Counted from the stretch's first letter, positions 1 to 64,000 are shown. The stretch is DNA of 64,000 bases from an uncultured Acidobacteriota bacterium (GCA_963809485.1 CAWEJX010000020.1:896001-960000), one strand, 5' to 3'. Made by a program: numbers and translations. The notes: generated by a model from the letters alone, not told the origin.

Positions 1-106
1 CGACGTGGTGCTGCTTGCCCCGGCCTGTGCGAGCTTCGACATGTTCCGGGATTATGAGCACCGGGGTCGGGCGTTCAAGGAAGCGGTGCGCAAACTGAAA
101 GAGTGA
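1..106 (+). CDS. murD: UDP-N-acetylmuramoyl-L-alanine--D-glutamate ligase, 3' end (partial)
   Basis: Frame from base 2 reads [26 protein letters not shown]...stop at 104-106, the typical MurD C-terminus; lies upstream of ftsW. Confidence 0.93.
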
Positions 107-297
107 ATGCAGCGATGCGTGCATCTCATGAGTTTGTTTTGTATCAGAAGAAGGAAGCCGGAAAACGGAAGCACGACGCCGGGTGCAAGGACCGGAATCG
201 CCGCTTCCGTCCGGCTTCCGACTTCTGTCCCGCCTGGCTGGCTGCATGCCGGTCAAACCGGGGGCAGGATTTCGGCGGTTTTTCAGGTTAATGGCAT

Positions 298-1404
298 ATG
301 GCATACAAACCCAGCAGTGATAAAATTCTTTTTTTTGCGGCAGGCCTGCTGACGATTTTTGGCCTGGTCATGGTTTACAGCGCATCGTCGGTCATGGCTT
401 CTTCCAAGTATGGCGCTTCGTCGTATTTCTTTGTACGCCAGCTGATGTATGCATGTTTGGGCTTCATTTTTTTGACCGTACTGATGCATGTCGACTATCA
501 CACGTGGCAGAAACCCAAAGCCATCGGTTGGATGCTTGCCTTGTGCATAGTCAGCCTGGGCTTTGTTCTGACCCAGGGAGCCGTCAACGGCTCCCACCGG
601 TGGCTGCGCCTGGGCAGTTTCATTTCCATCCAGCCCTCGGAAATCGCCAAACTGGTCGTGTTGATATTCCTCGCCGCTTTCCTCCAGAAATACGAAAATG
701 AAATCAACCAGCCGGTCCGGAGATTGCTGCCCCTGGGAGCCGTCATCGGCCTGGTCGCCGGTCTGATAGCCGTCGAGCCCGATCTCGGTCAGGCTATTTG
801 TATTTGCCTCATCACCGCGGTCCTGCTTTACGTCGCCGGCCTGTCCTGGAAATATTTCGCGGGTGCGGGCCTCCTCTCGATTCCAGCCTTTTATATTCTG
901 GTGGTGCAGGAGCCCTACCGGCTGGAAAGGATCCGGGCGTTCCTGAATCCGTTTCATGATCCGCTGGGTTCGGGCTGGCAGATATCGCAATCTTTGATCG
1001 CTGTCGGGAGCGGAGGGATTTCGGGCCTGGGGCTTGGCGCCAGCAAGCAGAAGCTCTTTTTCCTTCCTGAGGCAAGCAGCGACTTCATTTTTGCCGTCAT
1101 CGGCGAAGAGCTCGGATTGATTGCCACTGTTCTGGTTGCCTTTACATTCCTGGTCTATTTTTTCCGGGGGATGCGCATCGTGCTGCGATCGCCCGATCGT
1201 TTCGGTTTCTACCTGGGGCTCGGCATCACGCTCATGGTGGTGCTGCAGGGATTCATCAACATCTCCATGGTGCTGGCTATGATGCCCACAAAGGGAATCG
1301 CGTTGCCCTTCATCAGCCAGGGAGGCAGTTCTCTCCTGCTGAATCTGCTGGCGACCGGTGTGCTTCTGAACCTGTCGCATCATAACAAACCGGCCGAGGC
1401 TTAG
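298..1404 (+). CDS. ftsW: Peptidoglycan glycosyltransferase FtsW (SEDS family)
   Basis: Motifs GLVMVYSAS, IQPSEIAK, EPDLG, PEASSDFIFAVIGEELG, LPFISQGGSS; dcw context. Confidence 0.96.
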   Translation: MAYKPSSDKILFFAAGLLTIFGLVMVYSASSVMASSKYGASSYFFVRQLMYACLGFIFLTVLMHVDYHTWQKPKAIGWMLALCIVSLGFVLTQGAVNGSHRWLRLGSFISIQPSEIAKLVVLIFLAAFLQKYENEINQPVRRLLPLGAVIGLVAGLIAVEPDLGQAICICLITAVLLYVAGLSWKYFAGAGLLSIPAFYILVVQEPYRLERIRAFLNPFHDPLGSGWQISQSLIAVGSGGISGLGLGASKQKLFFLPEASSDFIFAVIGEELGLIATVLVAFTFLVYFFRGMRIVLRSPDRFGFYLGLGITLMVVLQGFINISMVLAMMPTKGIALPFISQGGSSLLLNLLATGVLLNLSHHNKPAEA

Positions 1405-1407
1405 GAC

Positions 1408-2766
1408 ATGTTCCGCAAAATCCAGAAAGTCCATTTCGTCGGGATCGGGGGCATAGGAATGAGCGGCATCGCCGAGCTGCTGCTGAACCTCGGCTATCAG
1501 GTTACGGGATCCGACTTGAGGAAGAGCCCCGCAACCGATCGTCTGGCTTCCCTGGGAGGGAAGATACACATCGGGCACCGGGCCGAAAATGTCCAGGGCG
1601 CCAATGTGGTGGTCCTTTCGTCGGCGGTTCACCCGGACAACGCGGAAGTTGTCGAGGCCCGGAAGCTGCAGATCCCCGTAATCCCGCGGGCGGAGATGCT
1701 CGCCGAGCTCATGCGCCTGAAGTACGGCATCGCCGTCGCCGGAGCCCACGGCAAGACGACCACCACCTCAATGATCGCGACGGTTCTTGTGTACGGCGGG
1801 CTCGATCCGACGGCCGTGATCGGCGGCAGGCTGAACGCGTTCGGCAGCAACGCAAAACTCGGCAAGGGCGATTTCATTGTTGCCGAAGCCGACGAAAGCG
1901 ACGGCTCTTTCCTGAAGCTCAGCCCCGCGATCGCCGTGGTCACCAACATCGATCGGGAACATCTGGATCACTATGCGGATTTGAACGAGATCCAGACGGC
2001 GTTCGCGGCCTTCGTCAACAAAGTTCCTTTTTACGGAGCCGCCGTTCTGTGCCTCGATGATCCCAATGTCCAGGCGATCATTCCCAGGATCGAGCGGCGG
2101 ATTGTGACTTACGGCGCCAGCAGCCAGGCGGATCTCGTCGCGTCGCACATGGAATTCCAGAAATTCGGTTCCTCGTGCAGGATTCGATACAGGGGAAATC
2201 CGCTTGGTATCCTGAGGCTTCAGGTGCCGGGGGCGCACAGCATTCTGAATGCGCTTGCAGCCGTGGCAACGGGGCTGGAGATCGATATGCCGTTCGAAAA
2301 GATCGCCGAGGCATTGGCATCTTTTCAGAATGCCGATCGCCGGTTTCAGATAAAGGGGAAGAAAAACGACATCCTGGTGGTGGACGATTACGGCCACCAC
2401 CCGACAGAAATTGTCGCGACCCTGAGCGCCGCCCGCAGGGCGTGCGACCGGCGGATTGTTGCGGTGTTCCAGCCGCACCGATACACCCGGATACGGGCCC
2501 TGGAAGAGGAATTTGCCCGGGCATTCTACGATGCGGATGTTCTTATGGTTCTTCCCATTTATGCCGCGGGGGAAAAGGCCATCGAGGGCATCACCTCCGA
2601 GAGACTGGTCGACCGCATCAAGGAATTCGGGCATCGTGACGTGAGTTTTGCGCCGGATTTCGCTGCCCTGCGGCGGATGCTCGAGGAAAGGCTCAAGCAG
2701 GGCGATTTGCTGCTGACCCTGGGCGCCGGAGACGTCTGGAAAGCGGGCGAGGAATTTCTTAAATAG
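1408..2766 (+). CDS. murC: UDP-N-acetylmuramate--L-alanine ligase
   Basis: [44 protein letters not shown]. Confidence 0.97.
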
Positions 2767-2834
2767 CACACGGCTGTTGCCGGGTATCATGCATTTATGC
2801 GGGCAGGCAGGAACCGCCCGATCAGGATTGAGCA

Positions 2835-3755
2835 ATGGAGATCAGGACAAACAAACCGCGGGAAGCGCAGAGCGCAAGAATCGTTCCGCCCCCCGACAGG
2901 GTTCGTCATCCAAGGAGGAAATCCGTCCAGAAACTGGGCAAGCGCCCAATGGCAGGCCGGCGCCTCGTGTCCGCATTCAGGATTCTGGGAAAAATCAGTG
3001 TTCTCCTTTTGATCGCGGTTTTCATGCTCTCCGTTTTCCTATATGCTTACACTTCTGAGAAATTCAACCTTCGCAACATTGCGGTTTACGGCTGCAAGGA
3101 GCTCGATCCGAAACGCCTTGAGAGGATCATCCGGCGGGATTTCCCGGAAAATATTTTGCGCATCGATCTTCGCAAGTTGAAGTCTCGGCTGGAAAAGGAG
3201 GCCTGGGTCGATCGTGTGGAAATCCGCCGCGTGCTGCCTTCGGACCTTGTCATTTACGTTAAGGAGCGCACGCCGTCCGTGATTCTGGAAATGCAGGGTG
3301 AACTGATGATCGCGGACAAGGACGGCGTTCTGCTCGATTCGTATGAATCCCGGTACGGGAGGCTGGATGTGCCCGTATTCAAAGGAGTCCTGGGGAAAGA
3401 CACCCCGAATTACCGGAAAAATCAGGAGGAAAATACGGCGCGTATCGGCCAGGGACTGGCCCTGCTTTCGGACATCGAAGCCGGCTGTCCGGCCCATACG
3501 CACAGCATTTCCGAGGTCGACATATCGGACAGAAGCAATCTTAAGGTTCTGCTCGTGGACGACACGGCGGAGATTATGCTCGGCGAAAAGGATTACCGGA
3601 AGCGCTTTTGCACGCTCATGAACAACATGAGCCAGTACCAGGAGCTGAAAAGCCAGTACAGCGACATTCCTTCCGTGGATATGCGGTTTGATGGCCAGAT
3701 CGTGTACCGTCTGAGGCGGACGGATGAGGTGCGTTCCAGGAAAGCCAGTAATTAG
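2835..3755 (+). CDS. ftsQ: Cell division protein FtsQ/DivIB
   Basis: Basic N-terminus, one TM segment, POTRA-like WVDRVEIRRVLP, C-terminal VDMRF; directly upstream of ftsA. Confidence 0.88.
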   Translation: MEIRTNKPREAQSARIVPPPDRVRHPRRKSVQKLGKRPMAGRRLVSAFRILGKISVLLLIAVFMLSVFLYAYTSEKFNLRNIAVYGCKELDPKRLERIIRRDFPENILRIDLRKLKSRLEKEAWVDRVEIRRVLPSDLVIYVKERTPSVILEMQGELMIADKDGVLLDSYESRYGRLDVPVFKGVLGKDTPNYRKNQEENTARIGQGLALLSDIEAGCPAHTHSISEVDISDRSNLKVLLVDDTAEIMLGEKDYRKRFCTLMNNMSQYQELKSQYSDIPSVDMRFDGQIVYRLRRTDEVRSRKASN

Positions 3756-3812
3756 CTTCTATTCATTGCAGCCAGGGGCAAAAGGCAGGGCTCCGGAGTT
3801 GCGGGACTCAGG

Positions 3813-5054
3813 ATGAACAGAAAGGTAAGTAAAAAGGATCGCATCATCTGCGGGCTCGACGTCGGGACCACGAAGATCTGCATGATGATCGTGCGCGTTC
3901 TACCCGACGGCACCCTGGAAGTCATCAGCACCGGCTACGCCAACTCGAGCGGCCTGAAAAAGGGAGTTGTGGTGGACCTGGACGAAGCTGCGGCATCCAT
4001 ACGAAAGGCTGCGGACGAAGCGGAAATGGACTGCAACCATTCAGTCGATTGGGTGATCGTCGGGGCATCCGGAGATCATTTTCAAAGCTTCAACTCCCAC
4101 GGCGCAATCACGATAGAGGGCAACCATCAGGAAGTGACTGCCGAGGAGATGGCACAGGTGATCCGGGCCGCGCAGTCCGTTCCCCTGCAGCCGGATTGCG
4201 AGGTCATTCACGTGCTGCCCCAGGAGTTTTTCCTGGACGATCACGGAGGCATCCAAAACCCCGTGGGCCTTTTCGGCTCGCGCCTGGACGTGAATGTTCA
4301 TGTTATAACTTGCCAGAGCGCTCTGAACCAAAACCTGATCAACGCGGTCAACCGGGCGCAGATGCGCGTGAAAAAAATCGTGCTCCAGCAGCTTGCCAGC
4401 GCGGAAGCGGTCCTCACCAGGGATGAGCGGGAGCTTGGCACCGCGGTGATCGATGTCGGGGGCGGGACGACGGATATCGCCATTTTTTTAAGGAATGCGG
4501 TGCAGTTCACGAAGGTCCTGCCGGTGGGAGGAACTCATTTCACCCGTGATCTGGCCATCGGGCTTCAGACTCCCATGGCCGAAGCGGAGCGCATCAAGAA
4601 GGAATCGGGAACGGTCCTGACCGAGAGGATTTCGGAAGGGGAAACGGTCGAGGTCGCGGGCATGGGGACGCGCGCCGCCCGTGCCGTTTCGCGGAAGGTC
4701 GTCTGCGAGATTCTGCGGGACCGGGCCGTCGAGCTTCTGGAATTCGTTCGGGATCAAATCTGGAGAGCGGGAGAAGGGGAGCGTCTCGTGACCGGAGTCG
4801 TCCTGACCGGCGGTGGAAGCATGCTGGACGGCATGCTGGAACTTACGGAGGAAACCCTGGGGATGCCCGCGCGTCAAGGTCTGCCTCTGGGAGTGCAGGG
4901 ATTGACCAACGGGCTCTCCCATCCGGTCTATGCCACGGCGATCGGGCTCGCCCTCTTCGGAGCGGAAGAAGCCGGGTTGCGCAAGAACAGGCCGGGCAAG
5001 GCGAACAGCACTCCCTGGTTGTTTAACAAAATTTTGTCATGGGCTGGCAATTAG
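3813..5054 (+). CDS. ftsA: Cell division protein FtsA
   Basis: GLDVGTTKI, IDVGGGTTD, VLTGGGS, YATAIGL, amphipathic C-terminal helix. Confidence 0.97.
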   Translation: MNRKVSKKDRIICGLDVGTTKICMMIVRVLPDGTLEVISTGYANSSGLKKGVVVDLDEAAASIRKAADEAEMDCNHSVDWVIVGASGDHFQSFNSHGAITIEGNHQEVTAEEMAQVIRAAQSVPLQPDCEVIHVLPQEFFLDDHGGIQNPVGLFGSRLDVNVHVITCQSALNQNLINAVNRAQMRVKKIVLQQLASAEAVLTRDERELGTAVIDVGGGTTDIAIFLRNAVQFTKVLPVGGTHFTRDLAIGLQTPMAEAERIKKESGTVLTERISEGETVEVAGMGTRAARAVSRKVVCEILRDRAVELLEFVRDQIWRAGEGERLVTGVVLTGGGSMLDGMLELTEETLGMPARQGLPLGVQGLTNGLSHPVYATAIGLALFGAEEAGLRKNRPGKANSTPWLFNKILSWAGN

Positions 5055-5066
5055 GAGGAAGCAAGG

Positions 5067-6221
5067 ATGCAAACAGAAAAGTTACGTTTTGAGGAAGAAA
5101 CCATGCAGTTCCGATTTGACGATGATCGCCAGCCCCCGGCGAAGATAAAGGTTGTGGGAATCGGCGGGGCGGGCGGGAATGCAGTGAACCGGATGATTCA
5201 GGCCAAAATAGGAGGAGTGGAGTTCATCGCCGCCAATACCGACGTCCAGGCGCTCAAGAGCTCGGTCGCTTCCATCAAGCTTCAGATCGGCGCCAAGCTT
5301 ACGAACGGCCTGGGTTGCGGCGCCATTCCTGAAAAAGGGAGGCAGGCGGCCTTAGAGGATACGGAACGCATCATTGAGCTTCTGGACGGGGCTGACATGG
5401 TCTTCATCACCGCAGGCATGGGCGGCGGCACGGGAACCGGAGCGGCCCCCATCATCGCCAGTCTGGCAGCGGAATTGGGAGCCCTAACCGTCGGCGTCGT
5501 TACCAAGCCCTTCAATTTTGAAGGCAAGAGGCGCCAGATGCACGCTGAAGAAGGCCTTCACGAATTGAAGGAAGTGGTCGACACCCTGATCACGATCCCC
5601 AATGAAAGACTGCTCTGTGCCATGGGACCCGAAGCCCTGCTCGAGGATTCCTTCCGTTATGCGGATGATGTGCTCTGTCAGGCGGTACAGGGCATCTCGG
5701 ATATCATTACCATGCCCGGAATCGTAAATGTGGACTTTGCCGACGTGCGCACCATTATGGCCGGGAAGGGCATGGCCCTTATGGGAACCGGGATGGCCGA
5801 GGGCGAGAACCGGGCGGTTGAAGCCGCTCAGAGGGCCATATCCAGCCCGCTGCTGGAAGAGACCTCTATCCGCGGCGCCCAGGGAGTGTTGATCAACATT
5901 ACCGCCACGCGCGACAGCCTGCGGCTGCACGAGGTCGATGCGGCGGCGAAAATCATCGAGGAAATCGCCGGAGCGGAGGACACGATTTTCGGCGCTGTAT
6001 ACGATGAGAAGATGGGGGACAGAATAAAAATTACGGTTATCGCCACAGGCTTTAACCAGAGCGGCAGCGAGCGGGTGAAGGGACCCGGCGATTTCTTCCG
6101 CAGCGCAAGCAACGTGGTTCCCCTGGCATCATCCGAATCGAGCAAGTCGATCGATTATCAGCGCGCGGCTATCAGGGAAAATCTGGACGAGCCTGCCTTC
6201 AGGCGCCGGCGCGCCGAGTAG
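5067..6221 (+). CDS. ftsZ: Cell division protein FtsZ
   Basis: GGAGGNAVN, tubulin signature [17 protein letters not shown]-terminal LDEPAFRR. Confidence 0.98.
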
Positions 6222-6249
6222 GCTAATGGCAGATTGCCACCTCAAGGAT

Positions 6250-6352
6250 CAGCGTTCGTCGGTGTTTTTATCAGCCTATGTCAGCGTTACCTGATCCAGT
6301 GCTGTCAAGCTCTGTGAGTCCCCAAGCGAAGCTCGGGGATTACCGATGTATT
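6250..6352. repeat. Diverged partial copy (right end) of the ~402-bp palindromic element
   Basis: gctgtcaagctctgtgagtccccaagcgaagctcggggattaccgatgta resembles gctgtcaaactctttgagtcccccggcagagccgggggtttaccaatgta; preceded by the same cagcgtt-type repeats. Confidence 0.7.
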
Positions 6353-6375
6353 TGTTGGATTCATCAAGATCGGAT

Positions 6376-7095
6376 TCACTTCGTAGATTTTTTGTAACTC
6401 ACCGACATTCCGGCAGAACCCGGTATGTCCAATATCCTGGTTTCCAGCGAAGGTATGCTGTTGACAAATTCCCAAAAATCGCCCCCTCGCCCGTACCCAC
6501 GCCCGAATCCGCCTCGGCTGCGCCCTCGGTCGCCGGAATAGTAGCCGCCGGAAACGTTATGGGCGGCAAAACAGCCGCCCACCGTCAGCTTCGGCAGCAC
6601 GGATTCCAGATAGTTGGAGTACCAATCCTTGTCGGCATCGCAGAATACGAAGTCAAAGGGTCCGGGCAACTCAGGCACAAGCTGGTGGGCGTCGGCAAGC
6701 CGGGCATCGATGTACTTGGCCAATCCTGTCTCGCGGAAATTGACCAGGGCCTCCTCATAGGCATCCCGATCGATCTCAATGGTGATGAGCTTTCCGCCGG
6801 TTTTTGACAGCGCCCAGGCGATCCATATGGCGGAATGGCCGGTGGACGTGCCTATTTCCAGGGCACTCTTGTAGTTGTGTTGAAGCACGATGTCGTAAAG
6901 AGCCTGACCGTCAGCATCCGGAACATTCATGCCTCGCCAGGATTCCCGGCGGTTCTCCATGTATTTTCGTACGAGGGTGTCGATGGATGCGCTATCGGCA
7001 GTTTTTTTTTGCGCAATCCCTCGTCCCGACGAGAAGCCCGACATGCCAATAATGATGCAAAGAGATGCAGCCAACGCCAGTTTGCCCATAGTCAC
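6376..7095 (-). CDS. Class I SAM-dependent O-methyltransferase (caffeoyl-CoA OMT/Methyltransf_3-like) with N-terminal signal-like peptide
   Basis: LEIGTSTGHS, ITIEID, FDFVFCDADK; hydrophobic N-terminus MGKLALAASLCIIIG. Confidence 0.85.
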   Translation of the reverse strand: MTMGKLALAASLCIIIGMSGFSSGRGIAQKKTADSASIDTLVRKYMENRRESWRGMNVPDADGQALYDIVLQHNYKSALEIGTSTGHSAIWIAWALSKTGGKLITIEIDRDAYEEALVNFRETGLAKYIDARLADAHQLVPELPGPFDFVFCDADKDWYSNYLESVLPKLTVGGCFAAHNVSGGYYSGDRGRSRGGFGRGYGRGGDFWEFVNSIPSLETRILDIPGSAGMSVSYKKSTK

Positions 7096-7252
7096 ACTCC
7101 ACTCACATTTGAGGATAGATACGCAGTCAGGGCACCGGAATTTTCATATTTTTGCTGACGTCGGTCTGAAATTGTGGAGGCCTGGAGGTTAAGGCAATGC
7201 CATCCAGGCCTCGGAGATTCAAAGGATACCAGGGGAAATTTTGTGCGCCGTT

Positions 7253-7789
7253 CTATTTCGCCCTTTTGGCAATGATTTCCTGCGGAGGTCCTCCTCCTCC
7301 TGGCCCACCCGGCCCACCTCCAGGCCCGGCCCCAGGTCCTGCGCCAGGTCCACCTCCAGGTCCACCTCCAGGCCCTGCCCCAGCCCCGGCTCCAGGTCCA
7401 CCAGGTCCACCCGGCCCACCGGGTCCGCCTGGCCCACCCTGGATCTCCCGCGTGAGTTTGATTTCGTCTCCGGAGACCTTCCCTTTCCACAAAGTTTTCA
7501 TTTCGTTGCCGCCAAAGCTGCGCACGACAACAAAAGTAATTTCATCACCATTGATTTTGCCGTCGCTTATAGCGGTCTCGCCCGTCGGATTCGACATGGT
7601 GCCGGACAGTTTCGTCCCATCCACCGTAAAATTGAATACGGTTTCGGTTGTTCCCTGCCTTCCCTGCATCTGGGCGACCCATTTCCCGGTTACATCGGCA
7701 GCTCCCGCGAATCCTGCTAGGAGGATCAGCAGGACTGCCGCAACCCACAGATTTACGTTTTTCACGATTCGGTTCCCCTTCCCGGCCAT
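7253..7789 (-). CDS. Secreted small beta-rich protein with Gly/Pro low-complexity insert
   Basis: Signal peptide ending AGAA, then DVTGKW; ~50-aa GPG/GAG tract before the last strand. Confidence 0.75.
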   Translation of the reverse strand: MAGKGNRIVKNVNLWVAAVLLILLAGFAGAADVTGKWVAQMQGRQGTTETVFNFTVDGTKLSGTMSNPTGETAISDGKINGDEITFVVVRSFGGNEMKTLWKGKVSGDEIKLTREIQGGPGGPGGPGGPGGPGAGAGAGPGGGPGGGPGAGPGAGPGGGPGGPGGGGPPQEIIAKRAK

Positions 7790-7923
7790 GTATCAAGGAT
7801 TCAAAACGGCCTATGGCCTCCGACCGTTGGTAGATATTACGTTTGGATCCGCGGCATGTTGCACAATAATTCCCGGAAGCAAAGGATTCGCACGGCAGCG
7901 TGAAGGATGCTAATGTATAGGGC

Positions 7924-10152
7924 TTGCATTATCTATGGGACCGGTGGCGGAAATTGACACGGGATCAGACCAAACTAATACTCGGCGGGCTGCTTTTCGT
8001 AACGGGCATCCTGGCATGCTGCAGCCGTCTGGAAGCGGCAGAGCAACTGCGGAAGCCGAAAGTCTGCCTTGCCTTAAGCGGCGGCGGAGCCAGGGGATCC
8101 GCGCATATCGGTGTCCTGAAAGTCCTCGAGCGGGAAGGCATTCCAATCGATTGCATCGCGGGCACCAGTTTCGGAGCACTGGTGGGAGGACTCTATGCGA
8201 TCGGCTACTCCGTGGACGGGGTCGAGCAGATACTTGTCAGCCAGGACTGGGACACCATTTTCAGCAATGAACCGCAGCGGCGCCTGACGCCGCTGATCGA
8301 ACGTAGGGATGCACGCTATCAGGCGCAGTTAGCCTTCAACGGCTGGAATCCGGAATTGCCGAGCGGCCTCCTGGGAGGCCAGCGCCTGGCGGAAAAGCTG
8401 GATGCCCTTACAGCCCTACAGATGCTGCGCGCCCACTATGACTTCGACAGGCTTCCCATCCCTTTCCGGGCTGTGGCAACCAACCTGGTCGACGGCAAGG
8501 CCTTTGTATTCAGGGAGGGCTCCATGGCCGAGGCGCTGCGCGCTTCGATGGCGGTTCCAATGCTTTTCACCCCGATAGAAAAGGACGGCATGCTGCTTGT
8601 GGACGGCGGGCTGACAGCTAATCTGCCCACCGGCGTCGCACGCGCCATGGGCGCCGATATCGTGATCGCCGTGGATGCGACTTCGCCGTTGCTGCGCAAG
8701 GATGAAATCCGGACTTTCATCAACGTGATCGACCAGTCGCTCAGCCTCCGCATGGAACAGAACCAGGAGGAAAGCCGGAAGCTTGCGAGCATCGTGTTGA
8801 AGCCCGAGCTGGAGTCTTTTACATTCAACGATTTCAATAAAACCCGCGAAATCGTGGCGCGGGGAGAACAGGAAGCCGGTAGACGGCTGGAGGAGCTCAA
8901 ATCTCTGGTGGCCGGCATCCCCCCTCGCCAGCGCCCGGCGCTTCCGGAAAAAGGGAAATCCACAATCGACTCCATTGCATTCCGGGGATTGAAAAAGGTC
9001 CGGCAGAGTCAGATCGAATCCAGCCTGCATGTTCACGCAGGCGAGGCTGTGAATCCCGGCGCGATCAGCGCAGATGTCGGCCGCATCTATGCGACCCGCC
9101 TGTTCGACAGCGTCGAATACACCCTCGAACCGACCGGCGAAAATCGATACCGCCTGGTGTACAGTCTCAAAGAGGCGCCCCTCCGGACCCTGGGCGCGAG
9201 CCTCCGCTACGACAATGATTATGATTTTGTCGCGCTGGTCGAGTTTACGGAAAGCATGATTTTCGGGAGCCCTTCGAAGGCCACCATCTCAAGTCAGTTT
9301 GGCGGCCTGTCGAATCATTCGGCCGCTCTGCGTCTCGTCCCTTCCGGCGCCCCGTTCTTCTTTTTTGAGCCGCGCCTGGATCTTCGCCGGCTTGAGCGCC
9401 GCGATGTACGGGATGAGGTACTGGTCGACAAATTCACGGACAGACGCGAGGGGGGCCAGCTGCTGCTGGGCGGCTCTGTTCTCAAGCAACTGGAGATAAG
9501 CGGCGGCTACCGCGCGGAACGTGTCCGGATAGCCGCCGGTTCGGAGCCCAACCGCCTGGATGGATCGGATGTGCTGGCCGGACTCACGTTTCTGCTCAAC
9601 CGGGACACGCTCGATTTCCCTGATTTCCCCCGCAGCGGGATGGTATTGAAGTTTCAGGTCGACAAACGGAGCGAGCGGCTCGGAGGGGATTACGATTATT
9701 CCAAATGGCAGGTGGATTATCAGCGCAACTTCCCGATATCGAAATCCTCCACTCTTCAGATCAACGCCAGCGGCGGCTATTCGCACGGCGCTGTGCCTTT
9801 TTATGACCTTTTCTTCACGGGAGGATATTGTTTTTCCGAAGGAGCCTCACGGCGTTTCGTGGGATTGGAGCGGGATGAGGTTGCCGCGCGTCAGATGGCC
9901 GTCATAGGCGCCAGCTTCCGGCATCAGCTGTTTTCTTCGCCTCTCGGTCTCATCAGGCGCGGCTATCTGACGGGCGGCTATAACGGCGGGTATTTCAGCA
10001 GCCGTCAGACACGACCGTACGACTTCAACTATATAAACGGCGCAGGAATCGGCCTGGCGCTCGACACCATGCTCGGTCCCATCCGCATCGCGGGCGGCTG
10101 GGCAGAAAGCAGCCGCTTCAACGTCTACTTCTCCCTTGGCCCAGCCTTTTGA
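7924..10152 (+). CDS. Patatin-like phospholipase with POTRA and Omp85-type barrel (PlpD-like, type Vd secretion)
   Basis: SGGGARG, GTSFG (GxSxG), DGG; POTRA-like segment; barrel-like C-terminus ending in F; start codon uncertain. Confidence 0.88.
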   Translation: MHYLWDRWRKLTRDQTKLILGGLLFVTGILACCSRLEAAEQLRKPKVCLALSGGGARGSAHIGVLKVLEREGIPIDCIAGTSFGALVGGLYAIGYSVDGVEQILVSQDWDTIFSNEPQRRLTPLIERRDARYQAQLAFNGWNPELPSGLLGGQRLAEKLDALTALQMLRAHYDFDRLPIPFRAVATNLVDGKAFVFREGSMAEALRASMAVPMLFTPIEKDGMLLVDGGLTANLPTGVARAMGADIVIAVDATSPLLRKDEIRTFINVIDQSLSLRMEQNQEESRKLASIVLKPELESFTFNDFNKTREIVARGEQEAGRRLEELKSLVAGIPPRQRPALPEKGKSTIDSIAFRGLKKVRQSQIESSLHVHAGEAVNPGAISADVGRIYATRLFDSVEYTLEPTGENRYRLVYSLKEAPLRTLGASLRYDNDYDFVALVEFTESMIFGSPSKATISSQFGGLSNHSAALRLVPSGAPFFFFEPRLDLRRLERRDVRDEVLVDKFTDRREGGQLLLGGSVLKQLEISGGYRAERVRIAAGSEPNRLDGSDVLAGLTFLLNRDTLDFPDFPRSGMVLKFQVDKRSERLGGDYDYSKWQVDYQRNFPISKSSTLQINASGGYSHGAVPFYDLFFTGGYCFSEGASRRFVGLERDEVAARQMAVIGASFRHQLFSSPLGLIRRGYLTGGYNGGYFSSRQTRPYDFNYINGAGIGLALDTMLGPIRIAGGWAESSRFNVYFSLGPAF

Positions 10153-10184
10153 ATTGACGATTTACGAATGACGATTGACGAATT
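10152..10184 (+). repeat. Heptamer tandem array (ttgacga/tttacga/atgacga)
   Basis: ttgacga tttacga atgacga ttgacga; reverse-complement arrays at ~10571-10600 and ~12831-12856. Confidence 0.85.
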
Positions 10185-10586
10185 AAAAAAATGGATCAGG
10201 GAAATTTGTGAGGCATTAGAATTCCATGGGATCCGGATGCAGCTCAGAAACACGAACCCAAGCATACGGATTGATATTATCAGCTGGTTCAGAACTTGCC
10301 TCGATCGAAGGCTGCGCATGATAATCGGACAGCAGTTGATGCGATGCGGCACATCAGTGGGGCCAACTTTCGCGCAGCCTGTCGAGCCAAATCTCGCGCG
10401 GATTTTATTGCGAAGCTGAAAATCGTCGAGGAGGAGTGCGACGAATCAATCTATTGGATGGAAATGCTGGCCGAAATGAAGTCGCGGCTGGCTTCCGTTC
10501 AGCGCACTCATGGAAAAGGCGAATCAAATTCTCTCGATTATCGTGGCCTCCATAAAAACAGCCCGCTCCTAATTCGTCAATCGTAA
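10168..10586 (+). pseudogene. Four-helix-bundle protein (23S rRNA IVP / bAvd-like family), frameshifted
   Basis: Joining frames gives MTIDELKK...QLMRCGTSVG/ANFRAACRAKSRADFIAKLKIVEEECDESIYWMEML, the family signature; several frameshifts. Confidence 0.85.
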
Positions 10587-10596
10587 ATCGTAATCG

Positions 10597-11319
10597 TCAA
10601 TGGATAGTGGGTTTCTTCTTTTTAGCGTCCTCGACCTTGCGCCGGACATCCCCATAGTAGACTTCAAACTGCCGCTTCAGCTGCTCGTGACGGCGCTGGT
10701 CGTAAAAGAGCCGGTATTTGTCCACCCAGTCCTTCCCCTTGAGGTACAGGTATCCGACCACCATCCCGCCGAGATGAGCGATGCTGGCGATGCCGGACTC
10801 CGAACCGTCGATTGAGGATAGAAAGGCGGCCGCTCCCATGATCAGGACCAGCCACTTGACTTTGAGCGGAAGCAGGAAGTTCAGGTAGACAATGCGGTTC
10901 GGGTAGGTTATTCCATAGGCAAGAAGGAGGCCGTAAATGGCGCCGGAAGCCCCGATAATGACGGCCCAGCTGTGCATGGCAACAAGCCAGGAACAGACTC
11001 CCGCCCCGATGCCGGTTATAAAATAGTAGGTCAGAAATCGCCGCGTCCCCCAATAACGTTCCAGTTCATTGCCGAACATGAACAGAGTCAGCATATTGAA
11101 AAACAGGTGGAAGACGCCTCCGTGCAAAAACATGTACGTGACCAGCTGCCAGATCATCCGTTCCTGCGTAAGGCGTATGGGCACCAGGCCAAAATAGAGA
11201 TCGAGGAAGTTGCTGCCGAGCAGATGAGAAACGATCTGCAGCAAATACGCAGCAATATTTATGGCGATAAGAGTCTTGACTGTCCGGGTAACCGGTCCTC
11301 CAAAGATGTAGTTGCTCAT
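10597..11319 (-). CDS. Rhomboid family intramembrane serine protease
   Basis: WQLVTYMFLHGG, HLFFNM, GASG, AHLGG; start taken at MSNYIF. Confidence 0.95.
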   Translation of the reverse strand: MSNYIFGGPVTRTVKTLIAINIAAYLLQIVSHLLGSNFLDLYFGLVPIRLTQERMIWQLVTYMFLHGGVFHLFFNMLTLFMFGNELERYWGTRRFLTYYFITGIGAGVCSWLVAMHSWAVIIGASGAIYGLLLAYGITYPNRIVYLNFLLPLKVKWLVLIMGAAAFLSSIDGSESGIASIAHLGGMVVGYLYLKGKDWVDKYRLFYDQRRHEQLKRQFEVYYGDVRRKVEDAKKKKPTIH

Positions 11320-11459
11320 CAAGAGTAATGTAGGAGAATTGGCGGGCGAATTCAACCGCCGCCGGCCCTGTATTGCCGAATTTCCTGGAATCTTTCCATT
11401 CTGTCGCCGTCACTGGTAGAATTAGGCCTCCATTTGAAGATAAAGCGAGGGTATCTCTG

Positions 11460-12215
11460 ATGAGAGCGAGCGGCCGCAACCATGATGCAATGCGCGAGGT
11501 ATGCATCGATCTGGATTACACGAAACATGCGGATGGGTCTGTGCAGATGGCGGTTGGAGACACTAGGGTTCTGTGCACCTGCACGGTCGAAGACAAGGTC
11601 CCGTTCTTTCTGAACCATATGAACCAGGGATGGGTTACGGCGGAGTATGGCATGCTTCCGGGCGCCACAACCACGCGCTCGGCGCGTGAAGCCGCGCGCG
11701 GCAAGCAATCGGGCAGAACCATCGAGATCCAGCGGCTGATCGGCCGTTCTCTGCGCTCGGTTGTGAACCTCTCGCTTTTGGGTACACGAACGCTCCTGAT
11801 CGATTGCGATGTCATTCAGGCGGACGGCGGAACACGGACCGCAGCCATCACCGGCGGGTTTCTGGCACTGGCGATAGCATTGAATAAACTGATGGATCGA
11901 AAGCTGCTTCCTTTTTCCCCATTGCAGGATTATGTGGCAGCAACCAGCGTCGGCATCATCGACGGGACTGCGTGCCTCGATCTCGACTATAAGGAAGATT
12001 TCAGGGCCGAGGTCGATATGAACCTCGTCATGACCGGCAACGGCCGTTATGTGGAGATCCAGGGGACAGCCGAAAAAACCCCATTCTCCGCGGAACAGTT
12101 CGAACAGCTGCAATCCCTGGGCGCTCAGGGGATACGTCAGTTGATCCAGTTGCAGAAGTCCGCGCTGGGGCCCCGTATGGACTTGAAGCGCCTGTTTCCC
12201 ACTCCTAAAGGATAG
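11460..12215 (+). CDS. rph: Ribonuclease PH
   Basis: GWVTAEYGMLP, GRTIEIQRLIGRSLR, DCDVIQADGGTRTA, DMNLVMT, EIQGTAE; start taken at MRASGR. Confidence 0.97.
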   Translation: MRASGRNHDAMREVCIDLDYTKHADGSVQMAVGDTRVLCTCTVEDKVPFFLNHMNQGWVTAEYGMLPGATTTRSAREAARGKQSGRTIEIQRLIGRSLRSVVNLSLLGTRTLLIDCDVIQADGGTRTAAITGGFLALAIALNKLMDRKLLPFSPLQDYVAATSVGIIDGTACLDLDYKEDFRAEVDMNLVMTGNGRYVEIQGTAEKTPFSAEQFEQLQSLGAQGIRQLIQLQKSALGPRMDLKRLFPTPKG

Positions 12216-12228
12216 AGCGTTCGTATTC

Positions 12229-12852
12229 ATGCCAGCTGCGGGTCTCCAAACTATTGTTGTTGCCACACGGAATGCCGGGAAATTGCGCGAATTCCGGAGC
12301 CTGCTTGCCTCTCTGGGGAGCCGGATTCTGAGCCTGAACGACCTGTCGCTGGATGCTGAACTGGAGGAATCCGGGGACAGCTTCGCGGAAAACGCGCGGC
12401 TGAAGGCGGTCGGCTACTCCTGTTTGACGAAATATCCTGTGCTTGCGGACGATTCCGGCCTGGAGGTCGAAGCGCTTGGGGGGCGGCCGGGTATCCATTC
12501 GGCCCGATATGCAGGGCCGGGAGCATCCGATCCCGATCGCATCTCAAAGCTTTTGCGCGAGCTTGAAAATGCGGCCGGAGGACGCAGCGCGCGTTTTGTA
12601 TGCGCCCTGGCCCTGGCGCAGGATGGGGAACTTCTGCTCGAAACCGAAGGGGAGTGCCGAGGCACCATCGCGAAGGGTCCGCGCGGGACAAACGGCTTCG
12701 GTTACGACCCGGTCTTTCTGTTCCCGGAACTCGGCAAAACCTATGCAGAGTTAGACGAATCGGAAAAGAACCAATACAGCCACCGTGCCCGCGCCGTCGC
12801 TTCCCTTCTGGATCAATCGAAGGAGTTCCGAATCGTCAATCGTCAATCGTAA
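12229..12852 (+). CDS. rdgB: Non-canonical purine NTP pyrophosphatase (RdgB/HAM1)
   Basis: ATRNAGK, ADDSGL, PGIHSARY, GFGYDPVF, KNQYSHR; follows rph. Confidence 0.96.
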   Translation: MPAAGLQTIVVATRNAGKLREFRSLLASLGSRILSLNDLSLDAELEESGDSFAENARLKAVGYSCLTKYPVLADDSGLEVEALGGRPGIHSARYAGPGASDPDRISKLLRELENAAGGRSARFVCALALAQDGELLLETEGECRGTIAKGPRGTNGFGYDPVFLFPELGKTYAELDESEKNQYSHRARAVASLLDQSKEFRIVNRQS

Positions 12853-12914
12853 ATCGCGGCGCTGGCAGGCAGCCTCAAATTGAGTTAAAATGTCTTTCCC
12901 TTGTACCCTAAAGT

Positions 12915-12991
12915 CGGGGCATAGCGCAGCCTGGTAGCGCGCCTGCCTTGGGCGCAGGAGGTCTCCAGTTCAAATCTGGATGCCCCGACCA
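12915..12991 (+). tRNA. tRNA-Pro (anticodon TGG)
   Basis: cggggca.../tgccccg acceptor stem, D arm gcgcagcctggtagcgc, anticodon arm cctgc-cttgggc-gcagg, T loop ttcaaat, encoded CCA; 77 nt. Confidence 0.97.
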
Positions 12992-13005
12992 TTCAAGATC
13001 ACGCA

Positions 13006-15048
13006 TCAGGCGCCCAATTTGCCCTTGGACGCCATGTCATCCGCAATTTTTTTCAAGCCCAAGCCTTCCAGCGTCTTTCTGGTAGGCCACCCGGTTTTGA
13101 CGTCCCAGCCCTCCAGTTTGTAGAAATGGGTCTTGAACTGATCCACTCCGGCCCTGTCAAGGTACAGGTCATCCTGTTTCTGAAAATCCCATTTACCGTT
13201 TTCGTAAACGGGCTTTCCGCCGCTGAGCGACATGAAGGAGGCGCCGGGCATATACATAAACGGGGCAAAATCTTCATTGTCCCTGCGTCTTCCCTGCATC
13301 ACCCTTATCGCCCGCTCCACGTTCCAGATCCTTCTGCCGATTTCCATGGTGTCGGCGAAAGTGAGTTTGTTCCCGGTGACGGCGTGATAGTAGCGATACT
13401 CCAATTCGGGGCTGGGGCCGGCGATGCCGCTTGCGGACCTGCTGACGAACACGGGCAGCATCATTTCGCAGAATGACATGGATTCGTTATAGAAACCGGC
13501 AAAACGCCTGGCCCAGGCTACCATTTTGGCCTTGTGTTCGGAATAGATGCCGGTCTTCCAGGCGTCCTGTCCTTTCCAGGAATTGCTGAATATCAACGGG
13601 TCGCCGTCAAAGGGCACAACTTTTTGGGACAGCATATCGACAAGCTGCTCGGCCGTGTACGCAGCCGGCCCGCCCCCGGGACCGCCGCCCGGACCCAGCG
13701 AGAAAAATCCGTGCCACATCGGATCGCCGGACATCAGAAGGTAGCCGTAGGCCCAGTCCGCGCCGGGAAGCGTCCAATGCCAGCTGGCCCCCCAGGCCGG
13801 GAGCCGCAATGCGCCGGAGTTCAGATCCTCCTCGAGCCGTCCCCACTTTTTGGCCGCCTCCAGAATCCCTTCAGCAAGATCCGCACCTATCCCGATTTTC
13901 CGTGTGATGGCATCGCAGAAGGCTTCGCGAAAATTCAGCTGGCCCCATTGATCCATCGGCAGCGGATGGGATTCGATTTTCCTGCCCGGTCCCAGCACTC
14001 CGATTTCATAGAGGTATTTGATATACCAGCCCATCCCGGGCTCCATGGGCACCTTGCCCTTGAACAGCGCGGGCGCGCCGGGCACTTCCGCCTCGAAAGC
14101 GCCGCCGAACTTGGTGGCCCAGGTGCAAATCCCCCATTTGATGGCAATGTCGGCGCCTCTCATCTGGTCCGGCATATACCAATATTGATCCGCGCACATG
14201 GATTCGCCGCCGTAATAGGAGTCCCGCCTGCGGTCGCTGTTGACGCAAGGCATACACGCGGATGCGCCCGCCTGGACTCCCATGCTCCTGGGAAAAGCCT
14301 GTATATGCCAAATTCTTGTGTCCACCAGGCCTTTGGGGTCTGCAGCCTGAATGCTGCCAGTTCCGATCACGCTGATGGCCTTCAGGTTCTTGGAACCGAA
14401 AACGCCTCCGAACCCTCCCGTCCGGGCGTTGATGCCGCTACCATGAATCAAGGATGCAACCCGCGCCATCGACTCACCCACGGGGCCGATGCAGACAATC
14501 TGCGGCCTTGCGGTTGTGTAGTCATTGCCTATCGGGTGCCATTCATCGCCGAAACGGGTTCTCCCGGCCACCATCGAGAGAATCTGGCCCTGTGTTTCAT
14601 TAGTATTCAGGCCCCAGAGCGACTTGGCATCCTCGATCGTCGCCTTATCGTTGATGATGTTGATCCAGACCGGCCTGTCCGCCTTGCCATGCACCACGAC
14701 GCCATCCCAGCCGGCAAGCTTCATCATGGTGGCGAACCTGCCGCCAAAACTGGTCCGATGAAACAGGCTCGTCGGGAAGGTCTCCGGGGCTATGGCGCAA
14801 ACGCTGGTCCTTCCGGCTCCGGGAACGCCGGTTGCTGCCAAAGGCCCGCTCATCAGCGAAATCACGTTCCTCGGGTCAAACGCATCCTGCAAGTCCCAAT
14901 CGCCCGGCGCGACCGCCAGGTCCCAGAATATGGCGGCACTTATTCCGACTCCGCCGCCGAATTCCTCGTACCTGGCGGTATCGATCGTGCTGACCTCTTT
15001 CGTCGTCAGATTCACTTTCAGAATCTTTCCTGCATATCCGTTTGCCAT
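13006..15048 (-). CDS. Aldehyde:ferredoxin oxidoreductase family (AOR/YdhV-like) W/Mo-bis-pterin enzyme
   Basis: GYAGKILKVNLT, GG(R)FATMMKLAGWD, CIGPVGE, GGVFGSKNLKAI, C-terminal YKLEGWD...GWPT..TLEGLGL. Confidence 0.92.
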   Translation of the reverse strand: MANGYAGKILKVNLTTKEVSTIDTARYEEFGGGVGISAAIFWDLAVAPGDWDLQDAFDPRNVISLMSGPLAATGVPGAGRTSVCAIAPETFPTSLFHRTSFGGRFATMMKLAGWDGVVVHGKADRPVWINIINDKATIEDAKSLWGLNTNETQGQILSMVAGRTRFGDEWHPIGNDYTTARPQIVCIGPVGESMARVASLIHGSGINARTGGFGGVFGSKNLKAISVIGTGSIQAADPKGLVDTRIWHIQAFPRSMGVQAGASACMPCVNSDRRRDSYYGGESMCADQYWYMPDQMRGADIAIKWGICTWATKFGGAFEAEVPGAPALFKGKVPMEPGMGWYIKYLYEIGVLGPGRKIESHPLPMDQWGQLNFREAFCDAITRKIGIGADLAEGILEAAKKWGRLEEDLNSGALRLPAWGASWHWTLPGADWAYGYLLMSGDPMWHGFFSLGPGGGPGGGPAAYTAEQLVDMLSQKVVPFDGDPLIFSNSWKGQDAWKTGIYSEHKAKMVAWARRFAGFYNESMSFCEMMLPVFVSRSASGIAGPSPELEYRYYHAVTGNKLTFADTMEIGRRIWNVERAIRVMQGRRRDNEDFAPFMYMPGASFMSLSGGKPVYENGKWDFQKQDDLYLDRAGVDQFKTHFYKLEGWDVKTGWPTRKTLEGLGLKKIADDMASKGKLGA

Positions 15049-15050
15049 GG

Positions 15051-15797
15051 CTATGCTCCTTCCTTCGATGCCGGTTTCGAGGCCTTTTTGGGCGCCGCTT
15101 TGGGCGGCGGAGCCAGATTGACGTCATACCCGGCGACATCCAATTGCGAAGGAGCTTCATGCACCAGCTTCAGCGCCTTGACCGGGCAGGTCTCCACGCA
15201 TGCCTGTTTGCCGTCGGGACCGCCCTTTTGGCTCCAATAAGGCGCGTCGGCGCACAGGTCGCATTTCGTGGATTTGCTTTTCGCTGAATTCCAGACTGTC
15301 CGGTGCGGCCGCTGCGGGCAGGAGTTGATGCACTGCTTGCAGCCGATGCATTTCGACTGGTCGATCAAACGAACATTACCGTTGGCCGCGTCCACGTGAC
15401 AGGCTCCCGTGGGGCAGTTCTGTACGCACAGCGGCGAGACGCACTGGCGGCACACCGACATGACAATGTCGTAGGGGTATTTGGTGAAAGATGGGGCATC
15501 CCGGATGATTTGTATTCTCGACAGCGAGGGATTGGCCATTCCCTCGTGGGTCATGGAGCAGGCAAACATGCAGCTCTGGCAGCCCAGGCAGAGCCGGCTG
15601 TCATAGACGATGTATCCGGTCGACGCCTCGTAGGTCGGTTTTGCCGCCGCGGGCCCGGTTTGCTCCGGCGTTGCTGCAATCGTTTCGGGAACACAGACAG
15701 TCAGCGCTCCGGCCGCGATCGCGGCTCCGCCGCCGGCCAGAAATTCCCTGCGCAGAACCTTTTTATTCCTGTCACCGGCTTTCCTAATTTCAGCCAT
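15051..15797 (-). CDS. 4Fe-4S dicluster electron-transfer subunit (DmsB/YdhY-like) with twin-arginine signal
   Basis: RREFL Tat motif; CLGCQSC..AC, CRQC...CVQNCP, CIGCKQC..CP, KCDLC...CVETCP. Confidence 0.9.
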   Translation of the reverse strand: MAEIRKAGDRNKKVLRREFLAGGGAAIAAGALTVCVPETIAATPEQTGPAAAKPTYEASTGYIVYDSRLCLGCQSCMFACSMTHEGMANPSLSRIQIIRDAPSFTKYPYDIVMSVCRQCVSPLCVQNCPTGACHVDAANGNVRLIDQSKCIGCKQCINSCPQRPHRTVWNSAKSKSTKCDLCADAPYWSQKGGPDGKQACVETCPVKALKLVHEAPSQLDVAGYDVNLAPPPKAAPKKASKPASKEGA

Positions 15798-16073
15798 GGA
15801 CTATCTCCTCCTTTATTCGGCAGCATTCTCCTTGCCGTCGGGATCTTGAGCCCAATGATAAAAAAAGCTACTCCGTATGATGCTTAACAACCCCCGGCCA
15901 AGCCATAGGATTGACTGCAGCGCGCTCAAAGCGGCTGAACGAGCCCCACCAGCCCAAACGGATGACAAACACTGACCTCAAAAATAGTAGTCAGTGTTCA
16001 TCAGCGTTTTTTCAGCGTATGTCAGCGTTACCTGATACTGCAGCCGCAATACTCTTCTGGTCCCTCTATTTAC

Positions 16074-17216
16074 CTATGCCAGAAGCTCCTGTGCCCGGAT
16101 TAACCGATCCCGGACATGGACTCCATTCGGGCATTGGATTGCGCATTCGGAGCAATCGCCGCAGCGAATGTCGCGGACTTCCTTGGACAGGTCCCTGAAG
16201 CTCGCCAAAGCCTGGTGATAGTTGCCGCAGAAGTCGTGATAGGCGAGAAATCGCATCACATCGGTCACGGGCATGCCTTTCGGGCATTTCCCGCTGCACT
16301 CGTAGCACATGCGGCAGTACAGAGGCCGTATCTGCTCGTTCCGAACGTAAAGGAGCTTCTCATCCGCCGGCGTATAGGGTTCGGACATTGCCCGGAAGTT
16401 CATTTCGAGTTCCGGAATCTTCCGCATGTGAGGAACCGTTGTCCCGATGGCCGGATTTTTCAAAACCCATTTAATGCCGGCGAGAGGGCCTTCACCCGTC
16501 GTTTTGGGAGGATTATCGAGCACCTTCAGATTCAGGCCCGTCAACGCCACGACGACCTTCATCGCAATAACGCCGATACCGGCATCGTGGAGCTTTGCAA
16601 TCGCCTGGTCCCTGTAATACCCTCCGATGGCAAAACTGTAAGTGGTCTGTATGACGTCAAATTTCCCGGTCTTTATAATGAAATCGACCATCCTGTTCGG
16701 ATCGTGGCAGCTGAAACCGATGAAGCGCGCTTTCCCCGACTGTTTGCATTGCTCCAGAGCTTCAATGGCTTCATCCGGGACCGATGCCGGTGTATCCCGC
16801 GCGTGGAGGTGCCAGATATCGACATAGTCCGTGCCCAGCTCTTTCAGACTGGTGTCGAGGTCGCGCAAAATATCTGGCTTTTTTCGCGAGGGGGATTTGG
16901 TCGCAATAACGATTTTGTCTCTCTGCCTGCCCTTGATCACGCCAGAGAAGATTTTTTCGCTGTCGCCGTAGTCGCGGGCGGTATCGAAATAATTGACGCC
17001 CATGTCCAGGGCTCGCGCGACCACCTCTGTAATAGGTACAAAGCCTATGCCGTAGCCGACACCCGATACCTTTAAACCCGTTTTGCCCAAGGTCCTATAA
17101 ACAACCTTGGGAGGTTCCTGAAACATCGAATCCAGGCCTTTGGATGAAACAAGCCCAGCTGCCGGCAGGGTAAGACCTGCCTGAAGAAATTGCCTTCGTG
17201 ACCGATTGAGGCTCAC
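16074..17216 (-). CDS. Aldo/keto reductase with C-terminal 4Fe-4S domain and Tat signal
   Basis: SRRQFL; YRTLGKTGLKVS, NYFDTARDY, IGFSCH; CRMCYEC..CP and CGDCSEC...CP. Confidence 0.9.
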   Translation of the reverse strand: MSLNRSRRQFLQAGLTLPAAGLVSSKGLDSMFQEPPKVVYRTLGKTGLKVSGVGYGIGFVPITEVVARALDMGVNYFDTARDYGDSEKIFSGVIKGRQRDKIVIATKSPSRKKPDILRDLDTSLKELGTDYVDIWHLHARDTPASVPDEAIEALEQCKQSGKARFIGFSCHDPNRMVDFIIKTGKFDVIQTTYSFAIGGYYRDQAIAKLHDAGIGVIAMKVVVALTGLNLKVLDNPPKTTGEGPLAGIKWVLKNPAIGTTVPHMRKIPELEMNFRAMSEPYTPADEKLLYVRNEQIRPLYCRMCYECSGKCPKGMPVTDVMRFLAYHDFCGNYHQALASFRDLSKEVRDIRCGDCSECAIQCPNGVHVRDRLIRAQELLA

Positions 17217-17476
17217 AAAACCTCCTGTTTGATGGAATTATTTGTCTTTCGCAGATTGCGAAGCATCTTGAATTACTCATTCGCTGCATAACAAGGAACC
17301 CACGCAACCTCAGAGGGCTCCCCAGTGCTCTTTAATTGTAATTGAAAATGTAAGAATTTGTTATATTTTTCATGTGTCTCAGTTTCGTAAAATTTTGAAG
17401 CTGGAATTCATTGGCAGAAGCATCCCTGTAGACTGGGGAAACGCCGCTTTTAGAATTGCCGGCAAGAAGATCCGGC

Positions 17477-17635
17477 GTGCAAGGGCCGATAGATGAAAAA
17501 ACCGCGTATGTGCAGGGCAACCTTGCCATCCTGGAAAGAGACCGCTCGCGCGGCGCCCACAATTTCGATTATGCGCTGGAAATCATGGCCCTAGCGGCAG
17601 CAGACCTCAAGGAAATCAAGACCGCGATGAAATAG
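17477..17635 (+). pseudogene. Possible gene fragment resembling a multiheme cytochrome C-terminus
   Basis: Short frame ...NLAILERDRSRGAHNFDYALEIM...stop; HNxxYA is reminiscent of multiheme cytochrome C-termini; no clear start. Confidence 0.3.
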
Positions 17636-17918
17636 CTTTCCAATGGTTCGGGGTTCGAGCCTTGAGAGCCAACCAGGCAAGGGCTGTGTCCTTGATATCC
17701 CGCTGAACAACAGCTGGATATCGAAGCCAGAAGTCAGGAGCCGGTGTCCGCTTGAATTCTGGCTTTCGACTCCCGGCTTCTTGTTTCGAACCCTAATGAA
17801 ATTCTCGTAACATCAGAAATAACGGTTCAATGAACCTATGTGGCGATGGCGAGCATGATATCCATATTCGCTCGGAATGCATTGGTTCGGTAGCCGGAAG
17901 CGTTATCAATTTACGGCC

Positions 17919-18320
17919 AGTCAGGTACCTCCGGCAAAGCCGGAGGCTTGAAAGATTGGAACCGCTCAAAGCGGTTGGAGGAGTTATGCCGGTCTTGAAC
18001 GCTGACTTACGCGGGCAAAAGCCGATGAGGCGCTTCCGATCCCCGCAGGGGCCAGCGCTCCGCGCTGGAAAGTTTTCTGCGGCGGCACTGTGGCAAGCGC
18101 CATGCGGCAAGGAGATGAAGGGTGTGAGAAACCGGGCGTTTGCTACAGTGCCGCCGCAGCAAACTCCATCGGAAGCGCCTCATCGGCTTTTGCTCGCCGA
18201 CCCTCGCCGAACAAATCGGCGTTTGTCAGCGCTCTTATCAGCGTTTCTCAGCGTTTCAAAATACGGAGCTGTCAAACTCTTTGAGTCCCCCGGCAGAGCC
18301 GGGGGTTTACCAATGGAATC
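17919..18320. mobile_element. ~402-bp non-autonomous palindromic element with IS200/IS605-like end hairpins, copy 1
   Basis: Near-identical to 20064-20465 and 51291-51692; end hairpins cctccggc-aaa-gccggagg and cccccggc-aga-gccggggg; no credible ORF. Confidence 0.85.
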
Positions 18321-18372
18321 ACGAATCAGGATCACGGAACAGACTCCCATTGCAGCAGCGGATCGGCGCAGA

Positions 18373-18810
18373 TTACGGTGTCTCGGATTTGTGGCAGGTC
18401 AGACAGCGTGTGTTTGCAGCAAAAGCCGTCGGCATGCCGTCGTTCCGATTTTGCCCGTTATGGCATTGGGCGCATCCATCGGCTTCGTGCGGGACTTCCA
18501 TCCCGATAGGGCCTCCCGAAACGCGCTCAAACGGCACAGGGTGGCAATGGTCGCAGGAAAATCCGACGGATCCGGCTGCCGCCTTGTCCGGCTTTACGGC
18601 AAGATGCCTTAGATGCGAGAATGCAACAGGATCCATGCGATTCAGCTTGATAACAACGTCAACAGCGGGTATTGGTTGAGCAACGGGATCGCTATTAAGG
18701 GCGAAACCGATTGCCGCCAGGCAGCCAAGGGCACAGAGGAGCGCAATAAGCTTTTTCGCCTTGCGCCCCCAAATGGCCTCAATGTCTTTTCTGTGAAGAG
18801 TCTTTTCCAT
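18373..18810 (-). CDS. Small triheme c-type cytochrome (c7-like)
   Basis: Signal/TM segment, FSH motif, three CxxCH motifs (CDHCH, CAQCH, CLTCH). Confidence 0.85.
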   Translation of the reverse strand: MEKTLHRKDIEAIWGRKAKKLIALLCALGCLAAIGFALNSDPVAQPIPAVDVVIKLNRMDPVAFSHLRHLAVKPDKAAAGSVGFSCDHCHPVPFERVSGGPIGMEVPHEADGCAQCHNGQNRNDGMPTAFAANTRCLTCHKSETP

Positions 18811-18815
18811 ACAAG

Positions 18816-19721
18816 CTATTTCTCGGTGGGAGTCGCTCCATGGACTCTCTCGACATCCTTTTTTGCACCCATCAGCGCGTCGTATCGGGCTTGCCCGACC
18901 TCGAGGAATTTTCCCACCAAAACGGTGTGCGCATCCACAGGGAGCTTTTTGTAATCCACTTCCGTCAGGAACCGCCCGACCGTGCTTCGCACAACCTGCT
19001 GCCTGTCCCTCTCTCCCGCAAACGATACAACCGCCACCGGAGTCTCAAGCGGATAGTGCCGTTTCAGCTGCTCGAAGAGTCTCGCATAGTTGAGATTCAT
19101 GGTGTAGATCACCATGCTCGTCTGCGCGGCCATCAGCTTTTCGTTGACATCCTTGCGGCCCGGCCAGTCGTCCATGGTCACGATGACGGAGTTCGTGTCG
19201 TAGCCGAAAACCGGGCTCATCTTCACAGCCGCGCTGGACGCCTGAAAGGCTCCGATGCCCGGAATGATCTCCGAAGGGAAATCCTTCGGCAGCATCTCGA
19301 GATAAAAAGTGGTGCCGTAAATCATGGGGTCCCCGCCCTCCAGGGCCGCCACAATCTTGCCTGCCTCGACCGCCTTGCGTATTTTTTCCGCGGCCGCCTG
19401 CCGGTGGGCAGCGTTCTTTTCCACGATGGCGCGCATGTCCGGGTCGCTGACGTCCTTCGGATCCAGACCCAGGCCTACGCGGGCGCCGTGGGGACAATAG
19501 ATGACTTCCTTGCCGCCGATGAAGTCCTTCCAGTATTCCTTCTCCGAAGGCTCCTCCAGCAGGATAACGTCAGCCTTCCTGATGACCTCCACTCCCCGGA
19601 CCGTGATCAGGTCGGGCGCCGTGCCCATCCCGACGATGTAGAACTTCCCCGGCGCCGCCAGGGCTGTCTGCGCGAAAGCGACAACCGCCACAAAGCCGAT
19701 GTATCGAAAAAGCCGATGCAT
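18816..19721 (-). CDS. Tetrapyrrole (precorrin) methylase family, CobM/CbiF-like, with apparent signal peptide
   Basis: KFYIVGMGTAPDLITVRG, LEGGDPMIYG, EIIPGIGAF, ETPVAVV; N-terminus MHRLFRYIGFVAVVAFAQTALA. Confidence 0.85.
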   Translation of the reverse strand: MHRLFRYIGFVAVVAFAQTALAAPGKFYIVGMGTAPDLITVRGVEVIRKADVILLEEPSEKEYWKDFIGGKEVIYCPHGARVGLGLDPKDVSDPDMRAIVEKNAAHRQAAAEKIRKAVEAGKIVAALEGGDPMIYGTTFYLEMLPKDFPSEIIPGIGAFQASSAAVKMSPVFGYDTNSVIVTMDDWPGRKDVNEKLMAAQTSMVIYTMNLNYARLFEQLKRHYPLETPVAVVSFAGERDRQQVVRSTVGRFLTEVDYKKLPVDAHTVLVGKFLEVGQARYDALMGAKKDVERVHGATPTEK

Positions 19722-20063
19722 TCCGTTTTCCCTTTCCCCTATGCGTACTGTAACGTCCGCATACCATATGCCTTTTATCAATTACATAACGCGCGGTTGC
19801 TTATACACGACTTGATAATTTTATACAAGACTTTTTCCTCTCCGCGGGTTCCGGGCGGGAATTGGCCGACGGAGGCTTCGGGTTCCGGAGTGTTTGAAAC
19901 TTGAGAGCCGTGCCCAATCGGCGGGGAGAGGGAGTATCCTCGGGCGAATCCGGAAGCGTTGCGGTTGCCGGCCCCTCAAAAAGACCTGATCGGAACCAAC
20001 AAAGGATAAACTGGCTTCATGCGCAATAAATATCTTTGCAGCTTTTTGAACCGCAGAATGTCG

Positions 20064-20465
20064 AGTCAGGCACCTCCGGCAAAGCCGGAGGCTTGAAAGA
20101 TTTGAACCGCTCAAAGCGGTTGGAGGAGTTATGCCGGTCTTGAACGCTGACTTACGCGGGCAAAAGCCGATGAGGCGCTTCCGATCCCCGCAGGGGCCAG
20201 CGCTCCGCGCTGGACAGTTTTCTGCGGCGGCACTGTGGCAAGCGCCGTGAGGCAAGGAGATGAAGGGTATGAGAAACCGGGCGTTTGCCACAGTGCCGCT
20301 GCAGAAAACTCCATCGGAAGCGCCTCATCGGCTTTTGCTCGCCGACCCTCGCCGAACAAATCGGCGTTTGTCAGCGCTTTTATCAGCGTTTCTCAGCGTT
20401 TCAAAATACGGAGCTGTCAAACTCTTTGAGTCCCCCGGCAGAGCCGGTGGTTTACCAATGTAATT
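20064..20465. mobile_element. ~402-bp palindromic element, copy 2
   Basis: Same sequence and orientation as copy 1 with scattered substitutions. Confidence 0.85.
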
Positions 20466-20577
20466 AGGAATGATGAATTCCGAGGTCGGGCTTAACTTCT
20501 GCGGTGCAACATTCGACATTCAATATTTGTCAAACGGCTGACGCCTCACCGGCAGGGCCGGCGGATCTGCCCATGGA

Positions 20578-21690
20578 TCAGACCAGACGGTCCCCGGCGA
20601 TTCTTGTGTCGTAGCCGCCCAGTCCCTCGAGCTCCCTGCGGAAGGAAGTGCGCCCGAGAGTATCCAGAAGGATCTGCACGCCGGGATGGCTCAGGTTCTG
20701 TTTGCGGATCACCAGGTCGTAACGTTCGCTGGCCAGGGGGATGAAGTCGAGCCCGAAGACACACGCCGCCGTCTTCGTCGCCAGGCAGCAGTCCGCGCCG
20801 CCGGTCTTGACCTGCCAGGCGGCCGGCAGGTGCCCGACGGCTATCTCTTTGTAGCCCCGAACGGCTTTGGCCGGGATTCCGGCTTTCTGCAGGTACGTAT
20901 CCAGCACCAGGCGGCTGCCGGCGCCCGGCTCACGGTTGATGATGACGACATCCTTCCGAGCCAGGTCGGAGATGTCTCTTATGTTTTTCGGGTTGCCCCG
21001 GGCCACAACGATCCCTTCTTCCCATATCGCGTAGGAGATCACGGCGACCGACCCCTTGGGGAAATGCTTCCGCACCGCGGGGAGGTTGGACTCGCCGGTA
21101 GCCTCGTCTCTGAGGTGCGATCCAGCAATATGAATCATGGATTGCTTGAGCAGCTCCAGGGACTGGGAGCTGTTCCGGTAAGCCACCACCGCTTCAACCC
21201 CCTCTCTCTGCAAATGCCTCAACAGGACGGAAATACCCGGGTCGCAGCCGGCGATCAGAAGCCGCGTGCGGTATTGCTTTTCTTCCTGGAAAAGCTGGAC
21301 CCGGCCCTTGCCCGGGCGCTTGCCGGCCTCTATAAGCACAGCATCGGCCGGCGGCAGGCTCCAGGCGGCCGGCGCCGGGAGAACTGCGACCAGCTTATCC
21401 TCAACGTGGCACAGCTGGACAGGCAGGCCGGCCTGTGGTTCCTGTTCCGCGGGCAGCAGTTCGACAGACTCCGTGCGGGCCGGCGGTTCCGTGCTCTCGA
21501 TCTGGAACAGGTCCTCCACCTTGACATCAAGGACCCGGGCCAGGTTGAGGGCAAGCAACGTGTTCGGCACGTAGGTGCCGGTTTCCATGGCGTATATCGT
21601 CTGTCGGCTCACGCCGATTTTTTTGGCCAGCTCGATGGCGCTCAGGCCGCGTTTCTGTCTGTATTGCGCCAGATTGGTGTGGACGGTCAT
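20578..21690 (-). CDS. XRE-type HTH regulator fused to a periplasmic-binding-protein-like molybdate-binding domain
   Basis: N-terminal GLSAIELAKKIGVSRQTIYAMETG; C-terminal HIAGSHL, INREPGAGSR, ERYDLV; divergent from modABC. Confidence 0.88.
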   Translation of the reverse strand: MTVHTNLAQYRQKRGLSAIELAKKIGVSRQTIYAMETGTYVPNTLLALNLARVLDVKVEDLFQIESTEPPARTESVELLPAEQEPQAGLPVQLCHVEDKLVAVLPAPAAWSLPPADAVLIEAGKRPGKGRVQLFQEEKQYRTRLLIAGCDPGISVLLRHLQREGVEAVVAYRNSSQSLELLKQSMIHIAGSHLRDEATGESNLPAVRKHFPKGSVAVISYAIWEEGIVVARGNPKNIRDISDLARKDVVIINREPGAGSRLVLDTYLQKAGIPAKAVRGYKEIAVGHLPAAWQVKTGGADCCLATKTAACVFGLDFIPLASERYDLVIRKQNLSHPGVQILLDTLGRTSFRRELEGLGGYDTRIAGDRLV

Positions 21691-21854
21691 CTCCGCCTCT
21701 TTCGAATATCGCCTTCGTGAAGGACCGGCTGCCCGAATCGCAGGGACACTGTATCACGATGTCCGGATCCCGGGGTAGCCCCGTCCGCGGTTCGGGAAAC
21801 TCCCATTTCTCCGGCGCCGAAGGCCCTTTTCAGGATGCCGATTTTAGATTACAC

Positions 21855-21872
21855 TGTCATTTTACCATGACA
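21855..21872. promoter_or_regulatory. Palindromic operator candidate TGTCAT-N6-ATGACA
   Basis: Perfect 6-bp inverted repeat between the divergent regulator and modA. Confidence 0.6.
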
Positions 21873-21939
21873 TGGTTGGTTTGGACCTTTGCCGTGCATG
21901 GAGTCGGATGAATCCTTTGGGCCCGTCGGGCAGGTTTGC

Positions 21940-22716
21940 ATGATGAAGCTTTTCAGCGCAGCGATGCTGGCACTCGCGATGGCTTTTGCTTTGACGCCAT
22001 CCTGCGCTTCCGCTCCGGCGGGCGACGAAATCCTGGTCTCGGCGGCGATCAGCCTGAAAAACGCTTTTGAAGAAATCGGTTCCGCTTTTGAGAAGGGGAC
22101 CGGAGTCCGGGTGAGGCTGAATCTCGGAGCGTCCGGCCTGCTGCAGAAGCAGATCGAAAGCGGCGCCCCGGTCGACGTTTTCGCCAGCGCCGGGGAAAAA
22201 CAGATGGATGAACTCCAGGCCCGAGGATTCATCTTCCCCGAGACCCGGCGCAATTTCGCCCGCAACGTTCTCGTGCTCGTGGTACCGGCGGGCTCCAGGC
22301 TCCCGATCCATTCGTTCGCCGATCTTGCCAATCCAAAGGTCGAACGCGTTGCGGTCGGCAACCCCAAAACGGTTCCTGCCGGCCAGTATGCCCGGGAGGC
22401 GCTGACGAACCTCAAAGTGTGGGACAAGCTTCAGTCCCGGCTTGTGCTGGCGGAAAATGTGCGTCAGGTCATGGATTACGTCGCGCGCGGAGAAGTGGAA
22501 GCGGGTTTTGTGTATGCGTCCGATGTGCCGGCAGCGCATGGAGAAGTTTCCACCGCGGCCACTGCGCCCGAAAGCGCACACGGACCGATCTTATATCCTG
22601 TAGCCGTCGTCAAAGGGACCGGGAATCGCGGAAATGCTCAACGCTTCATCGATTGGACGATGGGCAAATCGGGACAATCGATTTTGGCAAAACACGGTTT
22701 TTCAAATCCACGGTAA
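21940..22716 (+). CDS. modA: Molybdate/tungstate ABC transporter substrate-binding protein
   Basis: SAAISL, ASGLLQKQIESGAPVDVFASA, VPAGQYA, ENVRQV, GFVYASD; start taken at MMKLF. Confidence 0.94.
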   Translation: MMKLFSAAMLALAMAFALTPSCASAPAGDEILVSAAISLKNAFEEIGSAFEKGTGVRVRLNLGASGLLQKQIESGAPVDVFASAGEKQMDELQARGFIFPETRRNFARNVLVLVVPAGSRLPIHSFADLANPKVERVAVGNPKTVPAGQYAREALTNLKVWDKLQSRLVLAENVRQVMDYVARGEVEAGFVYASDVPAAHGEVSTAATAPESAHGPILYPVAVVKGTGNRGNAQRFIDWTMGKSGQSILAKHGFSNPR

Positions 22717-22719
22717 TTC

Positions 22720-23379
22720 ATGATCTGGCCTACTCTCCGGCTTTCGCTCCTGGTTGTCAGCATCGCCACGATTTTGATCGGCGTGGCCGGAACCGCGCTG
22801 GGATTTCTGCTTGCCAAACGACAATTCCGGGGCAAGGACCTCCTGGACGCAATCCTGACCCTGCCGATGGTCCTTCCGCCGACCGTGACCGGGTATTACC
22901 TCATCCTTTTACTGGGAAGGCGCGGTTTGCTGGGAAAGCCGTTGTATGACCTGACCGGGTGGACCGTGGCCTTCACCTGGATTGCAGCCGTCATAGCCTC
23001 GACCGTGATCGCGCTTCCCCTGATGATCAAGTCCGCCCGCGCGGCCATCGAGAGCGTCAACGAAGACTATGAAATCGCTTCCCGCATCATGGGCAAGAGC
23101 GAGCTCGAAACTTTTTTCCGAATAACGCTGCCCCTGGCCGGCCGGGGGATCCTGGCAGGAATTGTTTTAAGCTTCGCGCGCGCATTCGGAGAATTCGGGG
23201 CGACCCTCATGCTGGCAGGCAACATTCCCGGCAAGACGCAAACGATGCCACTGGCTATTTATGAAGCGGTGGTATCCGGCGAAGATGCGCGGGCTAAATG
23301 GCTGGCCCTAATATTGACGGGCATATCCGTCACCGTTGTTTATATAACCAACCGGCTCTCGCGGCCGAAGAAAGGGTGA
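22720..23379 (+). CDS. modB: Molybdate ABC transporter permease
   Basis: LPMVLPPTVTGY, FARAFGEFGATLMLAGNIPGKTQT. Confidence 0.95.
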   Translation: MIWPTLRLSLLVVSIATILIGVAGTALGFLLAKRQFRGKDLLDAILTLPMVLPPTVTGYYLILLLGRRGLLGKPLYDLTGWTVAFTWIAAVIASTVIALPLMIKSARAAIESVNEDYEIASRIMGKSELETFFRITLPLAGRGILAGIVLSFARAFGEFGATLMLAGNIPGKTQTMPLAIYEAVVSGEDARAKWLALILTGISVTVVYITNRLSRPKKG

Positions 23380-23382
23380 AAC

Positions 23383-24468
23383 ATGCTGGACGCCCGCATC
23401 AGGAAACAGCTTGGCTCCGGCAACGGGCACACCCTGGCCATTGATGTGACCTTTAGGGCGGGCAGCGGCGTCACGGTGCTCTTCGGATCCTCCGGAGCCG
23501 GCAAAACCAGCATCCTGCGTGCCATCGCCGGTATCCTCGCGCCGGACGAGGGCAGGATCACGCTCGACGAAACAGTGTTTTTCGATTCGTCTGCCGGCAT
23601 CAACCTGCCGATGCAGAAGCGCAAGGTGGGATACGTGTCTCAAAACCATGCGCTTTTCCCGCATTTAACCGCTGAGCAGAACGTCATGTACGGCATCCGG
23701 ACGCATTCGCGGCATTCGGCGCACGAGCGTGCGCGCGAGCTTCTTGATTTGCTGGGAATCCTGAAAACAGCGGAGAGCTATCCGCATGAATTATCCGGCG
23801 GCGAGCAGCAGCGTGTCGCCCTGGCCCGCGCCCTTGCCACGGATCCCGGGATAATGCTTCTGGATGAGCCCCTGTCGGCGGTCGATATCGCCACGCGCTC
23901 CCGGCTTGGGGAGGAGATCGCCGCAGTCCAGCAGCGAACCGGCATCCCTTTCCTTTATGTGACGCACAGCCACAATGAAGCCGTACACCTGGGCAACACG
24001 ATGATTGTCGTGGACGAAGGCAAGGTCGTGCAGGAAGGCCCCCCCCTGGAAATTTTTAACGCTCCCCGGACCGCCCCTGTAGCCAGGGTGGTCGGCGCGG
24101 AAAACGTCTTTGTGGGCAAAATCCTGGGCCACCAGCCCGAAGGCGGGATAACCGAAATCGACCTGAATTCCTGCCTGATCGAGGCTCCCTATAACGGATT
24201 GCCCATAGGAAATATGATCACGGTCGGGATCCGTTCGGAAGACATTATCGTCTCCCGGGAGCGTCTCACTCAAACCAGCGCCCGGAACGTGCTGCCGGGA
24301 GTGATCCGGAACATCCTTCACGATGTGGATAAAACGGAGCTGGTCGTGGGATGCGGCGTCGACTTCAAGGTCAGCGTGACACAGGCAGCAATCCAGGCGC
24401 TGAACCTTGAAATCGGATGCCCGGTCTACCTCCTGATCAAAGCCAGGGCCCTCCACCTGCTCGCGTGA
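23383..24468 (+). CDS. modC: Molybdate ABC transporter ATPase with TOBE domains
   Basis: GSSGAGKT, LSGGEQQR, LLDEP, SARN TOBE motif. Confidence 0.93.
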   Translation: MLDARIRKQLGSGNGHTLAIDVTFRAGSGVTVLFGSSGAGKTSILRAIAGILAPDEGRITLDETVFFDSSAGINLPMQKRKVGYVSQNHALFPHLTAEQNVMYGIRTHSRHSAHERARELLDLLGILKTAESYPHELSGGEQQRVALARALATDPGIMLLDEPLSAVDIATRSRLGEEIAAVQQRTGIPFLYVTHSHNEAVHLGNTMIVVDEGKVVQEGPPLEIFNAPRTAPVARVVGAENVFVGKILGHQPEGGITEIDLNSCLIEAPYNGLPIGNMITVGIRSEDIIVSRERLTQTSARNVLPGVIRNILHDVDKTELVVGCGVDFKVSVTQAAIQALNLEIGCPVYLLIKARALHLLA

Positions 24469-24499
24469 AGGTCGATTGCAGGCTTTCCCCGCAAAGCAA

Positions 24500-25039
24500 C
24501 TATTGCCCGGCATTCAATCGATTTGCCAGTTTGGTGCCATCCACCAGGTTTATGCTCGTAATCCCGTAGATCTGCCTGTCGTGAGAGCCGTCGCCCAGGA
24601 CAACCAGCCGGTAGGGCGCTTCCTTGCCTGAGAGAGGCCTGCCATCAACCTCCCAGACCAGCCAGGCCTGTTGATTGCTGCCCTGCGGCATCAGCTCGGC
24701 CAGAGAAAAGAAAACGCGGTATGAGTCGTGGGCCTGGATATAGACCAGGAATGTCAGGTCGTAATGCTTGGGGGTCTTCTCGACCTTGGGTTCGGCGGCT
24801 TTGATGAGCGAGATCAGCGGGACGCCTGTCGCCATCTGCTGCTGCCCGTCCTTGCCGGCCGAAAACCTGATAGTTTGAATTTCATTGGAGAATTGCTGCC
24901 TGACGTCCGGGACAGACCATTCACGAGGCTTGAGGACGTCGCCGCGCACCGTGACGGTCGTCGGCTCTTGGGCGAGTGCATACGATACTGTGAAGAGCAC
25001 TGCTACCGCGATTTTCGACACAACAGGGAAATAGCGCAT
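24500..25039 (-). CDS. Exported sulfite-oxidase-fold (Oxidored_molyb-like) protein lacking the catalytic Cys
   Basis: Signal peptide; TVRGDV, GVPLISLI, AHDSYRVFFSLAEL, DGRPL...PYRLVV..D; start taken at MRYFPV. Confidence 0.7.
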   Translation of the reverse strand: MRYFPVVSKIAVAVLFTVSYALAQEPTTVTVRGDVLKPREWSVPDVRQQFSNEIQTIRFSAGKDGQQQMATGVPLISLIKAAEPKVEKTPKHYDLTFLVYIQAHDSYRVFFSLAELMPQGSNQQAWLVWEVDGRPLSGKEAPYRLVVLGDGSHDRQIYGITSINLVDGTKLANRLNAGQ

Positions 25040-25242
25040 GGACCGGCTCCTTTTCCAATAAGCAATACCATGCCACAAATCGGTTCGGCGATCCACACCC
25101 CAAGGGAAACCCTCGATAACCTCAGGTTTGCAGGTTGTGAGGCCTAACCTCAAAATATGTTATCGGGCTTTCCAAAGGGAGCCGTTGCCGGCTGTGGATA
25201 ATTTTGGGATTCATTCCGAAAAGAGACAGATATTGAGGAGGG

Positions 25243-25812
25243 CTAATACAGCTTGAACCAGATTCTGTAGTAGTTGTTGCCGAAACTCATGAGCGGCTTC
25301 GCGTCGTCCGCCGACACAACCAAAGCTATCCAGCCTTCCAGCGAGTCGCCGGGATAAAGCCGACCGCTAAGCTCAGGCTTTGGCTGAGAAACCGCCGGGC
25401 GGTCATACTGCCTGCCTTTTTCCGAAACTGCGGCAAACTGTTCGGCCCGAATGCCATAGCTCGGACCTCCGCCTCCCTTGTCGCCGTATTCAATGCGGAT
25501 CCGTACCGCAACAAATTCCATCCCTGCTTCAGGCGGTTTGTTGGACGGATTGGCTTTCACAAGCTCCCAGGCCTTTTCGCCCCGAAGAACCTCCAGAACC
25601 GTCATTCGCGCTTCGACGCTTTCAGTTCCGGTAACATACCCTTCCCCGATCGTGATCTTGCTTTTGACCGTAGCCCCAATTGCGGCAGCTTCATTCGCCG
25701 CAGGCGTCTGCGCCTGGAGCAAGCCTGCTCCCAAAATCAGCAGAATCAACGGAAAATATGCTTTTGTCATAAGAAGTTTCATAAGAGTCTCGTCTCTGAT
25801 TTTCAGGATCAA
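25243..25812 (-). CDS. Exported hypothetical protein (DUF4352-like Ig fold)
   Basis: Signal peptide; PEAGMEFVAVRIRI, LYPGDSLEGWIAL. Confidence 0.6.
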   Translation of the reverse strand: MILKIRDETLMKLLMTKAYFPLILLILGAGLLQAQTPAANEAAAIGATVKSKITIGEGYVTGTESVEARMTVLEVLRGEKAWELVKANPSNKPPEAGMEFVAVRIRIEYGDKGGGGPSYGIRAEQFAAVSEKGRQYDRPAVSQPKPELSGRLYPGDSLEGWIALVVSADDAKPLMSFGNNYYRIWFKLY

Positions 25813-25900
25813 AGGATCAAAGGATCAGAGGGAAAAGCGCAATGATGACGCTGATGCTCCCCTTTGATCCTTGATTCCTTTGATCCTTGATCCCTTTTTC

Positions 25901-27703
25901 TCAGCGTCCCGACTGGGTCAAGGTCGCCCCGGTTACCTTCTTGACCGAGTGATTAGGATTTGGGGTTGCGCCTCCGAAAAGCCAGGTATATCCAGCCGTG
26001 CCGCCGGCAACAATGATGTCGATATGGCCCGGCGTCTGAACTACCGGGATCTTCCCCCCGGGCTTCAGGGCTTCCCTGAAGACAGGAACGGCTTCGGGAA
26101 TGAACTCGCCGGCATCCAGGCTTTCATTGATGGATTTTATGGCTCGCTGGTCTGCTCGTTCATAGGGCACTTTGGACTGCTCCCAGAGGAATTTCTGCAC
26201 GTCCTTCTTGCTCATGCCCTTTTCCTTCAGCCGCCGTGCGCACTCCGGGTGCATGACCACGGTCCAGACCGAAGTCCAGACGACCGTCGTCCCTCTCAGG
26301 TTGCTGATACGCTGGATTATGCTGTCCAGGATCCCGTCTTCAGTCCAGGGTGCGACGGCGCCGCCTCCTATAAGGCCCATCGTTCCGGCCGGCACTGTCG
26401 CCGTCATGACGACGCTGTCGCCGGGTTTGTATCCCTTTTCCACTGCATAGGATTCCCAAGGGCTTTCCGGATCCTCGGCAAAGGTCCAGAAAGTATAGGA
26501 GTTTATGCGCCCGGTTCCAGCCATGTCATTGACGTCCGGCCATGTCTGCCCCATGTTCATCGTAACCAGCTGTACGGCGCGCCCGATGGTGGCATTAGCC
26601 CGGAATCCGTATCCCAGAAGACCCATGCCGGAGTTCATGTTCAACTCCTTGCCAAGCGGTCCGCTGACAACGATGGCCGGGAACGAAGACGACGTGGACA
26701 TGCGCCACCAGGTGCCGTCATATTGGGGATCCGACAGGCCTTCGACAGCGGCGATTATGGCGGGCAGGTATTCCGGCCTGGCGCCTGCCATCACGGCGTT
26801 GATGGCAATCTTTTTGACCGTGGCGGTCCCCCTGCGCGGCGGCAGCGTACCGATGACTTCAGCGGGACTGCGGCTTGTGCCGGTCAGCATCCAGGCAACA
26901 GCCTGCGGGGTCGGCGGCACAACCGGAAGCCCGTCGCTCAACTGCTTCTCCATGAAAAACTGCGTGACAGCGTCCACGGCCATGTCCGAGCTGTTTGCCG
27001 TTACCTTGAACGAATCGGGAATGGCTTCCTTCTCTTTGATTTTCGGCTTGGCCTCTTCCTGGGTAGCCGGACGGGTCAGTGCTTCGACGACCTGGTCGAA
27101 ATATTTCTGCGCCAGATCGCCGGACATCTTGGCATCGATTCTGGACCTGTACCAGTCCCTTGCAGGCAGCACCACCATGCGCAGGCCGGGCAGGCCCACA
27201 TCCTCGGCCGCCATCTTCGCATCGTGCCGGAACTGATCGGTGGTGATAAGAACTCCCGGTTTCCCGAGTTTTTCCACTCTGAACGTGTCGTGGGAACCCC
27301 ACCACGTACAGGACCCTCAATCCGCTATCGTGTAAATGAACGCATCCGCGCTCTTCGCCACCTCCACGTACCATCCGTCCGCGGAATAGATCAGCCTGCC
27401 TCCTCCCTGACCACCTTGCGGCTTGGTGGTGCGCAGGACCTTTATGCCGGGAAATTTTTGCTTCAATAATTCTTCAAAGCGGTCCTGCAAAAATACGCCG
27501 CCTGTTTTCCAGTTGTCCATCAAAGCGACTGTCTTGCCATTCAGGTCCGGCAGTCGGGGGTTGATGCCCAATGTGGGCGGGGGAATGATTTCACCCAAAG
27601 GATTGAGCACTTCCACGGTAATCGCGGCCTTTTGGGGGCCGGCCCAGGAAATGCTTACAGCTAAAAGGAGTGCTGTCAGCAGAATCACTGTCCGTATTTT
27701 CAT
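25901..27703 (-). CDS. UGSC-motif selenoprotein (~600 aa, Sec at codon 129) with signal peptide
   Basis: ORF 27703-27317 ends ...YTIAD-TGA and continues in frame GSCTWWGSHDTFRVEKLG into ORF 25901-27277; SECIS-like hairpin follows the UGA; C-terminal part has DGLPVVPPT, IAINAVMAGA, RANATIGRA. Confidence 0.88.
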
Positions 27704-27934
27704 ACCTTTGCCAATTTCCTTTCATGAACCTCAAGAACGGATCCATCTTACTCCAGACAGGTCCGGGTATAAAAACAAAACAGCCGCGATATTCCATGAA
27801 CTCTTTCGGCGATCCCACAATCCTTGCCGGGGGATTCGCGAACCCCGGAATTTGGTAACGCCGATCAACGCGGACAAAAGCGCTGAGGAACTCCGACAAT
27901 CAATAAGATAAGGTCAGAGCCAAGGCTGATGGCG

Positions 27935-28579
27935 CTATTTCTTGCCTTCGGGACGGTCATCTTCGCTCATCTTCCTGAGTTCTTCCAGCGTGTCCAGTCT
28001 CGCACTGGGATTGATCTCCTTGCCGCACCGGAAGGCGTCCCCGAGATATTCCCCGATTGCGTAATAGGCAGGACCGCTGAATACAAAAGGCCGCACTTTG
28101 GATGGATCGGGCCTGCCGTCAACCAGGCATTCTTCCGAGACAAAGGATTCGACAATTTTCCCGACTATGAGTTCATGACTTCCGAGATTGAGGATCTGCA
28201 CCACCTCACAGGCGTGGTTGATGGGGCATTGCTCAATAAGCGGCGCGTTGGGCAGTTTGCCGAAAAATACCGTGAATTTGCAGTCGCCGGCCTTGTTTAT
28301 CCGTTTGCCGGAAGCCATGCCGCAGTAATCCGTTTCCCTGACCTGACCGACCGAAGGGACATTCACGGAAAAAACCATATGCTGCCGGACGCCCTTTAAA
28401 GAGTGCCGATGGTGCTGCAGGGCGATGGTGACCGACGGCGGAACGCTGGCGGCGACACCCGTCCACGCCACCGTGGTGAAATCGGGTTGGCCCTCCACAT
28501 TGACACCTATCATGATGGTCGGGTAAACACCCAGGATCGGCAGCGGACCTGCCTTGTGCTCCAGCCTTACTTTGCCCAT
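27935..28579 (-). CDS. Flavin reductase / flavoredoxin family protein
   Basis: VYPT, VAWTG, FSVNVPS, DYCGMASG, APLIEQCP, GSHELIVGKI. Confidence 0.9.
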   Translation of the reverse strand: MGKVRLEHKAGPLPILGVYPTIMIGVNVEGQPDFTTVAWTGVAASVPPSVTIALQHHRHSLKGVRQHMVFSVNVPSVGQVRETDYCGMASGKRINKAGDCKFTVFFGKLPNAPLIEQCPINHACEVVQILNLGSHELIVGKIVESFVSEECLVDGRPDPSKVRPFVFSGPAYYAIGEYLGDAFRCGKEINPSARLDTLEELRKMSEDDRPEGKK

Positions 28580-28588
28580 TTCTCCTCC

Positions 28589-28930
28589 CTAAGATCGTCT
28601 CTTTTTATTTTCAGGAATCTTTGCTTTCAGAACATCCTCCGCCCAGTCCAGCGCGGCCATCATCCTCGGAAATCCTATTGGCGCTAAAGCCAAAATTATG
28701 GCATGGCGTATTTCCGCGGGCTCCACCCCTGCATCCAGGGCTTTGCGAACCTGCGACCGCACCGATCCTTCGGTGTGAGATCCTGTAGCCACGCCCAGTT
28801 TGACCAGGAGTTGTTCCCTCTCGCTCAGCGGCCCGAACTTCCGGCATTCGGCGGCAAGGTTTTCGTAGGCCTCTGTAATCTGCGGATTCCCTTCTGCAAA
28901 CTCGCGAAACCATTCCGGGACTTTTCTCAT
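28589..28930 (-). CDS. Carboxymuconolactone decarboxylase (CMD/AhpD-like) family protein, no CxxC
   Basis: GPLSEREQLLVKLG, EGSVRSQVRKALDAG, IGFP; start taken at MRKVPEW. Confidence 0.85.
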   Translation of the reverse strand: MRKVPEWFREFAEGNPQITEAYENLAAECRKFGPLSEREQLLVKLGVATGSHTEGSVRSQVRKALDAGVEPAEIRHAIILALAPIGFPRMMAALDWAEDVLKAKIPENKKRRS

Positions 28931-29007
28931 ATATCCTCCGATTGTAGAAAGGCGCATTATATTCTATATTTGGGCCGAGCTGCAGCCCGGAACTCAAAGG
29001 AGGTTGT

Positions 29008-29421
29008 GTGAACATTCTTTTATGGCTTGTTTTGAGCGGGATCCTCCCCCTGGCCTTCGCACAAAACGGGCAGAAATATCCGGTGGATTCTCAGTCCGGC
29101 CGGGCGATCGGCGCCAGGGAAATATCTCCGGAGGAACTGAAGCGCAGTATCGGCAAGGATAAGGTTTTGATTATCGATGTGCGAGAGCCGGACCTTTTTG
29201 CCAAGGAGACGCTCAAGGGCGCGATCAACATCCCGATCGATCAGCTCCAGTCCAGGCTGAAAAGCATCCCCAAAGGTACGACTCTTTACTTTACCTGAAA
29301 CACCGGGCGCCGGAGCTCGCAGGCTGCGAAGCTCGCTGAAGATGCCGGATTCAAAACAGCGGCATTCTGTCCTTTGAAAGAGTGGAAGGAAAAGGGATTC
29401 GGGACTGAAGCCGGAAAGTAG
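29008..29421 (+). CDS. Rhodanese-domain selenoprotein (Sec at the active site, codon 97) with signal peptide
   Basis: IIDVREP...LKGAINIP...LYFT-TGA-NTGRRSSQAAKLAEDAGF...EW...stop at 29419-29421; UGA sits at the rhodanese catalytic Cys position; hairpin follows. Confidence 0.88.
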
Positions 29422-29524
29422 AATACATCCGGTTATGTCCGAATGTTTGATGGCTCAAAAATGCACCCATCCATCGCTTTTATGCCATTCAGGAGCTTTT
29501 TACACCATCGCCCGGTAATTCAGG

Positions 29525-30481
29525 CTATTTATTTCTGACCATATCTCCAATATTGAAATCCTGGCCGGACAAAACCCTGGCCATTGCGGAGTTGTCCTCA
29601 ACCTGGGTCACTTCAATCTCGCCGACAGGCGCCGTTACTTTGCGCAGCACATTGCCGGTGACCGGATCCTTGATTTCACGCGAGATCCTTTCAACCGACA
29701 GCTTCATTCCAACGGCAACTCCCACAGCCTTGCCGACATTGATGGTTATCTCGCCGCCGGATGCATCGGCTACCAGGCCATTGATAGACAGCGGAGTCGC
29801 CTCGATCCTTCCCGCCTGGCCGACCAGCTGGGCTACCAGATCGTTAACCGCGGATCGCGTGGCTTCTCCCAGTATGGTTTCCTGGAAGTTGCTGCTGCCC
29901 ATATCAATGCCGCCGGCGCCATATCCACCGCCACCGCCACCTCCTCCTCCGAGCAGCATTCCGGACCGCTTGGAAATTCCCTTGCCTGTCGCCGTGGCCA
30001 CGATTTCGCCGGTATTAACATCGACAATCCTGGCGTCGATCGCTACCGATGCCTTGCCTTCTTTGGTTCCCACTCTGCCTGCTCCCCATCCGCCCCATCG
30101 TCCGGCTATTCCCCCCAAATTCAAGGATTTATCCTCCGTGCCAAACTGGGTTACCGACCCAACTACCATGGCATTGATTCCTAGCACCTTGCCGAACTTT
30201 GCGGCGCTGGCCGGATTCGCGCGGTCTGAATTTGAAAAATTCTGCTCCGTCAGAATGGTGTCCAAATTCTTCCGCTCAATTACTGAATAGGTTCCGTCTT
30301 TCACAAGTTCTGTCACAATCATGTCGGCGATTCCTTTGCCGATATCCCAGTTGCCCGACCACCATCTCTGCACGGTGCCGAACTCAAAATCCATGAGCGC
30401 TACCCGCTTCCTGGATTGGCCAAACAGGCTCATGCTTCCAGAAATAAGCATGATCAGAAACCAGCCGAGTAATCGCTTCAT
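29525..30481 (-). CDS. CsgG/HfaB family protein with FlgT-like C-terminal domain
   Basis: RVALMDF, YSVIERKNLD.ILTEQ, GSVTQFG, DARIVDVNTGEI, IKDPVTGNVL. Confidence 0.85.
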   Translation of the reverse strand: MKRLLGWFLIMLISGSMSLFGQSRKRVALMDFEFGTVQRWWSGNWDIGKGIADMIVTELVKDGTYSVIERKNLDTILTEQNFSNSDRANPASAAKFGKVLGINAMVVGSVTQFGTEDKSLNLGGIAGRWGGWGAGRVGTKEGKASVAIDARIVDVNTGEIVATATGKGISKRSGMLLGGGGGGGGGYGAGGIDMGSSNFQETILGEATRSAVNDLVAQLVGQAGRIEATPLSINGLVADASGGEITINVGKAVGVAVGMKLSVERISREIKDPVTGNVLRKVTAPVGEIEVTQVEDNSAMARVLSGQDFNIGDMVRNK

Positions 30482-30679
30482 ATTTCCTCCCTGAAAATCC
30501 TTTAACCGAAAACACTTCTTCAGTCAGGTTTTTCCACGAAATACTTCTCTAGAGGAAATGTATGATTTGAAACTGAAAAAGACAATCATATGAGCCCGAT
30601 CAAATGGCAGATTGAGGAGTTTTGGATCGCTACTCCCTGGAATCCAATCTTTGTGGATTACGCAGGAAAGTATATTCGC

Positions 30680-31411
30680 TTAATGGGATGGATTTGCCTG
30701 CAGCAGGAAACTCAGGTCTTCGCCTGCGGGAATTTCACGGGGTCCGCAGCCGTATTTGAACAAACGGAGGCTGCGGATACCTTTCATGAACATATTCGCG
30801 CCCTCCACGAAAAGCATGCAACCTTCGCGCAAGCCCAAAACAGTTGCATTCTGATTGACTGTAATGAATTCCCTGATCCTTTCTTCGCGTGTCTCCCCCC
30901 CATGCCCTTCAGGATTGGCATCCAGATAATGCGGATTGATCTGAAAAGGCACAAGGTTGAACGCGTGAAATCCCGACGGGTCGACAATGGGCATGTCGTT
31001 GGTAGTCATGATGGTCGAACATGCCACATTGGCCCCGGCGCTCCAGCCGACATACTTTGTTCCGCCCAGAACCTTCTTGCGAATGGGCCCGATCAGTCCG
31101 AAATCATGGATATGGCGGAGCAGGTTCCAGGTGTTGCCGCCTCCCACAACGATGGCTTCCGCTTCATTCACAGCTTCTGCGGGATCCTGAAATCTATGAA
31201 TCGAGAGGACATCATGCCCTATCTCGTTGAAGCGGGCTTTAACCATCGATTCATAGTCGTCCCATGCAATCGTTACCGCCGCATAGGGCAGGAACAAGGC
31301 GGTCACGGGCCTGCTTCCCAGGAAATCCCGGATGTCATATTTGGGATAATCCAGATAGGCTTCGCCGGCCATGGTAGAATTGCTGAGCAGCAACAATCGC
31401 ATTATTGACAT
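30680..31411 (-). CDS. pepE: Dipeptidase E (peptidase S51)
   Basis: LLLLSNST, VGGGNT, GWSAGANV, TTNDMP, INPHY, HGGETRE. Confidence 0.95.
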   Translation of the reverse strand: MSIMRLLLLSNSTMAGEAYLDYPKYDIRDFLGSRPVTALFLPYAAVTIAWDDYESMVKARFNEIGHDVLSIHRFQDPAEAVNEAEAIVVGGGNTWNLLRHIHDFGLIGPIRKKVLGGTKYVGWSAGANVACSTIMTTNDMPIVDPSGFHAFNLVPFQINPHYLDANPEGHGGETREERIREFITVNQNATVLGLREGCMLFVEGANMFMKGIRSLRLFKYGCGPREIPAGEDLSFLLQANPSH

Positions 31412-31555
31412 ATTTTTTTATTCCGTCGCTGGATTATGAGGATATAAAACATACGCTCTATTATGCCCAAATTGGAAGCAGAAGGACATGTCGGCTTTGG
31501 CTTTTGTAAAATGAGGAACCTGATCCGATATATCGCCCTCTTTCCGGAGGCTGTC

Positions 31556-33265
31556 ATGAAAAAGCTTCGCATGCTGTTGGTATTGCCCGTTGTCGTGGTC
31601 TTGTTTGGCTGCAGCCGTTCGGACAGCCAGCGTCCGGCCTCACAGAAAATCCTTGAGGTTGTTCCCGATATCCAGGGAAGGCTGGCCAAGCTGCCGGAAA
31701 CCGTAATCGATTACGACCGGAATCTATTGAACGCGCAGGAGCAAAAGGTTGTTTCCGTGCTCATCGATGCATCGCGTTACATGGACCAGATCTTCTCGCT
31801 TCAGGTTTCCCGGGACAATCCCTCCCTGCGCCAAGAGCTGTCAGCCCTGGCGGAAAAATCGCCCGACCATCGCCTGGGGCTGCGCTATTTCGACCTGATG
31901 ATGGGGCGCTGGGACCGTTTGCTGGATGACGAACCCTTCATCTCGCCCTTCGGGTCCGGCGGGGCCAAACCGCCGGGGGCCGGCTTCTACCCTTCGGACA
32001 TGACCCGGGAAGAGTTTGAAAAGTGGATAGCAGCACACCCGGAAGACCAGGAAAATTTCCAGAACCTGTATACCGTCATACGGCGCACGGAAGGCAAACT
32101 CACCGCCGTGCCGTATTCTGAGGAATACCGGGCGACACTCGAATCCGCGGCCGGAAAGCTCCGCGAAGCGGCTGACCTCGCAGCCAATGCCTCGCTGAAA
32201 TCCTTTCTCCTCCAACGCGCCAACGCTTTCCTGTCCAACAACTACCACGACAGCGACGTCGCCTGGGTGGAGATGGACTCCCCCGTTGAGGTCGTGATCG
32301 GGCCCTATGAAGTCTACGAAGACGGAATCTTCAACGCGAAGGCAAGCTTCGAAGCATTCATCACGGCAGTCGACCGCCCGGAAAGCGAGAAACTGAAGGT
32401 TTACATCCGTCATCTCCCTGCCATGGAAAAGTCTCTTCCGATCCCGGAGGAACACAAAAATCTCAAGCGGGGAACCGGATCGACCATAAAAGTGGTCCAG
32501 GAGATCTTCACGGCCGGAGATGCCCGGCGCGGAGTCCAGACATCGGCCTTCAATCTTCCCAACGATGAGATGATACGACAGTCCAAAGGCTCCAAGAACA
32601 TCCTGCTCAAAAATGTGATGCAGGCCAAATTCCGGCAGTCGGGAGAGCCGATTGCCCGGCGAGTGCTGGATCCGTCGCAGGATGCCCTTTTGTCCTTCGA
32701 CGCCTATTTCAACCATACCCTGTTCCACGAGCTTTCGCATGCGCTGGGGCCGGGCATTATCAAGGGACCGGACGGCAAGATGCAGGAAAACCGCATCTAC
32801 CTCAAAGCCCTCTATTCCACCATCGAGGAGTGCAAGGCGGACGTGGTCGGCATCTGGACGCTGCTCCATGCCATGGATCAGAAGCTCATCACAACCTTCG
32901 ATGCCCCCAGGCTTTTTGTCACGGATGCGGCGCTGCTGTTCCGCAGCATGCGGTTTGGCATCGGGGAAGCGCACGGCGGCGGAGCCGCATTGCAGTGGAA
33001 CTGGTACAGGGAGAAACTCGCGATCGTGCCTTCAGCCGACGGGCGGTTCAGGATCGACGTGCCGAAATACCGGGAGGCGGCCCGAAATCTGGCAGAAGAA
33101 TTGCTAATGATTGAGGCGACCGGTGATTACGACCGGGCAGAGCGTCTGCTGAAACAATACTCGGTGTCGACGCCGGAAATCGAGGATGTAATTCCAAAGC
33201 TTCAGGATATTCCGGTAGACATCACTCCCGTCTTTGCAGCCGCCGGCGAGAAGAAAATGCAATAG
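31556..33265 (+). CDS. Peptidase M49 (dipeptidyl peptidase III-like) lipoprotein
   Basis: Lipobox LFGC; IGPYEVYED, AFNLPND, HELSH, EECKADV. Confidence 0.88.
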   Translation: MKKLRMLLVLPVVVVLFGCSRSDSQRPASQKILEVVPDIQGRLAKLPETVIDYDRNLLNAQEQKVVSVLIDASRYMDQIFSLQVSRDNPSLRQELSALAEKSPDHRLGLRYFDLMMGRWDRLLDDEPFISPFGSGGAKPPGAGFYPSDMTREEFEKWIAAHPEDQENFQNLYTVIRRTEGKLTAVPYSEEYRATLESAAGKLREAADLAANASLKSFLLQRANAFLSNNYHDSDVAWVEMDSPVEVVIGPYEVYEDGIFNAKASFEAFITAVDRPESEKLKVYIRHLPAMEKSLPIPEEHKNLKRGTGSTIKVVQEIFTAGDARRGVQTSAFNLPNDEMIRQSKGSKNILLKNVMQAKFRQSGEPIARRVLDPSQDALLSFDAYFNHTLFHELSHALGPGIIKGPDGKMQENRIYLKALYSTIEECKADVVGIWTLLHAMDQKLITTFDAPRLFVTDAALLFRSMRFGIGEAHGGGAALQWNWYREKLAIVPSADGRFRIDVPKYREAARNLAEELLMIEATGDYDRAERLLKQYSVSTPEIEDVIPKLQDIPVDITPVFAAAGEKKMQ

Positions 33266-33434
33266 TACGGACTTGCAGGTTCCCTGCTGCGCGGGATTCG
33301 TTGAAATGCTTTGACAAAAAGCACCTATTCTTCAAATAGGTCAGAGAATCAGCGCCTTTTTCAGCGGGCGGATTGCGCGCCACCCAAAATATTGCTTGAC
33401 GCCGAATGGGAGAGAGAAATATGATCCTTCCTCA

Positions 33435-33461
33435 GTGTTACGATTTCCATATTCGTGTTAC
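33435..33461. promoter_or_regulatory. Candidate metalloregulator (NikR-like) site GTGTTAC-N13-GTGTTAC
   Basis: Exact 7-bp direct repeat with 13-bp spacer just downstream of a ttgacg...tatgat promoter-like pair, at the head of the 33.4-38.4 kb operon. Confidence 0.5.
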
Positions 33462-34447
33462 AAAACAAGCGAATCGTGGAGGATATTTTGGAGGTATTGG
33501 CGGTATTCAAGGATTCGCTTGTGTCGACCGGAAGGTTCCTGCTGACTGTCATCCCGCTTTTTGCACTGGGGGTGATCCTGGCTCAGCTCTTCATTGAACT
33601 CCGCTGGCTCGACAAATTGTCCTGGCTTGCGCGTCCCTTGACGAAGCTCGGCCATCTGCACCCGGAATGCGCCGGAAGTTTTGCCGTCGCCGTCATCTCC
33701 CCCACGGCTGGACATTCGATGCTCGCGCGCTATCACAGTGAACAGCGCATAAGCCGGCCGGAACTGATCATCTCGGCGATTATGAACGCCCTTCCCGGCT
33801 ACATCGCACAGGGGCGCAGTGTCCTGCCCGTGACCCTGCCGCTGATCGGCATCTTCGGGCTGGCGTACTATGGCCTGGTTCTGCTTGCCGATCTGGTCAA
33901 ATCGTTAATTCTCCTGGCCGTCGGCCGGGTGATCCTTCCACATCCGGGAGCGGGGGTGACGTCCCTCCCCTCAGTCCCCGCACCAGAACGTCCAGGCGCC
34001 CGCGCAGCGCTTTCCAGCGCGCTGCGTGGTTCCGGGAAGATCGTCCCCAAAACTCTGAAAACACTGGTCCCGCTGACCCTGGCGGCCTTCTTTTTGATCG
34101 AGTCCGGAGTATTTGACTACGCTGCCAGGCACCTCGGTGTGGTAGCGCGCTATTTCCCCGTGCATCAGGCATCGCTGCCTATCATCGCCGCCCGCCTGGT
34201 CAGCCCGGTGGGCGCATACACAATGGCCGGAGGGCTGCTTTCCAAAGGGATGCTGGGAGGCAAAGATGTTGTCGCTGCGCTGCTGGTAGGCACGCTCCTG
34301 GCCACCATACCCAATATCAGGTACCTGGTCCCATACTATTTCGGAATCTTCGGGGCAACCATCGGGACTCAGCTCGTCATCGTTTCCACTCTGATGCGTG
34401 TCCTGGTTTTTACCGTAATCGTCGGTGTAGTAGCCCTGCTGCATTGA
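33455..34447 (+). CDS. Nucleoside-recognition (Gate) domain membrane protein
   Basis: Multiple TM segments, two-repeat layout, ARPLTKLGHL, PYYFGIFG; true start probably a few codons downstream. Confidence 0.7.
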   Translation: MLQNKRIVEDILEVLAVFKDSLVSTGRFLLTVIPLFALGVILAQLFIELRWLDKLSWLARPLTKLGHLHPECAGSFAVAVISPTAGHSMLARYHSEQRISRPELIISAIMNALPGYIAQGRSVLPVTLPLIGIFGLAYYGLVLLADLVKSLILLAVGRVILPHPGAGVTSLPSVPAPERPGARAALSSALRGSGKIVPKTLKTLVPLTLAAFFLIESGVFDYAARHLGVVARYFPVHQASLPIIAARLVSPVGAYTMAGGLLSKGMLGGKDVVAALLVGTLLATIPNIRYLVPYYFGIFGATIGTQLVIVSTLMRVLVFTVIVGVVALLH

Positions 34448-34500
34448 GCAGGCCTGCCTAAGAGCAGGGGAAAATTTGGATAACGAGAGGAAGGCTTCGG

Positions 34501-35073
34501 ATGTTGAACTGGGACCTGGCAAAAGAGGATCCCTATTACCGCGCGCGCCGGCTTGAGGAAGGGGCACGCAAGGCAGATACGGCCGAAGCCTGGCAGGAAT
34601 TCGCCGTCCTTAAAGCCGGCAAGGGCAGCTACGTACTCGCGGCCTATGGGTTTTTCAACAGCGCCCTTGTTTGTGAACAGGCGGGCGATGCGGAGCAGGC
34701 CATTGGCTTTTACGGGCAGGCATTTCAAAACGCCCGCCGCGCACGCAGCATGGAACTCGCTTTAATGATTGCCTACCGCCACGCCCTTCTCGCCGAAAAA
34801 ACCGGGAAATGGCAAGCATGCATCGGCGCCTACGAGGCGATGGGGGCGCTTGCGGAAGAACTGGGGAACCACTTTATTGCCGCGGATGCCTACGAACACG
34901 CAGCCGAAATAAAGGCCAAAATCGGAGAATCACTGGCCGGATACGCGAAGCCGGTCGAGCAATGGGAGAAGAATGCCGCTTACTGGCGCGAGCGGGGCCA
35001 CGAGGACGACGCCTCCTGGAGCGAACGCCACATCATGCTTTACAGAATCCTTTTCGGGACGCAGAAGGAATGA
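34501..35073 (+). CDS. All-helical TPR/SNAP-like protein
   Basis: Repeats such as AYGFFNSA..CEQAG, AADAYEHAA; stop overlaps the next ATG. Confidence 0.65.
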   Translation: MLNWDLAKEDPYYRARRLEEGARKADTAEAWQEFAVLKAGKGSYVLAAYGFFNSALVCEQAGDAEQAIGFYGQAFQNARRARSMELALMIAYRHALLAEKTGKWQACIGAYEAMGALAEELGNHFIAADAYEHAAEIKAKIGESLAGYAKPVEQWEKNAAYWRERGHEDDASWSERHIMLYRILFGTQKE

Positions 35074-36134
35074 TCGGGATACTTTTTCACGGGCCTGAAG
35101 TTTTTGATTCAGGCTGGGCACAGAAGATCGTCGAGGTTCTCGCCGCGACGGCCCCGCTGCGCTGTCTCCTGGCAGGCACCATGGGCCGGACAGCGGCAAT
35201 CGACAGCGGCCTGGCGGGCATCGAATGCCCCGGCACCCAGCCAAGCCAGATCCTGCGGGAAATTCAGAACGAAGTGGACCAGGTCGTATTTGCTAATTAC
35301 GGCAAGTCGCCGTCCTCGGGGCTCCTGCACGGGACGTTGATTGCCTCGAAGGCTGATATCGGCATTCCTCTCCTGCAGATCGAATGCTCTGCCGGCCTGC
35401 TTGTAGAGCTCAATTCCTTCAGATGCCCCGAACTGATCAGGGTTTTGGAACGACGGCTGGGGCTTCGGAAACACTGCCGTGTCGCAAACACAGATTCCAT
35501 CTGGGAAGAGAACGGCAGGACCTGCCGCAGACTCACAACTTCAGCTGCCGGCGACTTCGTCCTTGTGGATGGAATCGTAATCGGAAGAGCGACGGGCGAG
35601 GAAATTGTCATCGAGTGCCTGGGGCGACGAATCGCCGGAGCGCGCGGATTAAGCATCAAGAAGCACGGCCTGGAGAAGCTTGACCGCCTCGGCGGCATTG
35701 ATCTGAAATCGGTCAAACTGGCGACCACGCGCACCCTGCGTCGATCGGAGCACACTCCCCGGGTCGCAAAACGTGAGGGCAAGGGGATGGCATTCGTGGA
35801 TCACGCGGCGGCGCGCATCTTTGAACGGGTGCGCGGTGCGGAAGGCGCCGTAACCGTCGGGGACGACACGACTGCCATAGTCGGCGACATCCTCTATCGG
35901 TTTCAGATGCCGGTGATCGGCATCACCGACGGAGACGGGGACATGATTCTCGAGAATGCGAGGATCACACCCGGATCCGTAGTCTTTACCGTGCGCCAGG
36001 ATGACGCTTTCGGCCTCACTGTTTTCTCCGAAGTTTTCCAGAATCACGGCCTCATAGAAAGGCCGTTTAAAGCGGTCCGGGAACATATATCCGCGCTGGT
36101 GCGGGATGAGCTTGTGCGCGTTCAGGAATTCTGA
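35070..36134 (+). CDS. DUF2117-like protein
   Basis: MIGILFHGPEVFDSG, GTMGRTAAID, VDGIVIG, VDHAA, TVGDDTT, PVIGITDGD, as recalled for the mainly archaeal DUF2117 family. Confidence 0.75.
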   Translation: MIGILFHGPEVFDSGWAQKIVEVLAATAPLRCLLAGTMGRTAAIDSGLAGIECPGTQPSQILREIQNEVDQVVFANYGKSPSSGLLHGTLIASKADIGIPLLQIECSAGLLVELNSFRCPELIRVLERRLGLRKHCRVANTDSIWEENGRTCRRLTTSAAGDFVLVDGIVIGRATGEEIVIECLGRRIAGARGLSIKKHGLEKLDRLGGIDLKSVKLATTRTLRRSEHTPRVAKREGKGMAFVDHAAARIFERVRGAEGAVTVGDDTTAIVGDILYRFQMPVIGITDGDGDMILENARITPGSVVFTVRQDDAFGLTVFSEVFQNHGLIERPFKAVREHISALVRDELVRVQEF

Positions 36135-36149
36135 GCACATGTAAGGGAA

Positions 36150-38447
36150 ATGGAAATGAGACAGTCAGCAGAATGGCGCGTTTTCAGCGGTTCCCGCCGC
36201 CTCAATGGAGCGGCGAGCCTGTTGCTCAGCCTCGGCCTTACCGGATTCTTCTCCAGTTTCGCGACAGATTCAACCGCTCAGGAGGAATCCAGGGCTCCTG
36301 TACAAAGCCAGCTCAATGAAGTGGTCGTCGTTACCGCCACGCGCTCCGACAAAAAACTTGAGGAATCGCCCGGCAGCACGTCTGTGATCGAAATGGGCGA
36401 CATTGCCAACCGCAGTGTGAAAACAATTGACCAGGCCATCAACACGGTACCCGGCGTTTTCAACCGCCGGGGCAAGGGCCTGATGGACACTCAGTCCACC
36501 ATCACTCTGCGAGGTTTTCCCAGCCAGCAGAGAACGCTGATTTTGATGGATGGCGTACCCCTGAACGACAGCTACACCGGGGGCGTCCAGTTTGGAGGCC
36601 TGGCAACCGGGAATGTCGAAAGAATCGAGGTGGTCAGGGGGCCGTTCTCCAGCCTTTATGGCGGCAATGCAATGGGGGGTGTCGTCAACATTATCACAAG
36701 GATGCCTGAAGGCAGGCAGTTGATAATGAGCGGCGGCTTCGGCACCGGGCTCGGGAACCATCAGGCGATCAACGACTTGAGCCGGGGGTACTTTTCCTAC
36801 GGTGAAACATTCAAGGGTAAACTCGGCATCCTGATCAGCTACGGCTACAGCCGCGCCAACGGTTTTGCCAACGACCTGAACGCTCAAAGCAGCCAGCCGC
36901 CGGCTGGAATTACCGGCTACGGCGAAACCACGGACACACAGGGGAACAAGCGTTTTGTTTTGGGAGACAGGGGCGACAACACCTGGGAGGATCATGACTT
37001 CGGCCTCAAAGCGAGCTACCGGGTTTCGGACGCCACGCAGTTCGGATTCTCGCTTGTCACAACCGGCTACAAGTACGGAACCGATGAACCGCACAGCTAT
37101 CTTCGCGACGCCTCCGGTAATCCCGTGTATTCTTTCACATCGGGCAAGACAACCGTCCGTGAGTCCTCATTTCTGAGCGGATCCGGCAATAAAAGACAGG
37201 ACATTTACAGCCTGTTCTACGAAACGAAGATCGGCCGGGCCCGGGTAAGATCCAGCGTGAGTTATTTGAACGTCAACCACAACTGGTACACAACGCCGGG
37301 ATCCACGGACGCCACAACCATAAGCGGCGGACCGGGCACGGTAGCCGAAACTCCTGTCGACAAGACCACCGGCAGCATTCAATTCACGTTTACGATACTT
37401 GACCGCCACTTCCTTACTGCGGGAACGGACCTGACGGGCAGTTCCGCTCAAACCCGGGAGTACGGGCTGACAAACTGGCGCGATGAAGGCTCACGATCGT
37501 CTATGACCTATAACGCCCGCGGGAAATCTCTGACAAACGGTTTTTACCTGCAGGATGAGATTCTTCTCCGGCATGACCTGACGGCCTATCTTGGCGTGCG
37601 CGGAGATTACTGGCGGACCTATGACGGCTACGCCAACCAGGCGGACACGGCAGGATACCCGGCCCATTATGCTGAAAGGGATGCCTTCAGCCTCAGCCCC
37701 AAAGCCGCCGTTGTTTACCGTCTATCCCATGGAACAACGCTGAGAAGCTCGATCGGAAGGGCCTTCCGCCCCCCGACAGTCTATGAGTTATACAGGACAT
37801 GGTCCTACTCATCCGGGACCGTTTACCGGGGGAATCCTGATCTGGCACCCGAAACCGCTATCTCGTGGGATGCAGCCATCGATCAGGACCTGTGGAGAGG
37901 AGCCCGATTTTCAGGGGCGTATTTCGAGAATCGAATGTCCAATCTGATTTACCGCCGAACCGACCCGGCAAATTCCAAAATCAACGAATATGTCAATGCA
38001 GGCAGGGCAAAGGGCAGGGGGATCGAACTGGAGTTGAGCCAGTGGTTTACTCCGGAGTTGAAATTATTCGCCAACGGCACATTCAACAGCGCCAAAGTGA
38101 CCGAGAATACCTCGAAACCGTCAACTGAAGGTAAGTTCCTCACCTATCTTCCGCGATGGACCGGAAATGGCGGCGCCGAATTTGAACGAGGCCGATTGAC
38201 GGCGACGCTTGTGGGCAGGTATGTATCCAAACTCTACACGCACGATGAAAATAAAGATCTCGTCACCAATGTGCCCGGATCCTATGATCCCTATTTTAGT
38301 GCCGACGCCAAAATGATTTTCCGGATCAGCCGCCTGCTGGCCTTCTCGATTTCCATCGAAAACATCCTTGACCGGGACTATTTTTATTCCTACCTGGCTC
38401 CGGGACGTTCGTTCTTTGCCGAGATACTGGTGAACTGGATAGACTAG
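36150..38447 (+). CDS. TonB-dependent receptor
   Basis: EVVVVTATR, plug RIEVVRGPFSSLYGGNAMGGVVNIIT, GNPDLAPE, ENILDRDY. Confidence 0.95.
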   Translation: MEMRQSAEWRVFSGSRRLNGAASLLLSLGLTGFFSSFATDSTAQEESRAPVQSQLNEVVVVTATRSDKKLEESPGSTSVIEMGDIANRSVKTIDQAINTVPGVFNRRGKGLMDTQSTITLRGFPSQQRTLILMDGVPLNDSYTGGVQFGGLATGNVERIEVVRGPFSSLYGGNAMGGVVNIITRMPEGRQLIMSGGFGTGLGNHQAINDLSRGYFSYGETFKGKLGILISYGYSRANGFANDLNAQSSQPPAGITGYGETTDTQGNKRFVLGDRGDNTWEDHDFGLKASYRVSDATQFGFSLVTTGYKYGTDEPHSYLRDASGNPVYSFTSGKTTVRESSFLSGSGNKRQDIYSLFYETKIGRARVRSSVSYLNVNHNWYTTPGSTDATTISGGPGTVAETPVDKTTGSIQFTFTILDRHFLTAGTDLTGSSAQTREYGLTNWRDEGSRSSMTYNARGKSLTNGFYLQDEILLRHDLTAYLGVRGDYWRTYDGYANQADTAGYPAHYAERDAFSLSPKAAVVYRLSHGTTLRSSIGRAFRPPTVYELYRTWSYSSGTVYRGNPDLAPETAISWDAAIDQDLWRGARFSGAYFENRMSNLIYRRTDPANSKINEYVNAGRAKGRGIELELSQWFTPELKLFANGTFNSAKVTENTSKPSTEGKFLTYLPRWTGNGGAEFERGRLTATLVGRYVSKLYTHDENKDLVTNVPGSYDPYFSADAKMIFRISRLLAFSISIENILDRDYFYSYLAPGRSFFAEILVNWID

Positions 38448-38654
38448 CCTGTCCGGATCGCCCACCATTTGAAGCCTGAAGACACATTCAGCAACCTCCG
38501 GTAAATCAGGAAGCTTGAAGGCAGACCGCCGGCAGTTGTCGTTCATCAGCGGTTTGGCCGGCGAATGCCGACGTTATCTGACTCCGGAGATCTCCAACTT
38601 CAAGCCATCCAACAAAACTTCGCGATTAGGTGCATGTTCAAGGCAACCGAAGGG

Positions 38655-38700
38655 TGTAATTTTCATTGTCTTATCGTAATAATTTGTTATTAATAGTTGC
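38655..38700 (+). promoter_or_regulatory. Shared promoter/operator motif, copy A
   Basis: 38 of 44 bases match 40170-40213; ttgtc at -35-like position with GT(A/T)AT units at 10-bp spacing. Confidence 0.7.
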
Positions 38701-38787
38701 CTTTGCGCCTGGAATCATGGATTCCGGCGATGGATTAATCTATTACTAGGGATTCGCCGAAGATTCGAGTCCTGATTGGAGTCTGCC

Positions 38788-39987
38788 ATGCGTAAGACTT
38801 TTGTTTTGGCCGCGATTCTGATTGCAGTGACGGCCATTTGCTGGCTGATTGCGGCAGCTTCTCCGCAGGAAGAAGTCAAATCCAGGGCTTATGTCGGCCA
38901 CCAGAACGACCGGGATGTCCAGAACTTTGCCAGGCAATACCCGAAGGCTATTGGAACGCGGCTGGACGACTGTCAGACCTGCCACCGCAGCGGCGTGGCC
39001 GGGACCGATACGGCACGCGAATTCAGCCCGTGCGGTTATTGCCATTTACTTCAGTATTCCAATCCGCGGTACAAGACGGGGGTCCCCAAAAGCTTTGAGG
39101 ACACCCTCAATTCTTATGGGCTCGCTTACAAACAGGCGGGCAGGACACCCGAGGCAATAGCGTCGATCGGGAAGCTCGATTGCGACGGCGATACACACTC
39201 AAATTCCGAGGAAATTGGTGCGTTGCGATACCCCGGCGACAGTGCAAGCCGGCCGGGGCAGCCTTTGGCTCCGACCATAGTCCTAAGCTGGCAAGATATC
39301 CGGAAACTCCCCACGCACAAACAGTTTATGCTGATTAACACCAACTCCGAGCCGTTCGACGACTACGTGACCTATGCAGGGATCCGGGTCAGGGACCTGC
39401 TTGAAGCCGCGCATGTGGACCTGAGCGGCGCGGCCGGCATTACCGTATTTGCGCCCGATGGATATAGCACCGATTATGCCCTGAGCGATATAGGCGGGCC
39501 GTTTCCCAAAGGCTATTTTTATGCCGCGCCAGGCGCCATCAAGGATCCGGAGAAGGCTCTGGCTCGTTATCCGGACAAAATTCCGCCGGGAGTAGCAGAC
39601 GGTAAGGAGATTCCGGACACGCCATGGCTTCTGCTGGCCTTCGAGCGTGACGGCAAGCCCCTCGATACCTCTCACTATGAAAAAGGCACCGGGCGCCTCG
39701 CCGGAGAAGGGCCCTACCGGCTTGTTAAGCCAATGCGGGACCTGCTGGCAGGAGATCCTTCGAGACCGGGGCGGCCCGACAGATCCATAAAAGCGAAGGC
39801 CTTCGGAGACAGCTGGGATTTTGACAAGACAATCGATCACAATGCAGGGGCCTGCATTCGGGGCGCGACGGTCATTAGGGTCAACCCGATGCCTGCGGGA
39901 TTCGAGGAGTACGACTGGAAGAACGGGTGGCCCCTGATCGAAGGGAAGCAAATCGTGATTTTCGGCAGAGGAGTCACGAAGAGATAG
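38788..39987 (+). CDS. Exported diheme protein with sulfite-oxidase-like C-terminal domain (GEGP-motif diheme family)
   Basis: Signal peptide; CQTCH and CGYCH; DCDGD; GIRVRDLL, APDGY, LLAFERDG, GEGPYRLV. Confidence 0.8.
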   Translation: MRKTFVLAAILIAVTAICWLIAAASPQEEVKSRAYVGHQNDRDVQNFARQYPKAIGTRLDDCQTCHRSGVAGTDTAREFSPCGYCHLLQYSNPRYKTGVPKSFEDTLNSYGLAYKQAGRTPEAIASIGKLDCDGDTHSNSEEIGALRYPGDSASRPGQPLAPTIVLSWQDIRKLPTHKQFMLINTNSEPFDDYVTYAGIRVRDLLEAAHVDLSGAAGITVFAPDGYSTDYALSDIGGPFPKGYFYAAPGAIKDPEKALARYPDKIPPGVADGKEIPDTPWLLLAFERDGKPLDTSHYEKGTGRLAGEGPYRLVKPMRDLLAGDPSRPGRPDRSIKAKAFGDSWDFDKTIDHNAGACIRGATVIRVNPMPAGFEEYDWKNGWPLIEGKQIVIFGRGVTKR

Positions 39988-40169
39988 CCAATTCGCATTC
40001 TCCGCAGCCTTCCTGCCGACGCGGCTCGGATATGCATACACACTCTCGGTTGAAGGTTGCAGGTTGCAGGTTTCAAAAATCAGATGCGCGCCTCATCGAT
40101 AGATCCTTTGAATAAATCAGATTATGTTTCCCTGTCCTAATTTGTACAGCCGGAAGACAGCAGTTAAAC

Positions 40170-40215
40170 TGTAATATTCATTGACTTATTGTCATATTTT
40201 GTTATTAATTGTTAT
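40170..40215 (+). promoter_or_regulatory. Shared promoter/operator motif, copy B
   Basis: gtaat(40171) ttgac(40181) gtcat(40191) gttat(40201) gttat(40211). Confidence 0.7.
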
Positions 40216-40258
40216 TTTGTTCTCATGCGTTTGAGAAATAGATAAAGGAGAATTATCC

Positions 40259-42693
40259 ATGTGTTTCAAACACAACATGCGGGCATATTTTGTATTGCTT
40301 GCATTGACTCTGCTGATTTTTGCCGGAGCATTTTCCTCTCTGCAGGCGCAGACAAAGCAAATGCTCCAATGGTCCAGTGATCTCAATTACCTCAAAAACG
40401 CCTCCGCGGACGAATTGACGACTAAACAAGGCCGCGATTGTGCAAATCCGCAACGGCGTGGATCTCTGGCTGAAGATGCATCCGGATACCAAAATCGATT
40501 TGCAGTCGGCCCCGCCGGAACCGTGGAACGCGGATCAGCTCCGCGACCAGGTCACCGCGCTCATAGCTGCGGTAGAAGGCATCCTGAAAGAGGATCCCAG
40601 CCGGCCGTTCGACATGGGAGTGACGATGGTCAGCGTCACGGCGGAGGCGTCGGCTCTGTCCCCGGTAGCTGACAGCTTCGACACGCACAGAAATTGTCAA
40701 CCGCCAAGCGCTGACTTCAGCCGCGGCGCTCGATTACATACCTGGAGTGGCTATCGACCACGCTTCATCAGGACGGAACGAGGCATCCATGCGCCTTCGG
40801 GGATTCACGTCAAAAGGTCAGGTCCCTGTCTACATCGACGGCATTCAGGTCAGCATGCCCTACGACGGCACGATAGATTTCAACCGTTTTCTTTCCAACG
40901 ATTTCTCAGAGGTACAGGTATCCAAGGGCTTTTCCTCTCCATTGCTTGGCCCCAATGCCCTGGGCGGTTCCATCAATCTGGTCACAAGGCAGCCGGATAA
41001 GAAGTATCAGGGGGATGTGCTTATGGGAACCGGATCTGGCGACATGCTGCTCTCGTCGGTAAATCTCGGATCCCGATGGGAAAAATTCTATCTTCAGGGT
41101 TCATTTGACTGGCTTCAGAACGATTATGTTCCTCTTTCCGACAATTTCCCGTTGAACGCTTTTCAGCCAACCAACGAACGCAACAATTCCGATACTCGCG
41201 ATGCGAAGTATTCCGGACGTTTCGCCTATACTCCAAAGGGCGAAGACCAATATGTATTCAGCTACATCAACCAGAAGGCTGAAAAAGGCGTACCCCTTTA
41301 TGCGGGACCAAATTCCGCCGCAACCTTCAACCAATTTTCCTATAGAAGGTGGCCGTATTGGAACAAAACCGCCTACTATCTCATCACCAACACCGGATTA
41401 GGCGAATCTAGTTCCATCAAGCTGCGCGCGTACTACGACCAGTTCAACAATGAGCTGGACTTTTACGACAATGCCTCCTTCTCAACCATGAACAAGGCCA
41501 CGTCGAACCACAGCTTCTATGACGACCACAGCGCCGGCGCATCCGCCGAATTCAACACACGGGCATTACCTCGGAACTTGCTCAGCGCTTCCTTCTTCTT
41601 CAGGGACGATAATCACAAGGAAATTCTCGAATATCCGGCAAAGGCGCCCTATCCGTTCATCACACCAACGCAGGTCAACAGGGCTCAGATGTTTTCCATG
41701 GGATTCCAGGATGTAATTGCGATTACAGAGCGCCTGCGCGCAACATTTGGCTTCAGCGCAGACTATATGAAGGGAATGCACATTCAGAAGCTCAACAGGG
41801 CTGAGACTGCCCTGATACCCGTCACCTGCGCATCCAACCCGGACAATGACTCCTTCCGGGGCTGCCTTGCCAGCGTGTGGAACTACAACCCGCAGGCTTC
41901 TCTTTCCTATTCGATTTCGTCGCTGGACACCGTTTACTTTACCATTGCCGACCGAGGCCGATTCCCCCTGCTAAAGGAAAGCTACTCTTACAGCCTGGGC
42001 CGGGGAATCCCGAATCCCGACCTGGAGCCGGAGCACAACACCAGCTTCAATGTCGGCTACTCGCACGCATTCCCGGGCAAGACCATGTTCCAGGTTGAAT
42101 ACTTCTACAACCGTCTCCGCAATGCGATTCAATCGGTCTACAGAGTGGATCCCGGCGGAACCGAAGATCCCTTCTGCAGCAATACCGGTTCTCAGGCAGG
42201 ATATTGCAGCCAGAACGTAAACATCGCCAGAGAGCGGCATCAGGGATTCGAGGTCAGTATCCGAAGCACGCCGATTTCGCGCCTGACCATGGACGTGAAC
42301 TACAGCTACCTCAACCGCAACATGGAGTATGATTTCGGGAACGTCGTCGATGTCAGCCAGGTCCTCACCTCGGTCCAGATTCTGCCGACCTATCCCAAGA
42401 ACAAGGTCATCTTCAATGCCACACTGAGGCTGCCGCACGAAATCCTGGCCATTGGCAATTACCGATATGAGGGCGGCATTGTCCTGCAGGATACAACCTA
42501 CAGAACCCCGCCCGGCAACCTAGCCTTTTCTTCTTCCTATGGTACAGTGGATGTAGGGGGCATTATCCCCATTTATGCGGGATTTTCCGTGCAGGCGGGC
42601 GTGAAGAATATCATCGACCGCGACTATTATTACACGGCCGGCTATCCCGAAGCGGGCCGCAGCTGGTACTTTAACGCACGCTACCGGTTCTAG
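40259..42693 (+). CDS. TonB-dependent receptor with N-terminal extension (two apparent +1 frameshifts)
   Basis: Three overlapping frames join near 40430 and 40686; plug VSKGFSSPLLGPNALGGSINLVT; NPDLEPE; C-terminal GRSWYFNARYRF. Confidence 0.88.
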
Positions 42694-42769
42694 GAACCTT
42701 CAAGGCAGCCATGAATTTCACGAATCCGTCATTCGTGTCAATTCGTGGCTGTTTTTTTATCCGGACAAC

Positions 42770-43795
42770 ATGAAGCAGACGATTCTTCCAGCCGCGTTCG
42801 CAGTAGCCCTCGCAATGCTCAGCGGCTGCAGCTATAAAACAGCGCAGGATGGGGAAACCATAACCGTTACGGACCAGCTGGGCCGCACGGTTACGGTCCC
42901 AAGGCACATGACACGCATATCTGCGCTCCATCACTTCGGCGGAAGGATCGTGTTTGCGCTGGGTCAACAGGACAAACTTGTGGAACAGAGCCTGTATGGC
43001 AGAGAGGCAAAAGCCCTGGCCGCGGTGGATCCGAAATTTGCGGCTATGCCCAAAACCCAGGCCCAGGACGGACACGCCATCAATCTCGAAAGCTTAATCG
43101 CTTTCGGACCGCAATGCGCGTTCGTCTATGCGTCCTTCGAAAAATCCGAAATGCAGCAGCTGGAAAATGCGGGGATCAAAGTCATTGCCGTCAAAGGAGA
43201 GACCCTGCAGGAAAGTTTTGATGCCGTCATGCTGATGGCCAAAGTGCTTGATTGCGAGGAAAAAGGCAGAGACTATGTGCGCGAATGTAGGCGATTGCTT
43301 TCACTGGTTCATGACCGTATCAAGGATATTCCTACCCCAAAACGCCCTCGCGTCATTTTTGCCGGCCCGAAAAGCATCTATACCCTTGCAACGGGCGAGA
43401 TGCTCCAAAGCCAGATGCTCGAACTGGCGGGCGCTGTGAATGCGGGTGCGTCATTAAGAGGCTTCTGGAGTGATGTTTCACCGGAACAGGTGGCCGCCTG
43501 GAATCCTGATGTCATTTTTATCGGATCGTCGCTTGCAACCTATGGAGTCCAGGAGGTGCTCCACAACTCACAGTTCAAATCCGTGAAGGCTGTCCGGAAC
43601 GGGAAGGTATACGTTTTCCCATCCAATATCGGCTGGTGGGATTACCCGGCTCCGCAATGTGTATTAGGCGTGGTCTGGACAGCGAAGACTCTCTATCCCG
43701 AGTGCTTCAAGGACGTGGATATTATCCGGATCGCCGATGAATTTTACGGCAGGTACCTGGGACACACATTCACATCCATGGGTGGTAGACTTTGA
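42770..43795 (+). CDS. ABC transporter substrate-binding lipoprotein (Fe-siderophore/cobalamin class)
   Basis: Lipobox LSGC; VTDQLGRTVTVP, VSPEQVAAWNPDVI, VKAVRNGKVY, WWDYP. Confidence 0.9.
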   Translation: MKQTILPAAFAVALAMLSGCSYKTAQDGETITVTDQLGRTVTVPRHMTRISALHHFGGRIVFALGQQDKLVEQSLYGREAKALAAVDPKFAAMPKTQAQDGHAINLESLIAFGPQCAFVYASFEKSEMQQLENAGIKVIAVKGETLQESFDAVMLMAKVLDCEEKGRDYVRECRRLLSLVHDRIKDIPTPKRPRVIFAGPKSIYTLATGEMLQSQMLELAGAVNAGASLRGFWSDVSPEQVAAWNPDVIFIGSSLATYGVQEVLHNSQFKSVKAVRNGKVYVFPSNIGWWDYPAPQCVLGVVWTAKTLYPECFKDVDIIRIADEFYGRYLGHTFTSMGGRL

Positions 43796-43905
43796 TTCGA
43801 AAATCCAAAATCGGGATTCGAGATTGCAGATCGCAGAATCACATCCCGGATCCAACCCAATGAAAAAGCCTCACAAGCTATTCCTCCTGCTTTTCTTTCT
43901 GCTAA

Positions 43906-45199
43906 GGCGGCGGTAATAAATAAAGGTATCAACTGACTTTAGGAATGCGGACTGATGATGTAATTCCAATCACCATGAAACTTGCTTCGCTGTATATTCA
44001 CTCGATTCATTTCTTGTTCAGTGACTTTGCGTCCTGTCGGGTATTTCCGCCGATCCAGTCTACATGTCACCTTTAGCCCTTTTGCAGTTGTTGTTCGGGC
44101 AATTAAGTTAACAACCGTTTCGTAGTCGCGCAATGGCTCGCCCCGCCAATTCGAAGAGATGAATGAAAACAGTCGATGTTCCACCTTGTTCCACTTGCTC
44201 GTCCCGGGCGGGAAATGACACACGGAAATCGAAAGACCAGTTTCGTCGGCGAGTTTCTGAAGTTCCAGCTTCCAGAGCCGCAGCCGAGTACCGTTGCTGC
44301 CTCCTGCATCCGCGGTAATGAGCAACTTCCCGGAGGGTTTATACAAGCGGTGGCCCGCAAAGCGCCACCAACCACGAATCGAGGCCACGGCGAATGCTCC
44401 GGTGTCATGATCCGTACCCACCACTACGAAGCCTCTATTGTATCGAAGGTCATAGATGCCATAGGGATGCGCCCGCGGAACAGAGGGATGGGGAAAATCA
44501 TGACCATTTACTTTTAGAGGCGTTTTCGTCGGACGCCATTGTTGGCCTTTGTTTACGTAGTTACCGATCAGTTCCTTCTTTTTGGTATCCACTGAGATAA
44601 CTGGCATTCCGGACGCCAAGGCTCGTTTTACCTGTGTATTAATGTAACGAAATTGGGCATCACGATCCGGATGATCGCCTCCTTCCTCCAGCTTGCGGTT
44701 GCTTTGCAGACTAAAGCCTTGCTCCCGGAGAAGTTGCCCAACTTTTACATAGCTAATTGTATGATGCTGACGCGTGAGTTGCGATGCCAAAGCTCGTGTA
44801 CTCTTGCAAATCCATCGCAGCGGTGATTCGGGATCCCCGCGTGTTTCCGGTTCAATCATCTGCTCCAAAAAAAAGGACAGATTGGGATCGGTCGTTGTAA
44901 TTCGTTTCCTGCCGGCTCCGCTTCTCCGAATGCGGCCCTCGGGTAGGTGTATGTCCTCGTGAAGTTCCCGTAAGCCCAAGGCGATGGCCTTCCTTGAAAG
45001 CCCGCAGGCGCGGTGCACTTTGGAGACGCCACCATATCCCAATATTTTGGCTTCGTTTGCCGCGAATAGTCGCCGTGTTCGTTCATCCAAAAAGGGCCAG
45101 AGTGAATCCAATTTGTTGCGCAGGTCCGAGAGAGTTTTCATAATTCATGAGTATATCTCTCTTTACCACTAGTTGATACCTTTATTTATTACCGCCGCC
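43906..45199 (-). mobile_element. ISAzo13-family insertion sequence (1294 bp)
   Basis: Perfect 29-bp terminal inverted repeats ggcggcggtaataaataaaggtatcaact; 3-bp TAA target duplication at 43903-43905 and 45200-45202. Confidence 0.95.
43939..45141 (-). CDS. ISAzo13-family DDE transposase
   Basis: LDERTRRL, RGDPESPLRW, HPDRDAQF, ISVDTKKKE, ITADAGGSNG, PPGTSKWNKVEHRLFS. Confidence 0.95.
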   Translation of the reverse strand: MKTLSDLRNKLDSLWPFLDERTRRLFAANEAKILGYGGVSKVHRACGLSRKAIALGLRELHEDIHLPEGRIRRSGAGRKRITTTDPNLSFFLEQMIEPETRGDPESPLRWICKSTRALASQLTRQHHTISYVKVGQLLREQGFSLQSNRKLEEGGDHPDRDAQFRYINTQVKRALASGMPVISVDTKKKELIGNYVNKGQQWRPTKTPLKVNGHDFPHPSVPRAHPYGIYDLRYNRGFVVVGTDHDTGAFAVASIRGWWRFAGHRLYKPSGKLLITADAGGSNGTRLRLWKLELQKLADETGLSISVCHFPPGTSKWNKVEHRLFSFISSNWRGEPLRDYETVVNLIARTTTAKGLKVTCRLDRRKYPTGRKVTEQEMNRVNIQRSKFHGDWNYIISPHS

Positions 45200-46168
45200 T
45201 AAGCCTGGGCATCTCGCTTTGCGTCGGGCGATACCCCATCGGGTTGCGGGGCATCGCGCAACTCCTGTTCTCGGGTTTGGGAATTAAGGATGTGCTTCCG
45301 CCGCCCAGCCAGGACACGCTGGTTATCTTCTGGAATGTGCGGCTGCCGAGAATCATCATGAGTTTCACTGTCGGCTGCGGCATTTCGATCGCAGGGGCCG
45401 TGTTTCAGGCATTGTTCCGCAATCCGCTGGCTGCACCTGAGATTTTGGGCGTTACTGCCGGGGCATCCTTCGGCGCTGCCATGGCCATCCTGTTTTTTGC
45501 CGGTGTGGCCCTGACGATACAGGGCAACGCCTTTATTTTCGGCATTGTTGCCGTTTCGCTCGCTTACCTGCTGTCGTCCAGGAGTTGGGACAAGAGTGCA
45601 TCGGTTCTGGTAATCTCAGGTATCGTGGTATCGGCATTCTTCCAGGCCGGGTTGTCCATTCTGATGTATATAGCCAATCCGTACGACCAGCTGGCGCAGA
45701 TCATTTTCTGGATCATGGGCAGTTTTCACACAGCTTCCTGGGCCAAGGTGGAGACCACACTGCCGGTTATCGTCCTGGGGTCGGCTTTGATGCTGGTTTA
45801 CCGCTGGCGGCTCAATATCATGACGCAAAATGAAGAACATGCCCTGGCGCTGGGAGTCGATGTTTTCCGCTGGCGATTCTTTTATATCGTTGTGTGCACG
45901 CTCATGGTCGCTGCTTCGGTTGCGGCAGCGGGAACGATCGCCTGGGTCGGGCTTATCGTTCCGCACATCGGGCGCTACCTGGCAGGCACGGATCACAGGA
46001 AACTGATACCTGCCACCGCTTTCCTGGGAGGAACCTTCCTGTTGCTGATGGACACTATGGCCCGTTCCATGCTGGCTTCCGAAATCCCCATCAGCATTGT
46101 TACGTCGGTGATAGGAGCGCCTTTTCTGGGGTATCTGGTCATAAGCAGAAAAAGCATGGGGGTATCCG

Positions 46169-46954
46169 GTGAGCTTGGCAGTTGAGCACCTCAGCGCCGG
46201 GTATGACAAGGTCCCGGTATTAGAAAACATAAGCCTGAGTGTCGAGCAGGGGAATATCTGCGCCCTGATGGGACGCAACGGAAGCGGAAAAACCACCATG
46301 TTGCGCTGCATCAACGCGATCCTCAAACCGTTCCAAGGAAGAGTGGTCGCCCAGGGGAAGGAGATTGGCCACCTCTCCCGGGTCGAGATCGCGCGCCTGA
46401 TAAGCCTGGTTCCGCAGGGCATTCAAACCGCATTTTCTTTCTCCTGTCTGGAGATGATCCTGATGGGCTCTGCCACCCGGATCAGGGCTTGGTCCGCACC
46501 AAGCAGAAAGGAGATCCAGCGAGCTTTGGAAATATTGGGAGAAGTGGGGATCCAAGCCCTCGCGCAACGCCCCTTCAACCAGCTCTCGGGGGGTGAACGC
46601 CAGCTGGTAATGCTTTCGCGCGCCCTGTTTCAGGACGCGCCGATTATGCTTCTGGACGAACCGAATTCCCATCTTGATTTTTCCAATCAGCACCGCATGA
46701 TGGCATTGATGCGAGAGATGGTTAAAAAACGCGGCTTGGCCGCACTGATTACGCTGCACGATCCCAACCTGGCTCTTTATTACTGCGATCGCATCGTCAT
46801 GCTTAAGGATGGCCGGATCGTCGCCCACGGTCCTGCCGGCGAAGTAATGGAAGATCATATTCTGAGGCAGGTGCTGGGGGAAAACATCCAGACCGATCGC
46901 ACAATAGGGGGGCTCCAGGTAGTAACGCCCCGGACGGCGATGACACAGAGGTAA
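46169..46954 (+). CDS. ABC transporter ATPase (FepC/BtuD-like)
   Basis: GRNGSGKTT, LSGGERQ, LLDEPNSHLD, LHDPNLA. Confidence 0.93.
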   Translation: MSLAVEHLSAGYDKVPVLENISLSVEQGNICALMGRNGSGKTTMLRCINAILKPFQGRVVAQGKEIGHLSRVEIARLISLVPQGIQTAFSFSCLEMILMGSATRIRAWSAPSRKEIQRALEILGEVGIQALAQRPFNQLSGGERQLVMLSRALFQDAPIMLLDEPNSHLDFSNQHRMMALMREMVKKRGLAALITLHDPNLALYYCDRIVMLKDGRIVAHGPAGEVMEDHILRQVLGENIQTDRTIGGLQVVTPRTAMTQR

Positions 46955-46958
46955 AACT

Positions 46959-47966
46959 ATGAAGTGCAGCTATTGCGAATGGCATTGCCGGCTGGACACG
47001 GATCAATACGGCGTTTGCCGGATGTATTATGCCGACCAGGGAGAAATCAGAGAGCGCTTTCCCGGACGGTGGTCCTACTCGGTTTCAAGGATGGAATCAC
47101 TTCCTTTCTATCACGCCTATCCCGGCAGCCGTTCCCTGGCTGTCGGCACGAGAGGCTGCAATTTCAACTGCCGTTACTGTTCGAATGCCTATATTGCTCT
47201 CCAGGATCCGGAGGCGCTTTCGCAAAACACCTATACCATGACGCCTGACGAACTGGTGTGCATGGCGCAGAAGCTGAAGTGTCACAACATCGTTTTTAAC
47301 GTGAATGAACCCACGATGTCCCTGCCAACCCTGATGGAGCTGAAAAAAAGCGCCGGAAAGGCAGGCGTTCCACTGGGGTGCCTCACCAACGCCTATGGCA
47401 CCGAGGAGTCCACAGAGCTGCTGGCATCGGTTTTTGATTTTATAAACATCGGCCTGAAAGGAATTTCATCAGGCTTTTACAGAGAGTACATCGGCATCCG
47501 GGATCTGACACCCATATTGCGCAATGTACGCCGGCTGTGTGCCATCCGGCACGTGGAGGTCACCACGCCCGTCATCGAGGGCGGCAACGACAGCGAACTG
47601 GATGCAATTGCGCAATTTCTATCCGGCATTGACCGGGAAATACCCTGGCACGTTTTCCGGCTGCTGCCCGAATATGAGATGAAGAACGCGGATTACCCCA
47701 GTATCGAAAAAATTGGCCGGGCTCTTCAGACTGCCCGAGAAAAACTGGCGTATGTGTATTTCCACAATTTCGTGGGCTCGGATTGGGTCAGCACAACGTG
47801 CCCCAATTGCAGGGCGGAGGTGATCGAACGGATCAGCCTGGGGTGCGGCGGGGACAAACTCGATAATTTCCGCTGCCTCGACAACCTCTGCCCTGAGTGC
47901 GGGCATGCCATAAGAATGCATGGGCAATTCATGGCTCCCAGGGCAGAGGGTGCGGAGGTTTCATGA
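46959..47966 (+). CDS. Radical SAM enzyme (AmmeMemoRadiSam/PflA-like)
   Basis: N-terminal CSYCEWHC...GVC, ESLPFYH, CNFNCRYC, C-terminal CPNC and CPEC. Confidence 0.88.
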   Translation: MKCSYCEWHCRLDTDQYGVCRMYYADQGEIRERFPGRWSYSVSRMESLPFYHAYPGSRSLAVGTRGCNFNCRYCSNAYIALQDPEALSQNTYTMTPDELVCMAQKLKCHNIVFNVNEPTMSLPTLMELKKSAGKAGVPLGCLTNAYGTEESTELLASVFDFINIGLKGISSGFYREYIGIRDLTPILRNVRRLCAIRHVEVTTPVIEGGNDSELDAIAQFLSGIDREIPWHVFRLLPEYEMKNADYPSIEKIGRALQTAREKLAYVYFHNFVGSDWVSTTCPNCRAEVIERISLGCGGDKLDNFRCLDNLCPECGHAIRMHGQFMAPRAEGAEVS

Positions 47967-49097
47967 GCCTGGCAATTGTGGATGCGAGAGAGTGGCAGAA
48001 CCTGTTGGACCTGCGGACCGGGAAGAAAGCCGAGGACGAAAGCCCGCAGACCTTGATGGTTCGCGATATTTTGAAGAGGCATCCCTACCCGGGAGATGTG
48101 GACGACCGAAGCAACCGATGGGTCACCGATACAGCATTGGATCTGGTCAAAGCCTACCAGCCGCAGCTCGCCTGCATTTTTTACGCCCATCAGTTTTTTG
48201 CTGGACGCTACAACCCGATGACGGATGATCAGCGGAGGAAAATGATCGAGGACGTTTTTCACGAGGTGCGCCGTTTGGTCGAGGAATCCGGATATACGCC
48301 CGTGATCGTTGGCTCGGGCGACATGGTTGAGGTGGCCGGGGAAATAGATCTGAGCAAGGTGGACGGTATAGCAATCTCGAGCCACTGGTCCGGCCGGTAT
48401 GCCGGTTTGCACAAGGCCAGCAGGCGCGACCTGGATTTCGTTCGATCGCTGGACCAGATCGAGAGGGTGGTCCGGCGGGACGAATGGATAGGTCTGTTTG
48501 GCGGAGCGGCTCACAGAACCGGAGCGCATACCGGAATACCTTCTGGTAGCCCGCGAAGGATGGACTTTTGTAACCACCGGGACCCCGATGCGCAGAGCTT
48601 TGCGGATACCGGGTGCGAGTTTCTCGATTCCTGTTTCCACGCCGTTGGGTCAGCCGGGCTCCATTACGGATATTCGCGCGCTGATCGAGCACAATCTGGG
48701 CAGCGCCAGGATCGCTTTGATCATCCTCGAAGGCCTGGGAATTCGGGACTTTCTATTGCCCTGCCATCCTTGCATCAATAGCGTGGATTGGTATTACTAC
48801 GAACCGGGGGACGCCCAATATCTGACGCTGACAACAGGCACCCACAAGGTTTTTGAATACCCCAGCGGGTATCAGTACCATGACGAAACCGACGCGAAAA
48901 CTGATTATCCGTTCTCAGGATATTTCCTGACGGTTCCGGAGAATACACTGGCGGGGGATTTTCCCGGAAAAAGCGTCGCGGTCGGCAACCACAGCATGTT
49001 CGTACACATGGTGTTCGGAGCCGATATCTGCATCGAGTGTTTCGCCCGAAACCTTGATAACCAGGGGTGCCTCGGCGTAATTCACAGGTTCAAGTGA
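47963..49097 (+). CDS. Hypothetical protein, possibly degenerate alkaline-phosphatase-like fold (one +1 frameshift near 48508)
   Basis: ATG overlaps the radical SAM stop; frames 47963-~48508 and ~48509-49097 join (...LFGGA/LTEPERIPEYLLVA...). Confidence 0.6.
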
Positions 49098-49304
49098 TTC
49101 GAGATTCGAAATTCGAGATTGAGCAAAGCTTTCGCTGATGCATTGCGCCTATGCCCGGCATAGGCCATCGATGATATCTTTGGTTGTTGGGATTTAACGA
49201 TTGGCGGACTTATCGGGAGGGCCGGAGTCGCTCAGAGCCCTCCGGCTCCGCCGGCCCTCCACTATCCAATGGCTAGAGTGATACCAACATAACATGCCTT
49301 TTAG

Positions 49305-49340
49305 TTGATTTCTAGTATTTTTTGTTATTTATTGTAATTT
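49305..49340 (+). promoter_or_regulatory. Shared promoter/operator motif, copy C
   Basis: ttgat(49305) gtatt(49315) gttat(49324) gtaat(49334), similar to copies A and B. Confidence 0.55.
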
Positions 49341-49374
49341 TTTTCTTTAAAGGCCAGACAAGGAGAATACTCAA

Positions 49375-50535
49375 ATGCCGACCCTGAGAAGGACTCCGAG
49401 TGGATTGATCCGCCTGTCCATCCCATTGGCGCTATTGGCGTTGTTGGGCGTAGCCTATTCTGCATACAAGGGCCACGCTGACGACAGAGATGTCAATGCT
49501 ATTGTGGCCGCCTATCCCGGTCTTAAGAATGCTGCGGCGGATTCCTGCGCCACCTGTCATAAGGGCGGCAAAGCTGCCGATCCCTGGAATCGCAATGCAG
49601 TGCGGAATGAAACCAACTGCGGTTACTGCCATGTGGTACACGTCAGGAGCAAGCGCGATGTCCGAGAGACCCTGAATCGCTATGGGGCCGATTATCTGGC
49701 CGCAGGTCGCAGCCTGGCGGCTATTAAGGCGCTGGCGGGCAAAGATTCGGATGGAGACAACTTCACTAACGAATCGGAATTTTTGCAGGGAACAAATCCA
49801 GGCGAAGCCGGAAGCAATCCGGCCGCGCGCATTGCGCCTCACAAAATTCTGGCATCCTCAGAAATAGGCAAATTGTCGCCTGCCATCAGCCAGAAGGTCT
49901 TTCTTAACACTTCGCACAACAAAGCCGGCGACTTCTACAACGTATACCGGGGATACAGGGTCTATGAAATGCTTCGCGCCGCCGGGATCGCCGATAACGC
50001 GGAAACGGTGGATTTTATATCGCTCGACGGCTTCGAAGGCACTTTTACAATGGACGAATTGAAGAAATCGTGGCCGCAAGCAACCCCGGTCATGGGTTTG
50101 AGCAAGAAAGAATACGGCCCCTGCGGATGGGTAAACTATAATGCACCTGGCCTGGACCCGAAGAAAGCATTACCGGATGCCAGAATCATGCTCGCAGTCG
50201 AGGAAAACGGCAAAAAGATCGAGACGGCCCGGCTTGACTCGGAAACGGGAAAAATCATCGGCACGGGACCGCTCCGCCTGGTGGATCCTCAGCACCGTAT
50301 CTCCCCGCCGGACGTGCCCATGTACGCGGAAAAAACATGCCAGGACAAGGCGGCGCCGGAGCACCGCTTCAATGAAAAATATGACCATAACGGCGGCAGA
50401 AGCTCCTTTGCCATCGTCGCCATCCGGATCAATCCGCTGCCCCGAGGCACCCGTGACTATCAATGGGAGAAAACCCGCGATCAGCTTGTGGCTGAAGGTA
50501 AACTGGTGATCTTTGGAGCCTTGAAAGGGCAATAG
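49375..50535 (+). CDS. Second exported diheme/sulfite-oxidase-fold protein, paralog of 38788-39987
   Basis: YKGH, CATCH, CGYCH, TLNRYG, DSDGD, SLDGF, GTGPLRLV, DHNGG, IRINPLP. Confidence 0.8.
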   Translation: MPTLRRTPSGLIRLSIPLALLALLGVAYSAYKGHADDRDVNAIVAAYPGLKNAAADSCATCHKGGKAADPWNRNAVRNETNCGYCHVVHVRSKRDVRETLNRYGADYLAAGRSLAAIKALAGKDSDGDNFTNESEFLQGTNPGEAGSNPAARIAPHKILASSEIGKLSPAISQKVFLNTSHNKAGDFYNVYRGYRVYEMLRAAGIADNAETVDFISLDGFEGTFTMDELKKSWPQATPVMGLSKKEYGPCGWVNYNAPGLDPKKALPDARIMLAVEENGKKIETARLDSETGKIIGTGPLRLVDPQHRISPPDVPMYAEKTCQDKAAPEHRFNEKYDHNGGRSSFAIVAIRINPLPRGTRDYQWEKTRDQLVAEGKLVIFGALKGQ

Positions 50536-50574
50536 AGAGGAAAGATTATTCGCCGAACAGGAGGAGACAGGACA

Positions 50575-51245
50575 ATGAAAAAGATGTATCGCGGGATTTT
50601 GGTCATGTTTCTCCCCGCATTCTCGTGGCCCAGTTTGCTGCCGGCCAGGGCACCAAAGAGCAGATACAGAAAATGCACCAGGACCCGAAGGCCTACGTCG
50701 CGATGCTGGAGAGTCCGGAACGCATATCGGAGCAGAAACCCGAAGAAGTCATTGCTGCTCTGGGCATCAGAAAGGGCGAGGTCCTGGCGGACATCGGCGC
50801 AGGATCCGGATTATTCGCTTTCCGTTTTGCGCCTCATGTGGGCGACAACGGTCGCGTCTACGCCGTCGATGTCAACTCGGACATGATTTTGTATATGAAC
50901 CGGCAAATCCGCGATAGGGGCATCCGGAATGTTGTGACTGTTCTCTCGGCTCCCGACGACCCGTTGCTCATGGATGCTTCCATCGACCGTTTTTTCATCT
51001 GCAATACCTGGCACCACGTGACGAACCAAGCTCAGTACGCGGCGCTGATGAAGAAAATGCTCAAGCCGGGAGGCCAGATTGTCGTTCTCGACTATAAAAA
51101 GGAGCAGCTGCCGGTCGGCCCTCCGCCCGAAATGAAGATGGCGCGCGAAGAGGTGATCCGCGGGATGGAAGCCGGCGGTTTCAAGCTGCAAAAGGAACAT
51201 ACCTTCCTGCCCTACCAGTACTTCCTGGTTTTCGCCGCACCATAG
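50575..51245 (+). CDS. Class I SAM-dependent methyltransferase with apparent signal peptide (one frameshift near 50620)
   Basis: RBS ggagga and MKKMYRGILVMFL join LVAQFAAGQG...; ADIGAGSG, VYAVDV, LKPGG, LPYQYF. Confidence 0.82.
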
Positions 51246-51290
51246 GCCTTTCGGGTCTCTGGAACCTCCGGGTCCCTAGCGCTCGAAGAG

Positions 51291-51692
51291 AGTCAGGTAC
51301 CTCCGGCAAAGCCGGAGGCTTGAAAGATTTGAACCGCTCAAAGCGGTTGGACTAGTTACGCCGGTCTTGAACGCTGACTTACGCAGGCAAAAGCCGATGA
51401 GGCGCTTCCGATCCCCGCAGGGGCCAGCGCTCCGCGCTGGACAGTTTTCTGCGGCGGCACTGTGGCAAACGCCGTGCGGCAAGGAAATGAAGGGTATGAG
51501 AAACCAGGCGTTTGCCACAGTGCCGCCGCAGAAAACTCCATCGGAAGCGCCTCATCGGCTTTTGCTCGCCGACCCTCGCCGAACAAAACGGCGTTTGTCA
51601 GCGCTTTTATCAGCGTTTCTCAGCGTTTCAAAATACGGAGCTGTCAAACTCTTTGAGTCGCCCGGCAGAGCCCGGGATTTACCAATGTAATT
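51291..51692. mobile_element. ~402-bp palindromic element, copy 3
   Basis: Same sequence and orientation as copies 1 and 2; right hairpin partly degraded. Confidence 0.85.
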
Positions 51693-51819
51693 GGCACGGG
51701 CCGCGAAGGCTCGAAGCATTCAATCCGGGCAGCAGCGAATTTTGCAGCCGGTGTTCGGGGGCCGGTGTTATGATTGGGCGAAAAAAGCGCATGCACCATG
51801 TACAAGGAGAGGATTGACT

Positions 51820-52161
51820 ATGGCATATACGTTTGATCAACTCAAAGGAATGACGGTTGCAGAACTGAGAGAAATCGCCGCGGGAATCGAGCATGAAGCG
51901 GTCAAGGGCTACACACAGCTGAACAAGGAACATCTCCTGACGGCACTCTGCACTGCCCTGAATATCGATACCCATACGCGGCACAAGAGCAAAGTCGCCG
52001 GCGTCGACAAAGCCGCCGTGAAAATCCAGATGAAGGAGCTTAAGAAGAAGCGGGATGCGGCGCTCGAAGCGTATGATCATGCAGAGCTCAAAGCCGTGAG
52101 GCGCCAACTCCATGAACTGCGCCGGTCCCTGCGCAAAGCCGCGGCGGTCGCAGCCAAGTAG
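51820..52161 (+). CDS. Small basic protein with Rho N-terminal-like domain
   Basis: RBS ggagagg; LKGMTVAELREIA...GYTQLNKEHL; basic coiled C-terminus. Confidence 0.7.
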   Translation: MAYTFDQLKGMTVAELREIAAGIEHEAVKGYTQLNKEHLLTALCTALNIDTHTRHKSKVAGVDKAAVKIQMKELKKKRDAALEAYDHAELKAVRRQLHELRRSLRKAAAVAAK

Positions 52162-52473
52162 CAGCCACCCGGGCCCGGTTGCTTCCCAAAATCGTTGGAG
52201 TTTGCCCGCAAGCCTGAGGCAAATGCAGCGGTTTCAGGTTGCAGGCTGCAGGTCACGGACTGAAAACCGGCGCCCTGAAACCTGAAACTCCTAGCCCTGA
52301 GGGCTGTTCTCGCCTTATTTCTGCCAAACACTTGCCAGCACGTGCAGCAGAACAACGGATTTATTTTGATCTCAACAGTTTATCGCCCATAGCTTCCGAA
52401 TAATTTCCTAAAGCTGCTCTGGTAAACGGCCGAATAACGATCCGAAGAGCCTGGACAAATCTGAGGGGGAATT

Positions 52474-52836
52474 ATGGCAACGGGAAGCCGGGTGATACGT
52501 GATCGGAGAATGATTTCGCGGGTGCCTGCCCGCCTGAGCTGTCGTTTCACTTATCAGGGAGTCAGCCGCGAAGCGGTCGTCATCGACCTGTCGCTCAACG
52601 GAGCGTATCTCGCCGCCAAATTTCTGCCGCCCAATGACGGGGGAGTAACCATAACCCTGAAAACGCCTCCCTTGAAGAATGCCCTGATCCTGGAAGGCAA
52701 GGTCATCCGCGGCGCTGAGGATATATCCGATCGCGGCAGCCTGGGAAAGTTCGGGATCAAATTCAATCAGACTTCGCTGGACCTCATCCGCATCATCAAC
52801 AGGCTGGCCGCCAAGCCCGTTGTGATGATTCACTGA
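52474..52836 (+). CDS. PilZ domain protein
   Basis: RRMISR (RxxxR) and DLSLNG (DxSxxG), FGIKF. Confidence 0.88.
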   Translation: MATGSRVIRDRRMISRVPARLSCRFTYQGVSREAVVIDLSLNGAYLAAKFLPPNDGGVTITLKTPPLKNALILEGKVIRGAEDISDRGSLGKFGIKFNQTSLDLIRIINRLAAKPVVMIH

Positions 52837-52950
52837 CCGAGTTCTGAAACAAAATCCAGCCGCAACCGATAAACGCGCCGGCCAACAACCCGAGTGGCAG
52901 CCTGTTCCACTTCAGGTACCACGTTCAACGGCCGGCAAGATCGCCTGAGG

Positions 52951-55297
52951 CTATATTTTGCCCAGCGCCTTCAGGATCTTATCCGGCGTGGTGGGGAAAT
53001 CCGTGACCCACTTGCCGATGGCATTGTATATCGCGGGCGCCGTAATCGTGGTGGTACAGGCGGCGCTGCTCTCGCCGATGCCGTACATCCCATAGGGACC
53101 ATACCCCAAAGCGGATTCAAGGATATGGCAGTCTATCGGCCCGACGTCGTTCATGGTCGGAATCTCGTAGCTTACGTGGTTGTCATTGAGCTTCACGCCG
53201 GTTTTGGGATCGTAGTAGATGGCCTCCATATTGGACCGCCCGATGCCCATATAGGAACCGCCATACTGCTGGCCATTGATGGAATCAGGATTGATCGCTT
53301 TCCCGATATCGTTCACAACGACATGCTTCGTCACTTCGACCAATCCCGTCTCGGGATCAACCTCCACCTCGGTGAAATAGCACTGTCTGGCAAAGATGTG
53401 CATACGAATATTGGAGCTGACATAGGGAGGGAAGTCCCAGCCGAAAAAGGGCGAATTGACGCCGTCATAGTAGGGCGCGACGATGTCGGCGACTTTGACC
53501 TTGCGCGACGGATCCGACTTGTCGAAGACCATGCCGTCCGCGATCTCCAGATCCTCGGGGCTTTTCCCCGGGAATTTCGCCGGTTGAGGCTTTCGCATCA
53601 TGCCGCCGGGCGAAGGTTTCACAGCGCATTCGAGGATGATCCTCTTCAGGTTCCTCGCGGCTCGAATCATGGCCGGGAAGGTGCGCACCGATCCCATGGA
53701 CCCGCTGATTTCCGTGACCGAAAACTTGACATCCTTGTCGTGACGCCAGGTGACATCTTCATACTTCAGGCCCAGTTCGCCGGAAACCAACTGGACACAG
53801 GCCGTAGGGCTGGACACGCCGATATCGCAAGTCCGAGCCACGATGTTGGCCGTTCCGTCCGGGCGCATCATCACGCCCACCATGCTCGGGCCCGGCATGC
53901 AGCGCCACGCGATCATCCAAATGAAGCCTATTCCGTGATAGTGCCCGTTGGGGAGTATCTTTGCTCCCGGGGCATGCCACTTGAGATCCCAGTCTATCGC
54001 CTTCTTTCCCCTCTCGATGCATTCTTTGAGGCTGTCGAATTCGGGATTGAAGCCTTGTTCGGCTTTGACTTTGATCAGCTCCGACATGGGATGGCCTTCA
54101 CAGCCGTCATTGATCATGGCGACTTTTGTCGGGTCCATATTCAGTGTGGCGGCCACCTGGTTGAATACCAGGTTGGGAGGCGCGCAGGCGGGCCCCCCGT
54201 CCTTGGCGCAAGGATTGAATCCGCGGCTCAGAAACGGCACCACTTCCCGGCTGTAGAGATGAGGAATGGCCGTCCCTTCCTGGAACTTCCCCAGCGTGTG
54301 ATGCATCATCTGGCTGGCCCAGAGCAATTCGCACTTGACCGCGTTGATCTTCCCGTCCGGCTCGAATCCCACCGTGAACTGGTAGGAACCGTTCGTCTCC
54401 TCGCCTCCGTGGAAATGGCTTTCATCCCACAGCATCTTCACCGGCCTGCCGGTTCTTTTGGCTGCGGCAACGGCGTAGCTGGTAAAGCCGGAAGCGTTGC
54501 CGATGGACTTGGACCAGTTCAGGCCGCCGAATTGACCGCCTCCGTAAGCCGTGTTGATCGTGATTTTGTCCTGGGGCGCATAGCCCGCGGCGGAAAGAGT
54601 CTGGAGGACCTTATTGGGCGACTGGCCGTGATACCAGACTTCGAGATAGTCTCCCTTCCATTCGGCCACGCAGGCGTGCGCCTCGATCACGGTCGTGTTG
54701 TCTTCTTCGTCCGTCATTCTGAAGGTGATGGTCTTGGAGGATTCCTTCAATCCCTTCTCGACGTCGCCATACTTGATGATGGTCTCGTTGTTCAGGTTGT
54801 CCTTGTCATTCAAATCCGGCCGCAGAAGCGGTGCGCCGGGTTTTAAAGCTTCCTCCCAGTCCAGGATGAAGGGGAAGCTGCTCCCACTCGATTTCTATGA
54901 GCCGCAACGCCCGGTCGCACAGGGCTTCGGAGTCGGCGACCACCAGGGCGCCAACCGGCTGGCTGAAATAATGGGCCGTGCCGGGAAGCATGTCATGGGT
55001 TCCGAACTCCGTTCCCGTAAAGGGCCGGACCCCGATGTCTTTCGGGTCGTCATACCTCAGCACGGCCCTGACTCCTACCAGGGCTTCGGCCTTTGAGGTG
55101 TCCATTTTCTTGATTTTTGCATGCGCATGCGGGGAGAGATACAGCTTCCCATAGAGCATCCCGGGACGATAGATGTCTCTTACAAAAATCGCGGTTCCGC
55201 TCGCCTTCTCAAATCCATCGACACGCCGCACGCGGCGCTTGCCGATGACGCTGTTTTCGGGCACTTTCCATAGCCACGGCTTGTATTCTTCTGCCAT
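52951..55297 (-). CDS. Xanthine dehydrogenase family molybdopterin-binding subunit (one +1 frameshift near 54872)
   Basis: RVDGFEKASG, SPHAHAKI, GGGQFGG, EVEVDPETG, DIGKAINP, GIGE; removing one base of the gggg run gives EQLPFILDWEEALKPGAP. Confidence 0.9.
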
Positions 55298-55695
55298 CCC
55301 CTTAGTCCCCCATACGCACCAGGAACAATGGATTCCTGCAAAGCCGATCTTTTCCAGCAAAGCACGTCACAAAGGCGTCCGGCTCTTTCCTGAAGGGAAT
55401 CAGGCCGATCCGGGCCCAATGTGGCAAAGCGGCATTTTATAGCACCGCAATCCACAGATGCAACAGCGACGGAAATAATGGGAAGAGGCGAAGTGGAACT
55501 GGACTCAGGTCAGAAACCTGAAGGGAAGCAATGCAGCCCCACCGGGCTATCGGGAGCGGCTCACTGGTTCTTACACGCCGACCCTTACCTCAGGGATCAG
55601 TCTTCGTCCGTGTTTTGTCCGGTTGTCGGCATTCGATGGTCCTGGAACTGTCAAACTCCGCGAGTCACACCGGCAGAGCTTGACGGCAGGTTTAT

Positions 55696-56130
55696 TTAAG
55701 GTATCTGCACGATCGGGTAGTCGGCAGCTTTCCAGGCGTTCATGCCCTGGGCCATGCTGGAGATCTTCGCAAAGCCGGCTTTCTTCAGGATGTCGCGGCC
55801 CATCGCGCTGCGGCCGCCTGAACGGCAGACCACGACAATCTCCTTATCCCGCGGAAGCTCATTGGCCCTTTTTTCCAGCTGGCCAATCGGGATCAATGTC
55901 GCCCCGGCAATGTGACCCGACGCGTACTCCTCAGGCTCTCTCACGTCCAGAATAAACGCACCAGTATTAAGCTTTGCTTTAGTCTGGGCTACTGAAATTT
56001 CTTCCGGAAACGGCCCGTCTTCTGCCGCCGCCCGAGCTGCCGGCCCTGCAACAAAGCCTATTCCAGCCGCAATCAGACATGCCCAAAATATTATGGCCTT
56101 CGACCTTTTAAAACCCCGGTGTCTCATCAT
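55696..56130 (-). CDS. Exported rhodanese-domain protein (Cys form)
   Basis: Signal-like N-terminus; ILDVREPEEY..GHI.GA, CRSGGRS. Confidence 0.9.
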   Translation of the reverse strand: MMRHRGFKRSKAIIFWACLIAAGIGFVAGPAARAAAEDGPFPEEISVAQTKAKLNTGAFILDVREPEEYASGHIAGATLIPIGQLEKRANELPRDKEIVVVCRSGGRSAMGRDILKKAGFAKISSMAQGMNAWKAADYPIVQIP

Positions 56131-56237
56131 ATGTCGTCCATGCTCCTGTCCAATCCCCAGCATTCCTGCCAGTTACCAGTTTATACCATTTTTCGGGGCG
56201 GCCAAGGCCTCCGGAATGGACTTTATGCAAATTTATG

Positions 56238-56284
56238 TTGACAGCACGGCGCAGGCCTCCTATTATGTTTCCATATTTGGAAAC
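56238..56284 (+). promoter_or_regulatory. Sigma70 promoter with adjacent palindromic operator
   Basis: ttgaca(56238)-17 bp-tattat(56261); gtttcca-tatt-tggaaac at 56267-56284, just upstream of the ArsR gene. Confidence 0.75.
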
Positions 56285-56293
56285 TTGTAAACT

Positions 56294-56659
56294 ATGAAAC
56301 ATAATGCTATGGATCGGCAGGCGATGCAAAAGGTCTTCCGGATGCAGTGCGAAATCTGCAAAGCCCTGGGCCACCCGACAAGGCTTGCCATCGTGGACAG
56401 GCTTAAGGAGGGGGAAGCCTCCGCCGCCGAGCTGATCGCCGATCTGGACATCTCCAAAGCGAATCTTTCCAAGCATGTAGCCCTGCTTGTACGAGGAGAG
56501 ATCGCCGAGTCGAGGCGGGAAGGCAGGAAAATTTTTTACCGGCTCCTGGATCCGGAAATTCACAAAGCCTGCGCCATCATGCGGGCGATTCTCTATCGCA
56601 GACTGAAGGAAGGAGAAAAGCTGGCTTCGGTCCTCAGTCCGGCCAGAGTCCGCCATTAG
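56294..56659 (+). CDS. ArsR/SmtB family repressor
   Basis: CKALGHPTRL, ISKANLSKH, RREGRKIFYRL, Cys in C-terminal helix (HKAC). Confidence 0.92.
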   Translation: MKHNAMDRQAMQKVFRMQCEICKALGHPTRLAIVDRLKEGEASAAELIADLDISKANLSKHVALLVRGEIAESRREGRKIFYRLLDPEIHKACAIMRAILYRRLKEGEKLASVLSPARVRH

Positions 56660-56695
56660 TTCCAAAAAATCGTCAACACCTGTTTTGGGGCAACT

Positions 56696-58063
56696 ATGCA
56701 TAAGTCACCGAATCGGAGATATTGGGCTCTTTCAGTCGTTGTTGTGCTCTTGGCTATTCCTCTTGCCGCTGAGGAGAAACTGACGCTGCAGCAGGCCGTT
56801 GCCCGGGCTCTGGAAAACAACCCGGATCTTGCCGTGGATGAACCCGGCCGGCAGGCTGCGCTTTCCGAATACGAGGCTGCACGGGCCGGATATCTGCCGC
56901 GCCTTGACTTCGAGCAGTCCTATCTGGCAGGAGATAATCCCGTCTTCGTTTTCGGCACTCTGCTGACGCAACGAAAATTCACGGTTGAAAATTTCGCCTT
57001 GCCGTCGCTCAATAACCCGTCAGCGGAAGACAACCTGCAGACCCGCGCCACGCTGCAGCAGACGATCTGGGATTTCGGCAGGACCAGGAGCCGCCGCGAA
57101 CAGGCCCAGTTGGGCGTGAAAATCGCCGACAAGTCTCACGAAGACCACATCCGCCAGGTCCTGTTCGCCACATTTGACGGCTATCACCAGGCCTCGCTCG
57201 CACGCGAAGCACTCGAGACGGCGCAGCGGGCGCTCCGCTCGGCGGAATCGATCGAGAGTCAGGCCAAATCACGCGTTGAGGCCGGCCTGGCGGTGGAGGC
57301 CGATCTGCTGCGCAGCCGCGTCTATCTTTCTACTGCCAGACAGCAGTTAATCCAGGCCCAGGGCATGCTGGAGATCGCCAGGGCTCAACTAAACCGTCTC
57401 ATGGGCAACCCCCTTCAGGACGCCGTTGGCGAGACGGCTCCCCTGGCGGCGCAAAGCATCCCGATCCCATCCGAAGAAGCCCTGATCGCCGAGCAGAAGC
57501 AACGCAGGCCGGATTACCAGAACCTGCTGACAGAGCTGCGGGAAGCGGAACTTGCGGTCAGCTCCCGCCAGAAGGAATACCTGCCCCTGCTGGCGGGCTA
57601 CGGTCAATGGGAGATGGACAATCCGGCCATCCATGATTTCGGCGGCAGCAACTGGTCGGCCGGAATCACCCTGCGCTGGAATCTGTATGCAGGCGGCGGG
57701 GATGCGGCACAGCTGCAAGCCGCCCGCCATCGCCTGGAGCAGAAGCGCCGGCAAATCAGGGCCATGGAATCCGCAATGGCGCTCGAGGTCCGCAGGGCTA
57801 TCATTCAGTACCGTGCGGCCGAACAGCAGGTGACGGCCGCACAGGCCGGCGAGGCGCAAAGCGAAGAAGGGCTCCGAATCCTGAAAAACCGCTATGATGC
57901 GGGTCTCGCGACCATGACGGATATTCTGTCGGCCGAGACCTCCCGCAGCGGCGCGAGGACAAATCTTGCCGAAGCCATTTACCGGCAGCGGCTCAGCTAT
58001 GCACAGATCGAATATACCGCCGGCATCCTGGCTTCAACATCCCCGGCCATGAATTTGCAGTAG
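56696..58063 (+). CDS. TolC family outer membrane protein
   Basis: LTLQQAVARALENNP, YLPRLD, RYDAGLAT. Confidence 0.92.
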   Translation: MHKSPNRRYWALSVVVVLLAIPLAAEEKLTLQQAVARALENNPDLAVDEPGRQAALSEYEAARAGYLPRLDFEQSYLAGDNPVFVFGTLLTQRKFTVENFALPSLNNPSAEDNLQTRATLQQTIWDFGRTRSRREQAQLGVKIADKSHEDHIRQVLFATFDGYHQASLAREALETAQRALRSAESIESQAKSRVEAGLAVEADLLRSRVYLSTARQQLIQAQGMLEIARAQLNRLMGNPLQDAVGETAPLAAQSIPIPSEEALIAEQKQRRPDYQNLLTELREAELAVSSRQKEYLPLLAGYGQWEMDNPAIHDFGGSNWSAGITLRWNLYAGGGDAAQLQAARHRLEQKRRQIRAMESAMALEVRRAIIQYRAAEQQVTAAQAGEAQSEEGLRILKNRYDAGLATMTDILSAETSRSGARTNLAEAIYRQRLSYAQIEYTAGILASTSPAMNLQ

Positions 58064-58166
58064 TGGTTTTGAGACAGTCTCTCTGGAACTGTCTGTCCAA
58101 TGCCGACTATGGAACAACAATCGTGCGGGTCCGGGATCCGTGCTCATTGAACAAACGGGACACACT

Positions 58167-59360
58167 ATGAAACGCAAGTCTTTGCTTCTCATTTTGGTTT
58201 CGGGACTGGCAGCGCAGCTGGCCTGCAGCGACAAACAGACCGAATCACCTTCTCGCGGCGCAGCGGTTCCGGTCAGCGTGATTGCAGCCCATTACGAACA
58301 GGCTCCGGCGATCCTTGAGGCGCCCGGAACGGTTCAGCCCCGCAACCGCATCGTGCTCTCATCGCAGATCAACGGCTTTGTCCGGGCAATGCGCGTGAGG
58401 GTGGGCGACAGCGTCCGGCAGGATCAGGTGCTGGCGCTCCTGGACGCGCGCGACGCCGAGAGCCAGAAAGCCGTATCCCAGGCAGCCATCGAGGAAGCGG
58501 AGGCTGCCCTGTCGGAAGCGCGCAGGGCCCACCGTGCGGCGGTTGAGATGCAGTCCGCCTCAAAAGCTTCTGCGGATCTGGCCCAGCAGACCCTCAGCCG
58601 ATACCAGAAGCTTTTCGAATCGCGTTCGGTTTCGCCGCAGGAAATCGACGAGGTGCGGGCCCGGCGCGACGCTGCCGCCGCGGAACTGGCTTCGAGAGGA
58701 TCGATGGTCGCCGCGGCCGAGGACCGCGTGCGGCAGGTTGAAGCCAGGATCTCCCAGGCCAAAGCCCAGCATGACCGCGCCGATGTCCTGATGAGCTGGA
58801 CTCAAATAAAGGCGCCCTCGGCGGGAAAAATCGTCGAGCGCCCGGCGGATACGGGGACGGCAATTTTCCCGGGATCGCCGCTGATGGTAATCGAATCCAC
58901 GGCCAGGCCCCAGGCTCTCGCGGACCTTCCAACGGAACATGCTGCACATTTGAAGCCCGGAATGAAGGTGCGGCTCAGGACTGCCGGAATCAAGGATGCA
59001 ATCGAGGGAATTGTCACGGAAATGGTGCCGCTTTCCAATCCGGCTACGCACAGCGTCCAGTTCAAAGTCGACCTCCCGCCGAACGTCCAGCTCCCCAACG
59101 GGCAGTTTGTAAAAATCGATGTGCCTGTGGGAGCTCGGAATGCGCTATTGGTCCCGAGCGAGGCAATCCGTGAAACCGGGCAGCTTGTGGGTTTATTCGT
59201 TGTGGATGGCGAGTCCAAAGCCCGATTCCGCCTCGTGAAAAGCTCGCCCTATGATGCCGAACGGTCCGAGATCCTGTCCGGCATCGAACCCGGTGAACGC
59301 ATTATTGCCGGCTTGAGCGAGCAAATTATCGAAGGAATCCCCGTGGAGGTCCGCCCATGA
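58167..59360 (+). CDS. RND efflux periplasmic adaptor (MFP) lipoprotein
   Basis: LAC lipobox, lipoyl half-motifs VRVGDSV and IKAPSAG, long helical hairpin. Confidence 0.92.
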
Positions 59361-62300
59361 GCGAACCGCAGACTGCAGGAAAACTTGCCCGGGCTTTCAT
59401 ACACTCGAAGCTAACCCCGCTGATTCTGGTGGCCTCAGTCCTGTTGGGTGTCGCGGCCGTCATCATGCTTCCCAGAGAAGAAGAGCCTCAGATCATTGTT
59501 CCGATGATCGACGTTATGGTTTCGTTCCCGGGCGCATCCGCCAAGGAGGTGGAGACACGGATTACCCGGCCTATGGAACAGCTTCTTTGGGAAATCCCCG
59601 GGGTTGAATATGTCTACAGCACCTCGAGCCCCGGTTCAAGCATGGCCATTGTCCGCTTCTACGTAGGGGAGGATGAGGAAAATAGCATCGTCCGGCTGAA
59701 CCAGAAGATGTTCGCAAATTTTGATCTGATACCGCCGGGCTGCTCGCAGCCGCTGATCAAGCCGCGCTCCATCGACGACGTCCCGTTCCTGGCCCTCACA
59801 CTCTGGAGTCCCGAGCTGGACGGCTACCAGCTGCGGCGCGCTGCGGCGGAGCTCCGAAACGAACTGCAGCAGATACCCGATATATCCGCGACCGAGCTCA
59901 TTGGCGGCCAGCGTCGCACGATGCTTGTGGAACCGGATCCGGTAAAGATGGCCGCCTATGGCATCAGCGCCACCCGGCTGCACGGCATCCTGCAGATGGA
60001 AAACCGCGAAACCCATGCCGGAATCGTTACTCAGGGGAATGAGGCCTTTTCCGTCCACCTCAGCGGGTTCTTTCGAAGCGCCGACGATGTCAACGCCCTG
60101 GTGGTAGGAGTGCAAGGCGGTGTCCCGGTATATCTGCGGGATGTTGCGAAGATCACGGATGGTCCCGAGGAGCCCGCGGATTATGTCTTTTTCTCGCCCG
60201 GCCCCGCCGCTGCGGCCAAAGGGATCCAAATTCCGGGCAAGGATCATCGTTCGGACGCGACTCTGAAGTCCGCAGCCCATATCGGCAGCGAGATGATGCC
60301 GGCAATCACCATTACGTTCGCCAAGCGAAAGGGCAAAAACGCCGTTGTGCTTGCGGAGCAGGTTTTGGAGAAGGCCGGCCATTTCCGTGCCCGAAACTTC
60401 CCTGCTTCGCTTCAAATGACGGTCACTCGGGATTACGGCGATACCGCGGCGGAGAAATCCAACGAACTGCTGCTCCATATGATGATCGCCGTCATATCGG
60501 TAACGATCCTGATCTGGCTGATCCTGGGTTTCAGGGAAGCCGGGGTGGTCGCCGTGGCGATTCCCGTAACGCTGGCTTTGACCCTCGTCGTTTTCCTTCT
60601 GTACGGCTACACGCTCAACCGCATCACCCTGTTTGCCCTCATCTTTTCCATCGGGATCCTGGTCGATGACGCCATCGTCGTCATTGAGAACATCGTCCGT
60701 CACAAACGCATGCCGCAAAACCGGGACCGGCGTTTTTCCGATGTCGCGGTGGAAGCGGTCGACGAGGTCGGCAACCCGACCATCCTGGCAACCTTTGCCG
60801 TAATTGCCGCCATCCTACCCATGGCTATGGTCCGGGGATTGATGGGCCCGTATATGCGCCCGATACCGGTGGGCGCTTCGGCGGCCATGATTTTTTCGCT
60901 GTTGGTGGCTTTTGTGATTACGCCTTGGGCGGCCCAGCGTTTTCTGCGTGGATCCCACAAAGGGCATGACGAAGGGGAGCAGGAAGACCTCACCACCCGG
61001 TTCTATCGCCGCTTCATGGGAGGTTTGCTGGCGCGCGACCGGAACCAATGGCTTTTTCTGGGGCTTGTGACTGTGCTGCTGATTGCAGCCTGCAGCATGG
61101 TTTATTTCAAACTCGTCGTCGTTAAAATGCTTCCTTTCGACAACAAGAGCGAGTTCCAGGTCATCGTCGATATGCCGGAAGGCACAAGCCTGGAGAAGAC
61201 AGCCGCCGCCACGCGCGCGCTTGCTGTCCGATTGAGCCAGATTCCGGAAATCACGGATTTCGAGACCTATGTGGGAACCGCGTCCCCCTACAATTTCAAC
61301 GGCCTGGTCCGGCATTACTACACCCGCCGGGGCGAGAATGTGGCCGACATCCAGGTCAACCTGACTCCCAAAGGAGACCGTTCGGATCAGAGCCACGCAA
61401 TTGCGCGCCGCGTGAGAGATTTGCTGCAACCCGTGGCTGCGCAACACGGGATCCGAATGAAAGTGGCGGAAGTGCCTCCCGGACCCCCGGTACTGCAAAC
61501 TCTGGTCGCCGAAGTTTACGGTCCCGATTATGACCGGCAGATCGAGCTGGCCCGGGAAATCAGGACCATGCTGGAAAAAACGCCCGGCGTCGTGGATGTC
61601 GACTGGTACGTTGAGGATCCTCAGCCTGAGATGCTGTTTCACTTTGACCGGCTCAAGGCGTCCATGGCCGGAGTTTCCATAGCCGAGGCTCAACAGGTCG
61701 TCGCGCTTTCGGTCAGCGGATCCCAGGCAGGCCTCCTGCACTTCCCGAAGGAAGCGGAGGATGTCCCGCTCCGCCTCCGTCTGCCTCTGGCCGACCGCTC
61801 CAGCATTGACGCCCTGAACAGGCTTCGCGTCGCTTCGGCTTCGGGCAAACTGGTTCCGCTGGGTGAACTTGGCCGCTGGGAGAAATCCGAGCGCGAACGG
61901 AATATTTACCACAAGAACCTGATGCCGGTGGTCTACGTGACGGCCGACGTTGCGGGCCGCGAGGAAAGCCCTGTTTACCCGATTCTAAATATGGACGAGC
62001 GGATCACAGCGATGCATCTGCCTGAGGGATACCGTCTCGAGACATACACGGCGCAGCAACCTTCGGAATCCGACCGCCTTGCCATGAAATGGGACGGCGA
62101 ATGGCACATAACCTACGAGGTCTTTCGCGATCTGGGCCTGGCCTTTGCCGCCGTGCTGGTGCTGATATACATCCTGGTTGTGGCCTGGTTCCAGAGCTTC
62201 AAAACTCCGCTGGTTATCATGGCCGCAATACCCTTTTCCCTGGTTGGAATTCTTCCCGGACACTGGGCCCTCGGAGCCTTTTTCACCGCGACCTCCATGA

Positions 62301-62638
62301 TCGGGTTCATTGCCGGAGCCGGGATCGTGGTGCGGAACTCGATCATTCTCGTGGATTTTATCGAGTTGCGCCTGAGCCTGGGCGAACCGCTCGCTCAGGC
62401 GGTTGTGGACGCGGGCGCCGTGCGCTTCCGCCCCATGATGCTTACGGCTGCGGCAGTTGTTGTAGGTTCGGCCGTAATCCTTTTTGATCCCATATTCCAG
62501 GGTCTGGCAATTTCGTTGATGGCGGGCGAAGTCGCTTCCCTGCTTCTCAGCAGAATGACCGTTCCGATATTATATTACCGGATGAAGCGATGGGAGATGG
62601 AGCATTCTCCTCTGCCGGTCTTTCCCGAAGGAGACTAA
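59357..62638 (+). CDS. RND efflux permease
   Basis: [43 protein letters not shown]. Confidence 0.95.
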
Positions 62639-62639
62639 A

Positions 62640-62831
62640 ATGGCACTTGAAAGATGGATACGGCTGATCGCCGGAAGCTTTGTCCTGATCAGCCTCGCTC
62701 TTGCCCATTGGGTGAATCCCAACTGGCTCTGGTTCACGGCCTTCGTCGGCGCAAACCTGTTCCAGTCCTCGCTCACCCGATGGTGCCTGATGGAAAAAAT
62801 TCTCGCCAGACTGGGTGTGGGTAAAGCCTAG
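62640..62831 (+). CDS. DUF2892 (YgaP-like) membrane protein
   Basis: ERWIRLIAG, FVGANLFQS..T.WC. Confidence 0.9.
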   Translation: MALERWIRLIAGSFVLISLALAHWVNPNWLWFTAFVGANLFQSSLTRWCLMEKILARLGVGKA

Positions 62832-62860
62832 CGTTCGTGAGACTCGCGGCTGATTACAGG

Positions 62861-64000
62861 TCAGAAAATCTGAAGTGTGTAGGAGAACCGGATACCGCGG
62901 CCCATTTCCGGAGCAAGGTCTTTGATAAACGACAGGTGATTGCGGTACAGGCAGTCGGCCGCATTTAAGAGAGTCACCGAAAAAAGGTGAGCTGCATGGC
63001 TCCGCGCATAGGTGTAGGAAGCCTTCAGGCTAAAAACGGCATATCCGGCCGTAGGCGTTTCGGTCGGATAAATGCGCGACTGGCGCGCTGAAAGTCGTAT
63101 TTCCGGTTTCAGGCTGAATCCCTTGTAGCCGGCATCGAAGCCGACGCGGCCGCGCATGGGCGGGATGCGAGGCAACGGGGTGCTTCCCTGCACCAGCTCG
63201 GAACGTACTGCATCCAAACCGAGGTTAATCCAAAAGCCGGGGCGAATAGCGAAATCCAGAGTCGCCTCGCTTCCCGTGAAGCGGGCGTCCGCCTGCGAGT
63301 ATTCTGCAACCCGGAGTCCGTGGGACTCCTCTCCCGTAAACGCGAGGTACACGAAATCGTTTATGCGGTAATGAAAGAAGCTGGCCTCGGCATGGATGCG
63401 CCCCGTTTCGTGGCGCACGAGCAGGTCCAGTCCATGGGACGCCTCCCGCCGGAGCCCGGGATTGCCGATCTCATAGGCCAGATTGCCGACATGCGCCCCG
63501 TTGCTATACAGCTCTTCCAGGGCGGGAGCCCGGTGTGAGCGGGTGTAGTTGGCCACAAATGCGCCATTCTTCCAAAGGGGGACGTGAATTCCGGCCGCTG
63601 CGGAGAGACCGGTGAACGAACGTTCCGGCATACCATAGGGATTGTATCCGGTATGTTCTATGCGTCCGCCGAACTGCAGCCGCGCTTTCCTGAGATCCAG
63701 TTCCTCGAGGGCAAAAAGGGCGAAGGAGCCTGATGACACGGGCGGAGTGAGCGCTTCCTCGCCTCCGGCAAGATAATCCCGATAGGAACCCTGGAAACCA
63801 AGGCTTCCGGAAAGCGCCCCTTTTTTATCCTGCTCTAAGACACCGCGAAAACTCCAGAGTTTGTTATCGAATGCCGTAGCCACGGCCTCGTTTTCGAGCT
63901 CCTTGTGCATCCAGCGCACGTAGCTGGAACTGAATCGGAATCTTTCAAGAAAAGAACCGATGCCGCTCAATCCGGCGCCGAACTGCACATTCTGCCAGGT
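62861..64000 (-). CDS. TonB-dependent receptor (ZnuD-like), 3' part
   Basis: RAPALEELYSNGAH, GNPGL, LPRIPP, YRNHLS..KD.APEMGR, terminal F; runs off the window end. Confidence 0.9.
   Translation of the reverse strand, partial: TWQNVQFGAGLSGIGSFLERFRFSSSYVRWMHKELENEAVATAFDNKLWSFRGVLEQDKKGALSGSLGFQGSYRDYLAGGEEALTPPVSSGSFALFALEELDLRKARLQFGGRIEHTGYNPYGMPERSFTGLSAAAGIHVPLWKNGAFVANYTRSHRAPALEELYSNGAHVGNLAYEIGNPGLRREASHGLDLLVRHETGRIHAEASFFHYRINDFVYLAFTGEESHGLRVAEYSQADARFTGSEATLDFAIRPGFWINLGLDAVRSELVQGSTPLPRIPPMRGRVGFDAGYKGFSLKPEIRLSARQSRIYPTETPTAGYAVFSLKASYTYARSHAAHLFSVTLLNAADCLYRNHLSFIKDLAPEMGRGIRFSYTLQIF

Follow-up and report, generated by a model that had tools for sequence, protein, structure and literature searches.

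The window analyzed here, 64,000 nucleotides from an uncultured Acidobacteriota bacterium, carries two TonB-dependent receptors, an ABC importer, a radical SAM enzyme and members of several uncharacterized families between positions 33435 and 51245:

33455..34447, plus strand: Gate-domain polytopic membrane protein, 330 aa (PF07670, 38 bits)
34501..35073, plus strand: helical TPR-like protein, 190 aa (weak TPR_12 match, 17.7 bits against a cut-off of 30.1)
35070..36134, plus strand: DUF2117 protein, 354 aa (PF09890; start overlaps the TPR stop, ATGA)
36150..38447, plus strand: TonB-dependent receptor 1, 765 aa (plug and barrel)
38655..38708, plus strand: shared AT-rich motif, copy 1, before GEGP_A (genome scan)
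38776..39987, plus strand: GEGP dihaem protein A (GEGP_A), 403 aa (NF041762, 435.2 bits)
40170..40223, plus strand: shared AT-rich motif, copy 2, before receptor 2 (genome scan)
40259..42693, plus strand: TonB-dependent receptor 2 with an N-terminal extension of ~130 aa, here in three frames
42770..43795, plus strand: Peripla_BP_2 binding protein, 341 aa, MolA-like (Pfam, PDB match)
43861..43900, plus strand: first 13 codons of the permease gene (ATG at 43861), severed by the insertion sequence
43901..45204, minus strand: ISAzo13-family insertion sequence (IS), transposase 43939–45141 (NF033519, 569.6 bits against a cut-off of 200)
45205..46185, plus strand: remaining FecCD permease, MolB-like (Pfam, PDB match)
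46169..46954, plus strand: ABC ATPase, 261 aa (Pfam/NCBIfam)
46959..47966, plus strand: radical SAM enzyme, 335 aa (CX3CX2C at 67/71/74)
47963..49097, plus strand: 377-aa protein, distant alkaline-phosphatase-like fold, here split by a +1 insertion at 48517
49317..49346, plus strand: shared AT-rich motif, copy 3, before GEGP_B (genome scan)
49375..50535, plus strand: GEGP dihaem protein B (GEGP_B), 386 aa (NF041762, 345.7 bits)
50575..51245, plus strand: class I methyltransferase (Pfam; domain ORF from 50625, signal-like leader from ATG 50575)

According to the Pfam and NCBIfam matches, an earlier sequence-only reading of this stretch had listed the genes largely correctly, although its TPR call is weak and several boundaries and frames had to be corrected. 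All genes save the IS lie on one strand, as it had stated, with the ISAzo13 transposase on the minus and the others on the plus strand. Four modules can be distinguished: module A (Gate permease, TPR-like protein, DUF2117 and TonB receptor 1), module C (the conserved pair of GEGP dihaem protein A and TonB receptor 2), module B (a type II ABC importer, then the radical SAM enzyme translationally coupled to the 377-aa protein) and module D (GEGP dihaem protein B and the methyltransferase).

The same reading had taken these genes for one integrated 18-kb system importing and remodeling a chelated metal or a tetrapyrrole such as F430 or a corrinoid. Their adjacency on one strand, IS apart, agrees with this, as does the synteny of the whole layout in a relative, G006. 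In a comparison of 30 genus genomes, 80 genome loci and 43 metagenome loci, however, modules A and B adjoin only in this genome (G000) and G006, that is, in 2/30 genus genomes, and in G012 the two parts lie ~600 kb apart. The families co-occur in part: DUF2117 is present in 6/30, the 377-aa protein in 8/30 and both in four, so that four of the six DUF2117 genomes carry the 377-aa protein, while GEGP is found in 26/30. In tblastn maps, the order Gate–TPR–DUF2117–receptor 1 was found in 4/4 of the other DUF2117 genomes first examined, with the remainder in G006 only. DUF2117 occurs in none of 79 radical SAM loci except that of G006, and the radical SAM/377-aa pair in no module A locus outside G000 and G006. 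Rfam matched no cobalamin or other riboswitch in the window (only a tRNA) or in seven related loci, and the BtuF (43.2 bits against 234) and TonB-B12 (144 against 599.7) models score far under their cut-offs; a BtuBFCD cobalamin uptake system was rejected on these grounds, and a tetrapyrrole substrate finds no support in them. The integrated system is thus very improbable. Judged by gene distribution, the ~18 kb from 33435 to 51245 are four separately inherited units, A, B, C and D, lying side by side. Uptake across both membranes, also part of that reading, is supported, while the periplasmic redox handling and radical remodeling that it proposed are putative.

The DUF2117 protein matches PF09890 over model positions 1–324 of 325 (304.2 bits, cut-off 25) and belongs to a family with 828 homologues at E 0.001. 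Among 25 DUF2117 loci, TPR is encoded in 23, Gate in 19, a TonB receptor of either of two types in 21 and NikR (NikR_C, 113.6 bits) in nine. Module A is a widely conserved cassette of anaerobic bacteria and, because nikR adjoins in 9/25 loci, probably serves nickel uptake. A divergent nikR also lies beside the Gate gene in G015, additional to these nine, and receptor 1 is 42–47% identical to receptors following nikR in metagenome loci. No nikR is seen in 16/25 loci, many of them short contigs, and none lies beside module A in G006 or in this genome, which carries its nikR on contig C6. At 33435–33461 there is a GTGTTAC direct repeat, compared with the NikR consensus, that occurs only in G000, G006 and the locus L091. 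NikR-controlled TonB-dependent nickel receptors include FrpB4 and FecA3 of Helicobacter pylori (listed with CntO, NikH and others; PMC11247825). The TonB receptor beside nikR in related module A loci resembles this arrangement; in contrast, the Gate–TPR–DUF2117 triad, which the literature consulted does not mention, is added here, nikR is elsewhere in this genome and no operator was identified.

A predicted model of DUF2117 (pLDDT 89.7) adds an ambiguity that also bears on the integrated system. Its N-terminal domain (residues 1–137) superposes on a homologue of the cobalt-precorrin-5A hydrolase CbiG, chain 3eeq_B, with Z 11.6 and rmsd 2.2 over 106 residues (next row Z 8.0). The likeness is limited to the N-terminal domain of CbiG and has no counterpart at the sequence level, and the other two domains of DUF2117 found no match. 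The CbiG-like domain speaks as readily for tetrapyrroles as for nickel.

Both GEGP proteins exceed the curated NF041762 cut-off of 300 bits, and their family counts 488 representatives. The CXXCH pairs lie at 66/86 in GEGP_A and at 58/82 in GEGP_B; the literal GEGP string is found at 310 in protein A and is absent from protein B. GEGP_A-type genes adjoin receptor-2-type genes in another four genomes, with no radical SAM pair (L136–L139). The family profile matches the Oxidored_molyb-domain chain 7kom_A (E 2.8e-4) and, at E 0.23, 7kos_A, and 8/28 members touch PF00174 (best E 2.4e-4), with no such row for GEGP_A at E 0.1. Across 28 sequences only the four haem cysteines are invariant and no Mo-ligand cysteine was found. 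Membership of the sulfite oxidase family of molybdoenzymes was ruled out by the missing cysteine and by PF00174 not exceeding its cut-off; by profile comparison, the GEGP fold is sulfite-oxidase-like (molybdopterin-domain-like) without the Mo-binding cysteine. The profile matches liken it to Mo-free proteins of this fold such as PruR, the pterin-binding protein of 7kos. Unlike 7kos-type proteins, GEGP joins this fold to a dihaem c domain and to a DxDxD stretch resembling a calcium site, and is paired with a TonB receptor.

A shared motif at three points, proposed earlier as a promoter element, was confirmed as a sequence: TTTGTTATTWATWGTW has exactly three copies in the 6.04-Mb genome, all at these points, and one 1-mismatch copy elsewhere (reversed control pattern, 1+1). 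It recurs before the same genes in five other loci of four other genomes. A simple sigma-70 scan gave nine promoter-like sites against 11.0 ± 3.3 in shuffles, no excess.

In module B, the IS belongs to ISAzo13 by a transposase over the cut-off and by terminal inverted repeats (34 nt, 97% complementary); CT stands on both flanks and the element is single-copy in the assembly. Among solved structures, the permease matches HI1471 MolB (2nq2_A) at 227.8 bits, ahead of FhuB (165.3), HmuU (161.1) and BtuC (138.6), and the binding protein aligns with HI_1472 MolA (3psa_A) at 122.3 bits (E 1.8e-34, residues 33–330 to 4–319), just below its top match, 4hn9 (129.4 bits), which is labeled "iron complex" with no ligand stated. 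For the ATPase, the scores are too close to tell the systems apart (HmuV 127.4 bits, HI1470 117.3). Homology thus supports a permease and binding protein closest, among the known-ligand systems named, to the molybdate/tungstate importer MolBC-A of Haemophilus influenzae (HI1470/HI1471/HI1472), with which the candidate importer also shares its three-gene composition and a full-length binding-protein alignment. It differs in coming after a TonB receptor, in being followed by the radical SAM and 377-aa genes, and in an ATPase that is not specifically MolC-like.

Ordinary iron acquisition, with ferric-chelate or haem receptors, a type II importer, dihaem proteins reducing the chelates and a radical SAM enzyme breaking the carrier anaerobically, draws on other matches of the same genes. 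The NCBIfam top models for the transporter parts are haem, corrinoid and ferric citrate, the best row for the ATPase is the haem ABC ATPase (205.2 bits) and that for both receptors is TonB-hemin (TIGR01785; 220 and 106.8 bits against 316.85), the binding protein's best solved match is the iron-complex protein, and the Sporomusa ovata locus has a Fur-family gene as a neighbor. Yet all these model scores stay under their curated cut-offs, for which reason a haem/haemoglobin receptor identity was rejected; the permease scores 60 bits higher with MolB than with FhuB or HmuU; the Sporomusa Fur-family gene is paired with ZnuABC; and the recurrent specific neighbors are MoeA, ModA and NikR rather than iron genes. 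Iron acquisition appears decidedly unlikely.

The radical SAM/377-aa pair of module B is widespread, with 507 homologues. The radical SAM gene is directly upstream of the 377-aa gene in 72/79 loci of several phyla (five of the seven exceptions have <1 kb of upstream sequence), with a 4-nt overlap in 40 loci and a 1-nt overlap in 13. Only 17/80 loci have a binding protein ≥50% identical to that of the window, so the pair also stands beside other type II importers. Within −7/+6 kb of the pair, the neighbors include ATPase (52), permease (48), TonB receptor (29), TonB (22), ExbB (20) and ExbD (19), together with MoeA (7), ModA-like proteins (4) and a tetrapyrrole-methylase/Oxidored_molyb fusion (7). 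MoeA or ModA is near the pair in 9/79 loci and absent from 70/79; in G015 the order is ModA (226.6 bits, cut-off 62.5), ATPase, radical SAM, 377-aa, MoeA. Of the substrates suggested earlier, molybdenum or tungsten gains support for the ABC/radical SAM part from the MolB/MolA matches and these neighbors, whereas F430 and corrinoids find none.

The radical SAM enzyme exceeds the PF04055 cut-off (68.6 bits against 29.5), and C67, C71 and C74 are invariant in 25 sequences, as are further cysteines at both ends. Its best NCBIfam model, TIGR04337 (AmmeMemoRadiSam), reaches 146.8 bits against 220, and its best solved relative is pyruvate formate-lyase activase 3can (30.8 bits). These matches liken it to AmmeMemoRadiSam enzymes and glycyl-radical activases, but AMMECR1 and Memo families were found neither among the 16 ORFs of the stretch nor in the neighbor clusters sent to Pfam, and TIGR04337 membership was rejected on the score and the missing partners. 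The partner is instead a protein of predicted alkaline phosphatase fold, and the extra terminal cysteines also set the window's enzyme apart. For the 377-aa family, an intact ORF of 399 aa gave no Pfam or meaningful NCBIfam match. The model of the 377-aa protein superposes with Foldseek E 8.8e-5 and VIA-align Z 10.6 (rmsd 3.6, 217 residues), with a TM-score of 0.33–0.38, and the nearest named Atlas clusters carry PF01663. The core fold thus resembles the phosphonoacetate hydrolase/nucleotide pyrophosphatase branch of the alkaline phosphatase superfamily, from which the family differs in the lack of profile matches, the low TM-score and, by eye in alignment A1, the lack of a conserved Ser/Thr at the usual nucleophile place. 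The pocket of the alkaline phosphatase fold binds tetrahedral oxyanions.

TonB receptors normally carry chelates, and such a receptor is not known to be required for free oxyanions. Module B might import a metal (Mo/W, Ni, Co or Zn) bound to a small SAM-derived chelator, whose synthesis would fall to DUF364, TrmO-like and methyltransferase genes, with the pair freeing the metal. DUF364 (22), a 290-aa methyltransferase (25) and TrmO_N (14, one representative with FmdE) recur in the 79 loci, with TonB/ExbBD and receptors. In the portions of the literature consulted, the DUF364 protein Orf5 cyclizes methyl-SAM (PMC12930334), and DUF364 is found in the context of rare-metal transporters (PMC2954201) and in a modABC operon, cofit with nifH (bioRxiv 10.1101/2024.03.05.583561). 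Such genes in related loci speak for a synthesized chelator rather than for the main Mo/W reading. However, DUF364 and TrmO are absent from the stretch, the nearest lying ~18–20 kb downstream, and no exporter or synthetase was identified. MolA, moreover, binds molybdate and tungstate as part of the type II importer MolBC-A (PMC4031551), and these are bare oxyanions, so a chelate is not required. A chelator-based module B is unlikely.

This assembly shows several broken genes. Compared with the intact 809-aa gene of G006 (L004:8867-11296), receptor 2 carries one inserted base at each of 40422 and 40683. What had been called a coupled hypothetical gene (47897–48781) is indeed coupled, but together with the ORF at 48498–49097 it is one gene, split by the single-base insertion at 48517, whose intact relatives encode 377 aa. 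The gene called an exported methyltransferase does encode a class I methyltransferase, but here its signal-like leader and the enzyme domain are in different frames, whereas in G006 they share one. These frameshifts, the IS in the permease and a loss of ~1.5 kb in G006 that joins the binding-protein and permease genes would suit modules B to D being decaying remnants without function in this organism. Against this, the sister assembly G334 (few contigs) is split at least seven times over the same 12 kb, as is typical of consensus errors, another window gene, of the xanthine-dehydrogenase family, is also split, and the coding sequence otherwise retains 82–95% protein identity to G006; reads spanning the three frameshift sites were not found. 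General decay is on balance doubtful, and the frame breaks described for these three genes may be assembly errors. Module B is nevertheless inferred to be at least partly out of action in this genome, because the IS interrupts the permease.

The reading slightly favored is that of a trace-metal uptake patchwork of four units, with A serving nickel, C, B and D serving molybdenum or tungsten, each with uncharacterized partners, and B partly broken. A nickel species would enter the periplasm through receptor 1 and be moved inward by the Gate-domain protein, alone or, in other lineages, with a neighboring ABC importer, while DUF2117 and the TPR protein may act on the cytoplasmic side. Modules C, B and D would serve molybdenum/tungsten jointly: at the outer membrane and in the periplasm, receptor 2 and the exported dihaem/sulfite-oxidase-fold GEGP_A may handle the metal species, the MolBC-A-type importer would, as homology supports, carry it across the inner membrane, and in the cytoplasm the radical SAM and 377-aa proteins may act on it ahead of its use by MoeA. 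A more specific version, proposed tentatively and with less than even expectation, recognizes two undescribed subsystems of anaerobes: a TonB-dependent Mo/W route (GEGP, MolBC-A-type importer, radical SAM/377-aa pair to MoeA), in which the exported dihaem protein with its cofactor-less sulfite-oxidase fold would work with a receptor of its own, and a NikR-linked Gate–TPR–DUF2117 nickel cassette shared with methanogens. In the Mo/W route, the radical SAM enzyme and its nucleophile-less phosphatase-fold partner would convert or hand over metal species such as thio-forms from sulfidic habitats.

Little is known of how anaerobes acquire Mo, W and Ni when sulfide sequesters them. Their supply is limiting for formate dehydrogenases, aldehyde oxidoreductases, hydrogenases and CO dehydrogenases. 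The favored reading offers a testable setting for three widespread uncharacterized families: DUF2117 (nickel), the radical SAM/377-aa pair (MolBC-A-type importer and MoeA) and GEGP (dihaem and receptor). Sporomusa ovata DSM 2662, Syntrophorhabdus aromaticivorans UI and Desulfosarcina ovata are cultivable carriers.

Also in favor of the patchwork reading, the surroundings within the window include an AOR-family gene, ModA, ModB and ModC, a regulator with HTH and PBP_like domains and the xanthine-dehydrogenase-family gene; this ModA, outside the stretch, scores 211.5 bits against a cut-off of 62.5. Beyond the window lie genes for a Mo-bisPGD enzyme, DUF364 and TrmO_N.

The stretch at 33435-51245, taken in the sequence-only reading as one metal-cofactor system of about 18 kb, is a set of trace-metal uptake modules placed side by side, not one system. 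Its gene list on the plus strand was confirmed, with corrections, by ORF listing and Pfam/NCBIfam scans of the assembly G000 (6.04 Mb, 21 contigs, completeness 95.7, contamination 7.3), in which the window is G000:C20:896001-960000.

Genes and elements of the stretch, with module and basis of assignment
33455-34447, plus: Gate-domain membrane protein (module A; ORF listing, Pfam/NCBIfam)
34501-35073, plus: TPR-like protein, weakly so (module A; ORF listing, Pfam/NCBIfam)
35070-36134, plus: DUF2117 protein, its start overlapping the stop of the TPR-like gene (module A)
36150-38447, plus: TonB receptor 1 (module A; Pfam/NCBIfam)
38776-39987, plus: GEGP dihaem protein A (module C; Pfam/NCBIfam)
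ending at 42693, plus: TonB receptor 2 (module C; Pfam/NCBIfam)
42770-43795, plus: Peripla_BP_2 binding protein (module B; Pfam/NCBIfam)
ATG-side start at 43861, plus: FecCD permease, split by the ISAzo13 element (module B)
43901-45204, minus: ISAzo13 element (Pfam/NCBIfam)
between the permease and radical SAM genes, plus: ABC ATPase (module B; Pfam/NCBIfam)
46959-47966, plus: radical SAM enzyme (module B; Pfam/NCBIfam)
after the radical SAM gene, plus: hypothetical protein of a 377-aa family (module B; ORF listing)
49375-50535, plus: GEGP protein B (module D; Pfam/NCBIfam)
ending at 51245, plus: class I methyltransferase (module D; Pfam/NCBIfam)

Against a single system stands the distribution of the modules, which are mostly separate among 30 genomes of the genus. 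DUF2117 occurs in 6/30, the 377-aa family in 8/30, both in 4 and GEGP in 26/30. The Gate, TPR, DUF2117 and receptor 1 genes lie together in G006, G009, G012, G015 and G332, and the rest of the stretch follows only in G006. G012, a single-contig genome, carries module C/B intact at a distance of about 600 kb from DUF2117 (GEGP A, receptor 2, binding protein, permease, ATPase, radical SAM, 377-aa protein, followed by DUF364 and methyltransferase); in G015, the radical SAM/377-aa pair, GEGP and DUF2117 are spread over three contigs. A draw of 301 genomes from the phylum returned DUF2117 above cut-off in G000 and in one marginal case (25.4 bits with neighbours in frame). The three families (DUF2117, the pair and GEGP) are widespread, and no description of them was found in the literature searched.

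Several genes of the stretch are disrupted in the assembly, and the frameshifts among these lesions may be assembly errors. Corrections were based on DNA alignment with the syntenic locus L004 of G006 (82-90% DNA identity), which shows one-base insertions in the window's receptor 2 (40422 and 40683) and hypothetical gene (48517). Receptor 2 is one 809-aa ORF in G006, with about 130 residues before the plug; the hypothetical gene is also a single ORF there, and its database relatives (375-379 aa) start 22 codons into it. In the window, the hydrophobic leader of the methyltransferase (from 50575) and its domain lie in different frames; in G006, they share one. The permease gene is interrupted after 13 codons by the ISAzo13 element, which has 34-nt inverted ends, CT at either flank and one copy in the assembly. 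G006 itself is without about 1.5 kb (L004 11373-11987), which fuses binding-protein residues 1-121 to permease residues 225-313, a lesion of the importer that is independent of the window's. A few-contig assembly of the same genus, G334, has at least 7 splits in the same genes as the window's. Its locus L141 (G334:C9:465000-484900) has the C/B/D layout of the window, with DUF364, GEGP A, receptor 2, the 377-aa gene and GEGP B all in pieces and an in-frame TGA in one of the split genes. In public sequencing runs, contigs match parts of the stretch at 90-100% identity; the matching runs share only 5-6% of words, and no contig is identical over 40422, 40683 or 48517.

Module A is read as a nickel uptake cassette from its gene neighbourhood. 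Searching metagenomes with a DUF2117 alignment yielded 43 loci; neighbours were counted in those 25 that reach 6 kb or more, together with four genome loci. Within this set, TPR-like (23), Gate (19) and TonB receptor (21) genes accompany DUF2117, and a type II ABC importer lies immediately upstream in 6-7 loci. A 136-aa NikR (NikR_C 113.6 bits) neighbours DUF2117 in 9 module A loci, six of them arranged as nikR, receptor, Gate, TPR, DUF2117. In G015 and G332, nikR is divergent and adjoins the Gate gene; in G000 and G006, it is located away from the module. Receptor 1 is 42-47% identical to nikR-linked receptors. A direct repeat, GTGTTAC-N13-GTGTTAC (33435-33461), spans the Gate start codon and is present only in G000, G006 and one further locus (L091). 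A search for NikR half-sites gave this direct repeat in those three close relatives only, and no half-site pairs occurred in 1.32 Mb of control loci. The predicted structure of DUF2117 (pLDDT 89.7) has three domains, of which the first alone has a structural relative, the CbiG homologue 3eeq_B (Z 11.6 and rmsd 2.2 over 106 residues, with the next match at Z 8.0). A profile search against solved-structure sequences returned only chance-level rows and no sequence-level link to CbiG; Foldseek turned up no clear structural match to DUF2117, and none of the solved chains matched the Gate protein. DUF2117 matches are also found in Methanocaldococcus jannaschii and Methanosarcina acetivorans. The available part of a paper that lists known nickel TonB receptors (PMC11247825) names none of the Gate, TPR or DUF2117 partners, and no title in the literature searched was related to DUF2117.

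The importer of module B resembles, by sequence, MolB and MolA of MolBC-A, described in the accessible part of the source as a type II, low-affinity molybdate importer whose MolA binds molybdate and tungstate (PMC4031551). The best solved match of the permease is HI1471 MolB (227.8 bits), ahead of FhuB (165.3), HmuU (161.1) and BtuC (138.6). For the binding protein, the leading solved matches are 4hn9 (129.4 bits, no ligand given) and, along nearly the whole length, HI_1472 MolA (122.3 bits); the nickel-binding 4ino (63.9 bits) and BtuF (about 32) score far lower. Comparison of the ATPase with solved structures did not discriminate between importer types. By title, no paper on TonB-dependent Mo/W uptake was found.

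A genome scan with the 377-aa family gave 80 loci, 79 of them with a long match, from Acidobacteriota, Syntrophorhabdus, Geobacter, Smithella, Spirochaetota, Sporomusa, Desulfovibrio, Holophaga and others. A radical SAM gene lies immediately upstream in 72/79 (5 of the 7 exceptions have less than 1 kb upstream), overlapping by 4 nt in 40 loci and by 1 nt in 13. Binding proteins sharing 50% identity or more with that of the window occur in 17/80 loci; in the remaining pair loci, the radical SAM genes stand alongside more distant type II importers. For the neighbour census, ORFs within -7/+6 kb were clustered and one representative per cluster was compared with Pfam, leaving out clusters resembling antisense shadows. 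Across the 79 loci, the pair neighbours transport genes (ATPase 52, permease 48, TonB receptor 29, TonB 22, ExbB 20, ExbD 19), enzymes (290-aa methyltransferase 25, DUF364 22, TrmO_N 14, deaminase 10, NTPase_1 10) and molybdenum-linked genes (MoeA 7, tetrapyrrole-methylase/Oxidored_molyb fusion 7, ModA-like 4), with MoeA or ModA in 9 distinct loci. The order in G015 is ModA (226.6 bits against the TIGR01256 cut-off of 62.5), ATPase, radical SAM, 377-aa protein, MoeA. The fusion, of 583 aa, is near the pair in L017, L024, L029, L033, L034, L038 and L051. In Sporomusa ovata DSM 2662 (L056), the order is TPR, binding protein, radical SAM, 377-aa, FmdE, permease, TrmO_N, ExbB, ExbD, TonB, ATPase, and the locus adjoins a divergent Fur-family gene with ZnuABC.

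Database searches with the 377-aa protein gave 507 homologues at E 0.001, none of them named, and no Pfam domain among the 120 listed. Its predicted structure (pLDDT 83.7, pTM 0.89) resembles phosphonoacetate hydrolase and enzymes of the NPP type, with a Foldseek E of 8.8e-5 (TM 0.33-0.38) and a VIA-align Z of 10.6 (rmsd 3.6 over 217 residues), and PF01663 clusters adjoin its cluster in the protein atlas. Inspection of alignment A1 by eye revealed no Ser/Thr conserved where the nucleophile usually lies, and the family profile found only chance-level rows among solved-structure sequences. On the AmmeMemoRadiSam model the radical SAM enzyme reaches 146.8 bits, below the 220-bit cut-off; among solved structures it is nearest to pyruvate formate-lyase activases and weakly related to MoaA. 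In addition to C67/C71/C74, the 25 sequences compared share invariant cysteines at 3, 6, 10, 20, 108, 141, 281, 284, 296, 311 and 314, which suggests that the enzyme may hold further metal sites. The titles and opening parts of abstracts on AmmeMemoRadiSam gave nothing on function.

The GEGP proteins of modules C and D are predicted to be exported, to bind two haems and to adopt a sulfite-oxidase-like fold, probably without molybdenum cofactor. A profile of 28 members matched the Oxidored_molyb-domain chain 7kom_A (E 2.8e-4) and the pterin-binding 7kos_A (E 0.23); members touch PF00174 (8/28), Temptin_C (17/28) and TSP3_bac (9/28). Since the haem cysteines alone are invariant in these members, a molybdenum-ligand cysteine is lacking. 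GEGP A-type genes (above 417 bits) occur in 10/30 genus genomes and adjoin a receptor-2-type gene where contigs allow, including four genomes without the pair, and GEGP B-type genes are frequently solitary. No literature pairing 'GEGP' with 'diheme' was found.

The promoter motif proposed at three points held as a real AT-rich element before GEGP A, receptor 2 and GEGP B; a sigma consensus scan found promoter-like sites in no greater number than in shuffles. Its 16-nt core has exactly three copies in the genome, all at these sites, plus one imperfect copy, and a reversed control pattern gave one match per strand. It lies 40-90 nt ahead of the start codons, is kept in G006 and also precedes GEGP A, receptor 2, GEGP B or methyltransferase genes in loci of G018, G023, G004 and G334. 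The motif reads like TG-n-TATTAA, a putative extended -10, and would place modules C and D in a single regulon; receptor 2 may also head module B. The motif was not found in the modA upstream region and is therefore not common to the classical Mo transporter. The fourth copy, with one mismatch (L134 3645-3660; G000:C8:229644), lies between a minus-strand ORF of no known family, adjoining an AbiEii gene, and plus-strand ORFs likewise of no known family.

The putative Mo/W role of modules B to D and the putative nickel role of module A rest on homology and neighbourhood. A Mo/W gene group occupies 13006-25153, upstream of the stretch, and a xanthine-dehydrogenase-family gene (52951-55360, minus) lies downstream inside the window, likewise split into two overlapping ORFs by a frameshift or assembly error.

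Mo/W-related genes of the window
13006-15048, minus: AOR-family gene, with 4Fe-4S partner
18816-19781, minus: tetrapyrrole-methylase-like gene
20578-21690, minus: HTH + PBP_like regulator, resembling the tungstate-responsive TunR
within 13006-25153: ModA (211.5 bits, cut-off 62.5)
within 13006-25153: ModB (234.3 bits, cut-off 182.6)
within 13006-25153: ModC with TOBE (280.4 bits, cut-off 285.05)
within 13006-25153: Oxidored_molyb-like ORF
52951-54813, minus: xanthine-dehydrogenase-family piece, MoCoBD domains
54806-55360, minus: xanthine-dehydrogenase-family piece, hammerhead domain

Up to 11 kb past the window (L135, G000:C20:960001-975000) are a Mo-bisPGD oxidoreductase with 4Fe-4S subunit, two DUF169 genes, purple acid phosphatase, DUF364/DUF4213 and TrmO_N. 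According to the available parts of three sources, DUF364 is found in a modABC operon, cofit with nifH (bioRxiv 10.1101/2024.03.05.583561), occurs with rare-metal transporters (PMC2954201) and is a methyl-SAM cyclase (PMC12930334).

Rfam returned only a tRNA in the window and no match in 7 related loci. Directly 3' of the methyltransferase gene, nested perfect inverted repeats occupy 51387-51565, with 26-nt arms (51387-51412/51540-51565) and 31-nt arms (51443-51473/51507-51537). At the window end, a 375-aa ORF (62861-63988, minus) encodes a TonB receptor barrel without an in-frame plug domain.
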